A DNA stretch of 64,000 bases from Mobula hypostoma (GCF_963921235.1 NC_086127.1:5518001-5582000), one strand, 5' to 3'. Positions 1-64,000 are shown, counted from the first letter of the stretch. Notes: generated from the sequence alone by a model not told the origin. Translations and numbers: made by a program.

Positions 1-562
1 ATCTATAGCTGGAGAGTTTAATTATCAAGGTCGCTAACTGCAAGATTCGCAAACATTCCGTTCCTTAAGATCGCATTGGGTCTCTTTGTGACAGTGCGGG
101 AGGTCACGGAAAGCGGGAGTAGGATACATCGTTAAAGTAGCGGGTAACGGGAAACTCAGCATTTTTCCGCAGTCTCGGATATTTCCCCGCAAAGCGAATG
201 GGCGCTTGGTTCCTCCAGTGTAAGAGAGGCCACAATGTGCAACCGATCCCGACTGTGCTGATGAGCAGAGCGACCTATTCTGCCGCTATTTTCAGTCGTT
301 CTGTTCAAACCTCGATCCACTGATTAAAATTAGATCAAAAGTGTATAATAACAGCATTTCACAGAACTACCAGCAAAGTTTTACTGAGAGAAATCTCAGT
401 TTCGTAACTTGACCGCCCGTGTAGGGCAGCAGTGCGCCGTGTGTGTCGATTAATTTCGTGACAACACTGGACAGACACACCAGGAATTGAAACACGTGAG
501 GAGGCAGCAAACATTCATATATTTTCTCGTGTCCCGTTTCCTCTTTGCGAACACATGCTTAC

Positions 563-868
563 CTTTAACGTCCATGGTAATAGTTTCCTTGGCCTTTTGG
601 ACGCCCTTCGCTAAAACAGCGCATCCCAGAGATTCCCCGTGATGAGCGAGTGAGGGAGTGAACGTCAGCGCCGACGTCACCAGCCGAGTGCCAGGCCCTT
701 CATTGACAACCTTCCCTTCCGCTTTGCTGTCCTGTGCCGTAACCACGTGATCTGAAACGATCCAGTTTAATTCCAGTTTGTCTCTGGAACAGCTGTCGGG
801 AATGGAGCAGGTCAAACGCGCCCTTTGTCCAGCGATCAGATCCTCACCAACCGAGATCCGAGGCTTTT
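563..868 (-). CDS. Siglec/MAG/CD33-like gene, exon 3 (C2-set Ig domain); gene continues beyond the left edge of the window
   Basis: AG acceptor at 870-869 and GTAAGC donor after 563, phase 1/1, 306 nt. Translation EKPRISVGEDLIAGQRARLTCSIPDSC...W...TSALTFTPSLAHHGESLGCAV...TITMDVK fits Siglec domain 2 (LTCS..xC, S.L..TP...HG..L.C). Confidence 0.85.
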
Positions 869-1009
869 CTAGAACCGGAGAACGCGTTCAGAAGGGTGTA
901 AATTTCAATAATACAGCCATAAGATAAAGAAACATAGAAATCATGACATCTCGCTATTTCACTGTCTCCCTTCAGCACGGAGTTTTGCGTACGGTAACGG
1001 CCGGAGGAA

Positions 1010-1470
1010 GGTAGTGTGTGCTCCGGGGAGAGTGCAGCGGAGATTCACCAGGCCGTTGACTAGACTGGAGAGCTGGAGTTATGGGCAGAGATTGGGCAAA
1101 CTGGTTTCTTTTCCAAGGAGCGGTGACCTGATGGAATTAGAGAAGAGGCCCGGGTTGGGGAGAGGGTGTAATTCCTATCCCATGGTAAGAGTGTGTAAAA
1201 ATCAAGGCACATGCGTTACAGAGAGACAGATTTTTAAAAGGGGACTGAGGGGCAGGTCTATGCAGAGAAAGACGTTACGTAAAAATGCCTAGCAACAACT
1301 ATTTTACGATAAACTATGCCTCACTTGACGTCTCCACGTCGCTCAACGAGGCATTGCTTGAAGTATGGCTCTACTGCGGGGAAGTCAGATCGCGGCAGAT
1401 GAGCGGAAATATCAGGGTGAACACGGGGTGCCGAAGGTCCTGTTTCTGTGCTGTTTGACAGTATAACGCC
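1010..1470 (+). mobile_element. Degenerate CR1 LINE 3' fragment
   Basis: RVQRRFTR..L.Y..RL remnant and CR1-like 3' UTR. Confidence 0.6.
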
Positions 1471-1644
1471 AAGAGTAAGACCATTCGCTCCATCGAATCC
1501 ATGCTGTCCTCCAGTGCAATCGTCTGAATTCCTTACCCTACTCGCTTCCCCGCAGCCTACCTACTCTCAATCAACGAACCTGTTCTCTCGCTGGCGCTGA
1601 AAACATCGGTATGTATTTCACACGAACACCTGGTGGTCTTTAAA

Positions 1645-1840
1645 ATGCAAACACGAGGGAATCTGCAGATGCTGGAAATTCAAGCAACACACACAAAATG
1701 CTGGTGGAACGCAGCAGGCCAGGCAGCATCGATAGGAAAAAGTACAGTCGAGTCAAGGGTCTCGGCCAGAAACGTCGACTGTACTTCTTCCTATAGATGC
1801 TGCCTGGCCTGCTGCGTTCCACCAGGATTTTGTGTGTGTT
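1645..1840. mobile_element. Palindromic Penelope-terminus-derived short element with partial hammerhead motif
   Basis: ~65-bp near-perfect inverted arms (~1686-1751 and ~1774-1840) around AAGGGTCTCGGCCAGAAACGTCGACTG. Confidence 0.65.
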
Positions 1841-2253
1841 ACCTGGTGGTCTTTGTGTTTGGGGAGGGAGCTGCCGCATTAAGGCGGTAGTTGAACGAGA
1901 TGGAGACGACAGCAGGAGCCCGTACAACCCCCAGATGAAAACACACACGGCGTGTTTCTATGTTCATTTGTGTTCTGTGCCTAACCAGTGACGGGAAACG
2001 TCGTTTTTGCCCTTTCGTGCGTAAATTGCCCGTAGATGCGCGATGCTGGAGATGACAGATTAGCGTTATTACCTAGATTATGAAGTTTAGTTAATTTAAT
2101 AAAACTCTGGCATTCGTATATAACTGTGCGTTAGTAATGAAAATGGATGGTGTGTGTAGTCACCGATCTAAAGTACTCCTCTGAACGCCGACGTCACTTC
2201 ACATCTGCATGGAAGCCCAACTGGAGAAAGTTTACAAAACTAGGACCACTCAC

Positions 2254-2628
2254 CCCAAACAGTGAGAAAGGATTGTGAGCTTCCGGTGCGATGGGTCGTA
2301 CTGGGAAAGGTCGTGTAGATATCTACTGTGAATATATATGAACCTTCGTCTCTCTTCTTGGCATCATTTATTCGCAGAGAGCAGTCTCCCTTTTCAGGTT
2401 TGCCGCTGAAATCTGCTCGGTTGATCGACCTGCGACGGGAAAAAGTGCGACTACTGAAATTATAGTCAAAGACGGCTTCAATTCGGGTACTTCGAGAGCT
2501 GGTCGCCATCCACTGTGCCCGCAGTCTGCTGGGAAAGTCGGGAATGCGCAAGGCGCAATCGATCTCGGCACAAGCTCCCACTACCGTCGAAACGCTTTGC
2601 TGCATCGTCACCGTCACTTGTGTAGAAA
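2254..2628 (-). CDS. Siglec/MAG/CD33-like gene, exon 2 (V-set Ig domain)
   Basis: tttctAG acceptor at 2630-2629 and GTGAGT donor after 2254, phase 1/1, 375 nt. VTMQQSVSTVVGACAEIDC...W...FSGKPEKGDCSLRINDAKKRDEGSYIFTVDI shows the Siglec-type CxxxxC, an E-strand DCSL and no F-strand Cys. Confidence 0.85.
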
Positions 2629-3229
2629 CTAGAAATGAGAAACAGGATCTGTAATTATTTCCTCCAGGAGCCCATTCAAAACCTCTTCAAGTGTGGAAAA
2701 TAGTTTGCTGTGGGCTTTGTGGGCCCATTAATGTACAGTCGGCCACCATAATTATATACATTCAAAACTGTTATCTCTATCTTTTCTGAGCTCAAGCTGG
2801 TAAAACATGGGCTACGGGCATAAACACGCACACTCATTTCCCAGTCGCTAGGAACTTACGGAGTATTCTAGTGATGTTTAGGGTTGTGGATTTATGGGCA
2901 TTTACATGAATATCCGTTTCTATATGTTCTGTGCGTTTGGAATGGTTGTATCTATTCAGTAAGTGGTTTTTGTTTGTTTATCCTGTGTTGTTATATCTGG
3001 ACGGGTATTATGGATTGTCCCGTCTGTAATAACGGATCGGTTGGAATACAATTTGCGGGGCCCTGACTCTAAAACTGGACCAGGCTTCTATTTGTAATGA
3101 GGTGTGGGATTTTTATGAGTTTGCATTTTAAAGGAAGATTGTGCTAAGTAAGATTTGCCAGGTGATTGTGTCTGTGCAAGTGATCAAATGCAGTTAAATT
3201 GCTGGAGGAACTGAAATACGTTTGCTTGT

Positions 3230-3500
3230 TTCTGGTCTCTCGGCATTTTCTGCATTTATAGTCTTGAATTTATTGGTATTTATTCTGTTGTTGATATTTT
3301 TTTATCTTAACCACGTGGTCCTGTGTTGCCACAAGGAGCCCGATTCTGGGCAGAAGTCTTCAACTCCTTGAACTCTTCCTTGAACGCCAAGGGAAACAGT
3401 CTGCCCAGATTGTGGGGATGCCTACCAAGGAGGGTCACGCTCTTCCCCTGGTCATTTTATTTCCCTTTTGTACTGATCATTTCTTCAATGTTTCTGGGTT
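3230..3500 (-). mobile_element. R4/Dong-clade non-LTR retrotransposon fragment (its 3' end type also seen at ~2780-2890)
   Basis: Reverse strand resembles the LHGRHP..DLxPExGFLVATQD..CRKC segment seen at 38070-38144/41041-41170 and 63830-63990. Confidence 0.6.
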
Positions 3501-3631
3501 TCGCTTCATTCAATTTTAGTAGTGTGTGCTTCTTAACAGAATACATATGCTCGCGTGGAGTGCTGAACTTCGTTTTCGTTAATGAAAATATATGCTTGGA
3601 AGTTTCATCTGACAGTTGAGTAAATTTAGAC

Positions 3632-4100
3632 CAGAATTAGAATCAGAATCAGGTTTATTATCACCGGCATGTGTCCTGAAATTCGTTAACTTAGTAGCAG
3701 CAGTTCAATGCCATATCGGACGGTAGAGGGGAAGAAACTGTTCCCGAATCGCTGAGTGTGTGCCTTCAGGCTTTTATACTTCCTACCTGATGGTAACAGT
3801 GAGAAAAGGGCATATCCTGGGTGCTGAAGGTCCTTAATAATGGACGCTGCCTTTCTGAGACACCGCTCCTTGAAGATATCCTGGGTACTTTGTAGGCTCT
3901 TACCCAAGGTGGGGCTGACTAGATTTACAACCTTCTGCAGCTTCTTTGGGTCCTGTGCAGTAGCCACCCCCACCCCCCCATACCAGACAGTGATCGGCCT
4001 GTCAGAATGCTCTCCACGGTACATCTATAGAGTTTTCTGAGTGTTTTTTGTTGACATACCAAATCACTTCAAACTCCGAATGGATTATAGTCGCTGTCTT
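3632..4100 (-). mobile_element. Rex1/Babar-like LINE 3' fragment with (TTCTGA)n tail
   Basis: CLRKAASIIKDLQHPGYALFSLLPSGRKYKSLKAHTQRFGNSFFP; AATAAA plus hexamer tail at 3632-3658. Confidence 0.75.
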
Positions 4101-4104
4101 ACTA

Positions 4105-4960
4105 TAAGACCACCGCCGGATGCAAACCGAATTGCCGCCACCGTCGCTTGCCCCTGGGTCCGCTGTGTTGCGTTCCGCCGCTGCGGGCTGTGCTGCACTG
4201 TGGCGGGCCGCTCTGAGACCGGTGGTGGTTATTGATGCACCGCCTGGTATGCGTCCTGGAGCCGCCCTTCAGCGCCGGGGTAGAGCGTTGTCCCCGGTAC
4301 AACCACACGGGCCCCCGGCGGGACAGCAGGTCCAGGACAATGATGCAGGACTCGCGGGTGTCGGCCAGTCACACCGCGTGATCCACTGTGTTTTTCCCCA
4401 CTACGATGCTCAGTCACCTCTTCCCTCTCATCAGCGCACGGTCGCCAGCCGGACCACCGGCCGTGGACAAGCCTTGCTCTTCACCCAAACGGTCCACCCG
4501 GAGAGGCGGCACCGGAGGGGTTCTGCTGGAGGTCTCAGGCGGCGCCGCCCGCTCGACGTTTCCCGGTGGCTGCGCTGGGCTGTGGCGTGGTGCAGTACCG
4601 GGCCAAATGGCCAGCCTCGCCACACCGGTAGCAGATATCGGTCCACGGCACGCTGCGGAGCCGGCTGCGGTTGGACCTGTCTCAAGGGCTCCTCCTCGGC
4701 AGTTTCCTTCTCCTCCTCGTGGGTACCCCGGTGCGTGACGTGAGGGAGGCGGCTGATACATACCGCCGTGTTGGGGAGCTTGGGTACGCTCAACCCCGTC
4801 GGGGTTCTCTGGACGGCACGATGCTCGGTTCATAGGTTCTCCTACCGTGTCAGCGTCCCGTTTTGGGGTATCCGCCCCGCGAATGCTGGGGAGGCATACA
4901 GCTCGGTCCCTCGGCTTATATCAGAGATCAGACCTGCCAGTCCACAATTGTGCTACAAGT
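4105..4960 (-). mobile_element. Ty3/Gypsy-like LTR retroelement gag-protease remnant
   Basis: GC-rich block. A frame absent from the ORF track reads ICYRCGEAGHLARYC (CCHC zinc knuckle, ~4592-4637), followed by QPPGN and protease C-terminal-like LADTRESCIIVLDLL. Confidence 0.65.
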
Positions 4961-4971
4961 TCTGCAATTCC

Positions 4972-7900
4972 CCAGTCGAGCCTCAAGGGTGGCATCCTCG
5001 GGATTGTTGCCAGTGCTACGTGACAGTGATGGTAAGAATTGGAGGAGATGGCAGTTGAATGCGTGGCTGAGGGGTTGTTGCAGGGAGTCAGTGTTATGGA
5101 TTTTTGGATCATTGGGATCTCTGCTGGGGAAGGTGGGACCTGTACGGATTGGATGGGTTGCACATGAACTCGAGGGGAGCAATATCCTTGCAGGTAGGTT
5201 TGCTACCATGGTTCGGGAGGGTTTAAACTAATTTGCGAGGGGGCTGGGACTCGGAGCGATAGAGCAGTGGAAGAAGTGCATGGAGTAAAGCCAGATCTAA
5301 CATACAGAGAGGCTTTGAGGAAAGAGAAGCAGAATAAAGGGTGTAAGAGTAGGAAGGCAGAAGGGCTAAGGTGTGTGTACTCAATGCAAGAAGCATCAGG
5401 AACAAAGGTGATGAACTGAGAGCTTGGATACATACATGGAATCATGATGTAGTGGCCATTACAGAGACTTGGCTGGCACCAGGGCAGGAATGGATTCTCA
5501 GTATTCCTGGATATCAGTGCTTTAAAAGGGATGGTGGGGGGGGGGGGGAAGGGGAAGAGGGGTGGCATTACTGGTCAGGGATACAATTACAGCTACAGAA
5601 AGGGTGGGGAATGTAGCAGGATCCTCTTTTGAGTCAATATGGGTGGAAGTCAAGAACAGGAAGGGAGCACTTACTGTATTTGGGGTATTCTATAGGCCCC
5701 CTGGTAGCAGCAGAGATACAGAGGAGAAGACTGGGAGGCAGATTTTGGAAAGGTGCAAAAATAACAGGGCTGTTATCATGGGTGACTTTAACTTCCCTAA
5801 TATTGATTGGCACCTGATTAGTTGCAAGGGTTTAGATGGGGCAGAGTTTGTTAAATGTGTCCAGGACGGATTCCTTTCACAGTATGTTGACAGACCGACT
5901 AGGGGGAATGCCATACTAGATCTAGTACTAGGTAATGAACCAGGTCAGGTCACAGATCTCTCAGTGGGTGAGCATCTGGAGGATAGTGACCATCGCTCCC
6001 TGGCCTTTAGCATTATCATAGAAAAGGATAGAATCAGAGAGGACAGGGAAATTTTTAATTGGGGAAAGGCAAATTATGAGGCTATAAGGCTAGAACTTGC
6101 GGGTGTGAATTGGTATGCTGTTTTTGCAGGGAAATGTACTATGGACATGTGGTCGATGTTCAGAGATCTCTTGCAAGATGTTAGGGATAAATTTGTCCCG
6201 GTGAGGAAGATAAAGAATGGTAGGGTGAGGGAACCATGGGTGACAAGTGAGGTGGAAAATCTAGTCAGGTGGAAGAAGGCAGCATACATGAGGTTTAGGA
6301 AGCACGGATCAGATGGGTCTATTGAGGAATATAGGGAAGGAAGAAAAGAGCTTAAGAACGGGCTGAGAAGAGAAAGAAGGGGGTATGAGAAGGCGTTGGC
6401 GAGTAGGGTAAAGGAAAACCCCAAGGCATTCTTCAATTATGTGGAGAACAAAAGGATGACAGCGTTGGAGGTAGGACTGATTAGAGATAAAGGTGGGAAG
6501 ATGTGCCTGGAAGCTGTGGAATTGAGCGAGGTTCTCAATGAATACCTCTCTTCGGTATTCACCAATGAGCGGGAACATGATGATGGTGAGGACAATATGA
6601 GTGAGGTTGATGTTCTGGAGCATGTTGATATTAAGGGAGAGGAGGTGTTGGAGTTGTTAAAATACATTAGGATGGGTAAGTCCCCGGGGCCTGACGGAAT
6701 ATTCCCCAGGCTGCTACACGAGGCGAGGGAAGAGATTGCTGAGCCTCTGGCTAGGATCTTTGTCCTCGTTGTCCACGGGAATGGTACCGGAGGATTGGAG
6801 GGAGCGAATGTTGTCTCCTTGTTCAAAAAATGTAGTAGGGATAGTTCGGGTAATTATAGACAAGCGAGCCTTACGTCTGTGGTGGGAAAGCTGTTGGAAA
6901 AGATTTTTAGAGATAGGATCTCTGGGCATTTAGAGAATCATGGTCTGATCAGGGACAGTCAGCATGGCTTTGTGAAGGGCATATCGTGTCTAACAAACCT
7001 GATAGATTTCTCTGAGGAGGTGACTAGGCATATAGATGAGGGTAGTGCAGTGGATGTGATCTACATGCATTTTAGTAAAGCATTTGACAAGGTTCCACAC
7101 GGTAGGCTTATTGAGAAAGTCAGAAGGCTTGGGATCCAGGGAAGTTTGGCCAGGTGGATTCAGAATTGGCTTGCCTACAGAAGGCAGAGGGTCATGGTGG
7201 AGGGAGTACATTCAGACTGGAGGGTTGTGACTAGTGGTGTCCCACAAGGATCTGTTCTGGGACCTCTACTTCTCGTGATTTTTATTAACGACCTGGATGT
7301 GGGAGTAGAGGTGTGTGTTTGCAAGTTTGCAGACGACACAAATGTTGGTGGTGTTGTAGATAGTGCAGAGGATTGTCGAAGATTGTAGAGAGACATTGAT
7401 AGGATGCAGAAGTGGGCTGACAAATGGCAGATAGAGTTCAACCCGGAGAAGTGTGAGGTGGTACACTTTGGAAGGACAAACTCCAAGCAGAGTACAAAGT
7501 AAATGGTAGGATACGTGGCAGTGTGGAGGAGCAGAGGGATCTGGGGCTACATGTCCACAGATCCCTGAAAGTTGCCTCACAGGTAGATAGGGTAGTTAAG
7601 AAAGCTTATGGGGCGTTAAGTTTCATAAGTCGAGGGATAGAATTTAAGAGTCACGATGTAATGATGCAACTCTATAAAACTCTAGTTAGGCCACACTTGG
7701 AGTACTGTGTCCAGTTCTGGTAGCCCCACTATAGGAAGGATGCAGAAGCATTAGAAAGGGTGCAGAGGAGATTTACCAGGATGCTGCCTAGTTTAGAGAG
7801 TATGGATTATGATCAGATATTAAGGGAGCTAGGGTTTTTCTCTTTGGAGAGAAGGAGGATGAGAGGAGACATGATAGAGGTGTACAAGATATTAAGAGGA

Positions 7901-8227
7901 ATAGATAGAGTGGACAGCCGGCGCCTCTTCCCCAAGGCACCACTACTCAATACAAGGGGACATGGCTTTAAGGTAAGGGGTGGGAAGTTCAAAGGGGATA
8001 TTAGAGGAAGGTTGTTTACTCAGAGAGTGGTTGGTGCGTGGGATGCACTGCCTGAGTCAGTGTTGGAGGCAGATACACTGGTGAAGTTTGAGAGACTACT
8101 AGACAGGTATATGGAGGAATTTAAGGTGGGGGGTTATATGGGAGGCAGGATTTGAGCGACGGCACAACATTGTTTGCCGAAGGGTCTGGAATGTGCTGTA
8201 CTACTCTATGTTATATGTTCTATGTTC
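4972..8227 (+). mobile_element. CR1 LINE: ORF1 C-terminus (SGNH esterase-like) plus near full-length disrupted ORF2 (APE endonuclease + RT)
   Basis: LNARSIRNK, ITETWL, MGDFNFP, LDLVL, SDH, QHGFVKG, FSKAFDKVPH, GVPQGSVLGP, FADDT. Frameshift at the poly-G run ~5536-5548, compensating shifts ~6765-6805, stops at 7386 and 7721. (TATGTTC)-like tail. Confidence 0.95.
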
Positions 8228-8289
8228 ATTCACCTGTCCGTGTAGACGGTGAAGTCGGAATTCACACCTGCAGTCCTGTATTCGTCACT

Positions 8290-9375
8290 CTTTTCCACTT
8301 TGTCCCGCTTTTACGTTTCAACTCATCCCCTTGACTACGACGTTGCCCCATAATCAGGCTATTCTTGCCAGTGGTCTCACTACACATTGCTCCTATTTGC
8401 TTAACCAACTACCCCACCCTCAGTCCTATCACTCTGGTTCCCACCCCGCAGCCAATTTAGTTTGAACTCTCCAGAGAACCTCCAGCAGACTTGACCGCAC
8501 AGATATTGGTCTCCTTCGGGTTCAGGTGTAACCCGTCCCGTGTGTACAGGTCCTACCTTCCCCAGCCGAAATCTCAGTCATCCAGATATTTGGACTCTGC
8601 CCCCTGCGCCAGTTCCTCGGCCACGCATTTATCTGCCAAATGCTCCTATTCTTACCATCACTGGCGAGAGGCTCTGGAGCAAACTAGAGTCCATCACCCT
8701 GTTGTCTTGCTTTTCAGCTTTCTATCACGCTCCATGACATCTCTCTTCAGGACCTCCTCAATTACCCTGCCTATGTCATTGCTGCCAATTTGGGCCAAGA
8801 CTTCGACCTGTTCGCCTTCCCCTTCAGAAGGCCGTGAACCTGACCCGAGATTTCCCTGACCCTGGTATCTAGGAGGCAAGACACCATTCGGGTGTTTCCA
8901 TCGCGTCCACAGAATCTCGCCACTATTTCTCCATCCATGGACTCTCCTCTCAATATTGCAGTGCTCTTCACCTCTCCTCTCTTCCGACCCTGAGCGCCAG
9001 AGACCCGGCGCTGCGGCTTCCCTCTGGTAGATCGTCCCGCTCAACAGTATCTATAACAGTATACTTATTATTGAGGGAAACGGCCACGGGGGTTCTCTGT
9101 AGTGGCCACCCATTTCCATTCCTTCTTCTGACAGCCATCCAGTAACCCGCCCACCGCAGCCGAGGGTGACGGCTTCCCTGTAGCTCCGATCTATCACTTC
9201 CTCAGTCTCCCGTGTGAGCCGAAGGAAATCGAGCTGGAGTTCCAGTTCCCGACCACATTCCCCGAGGAGTCGCGGTTCGGTGCATTATCCTGGGAGATGG
9301 GATTATCCTGGAGGCTGGAATTCTCATAGAATTCCCACATCTCTCACACAGAACGCAACCCAGTCCCTAGGACCA
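8290..9375 (-). mobile_element. CR1 ORF1 (esterase-domain type) remnant
   Basis: RFCGRDGNTRMVSCL..RV..IS and EGEQVEVLAQIGSNDIG motifs of CR1 ORF1. Confidence 0.75.
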
Positions 9376-9729
9376 TTCTCACTGCTCTAACTGAGTAATC
9401 GCAGACCAGCGATGAAGGAAGGAGGAGGAGGAGGAGGAGGAGAAAGAGAAGAAAGAAGAAGGGACGTACTAGATACCTACCTCAACAAGCCTGATGAGCA
9501 AATAATTCTAATATTTGACTTAATTGTTTGCTTTACGATGAAGAAGCGTGAATTTTAAATCGCCAATTTGTAGGAGCCGGTGGCAATGTATAATTCGGTT
9601 GCTTATTTCTGATTTTATATTCTATTTTCTCCCAATTCTGTAAACGAGAGAGCGGGCTTAAAGCCGTACAAAACAATAGTGGGCTTAGAGAGTCGACCAG
9701 GAACGGCTCCATGTGATTTTGCAAACGGC

Positions 9730-10300
9730 GGTTGTTCTTTTACGGATATTAATAGATTATAGTGTCCCAATACTTCACCAATTACTGTGGGAATTTCACA
9801 GGTATTGGGTGCAGCTTAGATATTTTAAGAGCTTCTATTAACCACGTGTGGGGCAGAATCAAGTGCTTTATGGCACTCAGTATAACAGCGTGAAAGATTT
9901 CTGCTTTTTGGCCGGACTTGATTTAGAATTGAAGAATCTGCGCTTCTGTAAGTATATTATGGCGATCTAAGTGAGTGCTGAGTAGTTGCGAGATACATGG
10001 TGTTACAATTTTATATACATTTTGTAAGTAAGTAATTGGACGATATTTTGATGGGTTGTTTGTGATTTCTCCTTTTGGTAAGAGATATTTTTGTCTTATC
10101 AAACATTCGGGCACTTTCTCAGAATTTGAAGGAAAACGGTTGATATGTTTTGATAGGTACGGATCAATACAGATTATTACTATTATTATATTTAAAATAA
10201 TTTATTCTTAGATCAGTGCGCTACTCACTAGACGCGCTTTTAAATGTGTATTGCAATAACTCTTCTTTCTAATTCACATAAATGTCATCTATCTTAGCGC
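9730..10300 (-). mobile_element. R4/Dong-like RT fragment
   Basis: YLLPKGEITNNPSKYRPITYLQNVYKIVTPCIS..HLDRHNILTEAQ. Confidence 0.7.
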
Positions 10301-10351
10301 AGAATATATTTTATAAGTTAACCAACACCCGGTGAAAAGCGATAACAACGT

Positions 10352-10462
10352 CTCTCTCTCTCACTCTCTCTTCTGTCTCTATTTCTATTTATTTCTCTCT
10401 TACACACACACACACTCAGACTGACTCTTTCTCTCTCACACACACTCACTCTCTCTCTTTCT
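10352..10462. repeat. Mixed (CT)n/(CA)n microsatellite
   Basis: Seen directly in the sequence. Confidence 0.8.
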
Positions 10463-10660
10463 TTGTTTAGCAACAAATGATAACAGCACACCAACGTATT
10501 CAACTGTAATATGTCAACCCTAAACTTATGAAACACTCTGTGCATCACAATTATATCTTCTTTGCCCTGCTTGCTTAGTAAAGATTTTTGCTCCCATTTC
10601 TCCGACATTTCCCCATGCGCTAGGTAACACCATTCACAAACTATGCTTAAATAATTTTAC

Positions 10661-10709
10661 CTTCGGGAAGCGTCAAGAGGAAAAGAACCAGAGAGCCGCA
10701 CGTGGCCAT
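10661..10709 (-). CDS. Siglec-like gene, exon 1 (signal peptide MATCGSLVLFLLTLPE; alternative ATG at 10715)
   Basis: Hydrophobic leader of 16 codons + 1 nt, then a GTAAAA donor. Phase 1 joins the V-set exon in frame (..LPE|VSTQVTV). Confidence 0.7.
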
Positions 10710-11019
10710 GAACATTGCTGATCGCACTGGCCGATTCGGGAGTCGAATACTCGGTGTGTTTTCCCATCCGCCCGACCTGGGATGGCTTTGGTAATGGTTG
10801 TTCAGCTGATGATCAACTCTCATTCCGCTCATCTACCCAGCCCTGCTGACTGTGGCTGTCAAGACAGCCTGTTGGAGCTGTGGATTGTGAGATCCCCGCT
10901 CATACCGGCTGCTGGCACATCAGTGATTAATAAGCTGTTGCTGGATACGCACACACCCAGAGAACAGCCCAAAATAACTAACGAGTTGTTTTCTCAAACC
11001 AATACTGGTATGCTACTCA

Positions 11020-11630
11020 CGCATCTTCCTGAACCTTTTCTTGTTGTGGTTAATGCATGCGAATGTGCACCATATGCCCACCGCCCACTCTTTCCGGAAG
11101 CGAATACAACACCGAAGACGTGGATGCCCTCACTGAACTCAGCTTGACCGCCATGTGTTGCGACCTGCGGTTCCTTATGGCCGCCGGTCTGAGTGAGGCT
11201 GGGCGCCTGTGACGTCACAGGCGGCAGCCACGTCAGCCGCACGCGGCCCCCGCCCTGTCGATCATCTTTCAGACAATTTAATTAACGAGAAAGGTCGCAT
11301 TTCTTTTTGCAGAAATTAAATATTTCCTTTCATTGTTGAAAACTTTTGCAGATATTAAATCGCTGATCCCCCTCATAAATTAAAGAAAATTTCAAACAAA
11401 GAAAAATTAAATTAAGGAGATTCGGACCTTGTCATCAATTAAAATGCTAATTGATTTCGGAATTGGCGATATTTTGCAATAGTCTGTCTCGGGTTTAACA
11501 GGGTGTGGAAAATGCGGAGGTTTAAGTCCGAATAGTTTTGTTTTTACGTGTTTCTGCCGGCCTGCTGTCTCCTCAGATTATTAGTTTGGTTTGCCGTTGT
11601 AAATTGCACCAACTGCGCGCATGCGTGATG
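11020..11630 (-). promoter_or_regulatory. Candidate CpG-rich promoter region upstream of Siglec-like exon 1
   Basis: 20-bp perfect palindrome with CRE core TGACGTCA (11204-11223), GC box CCCCGCCC (~11248), TTCCGGAA ETS-like site (~11091), NRF1-like GCGCATGCG (~11617). Confidence 0.4.
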
Positions 11631-13228
11631 GAATCTCGGGCAGTTAATGGGAACATGGACAGGGGCAAAAAAGAACAGAATTTGCCCGTTTAATGTGAGT
11701 TGCATCGAATCATGTTTCGTTCCAAGACTCCGTGACGGGTTTGTTTCGTCCTGTTTTCTGAGAACTCACTCAGACCGAACGTGTCATTTTCAGCTGACTT
11801 GGGCGCGGGAGGTCGTGTTGTACCGAAGGGCTCATTTCTGTCCATCACGGTCCTATGTATCTATCTCGGACTTTATTTATTCAAACCGGAGATCAGGTAC
11901 AGTTCTGTATTGCTGTTTCTTTACACGAGTAAAAATAACCTCTATCGGGCAAGGCCAATGTGTGTTGTAAATAATAATCGATGTGGAGAGAGATATTTAT
12001 TCTCCATTCCCACCCCGCACATCCCGATTGTTTTCCTGTACTTTGTGAACGTCTCGCAGCCTTCGCTTCTGTCACTATTGTTGCCGCTATTTATTCCGAG
12101 CGGTACATTTATGAAAATTCCCAGTTCATTACAGGAAAACTGATTCTTCTTCCTTCCCCATTAGCTAAACCAACAAAGGAGGTATCTAATGGGTTTCGGT
12201 GAGAAATGTCTATTGCTCTTTAGGGCGAAAGCAAACCCGGTGCTTTCTAAGCAGTGCCGGCGTTTAGACCCAAGAGCCTAAGTAAGGCAGCTGATGATCG
12301 TGGAGGGGTCGTACCGGCAATGTTTCGTGTTCCAGCTTTCCTGTTCTTCTCGGAGACTACAAAAATGACCATTTTATGTAATAATGAGTTATTCATTAAT
12401 CGGGCATTTTCAAGCCTTGCGGGCTGCTGGTAACTGTCACAATTGATCTTCAATAGAGTTAGAACCTACACAGCACAACACGGCATTTGGAATGGGGAGT
12501 ACAACCGGAAATGCGGGAAGTTCTCCGGGTTTTAGCAGCACACAACGAAACAGAAGCCGTAGGAATTTTTATCCAGATCCCTGTGACGATGAAGCATTGA
12601 TAAAGAGTGAAGACAGGTTAGTTTCCAACAGCAGCGGCGATTGACGAAATGTGGATGGAACAAAGGATAAAAATAATAGGGTAAGTCAAAGTCAGAGTAG
12701 ATGTATTATTAAAGTAATATATGTGTCGCCATGGACTAACTTGAGATTAATTTCCTTGCAACAATTGCAGGAATAACGAAATAAGATGGAAATTTAAAAA
12801 AACTGTGCATCTATACGGACAATCAATGTACAAGGAAATACACATTGTGCAAATTTTAACAAATCATCGATTCTTCATTTTCCCCCTTTGGTTATCCATT
12901 GCAAATGGCAAGGCTGCACAATGGGCCAGAATACAGCGGTAGAAGGATAAACACAGAGGCCGTTTCACAGGTGGATGCTTGGCAAAAGTGTTTTTTTCTG
13001 TCGCAGACAATTGTCCCAGCACAGAAGTCTGTAATGTGCTAAAAAGGGAAGATGAGACGTTGTTTTTCAAGCCGGTGTTGGGTCTCGCATTACACCCGAA
13101 TAGGTTATGGTCGCTGAGTCAAAGTATTCAACTCTCTGTGGTGGTTGTTGACTATTCTCCTCTAATGCACCTGTTTAATCATGCACAAAACACTTTTATG
13201 AAGCGTCTTCATGACCATTTTCTCGAAT

Positions 13229-13585
13229 CCATAAGACCATAAGACATAAGAACAGCGTTAGTCCATTCAGCCCATCGAGTCTGCTCCGCCATTCCATCAT
13301 GGCTGATCCCGGATCCCACTCAACCCCATACACCTGCCTTCTCACCATATCCTTTTATGTCACGACCGATCACCATTCGCCTGAAATATATCCAAGGACT
13401 TGCCCTCCACCGCAGCCTGTGGCAGAGCGTTCCACAGATTCCCGACTCTCTGGCTAAAACCATTTCTCTTTAACTCCGTTCTAAAGGGTCGCCCCTCAGT
13501 TTTGAGGCTGTGCCCTCTAGTTCCGGATACCCCCACCATAAGAAGCGTCCTCTCCACATCCCCCCATCTAGTCCTTTCCACACAA
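13229..13585 (-). mobile_element. CR1 3' end fragment
   Basis: TRGHSLK..GRPFRTE..RN.FSQRV.NLWNALP; tail visible as (CATAAGA)n on the + strand. Confidence 0.85.
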
Positions 13586-13914
13586 TCCAAATATATATGA
13601 CATGGATTGGCTTTCAGTTATTAAGTTGTTTGTTTAATCCTCAAAGGTCAGCAGATTTCCTTACAGTATTCCCATTTTCCTTCATCTCCATTCTGCCCGA
13701 TAGCTTCATGCACTTGCACACAACCTGGGATCATGTCACTAATAACGGGTTCACTACCTTCCTAATAGAGAGTGCTAGACATCTTCCTTTCTTCTATCGT
13801 TTCCAGTCCTCTGGAACATTTCCCAAATCTAGTGTGTGTTTTTTTGGTCGATTGCTATTTGCACACCTTAAATCTCTGCAGCGACTCCCATTAAGATGGT
13901 GATGAAGTCGGTTG

Positions 13915-14292
13915 TGGATACTGTAGAGAGCACAGCGGAAGCAGGTGAAGTTGCAGATCATGACGATGAAATGGCAAATGGAGTTTGACCAGGGCAAGTA
14001 GGAGGTAAAGCAGTTTGGGAGGTCGGATGTGAAATGCGGGTAGATTGGTAATGACCGTGTCGATGTGCACACCGATATGGGGACCAGGTTCATAGCTCCT
14101 GGGAAGAGACCAGACAAGAATATGAGCTGGTTTACAAAAAAACAACAACAGATGCTGAGGACTTGATTGTCTTTATTCAGCCAGACACTGATATCAATGA
14201 TCAGGAAATAGTGCTGCAGTTTTATAGAACTCCAGCTGAGCCGCACCCGGAGCATTGCATTACATTCTGTTCGCCCCACGACAGGAAGGATA
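13915..14292 (+). mobile_element. Degenerate CR1 RT fragment
   Basis: KWQMEF..LQFYRT..PH.EHC..FCSP remnants. Confidence 0.6.
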
Positions 14293-14299
14293 TATATAA

Positions 14300-14700
14300 A
14301 AGTATTTATATAAAAGTACGGTTTATTAATGCGTTTGTATTTTATAGCAATAGCTTGGTGAATGATGTTCACCACTTTATTGTGCCTGTGTAAGTCATCA
14401 GATTGAGTTAAACTGCTGCAGGATCCTGTAATGTGTTGGAATGTTTTTTTTATTTCTCTTGGCATTTTCTGTATTTATCGTCTTGAATTTTTTTGGTCTT
14501 CAATTATGTAATGTTGATCATTTTCGTGTTAAATACCGGGTCCTGTATTACCACGAGGAACTCTCCTATTTATGGGAAGATGTCTCCAACGCTCAGCCGG
14601 TCGGCATCCCTTGAAGAGGTCTAGTCTGCTCAGATCGTCATTATTATTATTATATTTATTTTTCTGAGCTGAAGCTGGTAAAACCTGAGCACGTTCTTTT
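14300..14700 (-). mobile_element. R4/Dong fragments adjacent to (TTA)n
   Basis: QHITGSCSSLTQSDxLHRHNKVVNIIHQ; element-end sequence at 14665-14690 abuts TTATTATTAT. Confidence 0.65.
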
Positions 14701-16699
14701 CTCAACTGTTATTCTCGTTATATTTAGGTCTGTGGCTTTCTGAACAGTTACAGAGATATTGCTGTGTCGCCCTAATTGTATAACGCAGTAGAATTATACC
14801 AGTTGTAAATGTTACAGTCGGGACAATTTATACTCTGTTCATTTTGCAAAGTTTTGTTAAAACTTCGTCTTATTATTACTATTCTATCGTTTATTTTGTA
14901 TCTCCGCAGTTTGTTATCTTTTTCACACTGGTTATACACCAGTTGGTGCGGTCTTTCAGTGAATCCATTGTGATTGTTGGATATATTGATTAGGCCCACA
15001 AGAAAAGAAATCCTTGTCTTGTACACTGTGACATATTGTACTTTGATAATAAATTTCCTTTGAACATTGAACTTTTCACTTGGATTAACCGGCTTCTGCT
15101 GTGAAGAGTGGTTTTACCAAACCGGAGTCGCTTTCTCTGGAGCGTCGCGGACAGAGGGGAGGCGTGATAGAACTTTGTAAAAGTTTGAACGGGACGGGCT
15201 GGGCCGACAGCCGGCATCGACTTCTGATGGAATGGTATAATATGAGACGTATGAAGATAAGGCGAGAGAGGGAATTGATAGAAGTTCTTTGGGACAAGGG
15301 AATGGTGAGTACCTGGAATGTACTATCTGGGTTTGGGATGAAGGATGATTCAGAGACGTGCAGACAATGTGCATAGAATGGAGGGATATGGACCGTGTAC
15401 CGGGAGAAGTGATTCATTTAATTAGCCCCCATTATCGTAATAATTTCGGAACTGCATCAGGAGCTGAAAGCCCTTTTCCTGCGCTGGTCTGTTCTCTGTT
15501 CCACGTCTGTTCTAGTTCTGTCAGCCCAGTCAAACACCGGTACAGTCCTCACCGTCACTGGGCACATCCACAGGGAGCGTTGTCACTGGAAACCACCATC
15601 CATTATCGAGAACCCCCATCATCCCGGCCATGCTCTCGTCTCGCTGCTGCCATCAGGGGGGAGGTAGAGGAGACTTCGGTCCCAGAGAACCAGGCTGAGA
15701 TTCAGTTATTACCCTTCACACTGCAGGCTCCTGAGCTACTGTGGTAACTGCACGCAGCTCGACGCAGAATTGATTCCATAACCTACTGACGCGATTTGAA
15801 AGCATCTACAACTACATACATATATTTATCTATCTCTTTATCTATCTACTCATCTCGTTACTCAGACATTTACTCTTATAATTATTATTATTATTTCATT
15901 TTTCAGCTGACGCTGGTAGAACCTGATCTACGGGCATAGCCAAGCACACTCGTTTCTCAATTGCGAGGAACTTCCGGACTATTCCAGTGCTGTTTAGTCA
16001 TATACATTGCAAAGGGTGTTTCTATTTTCCCAGTTGGCCGCCCCCCAGGTCAGTGCTCTTCCACTGAAGAGAGAGGTGACGAAGGCAATCCTGACTCGGG
16101 CCGTCAACTGCAGAGATGGCTGGAGCAGGAAGTGTAAGACGCACTGGGAAAGGAAGTTGCGGCTTTGGGTTCGGGATCCTTCGAGGCGTCGGGCAGCGGA
16201 ATCCGGGGCTCAGAGGGGGGAGGTTGGCTGCCCCGGGGTTGCTGTTTATCGAAGGAGAGGGTTGCAGGAGAGAGGTGATCAGACAGTCAGTGGTTTCCTG
16301 TTGCTTCCGGATCGGGCACCCATGTCGGCAGAAAACTCCCTTTAGGTGAGCATTCTCTGCTGGGTCAGTCGATGGTTTGCCGATCCTGTCAGGAAATGTC
16401 GAGAACGCTTGACTCAAACGCAGAGCAGCGGATACGATCCAACGGGGAACGGTCATTTTAGTAATAAACTGCAAAATAACAAGCCACAAGGGGCCACTGA
16501 GCAAGACAGAACTGACACTAAACACGACGAGGCAACAAGGTAACTGAAGGCTCGGAGCGAGGTTTTGAGGTCAGCTGGATCGGATGAGTGAACATGGACT
16601 GTGCATGAGAGCTGAGTTTAAACAGCCTGCAGGTAGTGAGTTGGAAACGAGTGGCAGGTGACTCCAGTTAGCTGGGTGGAGACTGGGAGGAGCCTGCAT

Positions 16700-17940
16700 G
16701 TGCAGGCCTCACTGGAGGTGGATGTGTGGATGTCGTCTGCTTCGATTTTAGTCAGGCGTTTGACAAGATCCCTTATGGGAGACTCCTCCAAAATATTAAG
16801 CTGCATGGGATCAGTGGTGAATTGGCCTCGCGTTCAGAACTGACTTGCCCACAGAAGACAGAACGTCGTGGTCAAAAAGACATTGCAGCTGGAAGTCTGT
16901 GATTACTGGTGTTCTCCAGGGATTTGCACTGAGACCTCACCTGTTTGTGAGGTTTAAAAATGACCCGAATAGAAATGCAGACGGCGCGGCGAGGAAGATT
17001 GCAGACGGTACGAAGATTGGTGGTGTTGTGCTCAGCATAGGTGACTGGCAAAGGATACATTGGGAAATAGATCTGTTGCAGGAAATTGACAGATGGAGTT
17101 TAACACGGCCAAATATGAAGCGTTGCACCTCACAGGTCAACTATAAAAGGGGAGTATACTGGTAAGCGCATCCCCTTAACAGTCTTGATGAGCATAGGGG
17201 TCTTGAAGTCCACCTTCACAGCTCCCTGGAACCAGCGACACAGTTTGATACGGAGTTTAAGAAGGCATATGGCATGTTGGCCTTTATTAACCGAGGGATT
17301 AAGCTCAAAAGTCAGGAAATAATGTTGCAACTTAGTTCGCCCGCATGTGTAGCATGGAATACAACTCTGATCATCCCATTATAGGAATACATTCGCGACT
17401 CTGGAGACAGTGCACAAATGATTTGCCAGGAGACTGCCTGGAGCAGAGTACATGTGCTATAACGAGAGATTTGACAGAGTAGACAGACAGTGTTTGTTCA
17501 TGCCTGGATTGGAATTTTTAATTCCAGAAAGCGTGCAATTAAAGTGAAAGGGGGTAATTGGGAAGGGTTGCGATGGGCAAGGTTTAACACAGAGAGTAGT
17601 GGGTGTCTTTAATGCGCTGCCTGTCGTGGGAGTAGAAGCAGATCCATTAGGGACTTTTAAGAGACGTTTAGATAAGCAGGTGGCTGTGAGGAAATGGTCG
17701 GATATGGACAAGAGAAAATCTGCAGATGCCGGAAACCCGAGCAACACACACAAACTCTGGAGGAACTCAGCAGGACAGGCAGTACCTAGGAAAAGAGTAG
17801 AGTCGCTGTTTCGGGCCGAAACCTAAAGGATCTGGACATTGTGACGGCATAAGGGGTTTGTTTGGTTGCTCATTTGATTATTAATTTGTTCGGCAAACAT
17901 TACGGACCGTAGAACCTGTTCCTGTGCTGGACTGTTCAAT
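16700..17940 (+). mobile_element. Degenerate CR1 RT/3' fragment with a nested half Penelope-derived element (17710-17823)
   Basis: WKSVITGVLQG..L.P.LF..IADGTKIGGVV; nested TCTGCAGATGC..ACACACAAA..GGAACTCAGCAGG..GTTTCGGGCCGAAA. Confidence 0.7.
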
Positions 17941-19664
17941 GAACATCTCTGCAGGCGGTTCTGTTCTGCTGGGTCAGATCCCACTAATCCTGACCACTGT
18001 CTGGTTTTACCTTGCCGCATTCTGCGACCTTCTCTTTAGGATCACCAACGTGTGCCATTGATAGTCGTTTACCTGGTTCCTTTTCCCTAGGCTTACTAAA
18101 GTGTATGATGTGATGGCTGTTTACTGCTGCTCCCCACTAACATTACCTGCGTTCAGACGTTCCCCTGGACCGTTCAAAGATGCTGTCGTTCTCGCTGGGC
18201 TGGAGGGGCACGGATTCTCTTTACGCCGAGTGAATGTGCTCAGAGACCAGCGCTGTGCCCGCAATTCAGCTGGGAGCTGTGCCAGGCTCGGTTTGAAAAG
18301 GTGGCCGACATGTGTCTAGGGGTTCCCAGTGGTGGCCAGGAGCAGACCGCTGGACATCGTCTCTACTCAAGTTCAGCACAGCCCCCAACAACAGACAGTG
18401 ATCCTCACCCTCTCCCTACCCCTCCTGATGGTGTCTTGCCCCATCCTCGAATCCGTGCTGCAGGCCACTCCCTGAGCCCCACCCCACAACAGGGCACGCC
18501 CGTGCCGGTGCCAGCCATCAGCAGATCACTCAGTACCAGCCCAGTGCCAGCGCACTATGCAAATGCCATCCTGTGTGCCAGCAAAACAGTGATATTTCTG
18601 GCATCGCTGGATACCCCACCCCTCTCCCGGTACAGATCAGCACACACCTGTCCCTCTCTGAGGTACTACACGGGCTCCCACTCCCTCCATGGGGATAGGC
18701 ACAGAGAAGAAAATGCCCCATCACCAACGTCGCATGACTCTGACGTGATCTAGCAGATAATTTTCCATTGTCCCATCCGTTCCTCCTCAAACGTTGCAAC
18801 TTAATACTTTCCTGCCTCTGAAATTCATTAATGTACGTTTCAATCTGAAACATTGTCTCTGTTTCTCACTTCACAGATGCTGACCGACCTGCTGAGTGTT
18901 TTCAGAAGTTGTATCTTCACAACCCTCCCTCCATCTACCTCTCCTTCCTTCCTCTGTTTCCCTTCAGTCCTCCGTCTCGCTTTACCTCTCCTTCCCTTAT
19001 TATCTCTCCCCTATTTCCCTCTCTCTGCCTTTCTTCTAGTTCTCGATCTTTCTCTGAAAGGAGACTGGACCAAATGGTTAGGCTGCTGGGATTCACAGCA
19101 ATTGGCAAAGTGGATCTCCTGTTACTATGGCAACAGGAGACCGAGGGATTATGATTGGCCGTTTGTGATCTGTGGTGATCCACATGTACTGGCGCTGGAA
19201 CTCTTGATGTTTGAAATGGATGATAGAAATGGTGGGCTGTTGTGGAGGGAAGGGTTAGATTGATTCTGGAGCAGGTTAAATGGTCGGCACGACGTCGTGG
19301 GGCCGAAGGGCCTGTACTGTTCTGCATTACTCCATATTCTATGTTCTGTGTTCTAATTCGGAGCAAGAAACAACCTGATGTATGAACTCCGCGTCGAGCA
19401 GCGTCGGGGGGAGGAAAGGAACTGTCGACATTTCGGTCGAAACATCGCAGCAGCTCCAACAGACTCTGTGGTGTTGACAGACAAAGAGTTGTACGTAAAT
19501 CACAACGTTCTCGGAATAAACAAATGTCTACTTCGCTATAATACTTCTCTTTTGGCTTAATATCCAACTCCTTGCCAGCTAAGCTTCAACCTACAAATTT
19601 CCATCAATTCCGCCCTCAGTTATCTCCACCCCGCCGAACCTGCTCGTTCCGCCGTCAACCCACA

Positions 19665-19856
19665 AGATTCTGCACTTGTTGGTAATCCAGAGTAACACAC
19701 ACAAAATGCTGGAGGAACTCAGCAGGTCAGACAGCAATGGTGGAATCTGACGGCATTCCTGATGAAGGGTCTCGGCCCGAAACGTCGGCTCCTTGTTCCT
19801 CTCCATAGATGCTGACTGACCTGCTGAGTTCCACCTGCATTTTGTGCGAGTAACTC
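19665..19856. mobile_element. Palindromic Penelope-derived element with minimal type I hammerhead core
   Basis: Inverted arms ACACAAAATGCTGGAGGAACTCAGCAGGTCAG / CTGACCTGCTGAGTTCCACCTGCATTTTGTG; core CTGATGA-A-GGGTCTCGGCCC-GAAAC-GTC at 19759-19786. Confidence 0.7.
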
Positions 19857-20099
19857 CAACTCATTCTGTCCAACATTTTCAAACGTACTTATCAGTGCAA
19901 GTTAAATCGTGCGGCCGGTTCAATTCCAATGACAGCTCCCGCTTGGTTTTGGGTAATTACACCGACACGGACTCTGAGTGAGAAGATGAAAGCTCTGTAA
20001 CTGGGAGACTCCAACAACAACTCTCACAGAGTATTCACTGGTGCTGTGTGAAGTATTGTTCTCAGGGTGTTATGTTAACTCCAATCACTTTAATTTGTT

Positions 20100-20695
20100 T
20101 CAGTTTATAAAAGATTGAGTTCAAGAGTGGCGAGGTAACGTTGCAGCCCAATAAAAACCTGGCTGGGCCACACTGAGAATATTACATCCCGTTCTGGTCG
20201 TCTCGTTATAGGCAGGACGCGGAGGAGATTTACCAGGATGCTTTAATGACCGAGCACGTTGTGTGAGGAAAGGCTGAGCGAGCTGTGGCTTCTCTCGTTG
20301 GAGCGAACGAGGATGAGAGGTGAAGTTTTACAGGTGTACAATTTGACAAAAGGCACGGATGGAGTAGATAGCCAGAGACGTTTACCTGTGGGGGTGGGGC
20401 GGTGGATGACCAATATGAATGTCCATCATTGAAGGGGATTGGAGGAAATTATTGAGGGGAAGACAGAGATGAGTTTTATTACACAGAGAATGACGGGTGC
20501 GTGGAAAATCCTGCCAGCAGTGGTGGTGGAGGCTGATACATCACAGAGTCTCTAAAATAGGTTCATGGACAATTGAAAAATGCAGCGTTATGTTGGAAAG
20601 GAGGGTTAGATTGATCGTAGAGTAGTTTGAAAGATCGCACAACATCGGGGGCCGAAGAGTGTGTACTGCGTTGTAGTGTTTGATGTTCTTTGTTC
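20100..20695 (+). mobile_element. Degenerate CR1 3' fragment
   Basis: Homologous to the 7630-8225 region of the long CR1. Confidence 0.7.
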
Positions 20696-21385
20696 CAAAT
20701 GTTCACGTCTCCATCGAATCCAAGTGATTTTTGTTTTATTATGTGAAACAGTGAATATGTGAGGTATGTTGTTAGTTTGCAGAAAAGATCGGTGTTAAGC
20801 GCTCTGTTATTGGGCGGCCTCATGTCATTCTCAGCCCCACGAGTTTGGCGTGGAACAGCAACACAGTGTCAGCTGTATTTAAACCCTGCGTTGTTTGAGG
20901 AGCGTTTCCATTTACCAGTCCACCTTTACACCAGGGAAGATGTCATTTATAACAGGAGATCAGTTCGAATGTGAGATTATCGGGCTTTATCCTTTTCCGA
21001 TATCGGGGAGCTGTCGAGTTTATGCCAGTGAATGAACTCCAATCTGCAGTACAAGAGTTCACTTCATTCTACCAGGTCTGCCCCAAGTAAAGAGAAAATC
21101 CACTACCCTCTGTGCAAGGAGACAAACATTTCACAGGGAAAAGGATGGGTATTCCCACCTCCCTTTGGACAGTTACCTCACAGCGGAGAGAAAGTTTCAT
21201 TTCGACACCAAAGAGTTTAATCTGTTTTGTCAGTACTCTAGGGATCACCAATTAAATATTATAAACTATTTATATGACAGCTGATATTTCACCCGCTGAC
21301 ACAGTCAATATATTCCATCTTCTTAAATCTGTTATTTATGTTCATGAACGATCTGAAGCGTCGGTGTCCCGTGGAGATTGGCAAA

Positions 21386-21393
21386 TATATAAA
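21386..21393 (+). promoter_or_regulatory. Candidate TATA box of GPCR copy 1
   Basis: TATATAAA ~90 nt upstream of ATG 21480. Confidence 0.35.
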
Positions 21394-21479
21394 TTTAATG
21401 TTAAGGGAGACTTCTTCCACTGATTTTCATTGGGACTGATAGTCGGCTGCTGAAATCTTTTGATCAACTCACTCAGGAA

Positions 21480-21546
21480 ATGTTGGAAACTTTTTACCGC
21501 ATCAAGGATACCTACTATCTGGTCATTCTGGCTATCACTGTGCCCG
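21480..21546 (+). CDS. GPR139/GPR142-like GPCR copy 1, exon 1 (MLETFYRIKDTYYLVILAITVP)
   Basis: 67 nt ending at G|GTAAGA, phase 1. Homologous exons at 33017 and 53167; supplies the first half of TM1. Confidence 0.85.
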
Positions 21547-21774
21547 GTAAGAAATATTAAGTGGTGTGCCATCTTTTACCTAAAGTCAAGAGCGCCGTGC
21601 TCAGTGCTGTCAGCGATGATACTGAAATGCTACTTGATAGAAGTGGAAAGCTGTTTTACTGAAATTTTCTGTAGATGCGGATGGCATAAAAGAGAAAGAG
21701 AACGAAAAACATGTACCGGCTGTATGATTTGCGTCGCGTGAAATGCCGTACTGCGTGATATTAAACAATACCGC

Positions 21775-22180
21775 ACTGAAAAGATTAGCATTGGTGGGAA
21801 GATGAATGCTAGTAAGTACAGGGAGATCATTGATAAAAACCTCCTGGCCTCCGCCAGAAAGGGTAAACTGGGTAGGAAGCTCGTGTTTCAGCAGGACAAC
21901 ATCCCAAGACACGTTGCTAGAGCAAACGGGGATTGTCTTCAAATATTGAAAATTGATATCCTTGAGGGGCCCAATCGCAGCCCTAACCTTAACCCGATTG
22001 GGCATCTCTGTCACAACCTCAGGATTCCTGTGCACCACCGCTAACCTGGCACAGCTTGAGAAGTTTGTAAGGAGGAGTGGGTAAAACTTGCTGCATCACG
22101 TTGTAGAAAGCTAATAGAGACTTATCCAAAAGTAATATCGGCTGCCCTAGTTGTGATGGATTATTCAACTGAGTACTGAG
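21775..22180 (+). mobile_element. Tc1-like transposase 3' fragment in intron of copy 1
   Basis: MNASKYREII..LVFQQDNIPRH..SPNLNPI (DD34E-type motifs); homologous copy at 33310-33705. Confidence 0.85.
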
Positions 22181-22268
22181 CTTAGGAATGTTTATATTCT
22201 CCAGAATATTCCAAGCTGAGAATGGATGTACATTTCCAAATGAAATTCTGAACCCGAATCAGCTACTA

Positions 22269-23696
22269 CAGTGCCTTGTAAAAGTACCCAGCGCTCAACA
22301 CTTTGTTCACATTATTGAGTATTACAACCGGCGATTGTGATCAATTTAACTGGGAATGTTTACTTGTGAATCGTATACTCCCGTTTTCACGGTAGAGAGC
22401 GAAAAACATGGAATATTGTGAAGCATGAAAATCTAAAATAAATCGGAAACTGAAGTTATTCATGTCCCATTGCTCAGTACTTAGTTGAACCACCTCTTGC
22501 AGCAATTACAGCAGTAGTCTTTTTAGAGAAGTCTCGATTAGGTTTTGTGCACTGCGGTGAAAAAGATTTCCTGATCTTCCTTGCAAAATTGCTCAAGCTG
22601 TGCCAGGCCAGATGCGCAGGCGCAGTGGACAGCCATCTGGAGGTCCTATCAGAGATTTTGGATCGGGTTATGGTCAGGACTCTGAGGGGATGACTCAAAC
22701 ACGTCAATGCTCTTCATTGGAAGGTGCTCTATTGTTGTGAAAGTTTTCATCCAGGATCTCTCTACATTTAGCTCACTCACCTTCCCATCAATCCTGACCA
22801 GATTTCCCGTCTCTGTTGCTGAAAAGGATCCACATAGCATGACGGGGACGCAACACGCATCGCTAAAAACGTATTTTGCCCGTAAAGACTTTGCTTACAT
22901 GGGTGTGGAAGACAGCCTCGTGCTCAAATCAGACTGAAATTGAAATCTTTGGCCTCAACAAGTAAGCAGCATGTGTGCCGTAAATCTAATACTGCGCTTT
23001 GACCAGGCAACGCAAACCCTACCGTAAAGTGTGATGGAGGTAGCGTCGTGCTGTGAGGATGCTTTTCAGCAGCAGAGACTGGAAATGTGTCCGAATTGAT
23101 GGGAAGATGAATGCTGGTGAGTACTGAGAGATCATAGGTAAAAACCTGTTGGTCTCTGCCAGAAAGCTTAAACTGGGTAGGAAGTTGGTCTTTCAGCAGG
23201 ACAACATCCCAAAACACGTTGCCAGAGCAACGGTGGAGTGGCTTCAATGGCTGAAAATTGTTATCCTTGAGGGGCGGAATCGCAGTCCTCTTCTTTACCG
23301 TTGTACGTCTGTGTCACGACCTCAGGGGTCCAGTCCACTAACGCTCCCCGACTTACCTGGCACAGCTTGAGAGTTTTGCAAGGAGAAATGGGCAAAACTT
23401 GCTTCATCACGATGCACAAAGCTAACAGAGACCTACCCAAAAAATAATATTGGTTGCACTAGCTGTGAGCGATGATTCATATAAGGTGCATGGATACTTT
23501 TGAAATGCTGACATTACAGTGTTTTTATTTTTTTCATGCTTTACAACTTTGTCTGTTTGTTTGCGCTCTGCTGTGAAAAATAAAGAACACGTGATTCACA
23601 AATGAAAAGTCTCAGTTAATCTGATAAAAGTCCCTGGTAGTAATGCTCATTTCTGTGAAGATAGAGTTGGGGACTAATACTTTTAGAAGGCAACAT
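22269..23696. mobile_element. Fold-back Tc1 derivative: two transposase 3' halves in opposite orientation
   Basis: Left end TA|CAGTGCCTTGTAAAAGTA and right end TACTTTTAGAAGGCAAC. The left arm carries the transposase C-terminus on the minus strand (AVIAARGGSTKY; FSATETGNLVRIDGK) and the right arm on the plus strand (GGSV..FSAAETG..FQQDNIPKH). Confidence 0.75.
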
Positions 23697-24448
23697 AAAT
23701 ACTATTGGGATGTAACCATTATACTATCGATATGTCATGTACTGTCTTGTACATTTTATTAGTCGCTGGTTAATCGCAACTTTGAACGTTCGTTGAACGC
23801 ACAGGTCACTTCGGGACAACTGACAGATTGCTATTGTAACATGATGGCACATGAAAACAAAATTCTTGGCATGTCAGTCTTCGCATTTTTTGTTTGTTTT
23901 CTTTTCTGCAGATACGTTCGTTTCGTTTTCCGCGATATACGAGATTCCCGGTGTTCATTAGTGAGGTGACAAGAAATAGCATCTTGACCTTTACTGTCCG
24001 AAATATGTTAATCAAGGCAAAACTTCCTGTACAGTGGCAATCCACTAACATTTGGAGTGAAGGAGCAGACATTTCAAGCACATTTACAATCAACATATTT
24101 AAATTTTGTCTGAAAGGCACTTGCATACTGCAAATATGCACAGAATACCTTGCTTAATAATTTGTTTGCTTCATTGATTATTTGCTGATTGTTGATGTGT
24201 TTATCGACTCCTCCTTCCTCTCGCTAAATTTCAAAAGAGTTATTGCTCAGGAATGTTTACCTTTTGATTTATGACGTTTCTGCAAATAAACTGCATCTGA
24301 CAAGCAGGGAACTAGTTGTGCACCAGCCGACAATCCTTATATTGGGGAAACAAACGTACATTGGCGGGCATAGGGGTAAAGGGTGAGCAAGAGATAGACT
24401 TTAAACTCGTAGTATCTATCAGGGTAGGTCCAGCACCAAGGAATATTT

Positions 24449-25300
24449 CATAAGACCTTAAGACATTGGAGCAGAATTAGGCCATCTGGCCCATCGAGTC
24501 TGCTCCGCCATTCAATCAAGGCAGATTCTTTTTTCCCTCCTCCTCAACCCGATTTCTGGGCCTTCTCCCCGGAACCTTAGATGCCATGTCCAATCGGGAA
24601 ATTATCAATCTCCGTCTTAAATACACCCAACGACCTGCCCTCCACAGCTGCATGTGGCAAGAAATTCCACAAATTCACCACCCTTTGGCTACATAACTTT
24701 CTCTGTATCTCTGATTTGAAAGGGCGCCCCAGTGTCCTGACACTGTGCCCTCTTGTCCTAGACCTCTCCCACCATGGGAAACATCCTTTCCACATCTACT
24801 GTGTCTGGACCTTTCAATGTTCGAACGGTTTCAGTGTTCGAATATCATCCTTCTGAATTCCGACGAGTACAGACCCAGAGCTATCAAACGTTCCTCGTAC
24901 GATCACTGGTCTTTCCCAGAATCATCCTAGTGACCCTCCTTTGGACCCTCTCCAATGCCAGCACATCTTTCCTCAGATGTGGGGCCCAAAACTGTCCACA
25001 GTACTGAAAGTGAGGCCTCACTTTATAAAGCCTCAACATCGCATCCTTGTTCTTGTATTCCTGTACTCTTCATAGTGTTCTGCACAAGGAATCCCAAGTC
25101 CATATGCATCTCAGATTCCTGGATTTTCTCCCCGTTTAGAAAATAGTCCAGATATTTATTTCTACTACCAAAGTGCATGACCATACATTTTCCAAATTTG
25201 TATTTGATTTGCCACTTCCTTGCCCATTCCCCTAAAATATTGTCCTTCTGCATCCTACCTGTTTCCTCAACACTACCTGCCCCTCCACAGATCTTCCTCT
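24449..25300 (-). mobile_element. CR1 3' fragment present only in the intron of copy 1
   Basis: RTRGHS..GRPFKSE..SQRVVNLWN; the flanks are contiguous in the paralogue at ~35010-35030. Confidence 0.8.
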
Positions 25301-26702
25301 GCTGACATGTTAATTGGTGAATTGGAGAAACAAACGACTGTAATCCCCAGAGATACAAAATACACAGTTTGAAACTAATCTAATTCGAACACTGACAGGC
25401 CTCAATAGAGGCCTCATGGAGAATCTGTTTCCTACAGTGAGGGAATCGATGATAACAGGATAGGAGGACGTGTCTTCAGAGCCGAGTTGAGGACCAACGA
25501 GTTAAAATAAAACGTGGTGAGTATGTGGAATCCCTTTGCCTCAGCCGTTTATGAAAGCTAATGCATTGGGATATTTAAAGGAGAGGTTGATATGTCCTTA
25601 ATTAGTTTAGGTGTCACAGTTTATGGGGATAAGGCAGGAGAATGGGTTGAGAATGATAATCAACCTGCTACGATGGAATGACGGAGCACACTGGATGTGT
25701 CGAAGGGTCTAAATCTGCTCCCATGTCTCATGGCCTTTATGGGAGCGATAAGGAAACGGCCAGTTGATTCCGTAAGGGTCCGAAGTTTCAGAGATCAGGG
25801 AAGAACTGCGGAGACCCGGAAATGGAAAGCCGACGGCGGACTGTGATCCTACTCTGCACCATTCGCTACTTCATCAGAGATGATTAGTTTCAGAGCGGAA
25901 TTGTAGATAGGATAATGTTTTCAAGCTCGTTGTCGTCGGGACAATGGGAAAAATGGAAAATCCGGGAGATGATCAGCAGGTTTGTCCGCATCCATAGGAA
26001 AAACAAGAATATAAAGAACGTTTCAGGCCGAAGAACCTTTCTCAGAACTGGGAAGGAGACAATGTTAGGTCTCTTGATGCCCCTTTCTGATTCAGTTGCC
26101 CTTCTCTGATGTTCAATCAATTTGATCAATTGCCGTTTAAATCAATTTGATCATTGCCGTTTGCACTGATAGTGAAGGTCATCCCGGGGAATGTCTTTTG
26201 CTCTGTATGTACTTAATCCTATACCCATCCATTTTCCCTGCTTGCGTGGATCCATTCATCCATTGACTGGTAACATTGCCGAGAATTTATCCCTCCGAAT
26301 ACCCCGCTACCACTCGGAGAGAGGCGCCCCCTTACACGCTCGCACTGCAGCATGAGGTACCGCCTACAACTCCAAACCAGTTCTAACGAGCTGCTATAAA
26401 CTGGACTTCTCTTCCTACAGATCAGACCTGAGAGCCGAGTACCTGAAGAACTTTCGTTTCTGGGCCCAGAATTTTAGCCTCTGCATTGTGTTATAAATTT
26501 AGTCATTTCAATCAGAAAATTTTGTATCCTAATATTCAAAGCTCAAAGTAAATTCTGATCAGATATCTATTTATCACCATCTACCAACTTGAGGTTAGTT
26601 TTCTTGCTGGCATTTACAGGAATATTAAGAAATGCAATATAATTCATAGCAGAATAAGACAAAGTTTAATTCTATTCCTGTTTTCTCTTCTCTGACACCC
26701 AG

Positions 26703-27607
26703 TGAACACAGTGGCGATTTCAATCCTGTCCCGGGGGAAATGTGGCCTCTCCACCTGCACCACACGCTACCTGGTTGCCATGGCAGCGGCGGATCTGACG
26801 GCTGTCGTCACTGCATTCTTTGCACGGATCGAGTACTATTCCTCCGGATCCTTCCTGGCGACGTACCCCTTGTGTAGCATTATCTTTGTACTGCAATGTG
26901 CTTCCAGAGACTGTTCCGTCTGGCTCACGGTCACCTTTACCTTCGATCGGTTTGTCGCCATTTGTTGTCAGAAGTTCAAAGCCAGCTATTGCATAGGAAA
27001 GACCGTGTCTTTAGTTCTGGCGATCACCTGCACTATTATGTGTTTTAAAAATATCCCCTTCTATTTCGTTTATAAGCCCAGAGAGATACTCGATGGTGTA
27101 TTGTGGTTTTGCAAGGTCATTCCAGCTTATTTCACTGAACACCAGTGGGTGAGCTTTGACCGATTCGACAAGAGTTTAACCCCTCTGATTCCATTCGCAC
27201 TGATTCTGATCCTCAACGCCCTGACGGTCCGGCACATTTTAGCTGCCAGTCGGGTTCGTAAGGGAATGAGGGGTCAGAGAAAGGGGGAGAACTGCAGTGA
27301 CCCGGCAATGGACAGCAGGCGGCGCTCTGCGATCCTCCTCTTCACCATATCCGGCAGCTTTATCATTTTGTGGTTGGCGACAGTTGTCAATTTCTTCAAG
27401 TATAACGTCGGAGGGACAGATCCCAATAACTACACCGATTCTGAATTTAACTTACAAGCACTTGGATACATGTTACAGAACCTGTGTCTGTGCACGAACA
27501 CGTTTATATATGGAGTAACACAGTCTAAGTTCAGAGAGCAGTTCATAGCCGCAGATAAATGGCCAGTGATCACAATTGTACACTTAATCAGGAAACAAAG
27601 CAACTGA
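26703..27607 (+). CDS. GPR139/GPR142-like GPCR copy 1, exon 2 (intact; spliced protein ~323 aa)
   Basis: Polypyrimidine tract and CAG acceptor at 26700-26702. 7TM motifs YLVAMAAADL (TM2), SVWLTVTFTFDRFVAIC (TM3), KNIPFYF, TPLIPF..LN, SFIILW, TNTFIY..SKFR. Confidence 0.9.
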
Positions 27608-28099
27608 CGGCAGCCAGGGTTTATTCCGAATGGCTCCAGACTATGATGTGATACTGGAATCCAGATATTGTGACCACTCGCTGAAAATAAAAGCAATAGT
27701 CAGTCAGAATATAAATCTAGAAGAGGCCAAAATGTTAAATCGACAACTTTGTTGTTTGTTCTTTGGAGAAATCTCTCGCCAAGATACACGATTCAGGTTT
27801 CAAGCCCGAATAATGCGATTTCCGGTAGGCAAGTGCAAGGAGAACAAAATAATTGTCATTCCAGATCCGATGCAAAAAAGACAACAAAAAGATTTAAAAA
27901 AACACAATACTACTATTACTATTACTACTACTACTACTAGTACTGATGATTATAACGATGATGATGATCATAATAATAATAATAATGTTCATCGTCATTA
28001 TAGTCCGGACAATCCATAATCACCGTCGGGATCTAATGATTCTGGATACACAAGCAAGAACAACAGATTTACTAGATATGGTCATTTCAATCACAATGT

Positions 28100-30350
28100 T
28101 TGGCCAATGGGAAATTCCCTTTTCGGCGATGGAGTGGAGATTCTCGACAAAGCGATCCCCCAATTTACGTCGGGTTTCACTCATATAGTGGAGGCCGGAT
28201 CAGGAGCTCCGGATAGAGCGGGCAAACCGAGCAGATTCGCCAGTGAAGAGTTGCCTCGGTGCGAAGGACTTTTTGGGGCCTTGAATAAGGGATGGAGTGA
28301 ATGTGCAGTTATAACAATTTATCTTCATGTGGGGATAAGGGCTGGGCTGGGGGATAATGGGGAGTGACGAATGGACAAGGCAACCACGGCGGGAGTGATT
28401 CCTGCGGAAAGTGGAGAGGGGTCCATAAGGATTTGCTTGGTGGTCGGGTCCCGGTGAAGATGATGGATGTTGCTCTGCCTGATCTGCGGGCTCAGGGGGT
28501 GGTAAGTGAGGACGAGAGGATCCCTATCCCTGTTAGGGCAGCGGGAAGATGAAGTGTGAAACGATGTCCGGAAAATGGAGAAGAAGCGAGCGAGGGCGGC
28601 ATCTATGGTGGAGGAGGGGAAATCCTATTCGTGTAGACAGAAACATCTCTGATGTCCAGGAAGGGAAAGCCTCTTTCTGGGAACAGTTGCGGCGGAGAAA
28701 ATGGAACTGAGAAAAGGAATGGCGCTATAAAGGAGACAGGGTGGGGAGCGCTATAGTCAAATTATACACGGAAATCCGTGGTTTTATAAAATATTTCGGT
28801 AGACAGTTTGTCTCTTGAGATGGAGACAGAGAGAATGAGAAAGGGTGGAGCAGTGTCAGAACTAGGCCGAGTGAACTGGAGGGCAGGGTGGAAGCTGGGG
28901 GCAATGTTGATGAAATTGACAAGTTCAACATGGTTGACCGAAGCACCATCAATTTGGTCCCTAATGAGGGTAGACAGAGTTGGAAACATTACCAGGGAAA
29001 GCTTAGGACATGGAGTGCTCTAGATATGCAACGTAGAGGCAAACATAGCTGAGGCCCACGCGTGTGCCCACCTTGAGTTTGGAGAAAGTCGGAGAAGCCA
29101 AAAGAGAAATTGTTGAATTTCAGAATCAGGTCCAGCAAACGGAGGAGGGTGGTGGTGGAGGGAAAGTGGTCGTGTTTGTCGTCGAGAAAGAAGCATGGAG
29201 CTTTAAGAGCTTCATGATGGGGTGAGAGTGCATTGGGACTGGATATCCAAAGTGAAAGTGAAGCCACCAGGACCAGGGAATTGAACGTTGTTGAGGAGAT
29301 CGGGACCATGTGAAGTGATGTGGACGGACGTGGGAAGATACTGAATAAAGGGGGATAAAATGGAGGCGAGTTCACTGTAGCAGCGGAAGGCAGGATCAAT
29401 GGACCTATCCCGATGGTGAGGTTTGTGGATGTTGGGTCGGAGGACGAAAAGAACAGAGCGGGGTAAAGGAACGGAGTTTGGTGTCATTGGATGGGAGATC
29501 TCGAGAATTAATGACGTTGGTGATGGAACGGGAGACAATGTTCTGATGGTCCTGAGTTGAACCTTTTGCAAGTGGTAAGTAAGAGCAGATGTCTCAAAGT
29601 ATCCGCCTGGCCTGAGGGAGGTAGAGACTACCACAGAACACCCTTTACCTGCGCGTCTATAGGGAGGTTGGGATTAGTGTGGAGATAGTGGACGGCAGTG
29701 CGTACAGAGTGGGTAAGGTTCAAAGAGGAGAGACGAGTGCTGAAGTCGATATCGTTGATGCGTGGTCCGAAAAGATCCAGAGTAGACACAGAAACAGAGC
29801 GGGATGACCAAGCAGAGGAGCAGGTTTGGTGTCGGGAAACGGGACTGACAGGTGCTGGGCGAGGAATTCTTGCCCAAGAAGTGGGCTCGGAGACGGAGAC
29901 GATTGATGAAGAGCTCGGCTTCGCAGCGGGCGCTGAACTCACTGAGGTGCGAGCGAAGATGAACAAAACGCTGAGAGCAGAATATTTCGCCTCAGAGAGG
30001 GAGTGGTCGAAAGGTATTGTGAAGACACGGCAGGGATTAGAGCTCTGGAAGAGAGTTGGTGGTATCAGAAGCCAGGTAAGGTTTGGATGTTCATGTAAGT
30101 AGGGCGGGAGCAAGATGGAGGCTCCAACGATCCAACAGGTAACGGGTGAACCGGAGAGACTAGGGGAAAGAGGATCACGGGGGACCAGAAACAGTTAGAA
30201 AGGTCGCAGCCGGGAAGCGGGCTTCTCCGAGTTCGGGACTGGACCCGGATCTGTAGGTGCCGTAATTAATGGTCTGAAGACGTCCGGGGGCCAGCTGAGT
30301 GCATCCTAGAACAATGTGCGAATATGGAGAAAAAGATTGATGTTGTCCGG
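28100..30350 (-). mobile_element. Penelope-like element remnant (RT + GIY-YIG endonuclease)
   Basis: FTLDIQS, LILKFNNFSFG, TEIFYKTTD; GLHYMSETRRKLGDRFVENLHSI near 28130-28200 (YIG-type motif). Many frameshifts. Confidence 0.85.
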
Positions 30351-30544
30351 GCAGAGACGTTCGTATCATCAATACTCTTCAAAAAGTAGAATAGTGTTAG
30401 GCACTCTGGATTTCTATATCACAAGTTACACAATAAATCAGAAGCAGGCTTTTCAACTAACATCAGACAGATGGGCTGGCTTCATAAATAGCATCAGGAT
30501 TCAGCCTCGGCCTGCTGGATTGTTCCTGTCTAAACCGCCTGTCT

Positions 30545-32974
30545 GAATCCCTTCCCTTCTCCATCCTTCTGTTACCTCGTCTGAAGCCTCGCCTCGCCTG
30601 AAACCTTGCCTCGCTTTGCCTCGCCTGAAGTCTTGCTTCGCCTGCACCGCTGTCAAGTTCAATCGCCGGAGCAAGATAATGAACTGTCTATCGTTGTTTT
30701 GAACTGTCTCTGTGTCCTCGCCTTCGCTAGGTAGGTCCGGCCGTCTGTCGCTACCTTGTGTTGAGAACCGTCTCGTCGTAGTCTGCATTCTGCGTAATGA
30801 GTCCCGACCCTATGTCCTGTTTCCAAGGAGAGTGTCATGGTCCGGTGCGGGAAGTTCGCATTCCGGTTCACAGTCCAGTCCTTGGACTCAGGACTCCGGG
30901 TCTTCCAGCTGTCCCTTGCTTGGTTGAGTTAATCGTAGGCACCTGACTTCCATCTTGGGGCTTTGAATATAAGTAGCCTTGGGAACAACTGTGGGCTGCT
31001 TGTTTGTCTTGTCAAGATTGCCTGGGAGCAACCTGGCAGTGTAAGGCTAGTGTGGCCACTTGCCAACTTTAGGCCGCCTTGGAGAACCATCGCTTCATGG
31101 AGCCTTGCTGTCGGTAGTCAGAGATGTCTTTGTGGTATGGATTCGATTGTCTCCCGGGCCAGCTGAGTGGCCGTCAGACACTCTGAGCTACGTAGGGATC
31201 CGACTGTTTCCGTAGCCAGCCGAGATCGCTGGCCGTTACTGCGACTCGGAGCAACCCCGAAGCAGAGTTGGAACTGTCTGTCGTTCTTCGATGTTTGTCT
31301 CTTCTTGTCCTCGCCTCCGTAGGGAAAGTCAGGCCGTTCTGCCGTTGTCTTGCGGGGGGATCTGTCTTGTCCTGTCCTCGCCTCTGTGGAGTAAGTCAAA
31401 CTGTTCTGCCGTTGCCCTGCTGGGAACCTGTCTTGTCTTGTCTTTGCCTCTGTTAGGTAAGTCCGGCCGTTCTGCCGTTACCCGACGGATGGACCTGTCC
31501 CACCTTGGTGGGGAGATAAAGTTGAGTCCCGGCTTGTCTAAGGATAAGTCCTGGCTCTATGACTATGTACTATCCAGTCTCATGTTATTGTCGTGTTAAA
31601 GATGAGTCCCGGCTTTTCGAAGGATAAGTCCCAGCTCCATGTTGATGAACAGTTCCCAGTCTGTCTCCGAACTCCAGCCTTCGAGTTATCAGCCTCCGCA
31701 TTCCAAGCCTCAAGACCCCACCTTGTCTCAAGCTCAAGTCTCAAGGCCCCAGCCTCCCTCCAAGCTCAATCTCAAGACACCAGCCTGTCTCCAAGCTCAA
31801 GACCAAGACTACGGAGCTGGTGGTAGACCTGAGGAGAGTTAAGGTACCGGCGACCACTTTTTCCATCCAGGAGGTCAGTGTGGACATGGTGGAGGATTAC
31901 ATATACCTGGGGATACGAATTGACAATAAACTGGACTGATCAAAGAACACTGAGTTTGTCTACAGAGCCGTCTCTATTTCCTGAGGAGACTGAAGTCCTT
32001 TAACATCTGCCGGACGATGCTGAGGATGTTCTACGGGTCTGTGGTGGCCAGTGCGATCATGTTTGCTGTTGTGTGCTGAGGCAGCAGGCTGAAGGTAGCA
32101 GACAGCAACAGAATCAACAAACTCATTCGTAAGGCCAATGATATTGTGGGGGTGGAGCTGGACTCTCTGACGGTGGTGTCTGAAAAGAGGATGCTGTCTA
32201 AGTTGCATGCCATCTTGGACAATGTCTCCCATTTATTACATAATGTACTAGTGGGGTACAGGATTACATTCAGCCAGAGACTCATTCCACAGAGATGCAA
32301 CACAGAGCGTCATAGGAAGTCATTCCTGCCTGTGGCCATCAAACTTTACAACTCCTCTCTTGGAGGGTCAGAGACCCTGAGCCAATAGGCTGGTCCTGGA
32401 CTTATTCCCGGCATAATTTACATATTACTATTTAACTATTTATGGTTTTATTACTATTTAATTATTTATGGTACAACTGTAACGAAAACCAATTTTCCCT
32501 CGGATCAATAAAGTATGACTATGACTATGACTATGACTATGACTACTAAGACTGTCTCCAAGCTCAGGATTAAGATCCCAGCCTTCTCCAAGCTCAAGAC
32601 CAAGACGCCAGCCTGTCTCCAACCTCAAAACCATGACCCCAGCCTGTCCCCAAGCTCAAGACCAAGACCCCAGCCTCAAGACTCAAGACCCCAACCTGTC
32701 TACAAGCCTCTAGACCCCAGCCACATCCTGTCCTGTAGTCATGCCATGTCCTTGCCTGGTTCTGAGGCCCAAGCCCGAGGCAAGACCCAGGTTCTGGGTC
32801 CTTGCCCATTCTCTGGCTTAGAGCCCAAGCCAGGATCCTAGTTCATAGTTCCTTGTCCGATTTCCCTGTTTCTTGTCCACGTCCTAGCCCAGGTCCTGCA
32901 TCCACGTCCTGTTCCTAGTACTTCAGTGTCTGTGTCTTGCATTTGGGTCAGTTCCCAACGCCCCCATTGTGACA
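30545..32974 (+). mobile_element. LTR-like non-coding element with internal short repeats, ending ...TGTGACA 42 nt before the ATG of GPCR copy 2
   Basis: CACCTG..TATAAG segment (~30940-30972), internal imperfect repeats (GCCTCGCC, CAAGCTCAAGACC), LTR-like CA terminus. 5' boundary and TSD not identified. Confidence 0.5.
31800..32545 (+). mobile_element. Rex1/Babar-like LINE 3' fragment nested in the LTR-like element, (TATGAC)n tail
   Basis: KTKTTELVVDL, YLGIRIDNKLD, RLYFLRRLKSFNIC, RKSFLPVAIKLYN; AATAAA + (TATGAC)5. Confidence 0.85.
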
Positions 32975-33016
32975 GACTGACAGCTGCTGAAATCCTCTGA
33001 TCAATTCACTCAGAAA

Positions 33017-33083
33017 ATGTTGGAAACCTTATACCGCTTCAGAGATACCTACTATCTGGTCATCCTGGTTATCGCTGTGCCCA
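33017..33083 (+). CDS. GPR139/GPR142-like GPCR copy 2, exon 1 (MLETLYRFRDTYYLVILVIAVP)
   Basis: 67 nt, A|GTAAGA donor, phase 1, paralogous to 21480-21546. Confidence 0.85.
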
Positions 33084-33309
33084 GTAAGAAATATTAAGTG
33101 GTGTGTCATGTTTTACCTAAAGTCAAGAACGCCGTGCTCAGCGCTGTCACTGATGATAATGACATTCTACTTGGTAAAAGTCGAAAGCTGTTTTACTGAA
33201 ATTTCCTGCAAATGGCATAGAAAAGAATGTAAATAAAAACTTGTACCGGCTGTAAGTTTCGCGTCGGGTGAAATGCCGTACTGCGTGATATTAAACAACA
33301 GCGCAATGA

Positions 33310-33866
33310 AAGGATCTGCATTGATGAGAAGATGAATGTTGGTAATTACAGAGAGATCATCGATAAAAATCTGCTGGCCTCTGCCAGAAAGCTTAAACTG
33401 GGTAGGAAGTTCGTGATTCAATCGGACAACATCCAAATACGTCGCCAGAGCAACAGCGGAGTGGCTTCAAATGCTGAAAATTGATATAGTTGAGGGGCCC
33501 AATCACAGCCGTACCCTTAACCCGATTGAACATCTCTGTCACGGTCTCGGGATTGCTGTGCACCACCGATAACCTGGCACAGCTTGAGAAGTTTGCAAGG
33601 AGGAGTGGGTGAAACAATCTCCATCGCGTTGTGCAAAGCTAATAGAGACGTATCCAACAGTAATATTGGCTGTACTAGCTGTGAGGGATTATTCAACAAA
33701 GTACTGGGTTTAGGAAGGTTTATATTCTCTAGAATATTCCAAGATGCGAATGGATGTTCTTTGTGATGGGAAATACACTGCAGGACATTTCCAAATGAAT
33801 TTCTGAAACCCAATCAGCTACTACAGCGCCTTGTAATGCTACCCGGAGCTCAACAGTTTGTTCACC
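33310..33866 (+). mobile_element. Tc1-like fragment shared with copy 1, plus only the left TIR stub of the fold-back element (33822-33866)
   Basis: Aligns with 21775-22310. Confidence 0.75.
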
Positions 33867-36346
33867 CTTTCTGGACTCCACTAATAGCACCGGCGACCTT
33901 CCGTGCCTGGAATTCAGCGAATTCTCAATGTCTGCACAAGGCTCAGGAGTTAAAAGACAGGAGGAGCTGACGGTTTATTTAAAGCGACCAGGGGTTTGTT
34001 TTCTTGTGCAGGAAGCAAGAGGCACGTTCTTAAACTCTGAATAGTTCCGATTTTACCGTCAGGCGACTACAAGGATGGTGAGAAACTAATCTCGGTATTC
34101 AATACTCAGAACAAATGTTATAAATAATTTGATGGAGAGGTATATTGATCGCTATGTTAAGGAAATGCGTGCTAACATAAATTCGACTTCCTCAGTTTGA
34201 TGTTAGAGTCTCATCCCGAAACGATGAATCTTTTTTGGTTAAGCAGACGCTGCCTCACTGGCTGTGATCTACTGGAATTTTTGTGAGTGTCGCTCAGTAC
34301 CTTGTAGAACATTTTGAGAATTTGAAATAACTGTTCAAATCGTTCATACGGTGCACTACACTATATAGTGGCTATCAAGAGTAATGCTAGTTACATTGTT
34401 GATAGACAAAAAAGGTTGCTTTGATCCAAAATAACTTCATCTATTGCAATGTATGCTGACTGCTTAAGTCCTTTTCATACTAGTTTATCACCTCGTTGAA
34501 GGGAGCCATGTGCCTGGGGAGAGTTTAGTTTCCTTCACATTCATATAAAGTTAAGTCTCCCTTCACTACCCGCATTTCAGTGCGTTCCCTAGCACCAGGA
34601 CTCTCAGATTTATTGACCAGACTGGAAGCTGGAAATAGCGCAGAGAAAACAAAATAACAGAAATCCAGGTCGTTCCCTCTACTTAGCCGATGGACAGATA
34701 TCATTAATCTGAGGGAAGATTATTTCCTGAAACTCAGAGATGATACCTGCCCCATTGAACATCTCCAGCGTTTTCTTTTTGATTTTCAGTCTTCCAGCAT
34801 CTAAAGTTTTTAATTTGCCCGCGCGTTTTCTTTTGACTTCCACTTGGCAAGGTCCCAGAATTCAGAATGACAAGCAGTTAACCAATTATGCACCAGTGTG
34901 CAATCCTTATACTGCAAAAACAAATTATATTGACGTGTTATAGGTGTGAGGAGTGAGCAAGAGATAAAATCTCGGTCCGTATAATCTCTAAGGGCGGGTC
35001 AAGCAACAAGAAATAGTCAATTTCCTGACAGGTTGATTGGTGAAATAGGGAGACAAACGAACAATAATCGCTAATCCCATTTGAACATAGAGAGGATGTT
35101 TCCTATAGTGAGGAAATCTCGGACAAGTGGGCACAGAATAGAAGGAAGTCCCTTCAGAACATACCTGGGGAGCAATTTCGTTAGCCAAAGGGTTGTGACT
35201 GTGGAATTCAATTATCTCAGACGGTTGTGGAAGCTAACTCATTGGGTATATTTAAAGTGGAGATTGATTATGTCCTTCATTACTCAGGGTGTCTAAGGTT
35301 ACGGGGATAAGGCAGGAGAATGGGGTTGAGAGGGATAATTAATCAGCCACCATGTAATAGGGAGCACACTCGATGCGTCAAATGGCCTAAATCTGCTCCC
35401 ATCTCTCATGGTTTTATGGCTTTATGGGAGCGATAAGGAAACGACTAGTTGATTCCGTAAGGGACCGAAGGGTCAGAGATCAGGGGTGAACTGCAGAGAC
35501 CCGGAAATGGAAAGTCGGCGGCGAACTGTGATCCTACTCTTCCCCATTCGCTACTTCATCAGAGATGATTAGTTTCAAAGCGGAATTCCAGATAGGATAA
35601 TGTTATAAAGCTGGTTGTCGTCGGGACAATGGGAAAAATGAAAAATCAGCAGGTTTGTCCGCATCCATGGGAAGAGTAAGTAAAGAAAGAGCGTTTCATG
35701 TCGAACAGCCTTTTTCAGAACTGGGAAGGAGACAACGTTCGGTACCTTGATGGTCCTTTCTGACCAGGTTTCCCGTCTCTGATGTTCCCTCGGCCCCTTT
35801 CATTTAATTTCATCATTGCCGGTTACATCTGAGAGTGAAGGAGAGCCCAGGGGATGTCTTCTGCTCTGTATGTTGTTAATCGTGTATCCATCCGTTTGTC
35901 CATTCCATTCATCCATTGACCGGTAACATTGTCTACAGCCTGTCCCTCAGACCAACCCGGTTCCACTCGGAGAGAGGCACCCCCTTCCACACTCACACTG
36001 CAGCATCGAGCTGCCAATAGCTCCAACCCCGTTCTGACGAGCTGCTTCGAATTAAAGGACTTTTCTTCCGTCACGTGAGACCTGAGAGCCGAGTACATGA
36101 GGAACTTCCGTTTCTGGCCCTAGGATTTCAGCATCTAAGTTGTTTTATAACTTTAGTCATTTCAATTCCTAAGTGATACATCTTTATGTTCAAAAGTTCA
36201 AGATAGATCTATGATCAGCTATACATGATACGTTTTCCTGCAAGCATTTACACGAATATAAATAAATGGAACAAAACTCATCAATATCGCAGCAGGTTAA
36301 GGCAACGTTGGAAAGCCATCTCTGTTTTCTCTTCTCTGACACCCAG

Positions 36347-37251
36347 TGAACACAGTGGCGATTGCAATCCTGTCCCGGGGGAAGTGCGGCCTCTCCACCT
36401 GCACCACACGCTACCTGGTTGCCATGGCAGCGGCGGATCTGACGGCTGTCGTCACTGCATTCTTTGCACGGATCGAGTACTATTCCTCCGGATCCTTCCT
36501 GGAGACGTACCCCTTGTGTAGCATTATCTTTGTACTGCAATGTGCTTCCAGAGACTGTTCCGTCTGGCTCACGGTCACCTTTACCTTCGATCGGTTTGTC
36601 GCCATTTGTTGTCAGAAGTTAAAAGCCAGCTATTGCACGGGAAGGACCGCGGCCTTGGTTCTGGTGAACACCTGCACTATTATGTGTTTAAAAAATATCC
36701 CTTTCTATTTCATTTATAACCCAAGGGAAATAATCGATGGTGTATTATGGATTTGTAAGTTCAACACAGATTATTACACTGAACACCAGTGGGTGAGCTT
36801 TGACCAATTCGATAAGAGTTTAACCCCACTGATTCCATTCGCACTGATTCTGATCCTCAACGCCCTGACGGTCCGGCACATTTTAGCGGCCAGTCGGGTT
36901 CGTAAAGGACTGAGGGGTCAGAGGAAGGGGGAGAACTGCAGTGACTCGGCAATGGACAGCAGGCGGCGCTCTGCGATCCTCCTCTTCACCATATCCGGCA
37001 GCTTTATCATTTTGTGGTTGGCGACAGTTGTCAATTTCTTCACGTATAACGTCGGAGGGACAGATCCCAATAATTACACGGATTCTGAATTTATCTTACT
37101 GGAGCTTGGATACATGTTACAGAACCTGTGTCTGTGCACGAACACATTTATATATGGAGTAACACAGTCTAAGTTCAGAGAGCAGTTCATAGCCGCAGTT
37201 AAATGGCCAGTGATCACAATTGTACACTTAATCAGGAGACAAAGCAACTGA
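36347..37251 (+). CDS. GPR139/GPR142-like GPCR copy 2, exon 2 (intact)
   Basis: CAG acceptor 36344-36346; 28 of 301 aa differ from copy 1 (hand count). Confidence 0.9.
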
Positions 37252-37984
37252 CGGCAGCCAGGGTTTATTCCCAATGGCTCCAGACTGTGATGTGATACTG
37301 GAATCCAGATATTGTAATCACTCACTGAAAATAATGCCGACAGCGGGAGAGAATGTTAGTTCAGCAGAGGCCATAATATTAGATCGACAATTTCGCTGTT
37401 TATACTTTGGAGCAGAAACATTTCAAGATTCATGATTTAAGTTTCACGATTGAATGATGTCATCCTCTGTAGAAAAGTGTAACGCAGCAAATATTTGTTA
37501 CTCCAAATATGATGGAGCACCAAAAATCTTAAAATATAAAATAAACATCAGGATATAAGGATTTACCTCTCAGGAATTACTTTCACCAAAGAAAACAGGA
37601 TCAGCAATCCATGCAAGCAAATGCAATTCTGATAAGGTGTATAAACCAGTTAACATACTCTCTTAAACAACGGAACATCATCAGCTGCCTTCCATAAGGA
37701 GGGAACTTCACCGGTGGCTAACGATGAGTCAAATATTTCCACAGGAGCCTCGGCCATTTCATCACTACCCTTTCACAAGAGGACACGCTTGGTCAGACTC
37801 TGGGAATTTATCTACCTTAACGCTTTGTAAGGCTGTAAGCACCTCTTCCCAGGTAATACAAATGACCTCCAACACATTTCTGCTTGTTTTCCTTATCTAC
37901 TGAGTAATTATGATTTTCTTCTCAGTTAACAAATCCCACCTTTGCAGCCTTGGCAATCTCTAAAGCGACCTGCTCTCTCTTTAG

Positions 37985-40900
37985 CCAGTAAACTTAAATG
38001 AGAGAACGACCCAGAAAAACGGAGACATCGCCACTATTGAGGAAGAAGTTACCCAATGGAAGAGTCTGACCCTCCATGGAAGACATCCCCACAATCTGAG
38101 CAGACTAGACGTCGACAAGGAGGCGTCGAACGCCTTGCTCAGGGATAGAAACATAGAAACATAGAAAATAGGTGCAGGAGTAGGCCATTCGGCCCTTCGA
38201 GCCTGCACCGCCATTTATTATGATCATGGCTGATCATCCAACTCAGAACCTCGCCCCAGCCTTCCCTCCATACCCCCTGACCCCCGTAGCCACAAGGTCC
38301 ATATCTAACTCCCTCTTAAATATAGCCAATGAACTGCCATCAACAGTTTCCTCTGGCAGAGAATTCCACAGATTCACCACTCTCTGTGTGAAGAAGTTTT
38401 TCCTAATCTCGGTCCTAAAAGGCTTCCCCTCTATCCTCAAACTGTGACCCCTCGTTCTGGACTTCCCCAACATCGGGAACAATCTTCCTGCATATAGCCT
38501 GTCCAATCCCTTTAGGATCTTATACGTTTCAATCAGATCCCCCCTCAATCTTCTAAATTCCAAAGAGTACAAGCCCAGTTCATCCAGTCTTTCTTCATAT
38601 GAAAGTCCTGCCATCCCAGGAATCAATCTGGTGAACCTTCTTTGTACTCCCTCTATGGCAAAGATGTCTTTCCTCAGATTAGGGGACCAAAACTGCACAC
38701 AATACTCCAGGTGTGGTCTCACCAAGGCCTTGTACAACTGCAGTAGTACCTCCTTGCTCATGTACTCGAATCCTCTCGCTATAAATGCCAGCATACCATT
38801 CGCCTTTTTCACCGCCTGCTGTACCTGCATGCCCACTTTCAATAACTGGTGTATAATGACACCCAGGTCTCGTTGCACCTCCCCTTTTCCTAATCGGCCA
38901 CCATTCAGATAATAATCTGTTTTCCTATTTTTGCCACCAAAGTGGATAACTTCACATTTATCCACATTAAGTTGCATCTGCCATGAATTTGCCCACTCAC
39001 CCAACCTATCCAAGTCGCCCTGCATCCTCTTAGCATCCTCCTCACTGCTAACACTGCCACCCAACTTCGTGTCATCCGCAAACTTGGAGATGCTGCATTT
39101 AATTCCCTCATCCAAGTCATTAATAGATATTGTAAACAACTGGGGTCCCAGCACTGAGTCTTGCGGTACCCCACTAGTCACCGCCTGCCATTCTGAAAAG
39201 GTCCCGTTTATTCCCACTCTTTGCTTCCTGTCTGCTAACCAATTCTCCACCCACACCAATACCTAACCCCCAATACCGTGTGCTTTAAGTTTGCACACTA
39301 ATCTCCTGTGTGGGACCTTGTCAAAAGCCTTTTGAAAATCCAAATATACCACATCCACTGGTTCTCCCCTATCCACTCTACTAGTTACATCCACAAAAAA
39401 TTCTATTAGATTCGTCAGACATGATTTTCCTTTCACAAATCCATGCTGACTTTGTCCGATCATTTCACTGCTTTCCAAATGTGCTGTTATCACATCCTTG
39501 ATAACTGACTCCAGCAGTTTCCCCACCACCGACGTTAGGCTAACCGGTCTATAATTCCCCGGTTTCTCTCTCCCTCCTTTTTTTAAAAAGTGGGGTTACA
39601 TTAGCCACCCTCTAATCCTCAGGAACTAGTCCAGAATCTAACGAGTTTTGAAAAATTATCACTAATGCATCCAATATTTCTTGGGCTACTTCCTTAAGCA
39701 CTCTAGGATGCAGACCATCTGGCCCTGGGGATTTATCTGCCTTTAATCCCTTCAATTTACCTAACACCACTTCCCTACTAACATGTATTTCGCTCAGTTC
39801 CTCCATCTCACTGGACCGTCTGTCCCTTACTATTTCTAGAAGATTATTTATGTCCTCCTTAGTGAAGACAGAACCAAAGTAATTATTCAATTAGTCTGCC
39901 ATGTCCTTGCTCCCCATAATCAATTCACCTGTTTCTGTCTGCAGGGGACCTACATTTGTCTTTACCAGTCTTTTCCTTTTTACATATCTATAAAAGCTTT
40001 TACAGTCCGTTTTTATGTTCCCTGCCAGTTTTCTCTCATAATCTTTTTTCCCCTTCCTAATTAAGCCCTTTCTCCTCCTCTGCTGAACTCTGAATTCCTC
40101 CCAGTCCTCAGGTGAGCCACTTTCTCTGGCTAATTTGTATGCTTCTTCTTTGGAATTGATACTATCCCTAATTTCTCTTGTCAGCCACGGGTGCACTACC
40201 TTCCTTGATTTATTCTTTTGCCAAACTGGGATGAACAATTGTTGTAGTTCATCCATGCAACCTTTAAATGCTTGCCATTGCATATCCACCGTCAATCCTT
40301 TAAGTGTCATTTGCCAGTCTATCTTAGCTAATTCATGTCTCATACCTTCAAAGTTACCCCTCCTTAAGTTCAGAACCTTTGTTTCTGAATTAACTATGTC
40401 AATCTCCATCTTAATGAAGAATTCCACCATATTATGGTCACTCTTACCCAAGGGGCCTCTCACGACAAGATCGCTAATTAACCCTTCCTCATTGCTCAAA
40501 ACCCAGTCCAGAATAGCCTGCCCTCTAGTTGGTTCCTCGACATGTTGGTTCAAAAAACCATCCCGCATACATTCCAAGAAATCCTCTTCCTCAGCACCTT
40601 TACCAATTTGGTTCACCCAGTCTACATGTAGATTGAAGTCACCCATTATAACTGCTGTTCCTTTATTGCACACATTTCTAATTTCCTGTTTAATACCATC
40701 TCCGACCTCACTACTACTGTTAGGTGTCCTGTACACAACTCCCACCAGCGTCTTCTGCCCCTTAGTGTTACGCAGCTCTACCCATATCGATTCCACATCT
40801 TCCCGGTTTATGTCTTTCCTTTCTATTGCGTTAATCTCTTCTTTAACCAGCAACGCCACCCCACCTCCCTTTCCTTCATGTCTATTCCTCCTGAATATTG

Positions 40901-41755
40901 AATATCCCTGAACGTTGAGCTCCCATCCCTGGTCACCCTGGAGCCATGTCTCTGTGATCCCAACTATATCATAATCATTAATAACAATCTGCACTTTCAA
41001 TTCATCCACCTTATTACGAATGCTCCTTGCATTGACACATGGAGATCTCTTCACCGAAACAGAAGTGTTCCTTGTAGCAATACAGAAACAGGTAGTTAAC
41101 ACAAAAAAAAAATCAAAAATACATCATAAAGGACCAACAAATTCAGAGATGATAATGTAGAAAATGTCAAGAACACCCAGAAACAATTCAACACATTACA
41201 GGATCTTGTAGCAGATTGATTTTATCTGATTACCTACACCGGTACAATCAAGTGGCAAACATCATTAATAAAACCATGCTTTAAAGTGCAAACTGATAAA
41301 ATAAATCACTCCAGAATATAAACACAAGCCTGATCCAGGTCTGGATTTTGAATAACACAAATTATATTATGACAGATCAGTTAATACAGATCAGACAGTC
41401 CATAAGAACCGGCCGGATATAATAATCCAGGATAAACTAGCAAGAACCATTTATTTAATAGATGTAGCCATTCCAAACACATATAAATTACAGAAATCAA
41501 TTAGCTAAAAACATCAGAAATATGCTGAATTAGAAGAGGAAATTGGAAGTCTATTGGAACATGAACAAGATGTACATTGTCCCGATATTAATTTCTACAA
41601 CTGGTATCACGCCAAAGTCACTACACAATGGCATTAAACAATTAGGGAGCCACGATACTAAGCACCACTGGAATGGCCTGAACTTTTCTCGAAATGGGAA
41701 ATGAGTGTGCTTGTCTCTGGCCGTACCTTAAGTTTTACCAGCTTGAGCTGAGATA
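37985..41755 (+). mobile_element. R4/Dong-like element (C-terminal region) interrupted by a CR1 at 38145-41040
   Basis: WKSLTLHGRHP..SNALLR | GDLFTETEVFLVAIQ continues across the CR1 insertion; downstream RPDIIIQDK..YLIDVAIP (RLE-type motif). Confidence 0.8.
38145..41040 (-). mobile_element. Relatively young 5'-truncated CR1 (near complete ORF2: endonuclease + RT)
   Basis: VNARSIRNK, ITETWL, MGDFN, SDH, QHGFVKG, DFQKAFDKVPH, FADDTK; a few stops/frameshifts (39891, 39612, ~39262); (TTTCTATG)n tail. Confidence 0.95.
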
Positions 41756-41849
41756 GAAAAATCAAATACAGTAATAAAATTGATTTAAAAAAACAATTAA
41801 TATAAATAATTTAAATGGCTTATATAGAAAGGTTGTTTATGACTATTAC

Positions 41850-42340
41850 ATGACGCCGTGCTGTGAATGACGGGGAATGATAGAGTACTGGTGGAGTTAG
41901 TGAGTGGAGGTGTTGATCACTCAGACTGCTCGGGGAAAGTAACTGTTTTTGTGTCTGATGGTCCTGCCGTGGATATCACGTTGCATCCTCCCTGATGGGA
42001 TGGGATTTACAGTCTATGCGCAGAGTGTGTAGGGTCCTTTACTATGTTACTGGTCATTTACTGGCACCTTTCTGTATGTATGTCATTGAGCTGGGGTAGC
42101 CCGGTTGACTACACGTTGGGTAGTGTTGACTACCCGTTGCGGAGCCTCCTTGTCCGCTGGAGTACAGTTTCCAGACCAAGCAGTGACGCAGCTCGTTGGG
42201 ATTCTCTCTACTGCGCAACTGCAGAATGACGTCAGCATGGATGTGCGAAGTCCAGCTCCCTTCATCCTCCTCAGAGGGTGGAGGTGTTGTTGAGATTTCC
42301 TGACTGTGTAGGATGTGTTCCCGGACCATAGGAGCAGACA
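41850..42340 (-). mobile_element. Rex1/Babar-like LINE 3' fragment
   Basis: SMLTSFCSCAVERIPTSCVTAWSGNCT..QRVVNT. Confidence 0.7.
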
Positions 42341-44869
42341 GGCTTTCTCCAGACTGTCTCTGCAATGAGCTTTATACTTCCTTTCCTGCTGCTTAACGAT
42401 GCTGCTCAGTGACGGACTGGGAGGGGATTACATCGAATATACGTATAAAAAGCCCAATTTGTCCCACTCACAGCTCTTCCCAATGGTTGCACAAGTTTCA
42501 GACTTTTACAATATCTGAAGACTTAACTACTTCTCTGTCATATGTTAATTGGTTCCTTTCGACTATATTTCATTTTCCACATATCAGAATAGAGAGAAAC
42601 TACGGACCCTCTCTGCCGAAGATGTATAAGTTCGTTATAATCTTTGTCAATTCTAAATCCCCGAGTACCACCATAATAATTTCATTATCCTTTTTATTAT
42701 AACTGATGGTTAATTATACTGAGAAACCAACTGGAACATCCAAGAAGGAGACTGGTTTATGCTTTACACATCAGGTTGTCATACTTGCTGCAGATCATTT
42801 CTGGATTGTTTCCGTAATTGAATACATCACTCTTCGTCTGTACACCCATCAAAATAGACTTCCGGACGCCACCAACTTTTATGTTAACTCACACCACGGC
42901 CGCACACCTGTGCAAAAAAGAGGTTGGTTCCCTGACCCTAGTTTTATCATTCTGGGTATTACTTATATTGCACATGTGCAGACACATATACGGACTCATG
43001 CACAATCAGATACAAAGCTACGTACAACGATATAACAAAGGAAAGAAATACAAAGTTACACATGCAAAAACGCGGACAGACGCACATACGGACACACAAA
43101 CACACAGGCACAGAACCACAGGCACAAACACCCATAATGTCACTCAGAATGACATTAATCAAATGTCATAATCAAATGCAAACAAAATCTGTGCAGATTT
43201 CCAAAGGACACAAATACACCGAGGCATTTACCTATACACACGGCCACGCACGCACCCAGGCATTCATGCACAAGGAAATAGAGGCAAGAGATGGACTCAT
43301 GCGGACGCACACAAATACACATTCAAAGACACATAAGGACATTCAGCTTCCATATAGATAAACAGCACATGCACATACTATTGCACGCACACGAGCGAAC
43401 GCGTTTACACGAACGTGTCCTCTTTTGTAGGCTTCTGCTCTAGCAACATCGGACAATTGTTGATCCGAAAGATTACTACTATTGACCGTGTCAATGATTC
43501 TGGGTAACGGTCAGAGTAGTCGAAACCTTGAGTCAAACCTGCGCAGTCGTGATCTAATGGAGTTACGGAGCGAGCTAAGGGTCCATGTGACCAAATCCTG
43601 ATCCTACCATTGCGTCCTCCTATCTGTTATTGTCTTTCTCTCGTCTTCGCTAATGTGAAGGTAGTACCTCAAAATCTATTTCTCTTCTTTCATCGTACAC
43701 CAAGTTGTAAATTTCCATTGTGACGTTCGCCTGTCACACAAGTACACCCCGACATGTATATTTACAATATCCAACTCCAGATAATATTGGGATATTTGGG
43801 AATTAAACAGCGCAGAGTTCAAGACAGCAAATGACAATATTTCAGGTGAATAAAACTTCCTGCGTGAACCACTGTGAGTTTCTGTTTGGAGAAGGGGAGG
43901 CATTCTGATTGGAAAATTTCATTTAAGTTTCCTCGTGACACTGCTCTTGTCTGTTAATTTCGACTACAAAGACCAACGTCTCTGCAGGAGCTCGTGTTTA
44001 TAATCCTGAATCAGAAGTCATTTGAAAGCTAATGTAATCCATCGTACTCCACTTCTCGCCGTTCTCCCAATTTACTGGAGAATTCAGCGCAGGGATTGGT
44101 GGAAGTACAATGCAGGTCTGCAGAAATAAAACTGAGGCCTTGTTAGTCGTAAGGATTGATAAATCCCTAACAGAGGCTGGAAAAAGAAACCAAATGTATC
44201 GTTGAGGGCAGAGAGGTGGATGTGGTTAGCATTGAACTTACTAAAGCCTTGCCAAAGTCCATCGAGGGAAGCGAGTTCAAATGCTTATTCACTATGGGAT
44301 CCAGGACACGCTGTAAAATGGGACCGAAAATTGTTTTGCAATAGGAGACAGGGGGTCATTCTCGAATTGGAATTGGAGTCATGCGACTACTCATGTCCAC
44401 CAAGGGATTTCGCCATTTTATATCTTGGAGGAGCTAAGATGCCGGCGGGGAGGTGGGGGCAACTTCTTCCCGCTCATCTGCGAAACAAATTAAATTCCTT
44501 TCTTTAAAGTCTCTCTATTTTTTCCCTTCAAAGCTGCCCAGTGTTCTGTTCGCGTCCGTGATCTACAGATGCACTCAAACTCCGGATCTTCACGGCGGTG
44601 GTTTCCCGTTCCCGCAGGTCGCCGACCGGCCGTTTCTCCACATCTGCAGGGCGGCTGGGAAGATGTGCGGCTCGGTTTGCGGCCTTGCGCGGCCCTGTAG
44701 ACCACTGTCGGCAACTGATGTGTCGCGGGAGAATGGAACATCGGAACATCATGGCAGAAGGTGGGACTGTTGGAGAGCTCGGAGAACTCTGCGACCTCGC
44801 TCTTACATCTTGCAGAGCAGAGTCTCCTGGTGCTGTTGAGGACAGACCAAAGTTGTTCAGAGAATGTCA

Positions 44870-44883
44870 TCTCTCTCCCTCTC

Positions 44884-44923
<40 letters not shown>

Positions 44924-44944
44924 TCTCTCCCGCTCTCTCTCTCC
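44870..44944. repeat. (CT)n microsatellite
   Basis: Seen directly in the sequence. Confidence 0.95.
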
Positions 44945-45073
44945 CCCCCCCCCCCTTTCTGGTCAGAAAAACTTGGAATAAAACCAACGCTTCTGACTGT
45001 AACATGGTAACAGCGAGCTGTCTTTTGGTCTCCTCACTCGCTGAGGAATGGCAACGTCTCTCTGACCCTTGTT

Positions 45074-45076
<3 letters not shown>

Positions 45077-45146
<70 letters not shown>
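45077..45146. repeat. (GA)~35 microsatellite
   Basis: Seen directly in the sequence. Confidence 0.95.
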
Positions 45147-45148
<2 letters not shown>

Positions 45149-46137
45149 CTGTGCATGTCGATGTGTTGGGTTATGGACTGTAGTTTTTGATGGTCTATAG
45201 ATCATGCTCTCTTTGAATCTTTGCTATTGCTCACTTGGTGGCTGGTGGTCGCTGATGTTTCCCGGCAGAACAAGTGGGGTGGGGAGGGGAGGGAGGTGGG
45301 AAGGGTTGATGATTTGCTGCTGCTTGTGCGTGGGAGGGTGGGGGTGCTTTGGGGATTTTACGTTTTTCTGTCATTCATTCTTTGGGGTTTTCTTCTGTTC
45401 AGTAGATGTCTGCGAAGAGTGAGGATCTCAGGTTGCTCATTCCGTGTTGTTAAATGGATCTACTGAACCTCTGAAGCCTCGATCCACTGAACGACCTGGC
45501 ATGTGACGCGGAAGGCTCGATCCGTGAGTTGTCCATGATACAATAATCCTTGCAGCTTTTGATATGTGGAAGGTCGACTTACCCGGCAATGTTCTGGGTA
45601 AAAAAGGCAAGAAACGACACGCGCTACAATGCGGACGGAGATGAGCTGGTACTATTCTGGAGTGTAAAACAAGCTGGACATCAATGGGAGCATCTTGGGG
45701 ACTATTAACGAACGGATTGGCCTTTCAAGGTGTCAAAACTGGAGCAGAACGTGGATAGAAAGGAATCGTGAGGCAGTTGTGTTATGAAGATTGCCGAGAT
45801 AAATTCTGTCTGCTTTGGCGGCTCAGAAAGTTAAGACAGGAACATGACTAAGGAAGATCTATTGTCAAGAATCAGAACCAACTTCACTCGCCGTAAATAT
45901 TGAAATGTATTGGGAATTTGTTGTGCTACTTTGGAGCGACTTGCAACAAAAACCGCATTCAATGATTTGATAGAACAAATAATTAAATAAGTTAAGGTTA
46001 AAATATGCACATGGAATAAAATGCACACTATTAAATAAATACCATCTGGCAACATTATGAGGAGTATGGTTGAAATAAATTTCTGGATTTTTTTTCCTCG
46101 TACGAAGGGTTTGTGCAATTTGAGTGTATTGATTCAG

Positions 46138-46141
<4 letters not shown>

Positions 46142-46208
<67 letters not shown>
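46142..46208. repeat. (GA)~33 microsatellite
   Basis: Seen directly in the sequence. Confidence 0.95.
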
Positions 46209-46210
<2 letters not shown>

Positions 46211-46836
46211 CAGGGAATAAATCAAGTGATAATAACTTACACAGAGATTGGTAAGTACCTGGACCTCTGGAATTTACAGACTGAGGGAGCGGTGTAAGCT
46301 GGGTCGTGACGCCATTTAAACAAACTTTCAGCTGAGGAACTGAATACCTTAGTCATAGAGGCTATAGGCGATGGCATTAAAACCAAGTGAATACTTTTCA
46401 GCAGCATTCACAAACGAAACTGAATTGGGAGTTTGAAAATTCACTGAGACGACTGGGGCGTGCCTTGGTCTCAAGTCATGTCAAGGCGCTTTTATTGTCA
46501 TTTCAACCACAACTGCTGGTGCAGTACACAGTAGAAACGAAAAAAACTTTCCTCCAGGACCATGGTGCTACATGAAACAATTCTAAACTACACTAGACTA
46601 CGTGAAACAACACAAAGCTACATTAGACTTCAGACTTAAACGGGACTACATAAAGTGCAGAAAACAGTGCAAGACAGCACAATAATTAATAAACAAGATA
46701 ATAGGCACAGTAAAGAACAAATTACAATATAATAATACATGATGTAAATGTAAATGTAGACAATGTGAACAATGTTTTAGCAGGAATTGAGAAAGAAATG
46801 AGCAAAATTGCAAAGGGAGTGGAGTGATGCTCAGTT

Positions 46837-46837
<1 letters not shown>

Positions 46838-46872
<35 letters not shown>

Positions 46873-46882
46873 GTGTGTGTGT
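46838..46882. repeat. (GT)n microsatellite within a LINE-derived 3' segment
   Basis: Seen directly in the sequence. Confidence 0.9.
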
Positions 46883-49029
46883 AGGTTGGTGTCAGACTAG
46901 ACACTGGCAATTGAATCTTCACACCTCCCTCCTCTATGCTGATTCGTCACCATCTTTGATTCGGTTCACAACAGCAAACTGGAATGTGGCATTGGATCTG
47001 TGCTTAGACACACAGTCATGTGGAAAGCGAGTAGAGCAGGGGTGTAAGCACGCAGCCTTGTGGTTCTCCTGTGCTGAGGGAGATTGTGGGGGAGATGTTG
47101 TTGCAAATCCCAAATGACTGGGGACTGCAAGTGAATCAATCGAGGATCTAATTGGACACGAAGATATTGTGACGTCGTTTAGCGTCTGCGTGAAGTTGCA
47201 CGTTCACCACGGGATGGGATAAGATTCCCTGCTCTTTAATTCCCCCGTCCTCTAAAGAAACATGCGGCTTGGACGGGGACCGTAAATTATCCCGAATCTG
47301 TAGAAATGGCAAAAAGGTGATTTTTCTTTGGAACTGTGGCGAGAGTACCATGGATTAAGGTCGCGTAAATGTATAAATGGAAGCTTAACGGACTCGGTGG
47401 TCCGAGTGTGTGATTCCGTGCTGGATCTCTCTATGAGTCTGTGATGGAGCGAATGTCTTGTCGAACTTGGAAAAGCCCATCTAACGGCGTTGACTACAAC
47501 GTGGATTTATTTTACATAACGGGGCTACGCATTTGTTTACCTCACTTATTTTATCATAATTTATGGAAGATATTAAAAACATCACAAAGCTGACTGCCGT
47601 CAAAACCGGAAGTGCTGCTGCAGTATTTTGTCCCCGGTGGCTGGGAAGTAGAGGTAAAATAGACAACACGCGGCTTTTGGCTCGTACTTTACCCCTCCCT
47701 TTGCAATCAACAGCATTTTCATTTTCAATCAACCACTTTCTTGCAATTTATTCGTCTGCACTCCCCACTCACGTGGTCGTCGCTCCGCAGCTGGGAAGGT
47801 GAAACACACGTAGATTGGAACACAGAGCAGTTTATTTAATTTAGCATTCGTGACCCAGAACATGTTGTCGCTGGGTACTTAATGTCCCTCTCCCACACAT
47901 CCATTCCGTCCCACCCCTCCCGCAATTCTTTCAATCATTAACTAATTAATCTTGAAGAAAACTCTGCTCCCGAATTGCACCGTGTTGAGTTAGGGAGCTG
48001 ATAGTGATAATTTTTTTTTTCGAAGTTTGGCTATTTCGAAGTTTCGAAGTTTCATCGCAACTGTGGTTCGTGCTGAGGATCAGAGCAAAACTGGCGATGG
48101 GAATCGATATGATCATCTCACTGCGTAATTTATTTACACAGGATGTGGGAATTTTAACAGTGGGCATGGAGGCATCGGGCTACATACAATCGAGAAAATG
48201 GTCATTTATCAACCATTTCCACCGTTCCTATTCAAACCAACCCCATTTCCCAGCCCATGGTCCGTAACATTTTATGCATTGGTTTTCCAAATCTTGGTAT
48301 AAACAGTCTTGACATGTTGGGAAAAACTCTAAACCCATCCTTCTCAAGCAGTACAATCCAGGCTCCAACAGTTGGATGAAAACCACTCTTACTGTCCGGA
48401 TGAAATATCCCCGAACGTAAACCTAAGCTTCCTAATTATAGTCCGCTGTGACATCTGCCTTTCCTGTACTTCTCATTACCTTGCATACATCTACCAGGTC
48501 AGTGTTAGCAGACACTATTGCAAGGAGGACAGGCTCAATCTCACCCATCCTTCCTGATCATGAGTCACAACATCCCAAACAATATCCCGGTGAATGTCAG
48601 CGACATTGCATTCGATAGATGTCTCCATTGATGTCAGGGATCAAAATAAAGGAATAAACCGATACTTGTCCAAACTATGACATTCAGATCATTCTGTGGA
48701 GTGAATCGACACGATAAAATGATGGGGACAGAAAAATTTAAAAAAAATTAGAAGAAAAATGCTCCTGGGTATCAGAATCAAGGTGATATACTAATCCACT
48801 GTAAAATGTTTAATCGACCCGCGATTAGTATAGCTGTGAGCAACCACTGTCAGCTCCTGCAAACTGGATTCGATCCAGATCACTGGTACAGGTTCTCACT
48901 GCTGGGAGCAGAAAGACCTGACGAACCGCTAGAGTTCAGTTCTTCGCCCAACTCACGAAGCTTAGCAGGTTGGTAGCGAATTGGAGACTGAAAAAAAAAT
49001 CTCCCCTGGTGTGTCGAATGGAGGTTTTC

Positions 49030-49475
49030 TCCAGCGGTTGTACAACGGGTAGTTAAACCTGTCCAACACATCATTGGCATCAGTCTACCCGCCATCGAGT
49101 ACATACATACAGAAAGGTGCCGGTAAAAATGCCGGCAATATCTTGAACGATGACACCCGCCCTTTCTGTAGACTGTTTTTTCCCACTCTCCTCGGCACAG
49201 AGGCTACACACCATCCACACCAGGGCCACCGGACTCAAAAACAGTTGTTCTCCCCAAACCGTCAGACTGATCAACACCTTCACCCATTAACCCACCCCAT
49301 CGCACTCGAACACCGCTACATACAAATAGCACAGCGTCACTGTATGTACATGCAATCCGTCTATGTACAGTATATGAGTTACTTGTAATTGTGTTTCATA
49401 GGGTTGTTTATATTCGTTTGCATTGCGTTTTCATTTACTGAAGAATGACAAAAATGATTGATTCTCTAATCTCGA
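49030..49475 (+). mobile_element. Rex1/Babar-like LINE 3' fragment
   Basis: AGNILNDDTRP..LF.. and RLKNSCSPQTVRLIN remnants. Confidence 0.6.
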
Positions 49476-51334
49476 AAATTTGTATAAATCTCTGCAAAAT
49501 TACATCCGCACTTTCTATTCGCTCTAGCGCCATTTTCTCTGCCAAACTCCCGCCTGTCGTTGCCGTTGTTTGCATCCATGTGTAAATTATTCGGGTATTA
49601 ACTAGTACATTCAGGGTCGCGGGATATTGAAAGCAGCCGCGGCCGGGGTCAGTTCTTTAGTTTGTTAATGATTCGCAGCAGTGACGTCACAGGGTATGTA
49701 ACTGCGCTGATGAACTGTTCTCTGAACTTGGCCTGAGTCACCCCACAAATAAATGTGTTTGTGCAACAGCTTAAATTCTGCAACATGTATGCGGCCTGAT
49801 CCAGGATATATTCGGAATCGGTGAAATTGTTGGAATCTGTTTGAGAAATGTTATAATTTAAGAAATTAATAACAGTGGATAACCACAGTAGAATGAAGCT
49901 GCCGGATATGGAGAAGAGGAAGATCACCGACCTCCTCCTGCTCTCCATCTCCGGGTCACTCCGATTGTCTCCCCTGCTCTGACCCCTTAGTGCCTTGCGC
50001 ACTCGACTGGCCAACAGGTTGTGTCTGACTATCAGAAAGTTGAGAAGCAGGATTAAACCAAAGGGGATCAATGGAGTTAAAATCCTGTCCAAACTATCAA
50101 AAGCCACCCGTCCTTGCTCAGTGTAATAACTTGCCCGTAATTTGCAGAACCAAAAAACGTTATTAATCAGTGTCCCCGGTTTATGTATAAAATAGTAAGG
50201 AACGTTTTTAAAGCAGATCAGTACGCAGGTAATCATCAGAACCAGAGCCGCAGTTTTCCCGGTTCAATATTTTGTTTTCAGCTTCTGACAACAAATGGCG
50301 ACAAATCGATCAAACGTGAAGGTATCGGTGAACCAAACGGAACAGTCTTTAGATACACACAGCAGTACAAAGATAATGCTACACAATGGGTAGATGTCCC
50401 AGAAGGATCCTGGGAAATAAAAACTAATCCTCCTCACTATAACGGCAGTGCTCACAGCCATGAGGTCCACCGTTGCCATGGCCACCAGGTACCGAGTTGT
50501 GCAGGTGGAGAGGTCACATTTTCCCCGGGACAGGATCCCAATCGCCACTAAATTCACTGCAAAAAAAGAGAAGAGAAATAAAATCGAGAAAACTCAGAGC
50601 AGCAGATTTCTGTGCTCGGTGTATATTGCCCTCTACTGGAGGATGTCGGAAGGTTTAACAAGTGATACTGTCCATCATTCTCCCTTCCAAACATCCAGCT
50701 CCCCGTGTGCAACCGAGACAAAGTGCTGGCATCAGCTGAAAGCGAAACACAACTTGTTATGTCAGAACCAAGATACAGGTCTACCTGTTGCAGCAGTAAC
50801 AGGGAATATGCGGGGAAATCAAATTCAAAACACACCAGGGCTGTGAGGGATTTGAGTAAGAAGGCCCAAGTTTATTCAGAAGTTTTAAAAAAACGGCGGA
50901 GTCGATCCCAGCGCAAGATTTCAATTGTAATATTTAACAGAGGTTTGGGTAGGTCTGAAAACGATAGGGATGGTTTTGAAGAACATCTTTCGGTGCAGGT
51001 AAATTGGATTAGGTTTAAGATCATGTCGGCATAGACTGAATGGAAAGGAAGTTTACTTCTGTGCCGAAATACTCTAATAATCTGAAAAGGAGAAACAATA
51101 TTTTCTGGTCCAGTCCCGCCTTTTATTATTTTAAAGATATTTCTGGAAGACGCCGCCATAGCAGAGATGGAAATATAAATTCCTGTTCCAACCATAAACT
51201 CACGAAATTGTAAAGAGAGACCAAGAAAACTGTTCAAACGCCATCTGAATTTATTAAGTAAATGGTCAAACCCATGGAAGTTATAAGGAAAAAATGGTGC
51301 AGATTGTCCTACGTGTCCCTGACAGGACCGCCAG

Positions 51335-51640
51335 AGAATCAGATTCAATCCTAAACTCGGTGACTGTCTGTGTGGAGTTTGCACGTTCTAACTCTGACCA
51401 CACGGGTCCCTCCTGGGTGCGCGGCTTTGATCACATATCAGGAAGTGATGCGTGCTGCTCGGCCAATTAGACGCTGCAAATTGCTTCAGGTGTACACGTG
51501 GATGATGTAGTCTGAAGCGAACTGAACAAATGTGGAGAGAATAAGAGATTGATATTGTATTAGTGTAAATGGGTGTCTGATAGTCGGTGGGGACTCGATA
51601 GTCTGAAGTGCCTCCTTTCGTTCCGTAAGTCTCGATGATT
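51335..51640 (+). mobile_element. HE1/V-SINE-like SINE (degenerate) in the intron of copy 3
   Basis: CTGTCTGTGTGGAGTTTGCACGTTCT core and CR1-like 3' tail. Confidence 0.55.
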
Positions 51641-52805
51641 CAGTGGTTCTAAGAGCCAGGAAGTCATGGCGAAACGTTTTGTCTAATAGATCTGCATGGT
51701 CTGATGCATCTGCTGTCAGATTTCAGGCTCCGCTCTCTAAGAAACCCGTGAATATCTCAGAAATGTGCGAAAAAATCGATTGGAGTGATCCCCGAGAAGA
51801 TGATGTGTTGCGTGGACAGCCTGGAGTCGTTCTGAGGGGATCTGATGTCCAAATAAACTAGACAGAGAGTAAATTTGCCAATGACAAGAACGTCACGAAC
51901 CGGGACCCAGAATATGAAAATGACCAGCAAAGTAAAGACTAAAATGACAAGAGGGAAATAAGTTATTCTGGTCTGGATGGGACGGCAGGGCCAGCAGGGA
52001 ATCTCCATTCCATTCATACAATTGGAATATCGAAGCGCACAAAACACGGGCTTTCTAAGCCCACCTCGGTGATGTAAATGCAGCTGTCTATCTTCACAAA
52101 TGCCCTTGGCCTGAATTGGTAAGCTAAAATTTAAATACATGTGTTCATGAGAATTCCTTCACTCACGGTCACGCCATTGAGTTGCGTACACAGGTCAGTG
52201 CACTGGTGGGACCCCAAATAATAGTTAAGGAATATCTGGCGCAAACGTGAATTAATTTTAACAATCAATGGACTTTTAACAATCCATAAACATACAGCAA
52301 TATTTCACAGACTGTAAGAGTGACGACACTGACCAATGAGTACTGGGAAAATTTGCTGGGACAATTGGGTTAGTTACTCACACAGTAAAGACCAATTGCC
52401 CGGTTGTAAACATGAGCAGCTGATCACTCTCAGTAACTCCAGAGCAATCGATTCTGTGGGTTTCAAACAGAAGAAGGTTAACACTTTCGCTGTGTTTCAC
52501 CAGTTAAAAAGCTTATTTAGCCAACAGCAGCAGAGGAAAAAGAGAGGCATAGTATCACCAAAAGCCAAATAAAATAGGAATTACTTGGATCATTTGCGTA
52601 ACACAACTGTTTTAAAGCATTTGTTTGCATCCTTCAATACAGTCGCCAAAAATTCAACAACATGGATTTTATCTGCGAATTATGACTATTTATTATCAGG
52701 CAGTAACCAGGCTGGTTGTCGACTTCTTCGCCGGATGTCTCTCTGTGGTTCTACAATCTGACCTTTCAATAAACTTTAAACGCTCAGAAATAAAGCAGTA
52801 GGTCC

Positions 52806-52807
<2 letters not shown>

Positions 52808-52863
<56 letters not shown>
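52808..52863. repeat. (TTA)~18 microsatellite
   Basis: Seen directly in the sequence. Confidence 0.95.
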
Positions 52864-52866
<3 letters not shown>

Positions 52867-54206
52867 CATTTTATGGTTGTTATTATTATTTATCGCTATT
52901 ACCATTAGAACTAGTATAATTATCATTACTAGTGCCATACGTTGAGGATGTAGGATCGTGGAAACGATATCACTGTTCCACTCTTGGCTCAAGCAAAATC
53001 ATAGCATCAGCAGGCAAACAATTTCAACTATAGATCAAACCGGGAGACAATCTCGAGTGTAAAATTACATAAATAACAAAATAAATTTATAGGTGCTTAC
53101 CAGGGACACCAACATTTGCAATTATGATATAATATATTTTCCTGATACTGCAGAATGTCTCCAGCATGTTCTACGTGATGAATCTGTTCCACTGATTTAC
53201 AAGCAACGACACTGAGGTATTTGTTCCGGCTGTCTTTAGTATAAACCCCTCCACATCTCCACAGGGACAGTAAGGTTACATCATCATTCAGATTCACAAT
53301 TGTTTTAATTAAATCTGGCGTCGATATGTTTGAAACTGTTTGGATGTACTTATCTATGAATACCCCAGAGTACCGACAATTCTAATCAAGTTAATCAAAG
53401 ATTAAGGCGAATTTCTTTCAATCAAAGATGAGGCTCATCATTAAAGCAGGCTGATGTTAAGCAACATATCCCGCATTATTTCACTGTGGGCCTTTGCTCA
53501 GTTGTGGCCGATAGTCAGTACTATTTGCTACAGTCAACTCTCATTCTATTAATACCAAATGTGACCCTCTTTAACTGAGAGATTTCAAGTTAAAAACTTT
53601 ATTTTATCTCAAACATGAAACACCTATATTGGCTATAGCTTGAAAGATTGATAGATGTCCTCAATTTTACCGAAATTACACGGTTAATAATGTTTCAATT
53701 GTTAAAAAAAATCAATAATTTATTCCAGTATCAAACTTTCGATATAAACTTCAAATAAAATTGATTTTAAAGCCGCACAATAATACAAAACGTCAACTTA
53801 TTTCCGGAAGACACTTCTAAGAATGTGAATTTCTAAATGGTTTACTTAACTAAACACTTCTATTAATATTGTACCGTAAATCACATCAAACATTTTACTA
53901 CATGGTTGTGTAGATATCTGAAACAGTACTGTCCTCAGTCAGTACATTACCTTAAATAATTCTGCTCATCAAACTGATGACGGACTTTATACCAAACATG
54001 CTCCGCACTCAAATCAACCGCACTCCACTGGAACAGCTCTACCACTCGTTGATATACGACTGGCAACTTTATAGTGGCCAATTTATCCATCAACCCATAA
54101 CTTTTTGGAAAGTAGAAGGATACCGGAATTCCCATTGGAAAACTGGTAGACACCAGAAATTTCCCCCACCCCGCGAGTCTCTCTGAAATAGCCCTGAAGA
54201 TGAATA

Positions 54207-54636
54207 CTCTGTACTAGCCATGGTCCTGAAGCTGAACACTCTGCACTATCCATGGTGCTGAAGCTACACACTCTGCACTATCCATGGTGCTGAAGCAGCG
54301 CACTCTGCACTCTCCATGGCGCTGAAGCTGCACAGTCTGCACTATCCATGGTGCTGAAGCTGCACACTCTGCACTATCCATGGTGCTGAAGCAGCGCACT
54401 CTGCACTCTCCATGGCGCTGAAGCTGCACAGTCTGCACTATCCATGGTGCTGACGCCGCACACACTGCACTATCCATGGTCCTGAAGCTGCACACTCTGC
54501 ACTATCCATGGTGCAACGCCGCACACTCTGCACTATCCATGGTCCTGAAGCTGCACACTCTGCACGATCCACGATCATAAAGCTGTACATTTCGCACTGT
54601 CCATGGTCCTGAAGCTACATACTCTCTGCACTATCC
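54207..54636. repeat. 32-bp minisatellite, ~13 copies (CTCTGCACTATCCATGGTGCTGAAGCTGCACA)
   Basis: Seen directly in the sequence. Confidence 0.9.
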
Positions 54637-54702
54637 AGTCCTTTCCAACTCTAGGGTCGGCCGCTATGACGTATATCACTGTCAATCTTTAACATGCGAA
54701 CC

Positions 54703-55229
54703 TGTTAAGGATCCGGCCTGAACACGGGGTCGAAGGGCCTCTGCTTGTAGCTCCGGATCAAGACAGTCTTTAATTTCTGTTTTATTTCACCTGGCCGTGT
54801 GAGTTCTGGCCCAGCTTCTTTCCCTTTTTGGACTTCCTCCAATTATCTGCTTGTCCCCTCATTTGCACCCACTTGTTCCTAATTTTTCTCTCATTACCCT
54901 GGCCATTTAAACCCCTCCTTGACTAGCATTCTCTGCCAGTTCGTCCCAGATTCTGACCTCTGTCTTTCTAGTCTGTCATTGCGACTTCTGCCAACCGATT
55001 TTACTCGATTCTGTGTTTTGGATTTTGCCTGTTCCTGGACCTGATTTTTGCCTGTGCGTTCTGGATTTTATGCCCTCGCATGACTGCCTTCCCTGGAAAG
55101 ATCTCAGCCTGCCATTTCAGATTCGTGCCTGCCTTCTGTTTTTGAAAGACTGTTGCCTTTGTGCTCCCTCATAAACCCTGGAGAAGAAGTATTCGTTGGT
55201 CCGAACTTGAGTCCTGCCGAAACCCGACA
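54703..55229 (+). mobile_element. Solo LTR (527 bp)
   Basis: TGT...ACA termini flanked by a perfect 5-bp TSD GAACC (54698-54702 / 55230-55234); internal TTTAAA and CATAAA signals. Confidence 0.8.
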
Positions 55230-56062
55230 GAACCTCTTTCCAGTGTTCAAGTTCTAATACTGAATTCTAATTAAGCTACAAGCATTTCACTCTGCCCTGC
55301 ATGATTTTCTTCTGCGTTATGAGAGAATATTATAACAGTTCATGTATTGGCAGACCATCATTCGGATTGAGTGTGGTTAAAATATCTGCAATTGCTCTGA
55401 TTTGTCGTTTTAATTTCTATCCGAGCCCAATCTGTCCATAACTGGAGAACTAATTGCTGAATTCCAAGGTCGCATAATTCATCCGTCAAGTTTCCATGTT
55501 GAATTTAGCAACTTCGGGTAAGTCATCTTCAGTTCTTGAAAGAAAAAAGACCTATTATGCCATACTATTAACAGCTCTGCATTTCACAAATTCCGCATAA
55601 GACTTCGATTGTACTTCGTTGCCCGCCTGTCTGTCTATTTAGCTATCTATCTGTCTGTCTGTTCATCTGTATCTCTGTCTGTCGGTCTGTCTCTCTCCCC
55701 ATAATGTCCACATTTACCCGACAATCGGATGTTCGAAGCAATAACACAGCAATCCTGGCTTTGCAGTACGAGAGGTATCTCGTTGTCTTACTGATTGTTC
55801 CGCCCTCCCTGCTGCTTCAGTTTTACGTCAGCTGATACACGACGGATGCAGGCACGTAAACCAACCGAGTCCATCAAACTCACTCTTAGACTAATCAAAC
55901 ACAGATCACATTCTTACTTTTCCACTCATTCCCCTTGTATTTTCCAGAAGTAAAGACGAAACATTGCAAGGAGAAAATGGCGACTGTCGTTTTGCCAACA
56001 ATCAGTGTTGTGCTTTGTTTATTAAAAAACACTACCCTTCTCTTTAATCTGTGAGCCTAGGT

Positions 56063-57730
56063 CAAGGGTTTTTAACCTGCTGTCGGGGATCAGTGGATAG
56101 ATAAACGTAGATGGGAAAAATACATCTTTATTTTCACAAAACTCCAACTGAAATTTATCATTTCCTTCAAATACGGATTTAGGCAAGAAACCATAGTAGG
56201 ATAGGCAGTACTTGTGACTTTGTCATCAATAGAAATTGCTCAAAATACAGTTTACATCACACTCATCACTGTTTCGAAATTACGACGGTTTTCAGACCCG
56301 CCATTAGATCAAAAGTGATTTCAGTCTCCTTGTCCGTCGATACACCTGTGAAGTAGCTGTACAACTATCGGACAACCCTGCGGCTAGTAGTCGTTCAGTC
56401 ACCAAACGGTGACGTCACGTGTTCTCACATTTGTAACTCAGACATCTAGGTTGTTTTCCATCATTCCCAAACTCAATAAGGCCAAGAAACTGGTTGTAGA
56501 GGAAAACCAAAGGTCCGTGAACCAGTAATCATCGGAAGATCACAGTAGAGAGTGTGAGTAACTTAATTTCCCGGGTGTCGGTATCTCAGAGGACCTGTCC
56601 TGGACCATCAAGGAAGTGTTATTGCAAAGAAATCACGACAGCGCCTGTACTTCCTCAGGATGTCTTTGCAAACTTTGGCAATCTTCTCTAGATGTGCGGT
56701 GGACAGTGTGCTAACTGGCTGCATTGCGACCTGGTGTCAGAACCCCTCAATCATCAGGCTGCTGAACAAAAGGTGACAACTACACTCATTTAAGGACTTC
56801 CTGCCTGTTATTTTTTGTTATTTATTTATATCTGCATATCGACAGTTTGTTTACAGTTAACAGTTCCTGATGTCTACAGTTTACATTTGCTGATCTATAG
56901 ATTTGATAACTATGTCCACAGCAACGATAGTCTCTGATTTGTATGTGATGGCGTGTATGTACTCTGATAATACGTTTTGCTTCGAACTTTTTGAACTTTG
57001 ATCTTTGAACTTATCTGCAATTGCCGCTTGATCAATACGGAGAAGGAGGTGGGTCGTTTTTATTGTGTGTTAAAGTTTTGCAAAACTGGTCAGTTCAAAT
57101 GAGAATTCTTAGCTCTCCGTAAGGCCGCGCTGTCTTTTGTCACACAGAGAGACATATGGGCTACGAGTGTTGACCGGGCAAGTTCAGACACGGTCTGACG
57201 GTTGGGAGAACTGTTGAAGTTACTTAAAGTAACGTTGTACTTTTGTTTACAGATTGTGAAGTGATACAGGTCGTGCCCTGCGTTGCAAAACCTGTGAGTA
57301 GCAGAAGCTCTTCCTGTTTTTTCGTTTTTCTCTCCCTACTTCCTTAGTGTAGACAGACTGCGTTATGACGTAATGACGTCCAACATGACATGCGTGTTGC
57401 TTTATCAGAGACCACCTCACAATTTACTGTTCTTATTCAAGCTGAGCTATCACAGCATTCACACTGATAAGTCTTTAAAACTGAAATTTAATTTTAACCT
57501 GCCTATGTTTTAAATGCCTCACCTTGTCATAAATAGGCACACATATACTACTACATCATTAATTCATTTTAAAATATTTTATAACTGCATTTCAATATAA
57601 TTGGTTTATTTTGCAATTCTCTGTATTTTATTCCATATATTTAAATACATTATTCTGAGAAGGGTCCATAGGCTTCACCGGACTGCCAAAGGCGTCCAAG
57701 CCTTTAAAAAATAAAGGTGAACAACCTCAG
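56063..57730. mobile_element. Non-autonomous hAT (Charlie-like) element with nested Rex1-like fragment (~56460-57010)
   Basis: Degenerate TIRs CAAGGGTTTTTAACCT / AGGTGAACAACCTCAG, subterminal GGGTCCATAGGCTTCACC, imperfect 8-bp TSD GCCTAGGT/GACTAGAG with a CTAG centre. Confidence 0.7.
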
Positions 57731-57920
57731 GACTAGAGGGATAATTGACAAGATGGTTTGGTTCTATGAAAGGAGGTCGGCTTATCCACTGCTTCGTGGT
57801 GGGTGGGCTTCAGGATGTTGGGTTGTAATCCCACTGTTACCACTTTCTTTTATAATGATGTTCAGCATGCTGTCAGTCAAGTACGTTTTATTTACCAGTC
57901 GTGTGCAGATGTCGCTAAGG

Positions 57921-58271
57921 CCGAAGCCCCGCGTCTGCGTGTCAGTGAGTCAGGAGAAGTCGGAGGACCGATGCCTGTGAATTCTCGAGTCCTGAGGGTG
58001 GATTACTGTCTATATGTCTGAGTCGGTGATTGGGTGGATCGAGGTTAAGGAAGGGGCTTGTTTCTCCGTGGGTTTTTTTCGCTGTTTCTCTGTTGTTGTT
58101 GCTTGTGTTGTTCTGCGGACCGATGTGGGCGAGCTATGTTTGCGTCAGAATGTGCGGTGATTCTTACGGGATGCCGCTAGCACATCCGTAGCTCGTGTTG
58201 TTATTAACGCAAACGACGCATTTCACTGTATGTTTCGGTGTACATCTGATAAAAATAAATCTGAATCTGAA
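57921..58271 (+). mobile_element. Short retroposon with (CTGAAT)n tail inserted in copy 4
   Basis: Ends AATAAATCTGAATCTGAA; TSD GCTAAGG/GCTGAGG. Confidence 0.7.
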
Positions 58272-58774
58272 GCTGAGGGTTCAGGGTGAGGGAAAGAATC
58301 AGACTGACCCAGAGGCTGAGAACAAAGGGAGCAATGTGATTTTGTTCTTCACCATATCCGTCAGCTCCATTCTCCCGTGTCTAACCTCGGTTATGGATCG
58401 CTTATATCATAATATTGCTGGAGCAAATCCCAGTAATTATAACCAATCTTGGTATATCTTTGGCCATCTCGGATACACGATAGAGAATCAAGCATGTGTT
58501 CGAACCCGTTTACTTCCGAGTGTCTCTGCGAATTTCAGAGATTATTTTTTAAACGCTGTGAAATAACCCGCGGCCATAATTCCTCTAATTGTTAATAAAG
58601 CGAACTCTTGTTCTGAGCCAGTGTTGCGCCCCAGATGAAACTACACAATGATTGAGTGTCATCTGTAAATGATGCGGAAGTGAGGGGGATACGGCAATTA
58701 CTTTGGCTGACAAATCTAACACTCTGTGCGGCCTAGTCGGCCAGGGATGAATTGGATCAAATCTCACAAATCTG

Positions 58775-59625
58775 TTCAAGTGCAACTCATCCGATGAACA
58801 ACTCATGTGCAAAAGAAGACAAACTGTGCAAATACAAAGTCAATGAATAATACTGAGAACATGAGTTTTGGAGTTCTTGACAGTGCGACCACGGGTTATG
58901 TTCTCTGATCAATTCAGTGTTGAGCTGAGTGAAGTTGTCCTCGCTGGTTCGGGATAATAACGTTCAGAGTTGAATTTCAAAGTTGAAAATAAATTTATTT
59001 GAAAAGTACATGCATGTCATGATAAACCCGACAACTCATTTTATTGCGGGCATTCAGAGTAAATCCGAGAAACATAATAGACTCAATGGGAGAACCGCAA
59101 ACAATAGGACGAAAACAGCAATCTGGCAAAAGACCGCAAGCTGTGCAAATGCGAAAGAGAATATAAATTAATAGTAATAATAATACACATACTAATAAAT
59201 TTTAAAAACACTAAAAAACGAGAAATTGAGCCGCAGGCCCTTGAAAGCGAATCCATAGGTTGTGGGAACGGTTGAGTGATGGGACGAGTGAAGTTGAGCG
59301 AATTTACCCCCTTTGTTTAAAGAACCGGTTGGTTGAGCCTTAATTACTGTCCCTGAACCTGGTGCTGTGGGTTCTGAGGTTTCTGCGCCTTCTTCGTGAT
59401 GGCAGCAGCGAGAGGAGAGCGAGACCTGGATGGTGGGATCCTTGAGAATGGGTGACGCTTTACTGCGATCACACTCCATGTAGATGTGTTCAGTTGTGTG
59501 GAGGGGTTTACCCGTGATGCACCGGGCTGTATCCACGCCGTTTTGCAGGCTTCACCATTGAAGGGCATTGGTATTCCCATCCCAGGTCGTGATGCAACCG
59601 GTCAATATACTCTCCACATGCCGAA
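58775..59625 (-). mobile_element. Rex1/Babar-like 3' fragments
   Basis: MDTARCITGKPLHTTEHIYMECDRSKASPILKDP. Confidence 0.65.
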
Positions 59626-59687
59626 TCCTCGGATTGTTCCAAAGAGCAAGTTCTGCAACGTCACACGAACTGCTTTCACTCCTGACT

Positions 59688-59997
59688 TGTTACGACACGG
59701 ACCCCAACGCTCCTGACTCCGGGCTTCAGACGGTCTAATTCTCCGGAATATGGACAGCTGGCGCGGCCCCTTTAAAGATTAAAGCCGCCCCGCTAATTGG
59801 CGGACATGTTTTGGCGCTAAGTTTTTTAATATTTAAAGAACTGAATCTCGGTGCTCAATCGTCAGCTGTACCTGGATTTGTGTCCAGCGTCCAACTTATA
59901 AGCCTGTCTTGTTTCAGTCTTGTATCATGTCTCGGTTCCAGTCTCGGATACCCCAGCACTGGGACCCGAACCATCCTCGCCCAGGTCTCTCGTCACA
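59688..59997 (+). mobile_element. LTR-like segment (TGTTACG...CGTCACA), no TSD found
   Basis: Inverted terminal heptamers and internal TTTAAA. Confidence 0.4.
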
Positions 59998-60054
59998 CAA
60001 CCTCCCTTCATCAGCCTGCCCATTCATCGCAGTGACCATCCGAGGGAAGAGTGT

Positions 60055-60514
60055 CCCGGGGTGGGTAGAGTATAATCGGTTTGATAAGGTCGTCGTCCCG
60101 TTGCTCCCTTTCGGTGTAATCGTACTCTTCAATATCCTGACAGTCAGGCACATTTTACTGACCAGTCGGGTCCGTAAGGCGCTGAGGCGACAGGGAAAGG
60201 GGGAGAATCAGAGTGACCCGCAGATGGAGAGCAGGAGAAGGTCTGTGATCTTACTGTTCACCATCTCCGGCAGCTTCATCCTTCTGTGGTTGACGACTCT
60301 GATTGATTACCGATATTATAACGTTTCGGGAAGAAATCCCAATTATTACAACCCTGCTGAATATATCTTCGGTCAGATCGGATATATACTGCAGAACGTA
60401 AACCTTTGTACAAATACGTTCATTTATGGCGTGACTCAGGCCAAGTTCAGACAGGAGTTTGTGAACGCTGTGAAATATCCGGTCAACGTTCTTATCCGGA
60501 TTATTAATAAATAA
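60055..60514 (+). pseudogene. GPR139-like GPCR copy 5: open 3' half only (end of ECL2, TM5-TM7, C-tail)
   Basis: PGWVEYNRFDKVVVPLLPFGVIVLFN...MESRRRSVILLFTISGSFILLW...CTNTFIYGVTQAKFR; no upstream TM1-4 sequence found. Confidence 0.8.
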
Positions 60515-62019
60515 ATTGATCAGCTGGTCGCAGGCTCGGGTTTGGATGTTTTCTCTAGTCAGGAACGGCCTGACCCTGACCTGGAATAATCATGCACGTG
60601 AAAATGCGGCCAGCATCGATCCACAGCAACAGTTAGGACAAGGAAGTAGTTTTGGTTGAACGTGGCAACACGATCTCGCCGCAAGTGACCTCGCCTGCTT
60701 TCTTTCCACGGCACCACCCAATCGGTAACCATGCTATGTCTGTCTTCAGCTCATCCATTACTTCTCCGTCTGCGCTTTTCATTCCTATCTTTACAGTGAA
60801 GTTAATTCCGTTTAGCTGAACTCTAACAATGGCACTTTGACCCTCGCTATTTCTCTCTCACCAGTCACTTCCCGAGTCTCTGACCTGTAATACCTTTCGC
60901 TCAGACAGGATTTCATAAGTAATATTCACGACTTTTCCTCCAGCTTCGAGTGTTTGCATATCAGTCACATTGGGAAATTTCCCATCACTGTGCGCTCATT
61001 GCATTTTCCCCACAGAACATTATTAACGACGGTGGTGGTGTTTATTTTAATTCTTAAAACAATCTTTGTCTGTGGCTTTAATTACTTCTCTGCGCCACAT
61101 ACCTCATTTACAATGTCGTTTACCAACTGTCCACATGAGACTCTATCAGGCATATTAAGTGAATGTCGATTCATTCGAGGGATGACGCGATGTCTCTCGG
61201 CACTTGCTTTGTCCTGGCACGGCGGCGCTGAAATCGGAATCAATTATTTCACGGGGAAAGTGTTGAATGTGTTGAGTGAGTGTCCAAACCCAAGACAGTT
61301 GTGGAGGAACTGGACACAGTATCTGATCAGCAGACGGGGGAGAGGTGTTGGGGACATGGATGCTGAGATATCCGGTGCTATGGAAACAATGACGTTTGTG
61401 GCGCTGGGATGGATGGTGACAGTGATGTGTGGAATGTGATAGTAAGTGTGAGACTCCTGAGGGTTTAGTATTGAGGGTCAACTCTGTCAGTTGTTGCTGT
61501 TACATTTCTTTATATCCCGATGGAAATGCAGAAATTAAATGCAAATCCAGATGTTCAGTTCTGAGAACTTGTCCCTCCTATCTTTAAATATTTAAACATG
61601 TCGATCTTTAGAATTTTTGTAACTGCGAATCACTCCTCTGAGCAAATTTAAACTATGTTCCTTGTTTTGTGAAATCCTACCAAACAATTCTACTTGTGAT
61701 TGCGCGAAGGTTTGTTTTAATTGACTCATGATTATATTTAAATAATTGGAGCGTTTGTTATGTCCTTTTGTGTCTATTTCACTCTTCTATCGGCAACCAG
61801 CTGCCGAGGACTGGTAAAATATTTACTTATTGGCTTTAATCAAACGTTTAATTGCAAAGGTGTCTTACACACATTCAGTATTCATCCTGCGACTGCCTGC
61901 CCTGACAGGACGCGATCAATATCAGTCAGACTTGCGGTGCCCATTGTCCCCTTATCCCAGTCGCAAGGTCTCTCCTACCGGCTGTAGGTCGTCAGTTCCC
62001 GTGCCGACCCGCTGAAGCA

Positions 62020-62611
62020 CACAGTCACAGAGCTAAATATCACAGAGACAGGGTCTTTGTCCGAAATCATCCATACAGTCACAGAGCGAAATATCACAGA
62101 GACAGGGTCTTTGTCCAAACTCATCCATACAGTCACAGAGCAAAATATCACAGAGACAGGATCTTTATCTAAACTCATCCAGACAGCTGCAGAGCGAAAT
62201 ATCACAGAAACAGGGTCTTTGTCCAATCTCATTCATACAGTCACAGAACAAAATATCACAGAGACAGGGTCTTTATCTAAACTCATCCATACAGTTGCAG
62301 AGCCAAATATCACAGAAACAGGGTCTTTGTCCAAACTCATCCGTACAGTCACAGAGAGAAATATCACAGAGACAGGGTCTTTGTCCAAACTCATCCATAC
62401 AGTCACAGAGCGAAATATCACAGAGACGGGGTCTTTGTCCAAACTCATCCATACAGTCACAGAGCAAAATATCACAGAGACAGGGTCTTTATCCAAACTC
62501 ATCCATACGGTCACAGAGTGAAATATCACAGAGACAGGGTCTTTGTCCAAACTCATCCATACAGTCACAGAGCGAAATATCACAGAGACAGGGTCTTTGT
62601 CCAAACTCATG
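62020..62611. repeat. 54-bp minisatellite, ~11 copies (CATCCATACAGTCACAGAGCGAAATATCACAGAGACAGGGTCTTTGTCCAAACT)
   Basis: Seen directly; 18-aa periodicity in the ORF track. Confidence 0.95.
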
Positions 62612-63269
62612 CATGCCATCCAAGGTGTCCATCTATGATAATCACATCTGACCGTGTTTGACCAACATCTCCCGAAACCATTCGTTCTATGTAGTAGTCT
62701 AATTGTCATTTAAATATTTCTATTTTGCTTGCTTTAGCCACTTCCTTCCAATTAATCGTTCAGTAGACGTGCGGCCCTCCACGTGAAATTGCCACTCAGG
62801 TCGTTAACCTCTCAAGTTAAACCTATGTTCTCAATTCTTGGAATTCCTTTCCCTGAGTAAAGCCTCCTACGATCAGAGCAATACAGTTCTACGAAACCCA
62901 AGCTCCTCCTGTATCTTATGCCATTGATTCCTGGCAAATTATCCTGAAACTTTTTTTTCATTCTTTACAGCTCAATGGCATTTTGCAAATTTCGAAGTTC
63001 AATGTAAGTTTAACATCAAAGTACATATGATTCACCATTCAGTTTCTTTCTTGCGGGCATACACAGTAAATTCAAGACGCACGATAGAATTAACATAAGA
63101 CCGCACTCAACAGGACAGAAAAGTAGCCTGCGTGCAAAATACTACAAATTGTGCAAATACAAGTTTAATAATAATAGTCAGTACTTTCTACCGATATAAA
63201 CATGAACTTTGGAATGGACAAGTGCAGAGCATTAAACATAAAGAAAGTTGTAACAGAGCTGATAGAATA

Positions 63270-64000
63270 CAAAACTGAGCAGCGGAATACAATACAACCC
63301 ATGGATGAACATGGAACATAGAACTATCTGAGACACCAACAGGCAAAGAAAATAGATCGTAGTGCGATGATGGAAAACTTTCGAAAACGTCAAAGCTTAA
63401 GTAAACCTTCCAAACAGAGCTCAATGGTAAACATATAACGAAGCCAATAAACATATTCTCTGTACCCATATTAAACGTGTTCTTTTGGCATAATGCTTTG
63501 GTCCCAAACCGATATGGAAAATTTACAAAAATAAGAACTGAAATGACAAATTTTAGAAAACACTGTACACATCCGAACGTGCTTAGAATAACACTCCCGG
63601 GTACAGAAGAAGGAAGAGGAGTAACAGACATAAAACTTTACACAACAGTTAGATAAGACCTTAAAGGATATATTTTCATCACCGAAAACAGGATTCAGTG
63701 CTCCACACTAGCATATACAATTCTGATAAGAAGAACACGACACTAGAGTTAAAGGAAATCGCAGCCCAGAACAAGGAGGAAATTATCTCTGTACAGGAAA
63801 GAGTTAACCAGTTGAAGAACATGACCCTCCATGGAAGACATCCCCGCGATCTGAGTAAATTGATGTCAACAAGGAAGCGTCTAACGTCTAGTTCAGAGCT
63901 GGAGACCTCTTCTTAGTATTAGAAGGGTTCCTTGTGGCAGTCCGTGATCAGGTTGTTCACACAAGAAGATTATCAAACATACATAATACTAAACCGACAA
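63270..64000 (+). mobile_element. R4/Dong-like LINE fragment (RT thumb to C-terminal region), runs off the window
   Basis: ELNGKHITKPINIFSVPIL, RITLPGTEEGRGVTDIK, MTLHGRHPRDL, GFLVAVRDQV. Confidence 0.75.

What the first reader, a model, noticed from the sequence alone, without database searches (positions are those of the whole stretch)
21480..60514. Birth-and-death cluster of GPR139/GPR142-like receptors: candidate lineage-expanded chemoreceptor family
Seen: five loci of one receptor type in 39 kb (two intact, one with a single stop, one split by transposons, one 3' half only), with very short N-termini and two-exon structure in copies 1-3. Known: mammalian GPR139 and GPR142 are single-copy receptors activated by aromatic L-amino acids, and tandem expansion with pseudogenisation is typical of chemosensory receptor families. 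Inference: this may be an amino-acid/peptide-sensing receptor repertoire (olfactory, taste, skin or gut) of a cartilaginous fish. Such genes may be annotated automatically as GPR139-like; I cannot tell from here whether their function has been studied.
Basis: partly seen in the sequence, partly recalled or inferred. Interest (0 to 1): 0.8.

Follow-up and report, generated by a model that had tools for sequence, protein, structure and literature searches.

The report
Ray orphan-receptor gene cluster, shark-expanded family
This stretch of a devil-ray genome holds two working genes and three broken copies of an orphan cell-surface receptor family that sharks and rays have multiplied from one ancestral gene into hundreds; it is a plausible but untested set of chemical sensors, and only a distant cousin of the mammalian receptor GPR139.

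Summary
There are five loci of one class A GPCR type in 39 kb. Two are intact, and copy 1 is 100% identical to Mobula hypostoma XP_062892782.1. One has a single TGA stop, one is decayed pieces and one is a 3' half. Two short relics lie in introns.

The family is real and very large: 2157 database hits, 103 clusters at 50% identity, and every named hit among the best 120 is an elasmobranch. It forms one chondrichthyan clade. Its sister is a single-copy gene of amphibians and sturgeon.

GPR139 is the nearest solved relative (profile E 8.5e-25, next best 1.8e-17). Identity is only 22-23%, and four of the five GPR139 ligand-contact residues are replaced. The genes are therefore not GPR139/GPR142 orthologues, and aromatic amino-acid sensing cannot be inferred.

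Variation is concentrated on the extracellular and pocket side (entropy 1.65 vs 0.82 bits). This fits a ligand-diverse repertoire. Tissue expression could not be tested, so a chemosensory role remains a hypothesis.

I found no paper describing the expansion. First readers of this scan noted the same family on other pieces of this genome (27 notes).

The parts
21480..21546 (+). Copy 1, coding exon 1 (22 codons + 1 base; N-terminus and start of TM1). The donor is G|GTAAGA.
   Evidence: Spliced to exon 2, it gives a 323-aa product identical to P0002 (M. hypostoma XP_062892782.1).
26703..27607 (+). Copy 1, coding exon 2 (TM1 end to C-terminus, stop included). The acceptor is CCCAG|TG. Intact.
   Evidence: (7tm_1, E 4e-16).
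25759..25863 (+). Relic of an older copy inside the copy 1 intron (ICL3 motif ...GDPEMESRRRTVILL...).
   Evidence: It is about 90% identical to its twin in copy 2, against about 78% for the surrounding intron.
29758..30075 (+). Upstream exon used by the RefSeq model of copy 2 (XP_062892784.1, 430 aa). It adds a 107-aa non-receptor N-extension. It is probably a 5' UTR exon or a prediction artefact.
   Evidence: The donor is GTAAGG, joined to the acceptor at 33013.
33017..33083 (+). Copy 2, coding exon 1. The donor is A|GTAAGA.
36347..37251 (+). Copy 2, coding exon 2. Intact.
   Evidence: (7tm_1, E 4e-19).
35444..35548 (+). Relic ICL3 fragment in the copy 2 intron, twin of 25759-25863.
38243..41102 (-). 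LINE retrotransposon (AP-endonuclease and reverse-transcriptase ORFs) between copies 2 and 3.
   Evidence: Exo_endo_phos E 5e-13; RVT_1 E 9e-11.
49649..50556 (-). Copy 3 pseudogene, exon 2. It has a single in-frame TGA at 50264-50266 replacing a conserved Cys, plus W172R, T198I, L235F and Y7.53C.
   Evidence: It is 88% identical to the intact Hypanus P0009.
53101..53167 (-). Copy 3, exon 1 (MLETFCSIRK...). The donor is G|GTAAGC.
55947..58605 (+). Copy 4, a decayed pseudogene. Pieces lie at 55947-56079 (aa ~114-159), 57735-57971 (aa ~148-230) and 58243-58605 (aa ~201-323). There is a frame break in TM7, and no exon 1 or TM1-3 was found.
60050..60514 (+). Copy 5, a truncated pseudogene (ECL2 to C-terminus only). 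It is 93% identical to the intact Hypanus P0014.
   Evidence: A dispersed-repeat fragment lies at 59341-59529 upstream.
21428..37514 (+). Tandem segmental duplication that made copies 1 and 2. The matching blocks are 21428-22310 with 32965-33865, and 25415-27872 with 35086-37514. Identity is about 82% overall, and 87-99% in exon 2.

Best explanation
The region is one small tandem cluster of a very large orphan class A GPCR family that is specific to cartilaginous fishes.

Origin. The family descends from a single gnathostome gene. That gene survives as one copy in amphibians and sturgeon. GPR139 is only its nearest characterised cousin.

How the cluster evolves:
- Local segmental duplication made copies 1 and 2.
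- Partial gene conversion has homogenised most of exon 2 of these two copies.
- Insertions of LINEs and other DNA have occurred.
- Copies 3, 4 and 5 and the two relics have become pseudogenes.
- Three old batoid subtypes sit side by side.

How the receptor most likely works (inferred). Each intact gene encodes a 323-aa seven-helix receptor with almost no N-terminal ectodomain, so ligands must bind in the transmembrane pocket or at ECL2. Family members share a nearly invariant cytoplasmic face: ICL1 SRGKCGLS, DRF, ICL3 DPEMESRRRS and N-T-x-x-Y/helix 8. They differ at pocket positions 3.32, 3.33, 3.36, 6.51 and 7.39. This suggests many different small ligands feeding one common transducer, which is the logic of a chemosensory or other cue-detecting repertoire.

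The tissue, the ligands and the G protein are not shown.
For: Shown:
- Five loci plus two relics, with canonical splice sites.
- Pfam 7tm_1 hits and a confident 7TM+H8 model, pLDDT 82.8.
- 2157 homologues.
- 103 clusters at 50% identity with E<=1e-30, then a sharp gap. The ESM Atlas lists 26 large clusters named GPR139 among its hits.
- In the careful ML tree, the chondrichthyan family is one clade (97/87). Its sister is the amphibian + sturgeon clade (100/100), with a joint support of 99/95. The window copies fall in three batoid subclades.
- The amphibian orthologues appear as one cluster per species, at 66-74% identity.
- A family profile against the PDB puts GPR139 first at E 8.5e-25; the next hit is at 1.8e-17.
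- Extracellular-half entropy is 1.65 bits against 0.82 bits for the intracellular half, p 1e-18. The pocket sites are hypervariable.
- Copy 1 vs copy 2: dN/dS is 0.40. dS is 0.37 in TM4-ECL2 against 0.083 elsewhere.
- Copy 3 carries 5 changes at 62 conserved sites, against 1-3 in the intact copies.
- Subtype A has 2 genes here but at least 4 distinct proteins in M. birostris and in Hypanus.

Inferred: ligand diversity, a common transducer, and a sensory role.
Against: - There is no expression evidence. No RNA run on record holds either intact gene. Three presumed RNA runs of the same species hold none of their words.
- The laid contigs were only paralogue-level matches at 85-95% identity.
- dN/dS is below 1 everywhere, so positive selection on the pocket is not shown.
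- A conserved inside and a variable outside is seen in many GPCR families and is not specific to chemoreceptors.
- A split coding region is unlike OR, TAAR, T2R and V1R genes.
- The cluster lies next to an Ig V-set (Siglec-like) gene. Another reader reports a cluster at a TCR-beta locus. These would fit an immune role as well.
Confidence: 0.5

Rival explanations
1. They are internal neuro-endocrine or metabolite receptors that work like GPR139/GPR142. They would sense aromatic amino acids or related peptides in brain, pituitary or gut, and have merely been duplicated.
For: - GPR139 is the closest solved structure and has the highest identity among Swiss-Prot fold hits.
- The amphibian/sturgeon sister gene is single-copy and conserved at 66-74% identity, like a housekeeping signalling receptor.
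Against: - Four of the five GPR139 agonist-contact residues are replaced: F109 to C, H187 to D, R244 to T and N271 to Y (PMC5430874).
- There are hundreds of paralogues with hypervariable pockets and many pseudogenes. That is not how endocrine receptors evolve.
Confidence: 0.12
2. They are receptors of immune or barrier cells, comparable to chemokine, formyl-peptide or MRGPR expansions. They would detect pathogen- or damage-derived molecules.
For: - The window also carries a Siglec-like V-set domain at 2243-2617.
- A first-reader note places another cluster beside TCR-beta V genes (unchecked).
- Rapid turnover and pseudogenes are also typical of immune gene families.
Against: - The family profile scores chemokine receptors well below GPR139.
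- Genomic neighbourhood is weak evidence.
- Presumed RNA runs of the species, of unknown tissue, hold no words of the two genes.
Confidence: 0.2
3. The cluster is mostly evolutionary debris. On this reading the family spreads by repeat-mediated duplication, and most copies, including the 'intact' ones here, have little or no function.
For: - Three of the five loci plus two relics are dead.
- LINEs and dispersed repeats fill the cluster.
- No transcription was detected.
Against: - Both intact copies keep 59-61 of 62 family-conserved residues, canonical splice sites and dN/dS 0.4.
- Orthologous subtypes stay intact across rays, skates and electric rays.
- The dead copy 3 shows visibly more damage at conserved sites.
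Confidence: 0.08

Closest known systems
GPR139 (human; PDB 7VUG/9M42), an orphan class A receptor activated by L-Trp and L-Phe
   Same: - It is the best solved-structure match to the family profile (E 8.5e-25, 24 bits ahead of the next hit).
- Both lack Pro7.50 in the NPxxY motif and keep W6.48.
- It is the source of the automatic gene names.
   Different: - Identity is only 22-23%.
- Pocket residues F109, H187, R244 and N271 are replaced (PMC5430874).
- The family has DRF instead of DRY and no Pro6.50 in the ray copies.
- GPR139 is a single conserved gene, against hundreds of copies here.
Single-copy 'GPR139-like' gene of amphibians and sturgeon (e.g. Xenopus tropicalis XP_031757816.1, Pleurodeles XP_069092602.1)
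   Same: - It is the sister clade of the whole chondrichthyan family (99/95).
- It shares the ICL3 motif DPEM-RRRS and the FDR[FY]V-CC motif.
   Different: - It shows one cluster per species in the search and is well conserved (66-74% identity).
- It is only about 33% identical to the ray genes.
- It retains Pro6.50.
GPR210A/B, extra GPR139/142-related orphans of coelacanth, gar and fishes (PMC6504862)
   Same: - They are non-mammalian orphan lineages grouped with GPR139/GPR142.
- The Latimeria and teleost proteins P0236 and P0245 are the next clade out in my tree and may correspond to them.
   Different: - The identity of P0236 with GPR210 was not checked.
- That study analysed no cartilaginous fish and reports no expansion.
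Vertebrate class A chemoreceptor families (OR, TAAR, and MRGPR-type expansions)
   Same: - Tandem clusters, birth-and-death with many pseudogenes, and a LINE-rich setting.
- A short N-terminus.
- A variable pocket over a conserved cytoplasmic face.
   Different: - No close sequence relationship.
- The coding region is split by a 2.5-5 kb intron after codon 22.
- No expression or ligand data exist.
Invertebrate FMRFamide-receptor-like GPCRs
   Same: - They are the nearest non-chordate neighbours by language-model features and weak HMMER hits.
- The Drosophila FMRFamide receptor is among the fold hits.
   Different: - Identity is 22-28%.
- They served as the outgroup in the tree.

Membership tests
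Class A (rhodopsin-type) GPCR | Match to Pfam 7tm_1 above the gathering score | tested here: met
   69.6 and 59.6 bits for copies 2 and 1 (cut-off 30.5). The partial copies score below the cut-off, as expected.
Class A (rhodopsin-type) GPCR | Seven-helix fold with helix 8, and the D/E-R-Y, W6.48 and N-P-x-x-Y microswitches | tested here: met
   - the model has pLDDT 82.8 with 7 TM helices, H8 and an ECL2 hairpin.
- D-R-F, W6.48 and N7.49/Y7.53 are near-invariant.
- Variants: T7.50 replaces Pro, and Pro6.50 is absent.
GPR139/GPR142 orthologue | High identity to, and grouping within, bona fide GPR139 or GPR142 | tested here: not met
   - Identity to GPR139 is 22-23%. GPR142 is not among the best 30 fold hits.
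- The nearest non-chondrichthyan kin is a separate amphibian/sturgeon gene.
- A tree containing true GPR139 and GPR142 could not be built, because no tool supplied those sequences.
GPR139/GPR142 orthologue | Agonist-contact residues F3.33, H5.43, W6.48, R6.51, N7.38 (PMC5430874) | tested here: not met
   copies 1 and 2 have C, D, W, T and Y. Only the generic toggle Trp is kept.
GPR139/GPR142 orthologue | Single conserved gene per genome | tested here: not met
   There are 5 loci in 39 kb here and hundreds of paralogues in elasmobranch genomes.
GPR139-related branch of class A (broad sense) | GPR139 is the nearest characterised relative | tested here: met
   GPR139 scores 90.6 bits against 66.5 for the next hit (NTSR1). 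One search gives the same order with a single sequence.
Chemosensory receptor repertoire | Large lineage-specific copy number in tandem clusters with frequent pseudogenes | tested here: met
   Three of the five loci here are dead, and copy number differs between Mobula species.
Chemosensory receptor repertoire | Diversity focused on ligand-contact positions | tested here: met
   - entropy is 1.65 vs 0.82 bits.
- positions 3.32, 3.33, 3.36, 6.51 and 7.39 are hypervariable.
- No dN/dS above 1 was seen.
Chemosensory receptor repertoire | Sparse expression in sensory cells; responses to external chemicals | not testable with these tools
   No RNA run on record holds the genes. The laid contigs were uninformative.

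The most novel reading that the evidence does not exclude
This family is the main, so far unrecognised, odorant or tastant receptor repertoire of sharks and rays. It would fill the gap left by their very small OR, TAAR and V1R gene sets (2+6, 3 and 3 genes in the catshark, PMC11979771). The conserved acidic residues D3.37 and D5.42 would hint at basic or amine-like ligands.
Probability: 0.25. Interest if true: 0.85.

Novelty: new member of a known kind. Interest (0 to 1): 0.55.

Why it matters
Elasmobranchs are known for keen chemical senses yet have few canonical olfactory receptor genes (PMC11979771). A monophyletic class A GPCR family of hundreds of genes that grew from one ancestral gene is an obvious candidate for the missing receptors. 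Failing that, it would be a new immune or barrier sensor system. It also shows that the database label 'probable GPR139' on these genes is misleading. Work on GPR139 evolution or pharmacology should not count them as GPR139. The single-copy amphibian/sturgeon orthologue offers a tractable entry point for de-orphanising the lineage.

Tried and rejected
- Expression. Two run searches found only DNA holders. Laying four presumed RNA runs on copy 2 gave repeat-derived depth and 85-95% paralogue contigs. Several of these end exactly at the exon-2 acceptor (36343/36344). That fits splicing, but it equally fits loss of similarity in paralogue introns, so I count it as no evidence.
- Tree with true GPR139/GPR142. 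No tool returned those sequences as usable ids. Cluster look-ups of weak hits gave only amphioxus, mollusc, pike and unnamed proteins. The structural search could not discriminate among class A receptors.
- Synteny. The M. birostris and Hypanus loci were listed without DNA.
- Short-contig hits P0106 and P0011 are genomic or metagenomic DNA, not transcripts.
- Copy 4 'split by transposons'. The spacers show no repeat match in the window, so this stays unproven.
- Shared promoter. Similarity between copies 1 and 2 starts only about 50 bp before the ATG and ends in a splice acceptor. It is an intron end, not a promoter.
- Literature. Eight searches found no paper on this expansion. No supplements of the catshark paper are held.
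Full report
**What is there**

A tblastn search of the window with the copy-2 ORF, and then with seven homologues, recovers five loci of one receptor type between 21480 and 60514 and nothing significant outside that range.

- Copy 1 has a 67-nt first coding exon (21480-21546, donor G|GTAAGA) and a 905-nt second exon (26703-27607, acceptor CCCAG|TG). The spliced 323-aa product is identical to P0002, Mobula hypostoma XP_062892782.1. The window is therefore that species or a very close relative.
- Copy 2 (33017-33083 and 36347-37251) is intact and 89.5% identical to copy 1. It is annotated as XP_062892784.1 (P0313). That model carries a 107-aa N-terminal extension from an exon at 29758-30075.
- Copy 3 lies on the minus strand (53167-53101 and 50556-49649). 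It has one TGA at 50264-50266.
- Copy 4 is three decayed pieces between 55947 and 58605.
- Copy 5 (60050-60514) keeps only residues 168-324.
- Two 35-codon relics of the ICL3 region sit in the introns of copies 1 and 2.
- A LINE with endonuclease and reverse-transcriptase ORFs lies at 38243-41102.

Two points need qualifying. A conserved acceptor 3 nt before each ATG suggests an additional 5' exon. I also could not show that transposons split copy 4.

**What kind of protein**

The ORFs match Pfam 7tm_1. An AlphaFold model of copy 1, built on a 24-sequence family alignment, is confident (pLDDT 82.8, pTM 0.81). It shows seven helices, helix 8 and an ECL2 hairpin. TM1 starts at about residue 2-10, so there is almost no ectodomain.

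Family-wide motifs are:
- ICL1 SRGKCGLS
- D-R-F
- W6.48 without Pro6.50 in the ray copies
- ICL3 DPEMESRRRS
- N-T-x-x-Y

**How big, and whose**

The word-indexed search returned 2157 hits.

The exhaustive HMMER search of 50%-identity representatives found 103 clusters with E<=1e-30. A sharp drop follows, to full-length hits at 29-33% identity. Those next hits are from salamanders, coelacanth and a teleost.

The salamander protein has orthologues, one cluster per species, across frogs, a caecilian and salamanders (66-74% identity), and in sturgeon (46%).

The careful ML tree of 62 sequences gives this order:
- The chondrichthyan family is one clade (97/87).
- Its sister is the amphibian + sturgeon clade (100/100). 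The two together have support 99/95.
- The next clade out holds the coelacanth, teleost and amphioxus proteins.

The expansion therefore started from one gnathostome gene.

The window's copies all lie in a batoid-only clade (100/99), as three old subtypes:
- A: copies 1 and 2, with M. birostris, Hypanus and Hemitrygon genes.
- B: copy 3, with Hypanus P0009.
- C: copy 5, with Hypanus P0014, plus Narcine and Rhinoraja genes.

The Hypanus counterparts of copies 3 and 5 are annotated as full-length proteins (314 and 324 aa) at 88% and 93% identity to the window copies. This suggests the Mobula copies died fairly recently.

**Relation to GPR139**

A single sequence finds GPR139 as its best PDB match, but only weakly (E 7e-9). 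The family profile makes it clear: 90.6 bits and E 8.5e-25, against 66.5 bits for the next receptor.

Identity is only 22-23%. Fold search cannot separate GPR139 from other peptide receptors, and GPR142 is not in the top 30.

Mutagenesis defined the GPR139 agonist site as F109(3x33), H187(5x43), W241(6x48), R244(6x51) and N271(7x38) (PMC5430874). The profile alignment and the family alignment map these positions to C, D, W, T and Y in copies 1 and 2.

A survey of vertebrate class A receptors already noted extra GPR139/142-related orphans, GPR210A/B, in coelacanth, gar and fishes. It included no cartilaginous fish (PMC6504862).

My conclusion is that these genes are distant relatives of GPR139 and not orthologues. 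Ligands cannot be transferred from GPR139.

**How the cluster evolves**

- Copies 1 and 2 arose by a tandem segmental duplication: 21428-22310 matches 32965-33865, and 25415-27872 matches 35086-37514.
- Introns are about 78% identical, while exon 2 is 87-99% identical in 100-bp windows.
- Overall dS is 0.12 and dN/dS is 0.40. However, dS is 0.37 in TM4-ECL2 (residues 114-166) and 0.083 elsewhere. This mosaic fits partial gene conversion and agrees with an earlier first-reader note.
- dN/dS is below 1 in every part, so both copies are under purifying selection. Positive selection is not shown.
- Copy 3 has changes at 5 of 62 positions that are at least 95% conserved in the family: the stop at C120, W172R, T198I, L235F and Y7.53C. 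The intact copies have 1-3 such changes. Copy 3 is therefore a real pseudogene and not a sequencing slip.
- Subtype A has two genes here. M. birostris and Hypanus each have at least four distinct proteins. Turnover therefore continues between close species.

**Function**

Across 106 family members, Shannon entropy averages 1.65 bits in the extracellular halves and loops, against 0.82 bits on the cytoplasmic side (Mann-Whitney p 1e-18). Pocket positions 3.32, 3.33, 3.36, 6.51 and 7.39 each take five or more residue types. D3.37 (87%) and D5.42 (78%) are kept.

With no ectodomain, this pattern points to many small-ligand specificities coupled to one shared transducer. That is the logic of a chemosensory or other cue-detecting repertoire, and I rate it the most likely reading (about 0.5).

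It remains an inference, for these reasons:
- No RNA run on record holds the genes.
- Three presumed RNA runs of the species contain none of their words.
- The laid contigs were uninformative.

An immune or barrier role (about 0.2) is kept alive by the adjacent Siglec-like V-set gene and by an unchecked note of a cluster at a TCR-beta locus. A GPR139-like endocrine role (about 0.12) and near-neutral debris (about 0.08) are less likely.

**Novelty**

The genes are already predicted in RefSeq under a misleading name. Eight full-text searches found no paper describing the expansion. The recent catshark sensory-genomics paper lists only small OR, TAAR, ORA and TARL sets and no such family.

First readers of this scan noted the same family on other pieces of this genome (27 notes). 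Those are repeats of the idea, not independent support.

I file it as a new member of a known kind: a birth-and-death class A GPCR repertoire. Interest is moderate until expression is known.

Noticed in passing
window 2243-2617 (-) and 453-815 (-): An Ig V-set domain ORF (Pfam V-set E 4e-8, weak CD22-type hit) with a second Ig-like ORF downstream. It looks like a Siglec-like gene next to the receptor cluster.
   Followed up: partly
window 5562-8155 (+): A second LINE, with endonuclease and reverse-transcriptase domains in a 608-aa ORF plus a C-terminal ORF. It is related to the element at 38243-41102.
   Followed up: partly
window 29758-30075 (+): The RefSeq model of copy 2 (XP_062892784.1) adds a 107-aa N-terminal extension from this exon. 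The exon lies in a strongly GC-skewed stretch with overlapping ORFs on both strands. The extension is probably an annotation artefact or a non-coding 5' exon read as coding.
   Followed up: partly
window 21463-21479, 33000-33016, 53168-53180 (-): An AG acceptor lies exactly 3 nt before the start codon of copies 1, 2 and 3 (CACTCAG|RAAATG; CGTAG|AACATG). Similarity between copies 1 and 2 begins only about 50 bp upstream. This suggests a conserved 5' UTR intron.
   Followed up: partly
window 25734-26029 vs 35410-35700: The intronic relic of ICL3 and its surroundings are about 90% identical between copies 1 and 2. The rest of the intron is about 78% identical. The reason is unknown: it could be chance, gene conversion or a regulatory role.
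   Followed up: no
window 54188-54637 and 62018-62614: Two minisatellite arrays seen as ladders of shifted self-matches: offsets of about 96/128 bp at 81-84% identity, and multiples of about 54 bp at about 90% identity.
   Followed up: no
window 35000-35470 and 32800-32956: Very high contig depth from four runs of related organisms marks these stretches as high-copy dispersed repeats. One lies inside the intron of copy 2 and one just upstream of copy 2.
   Followed up: no
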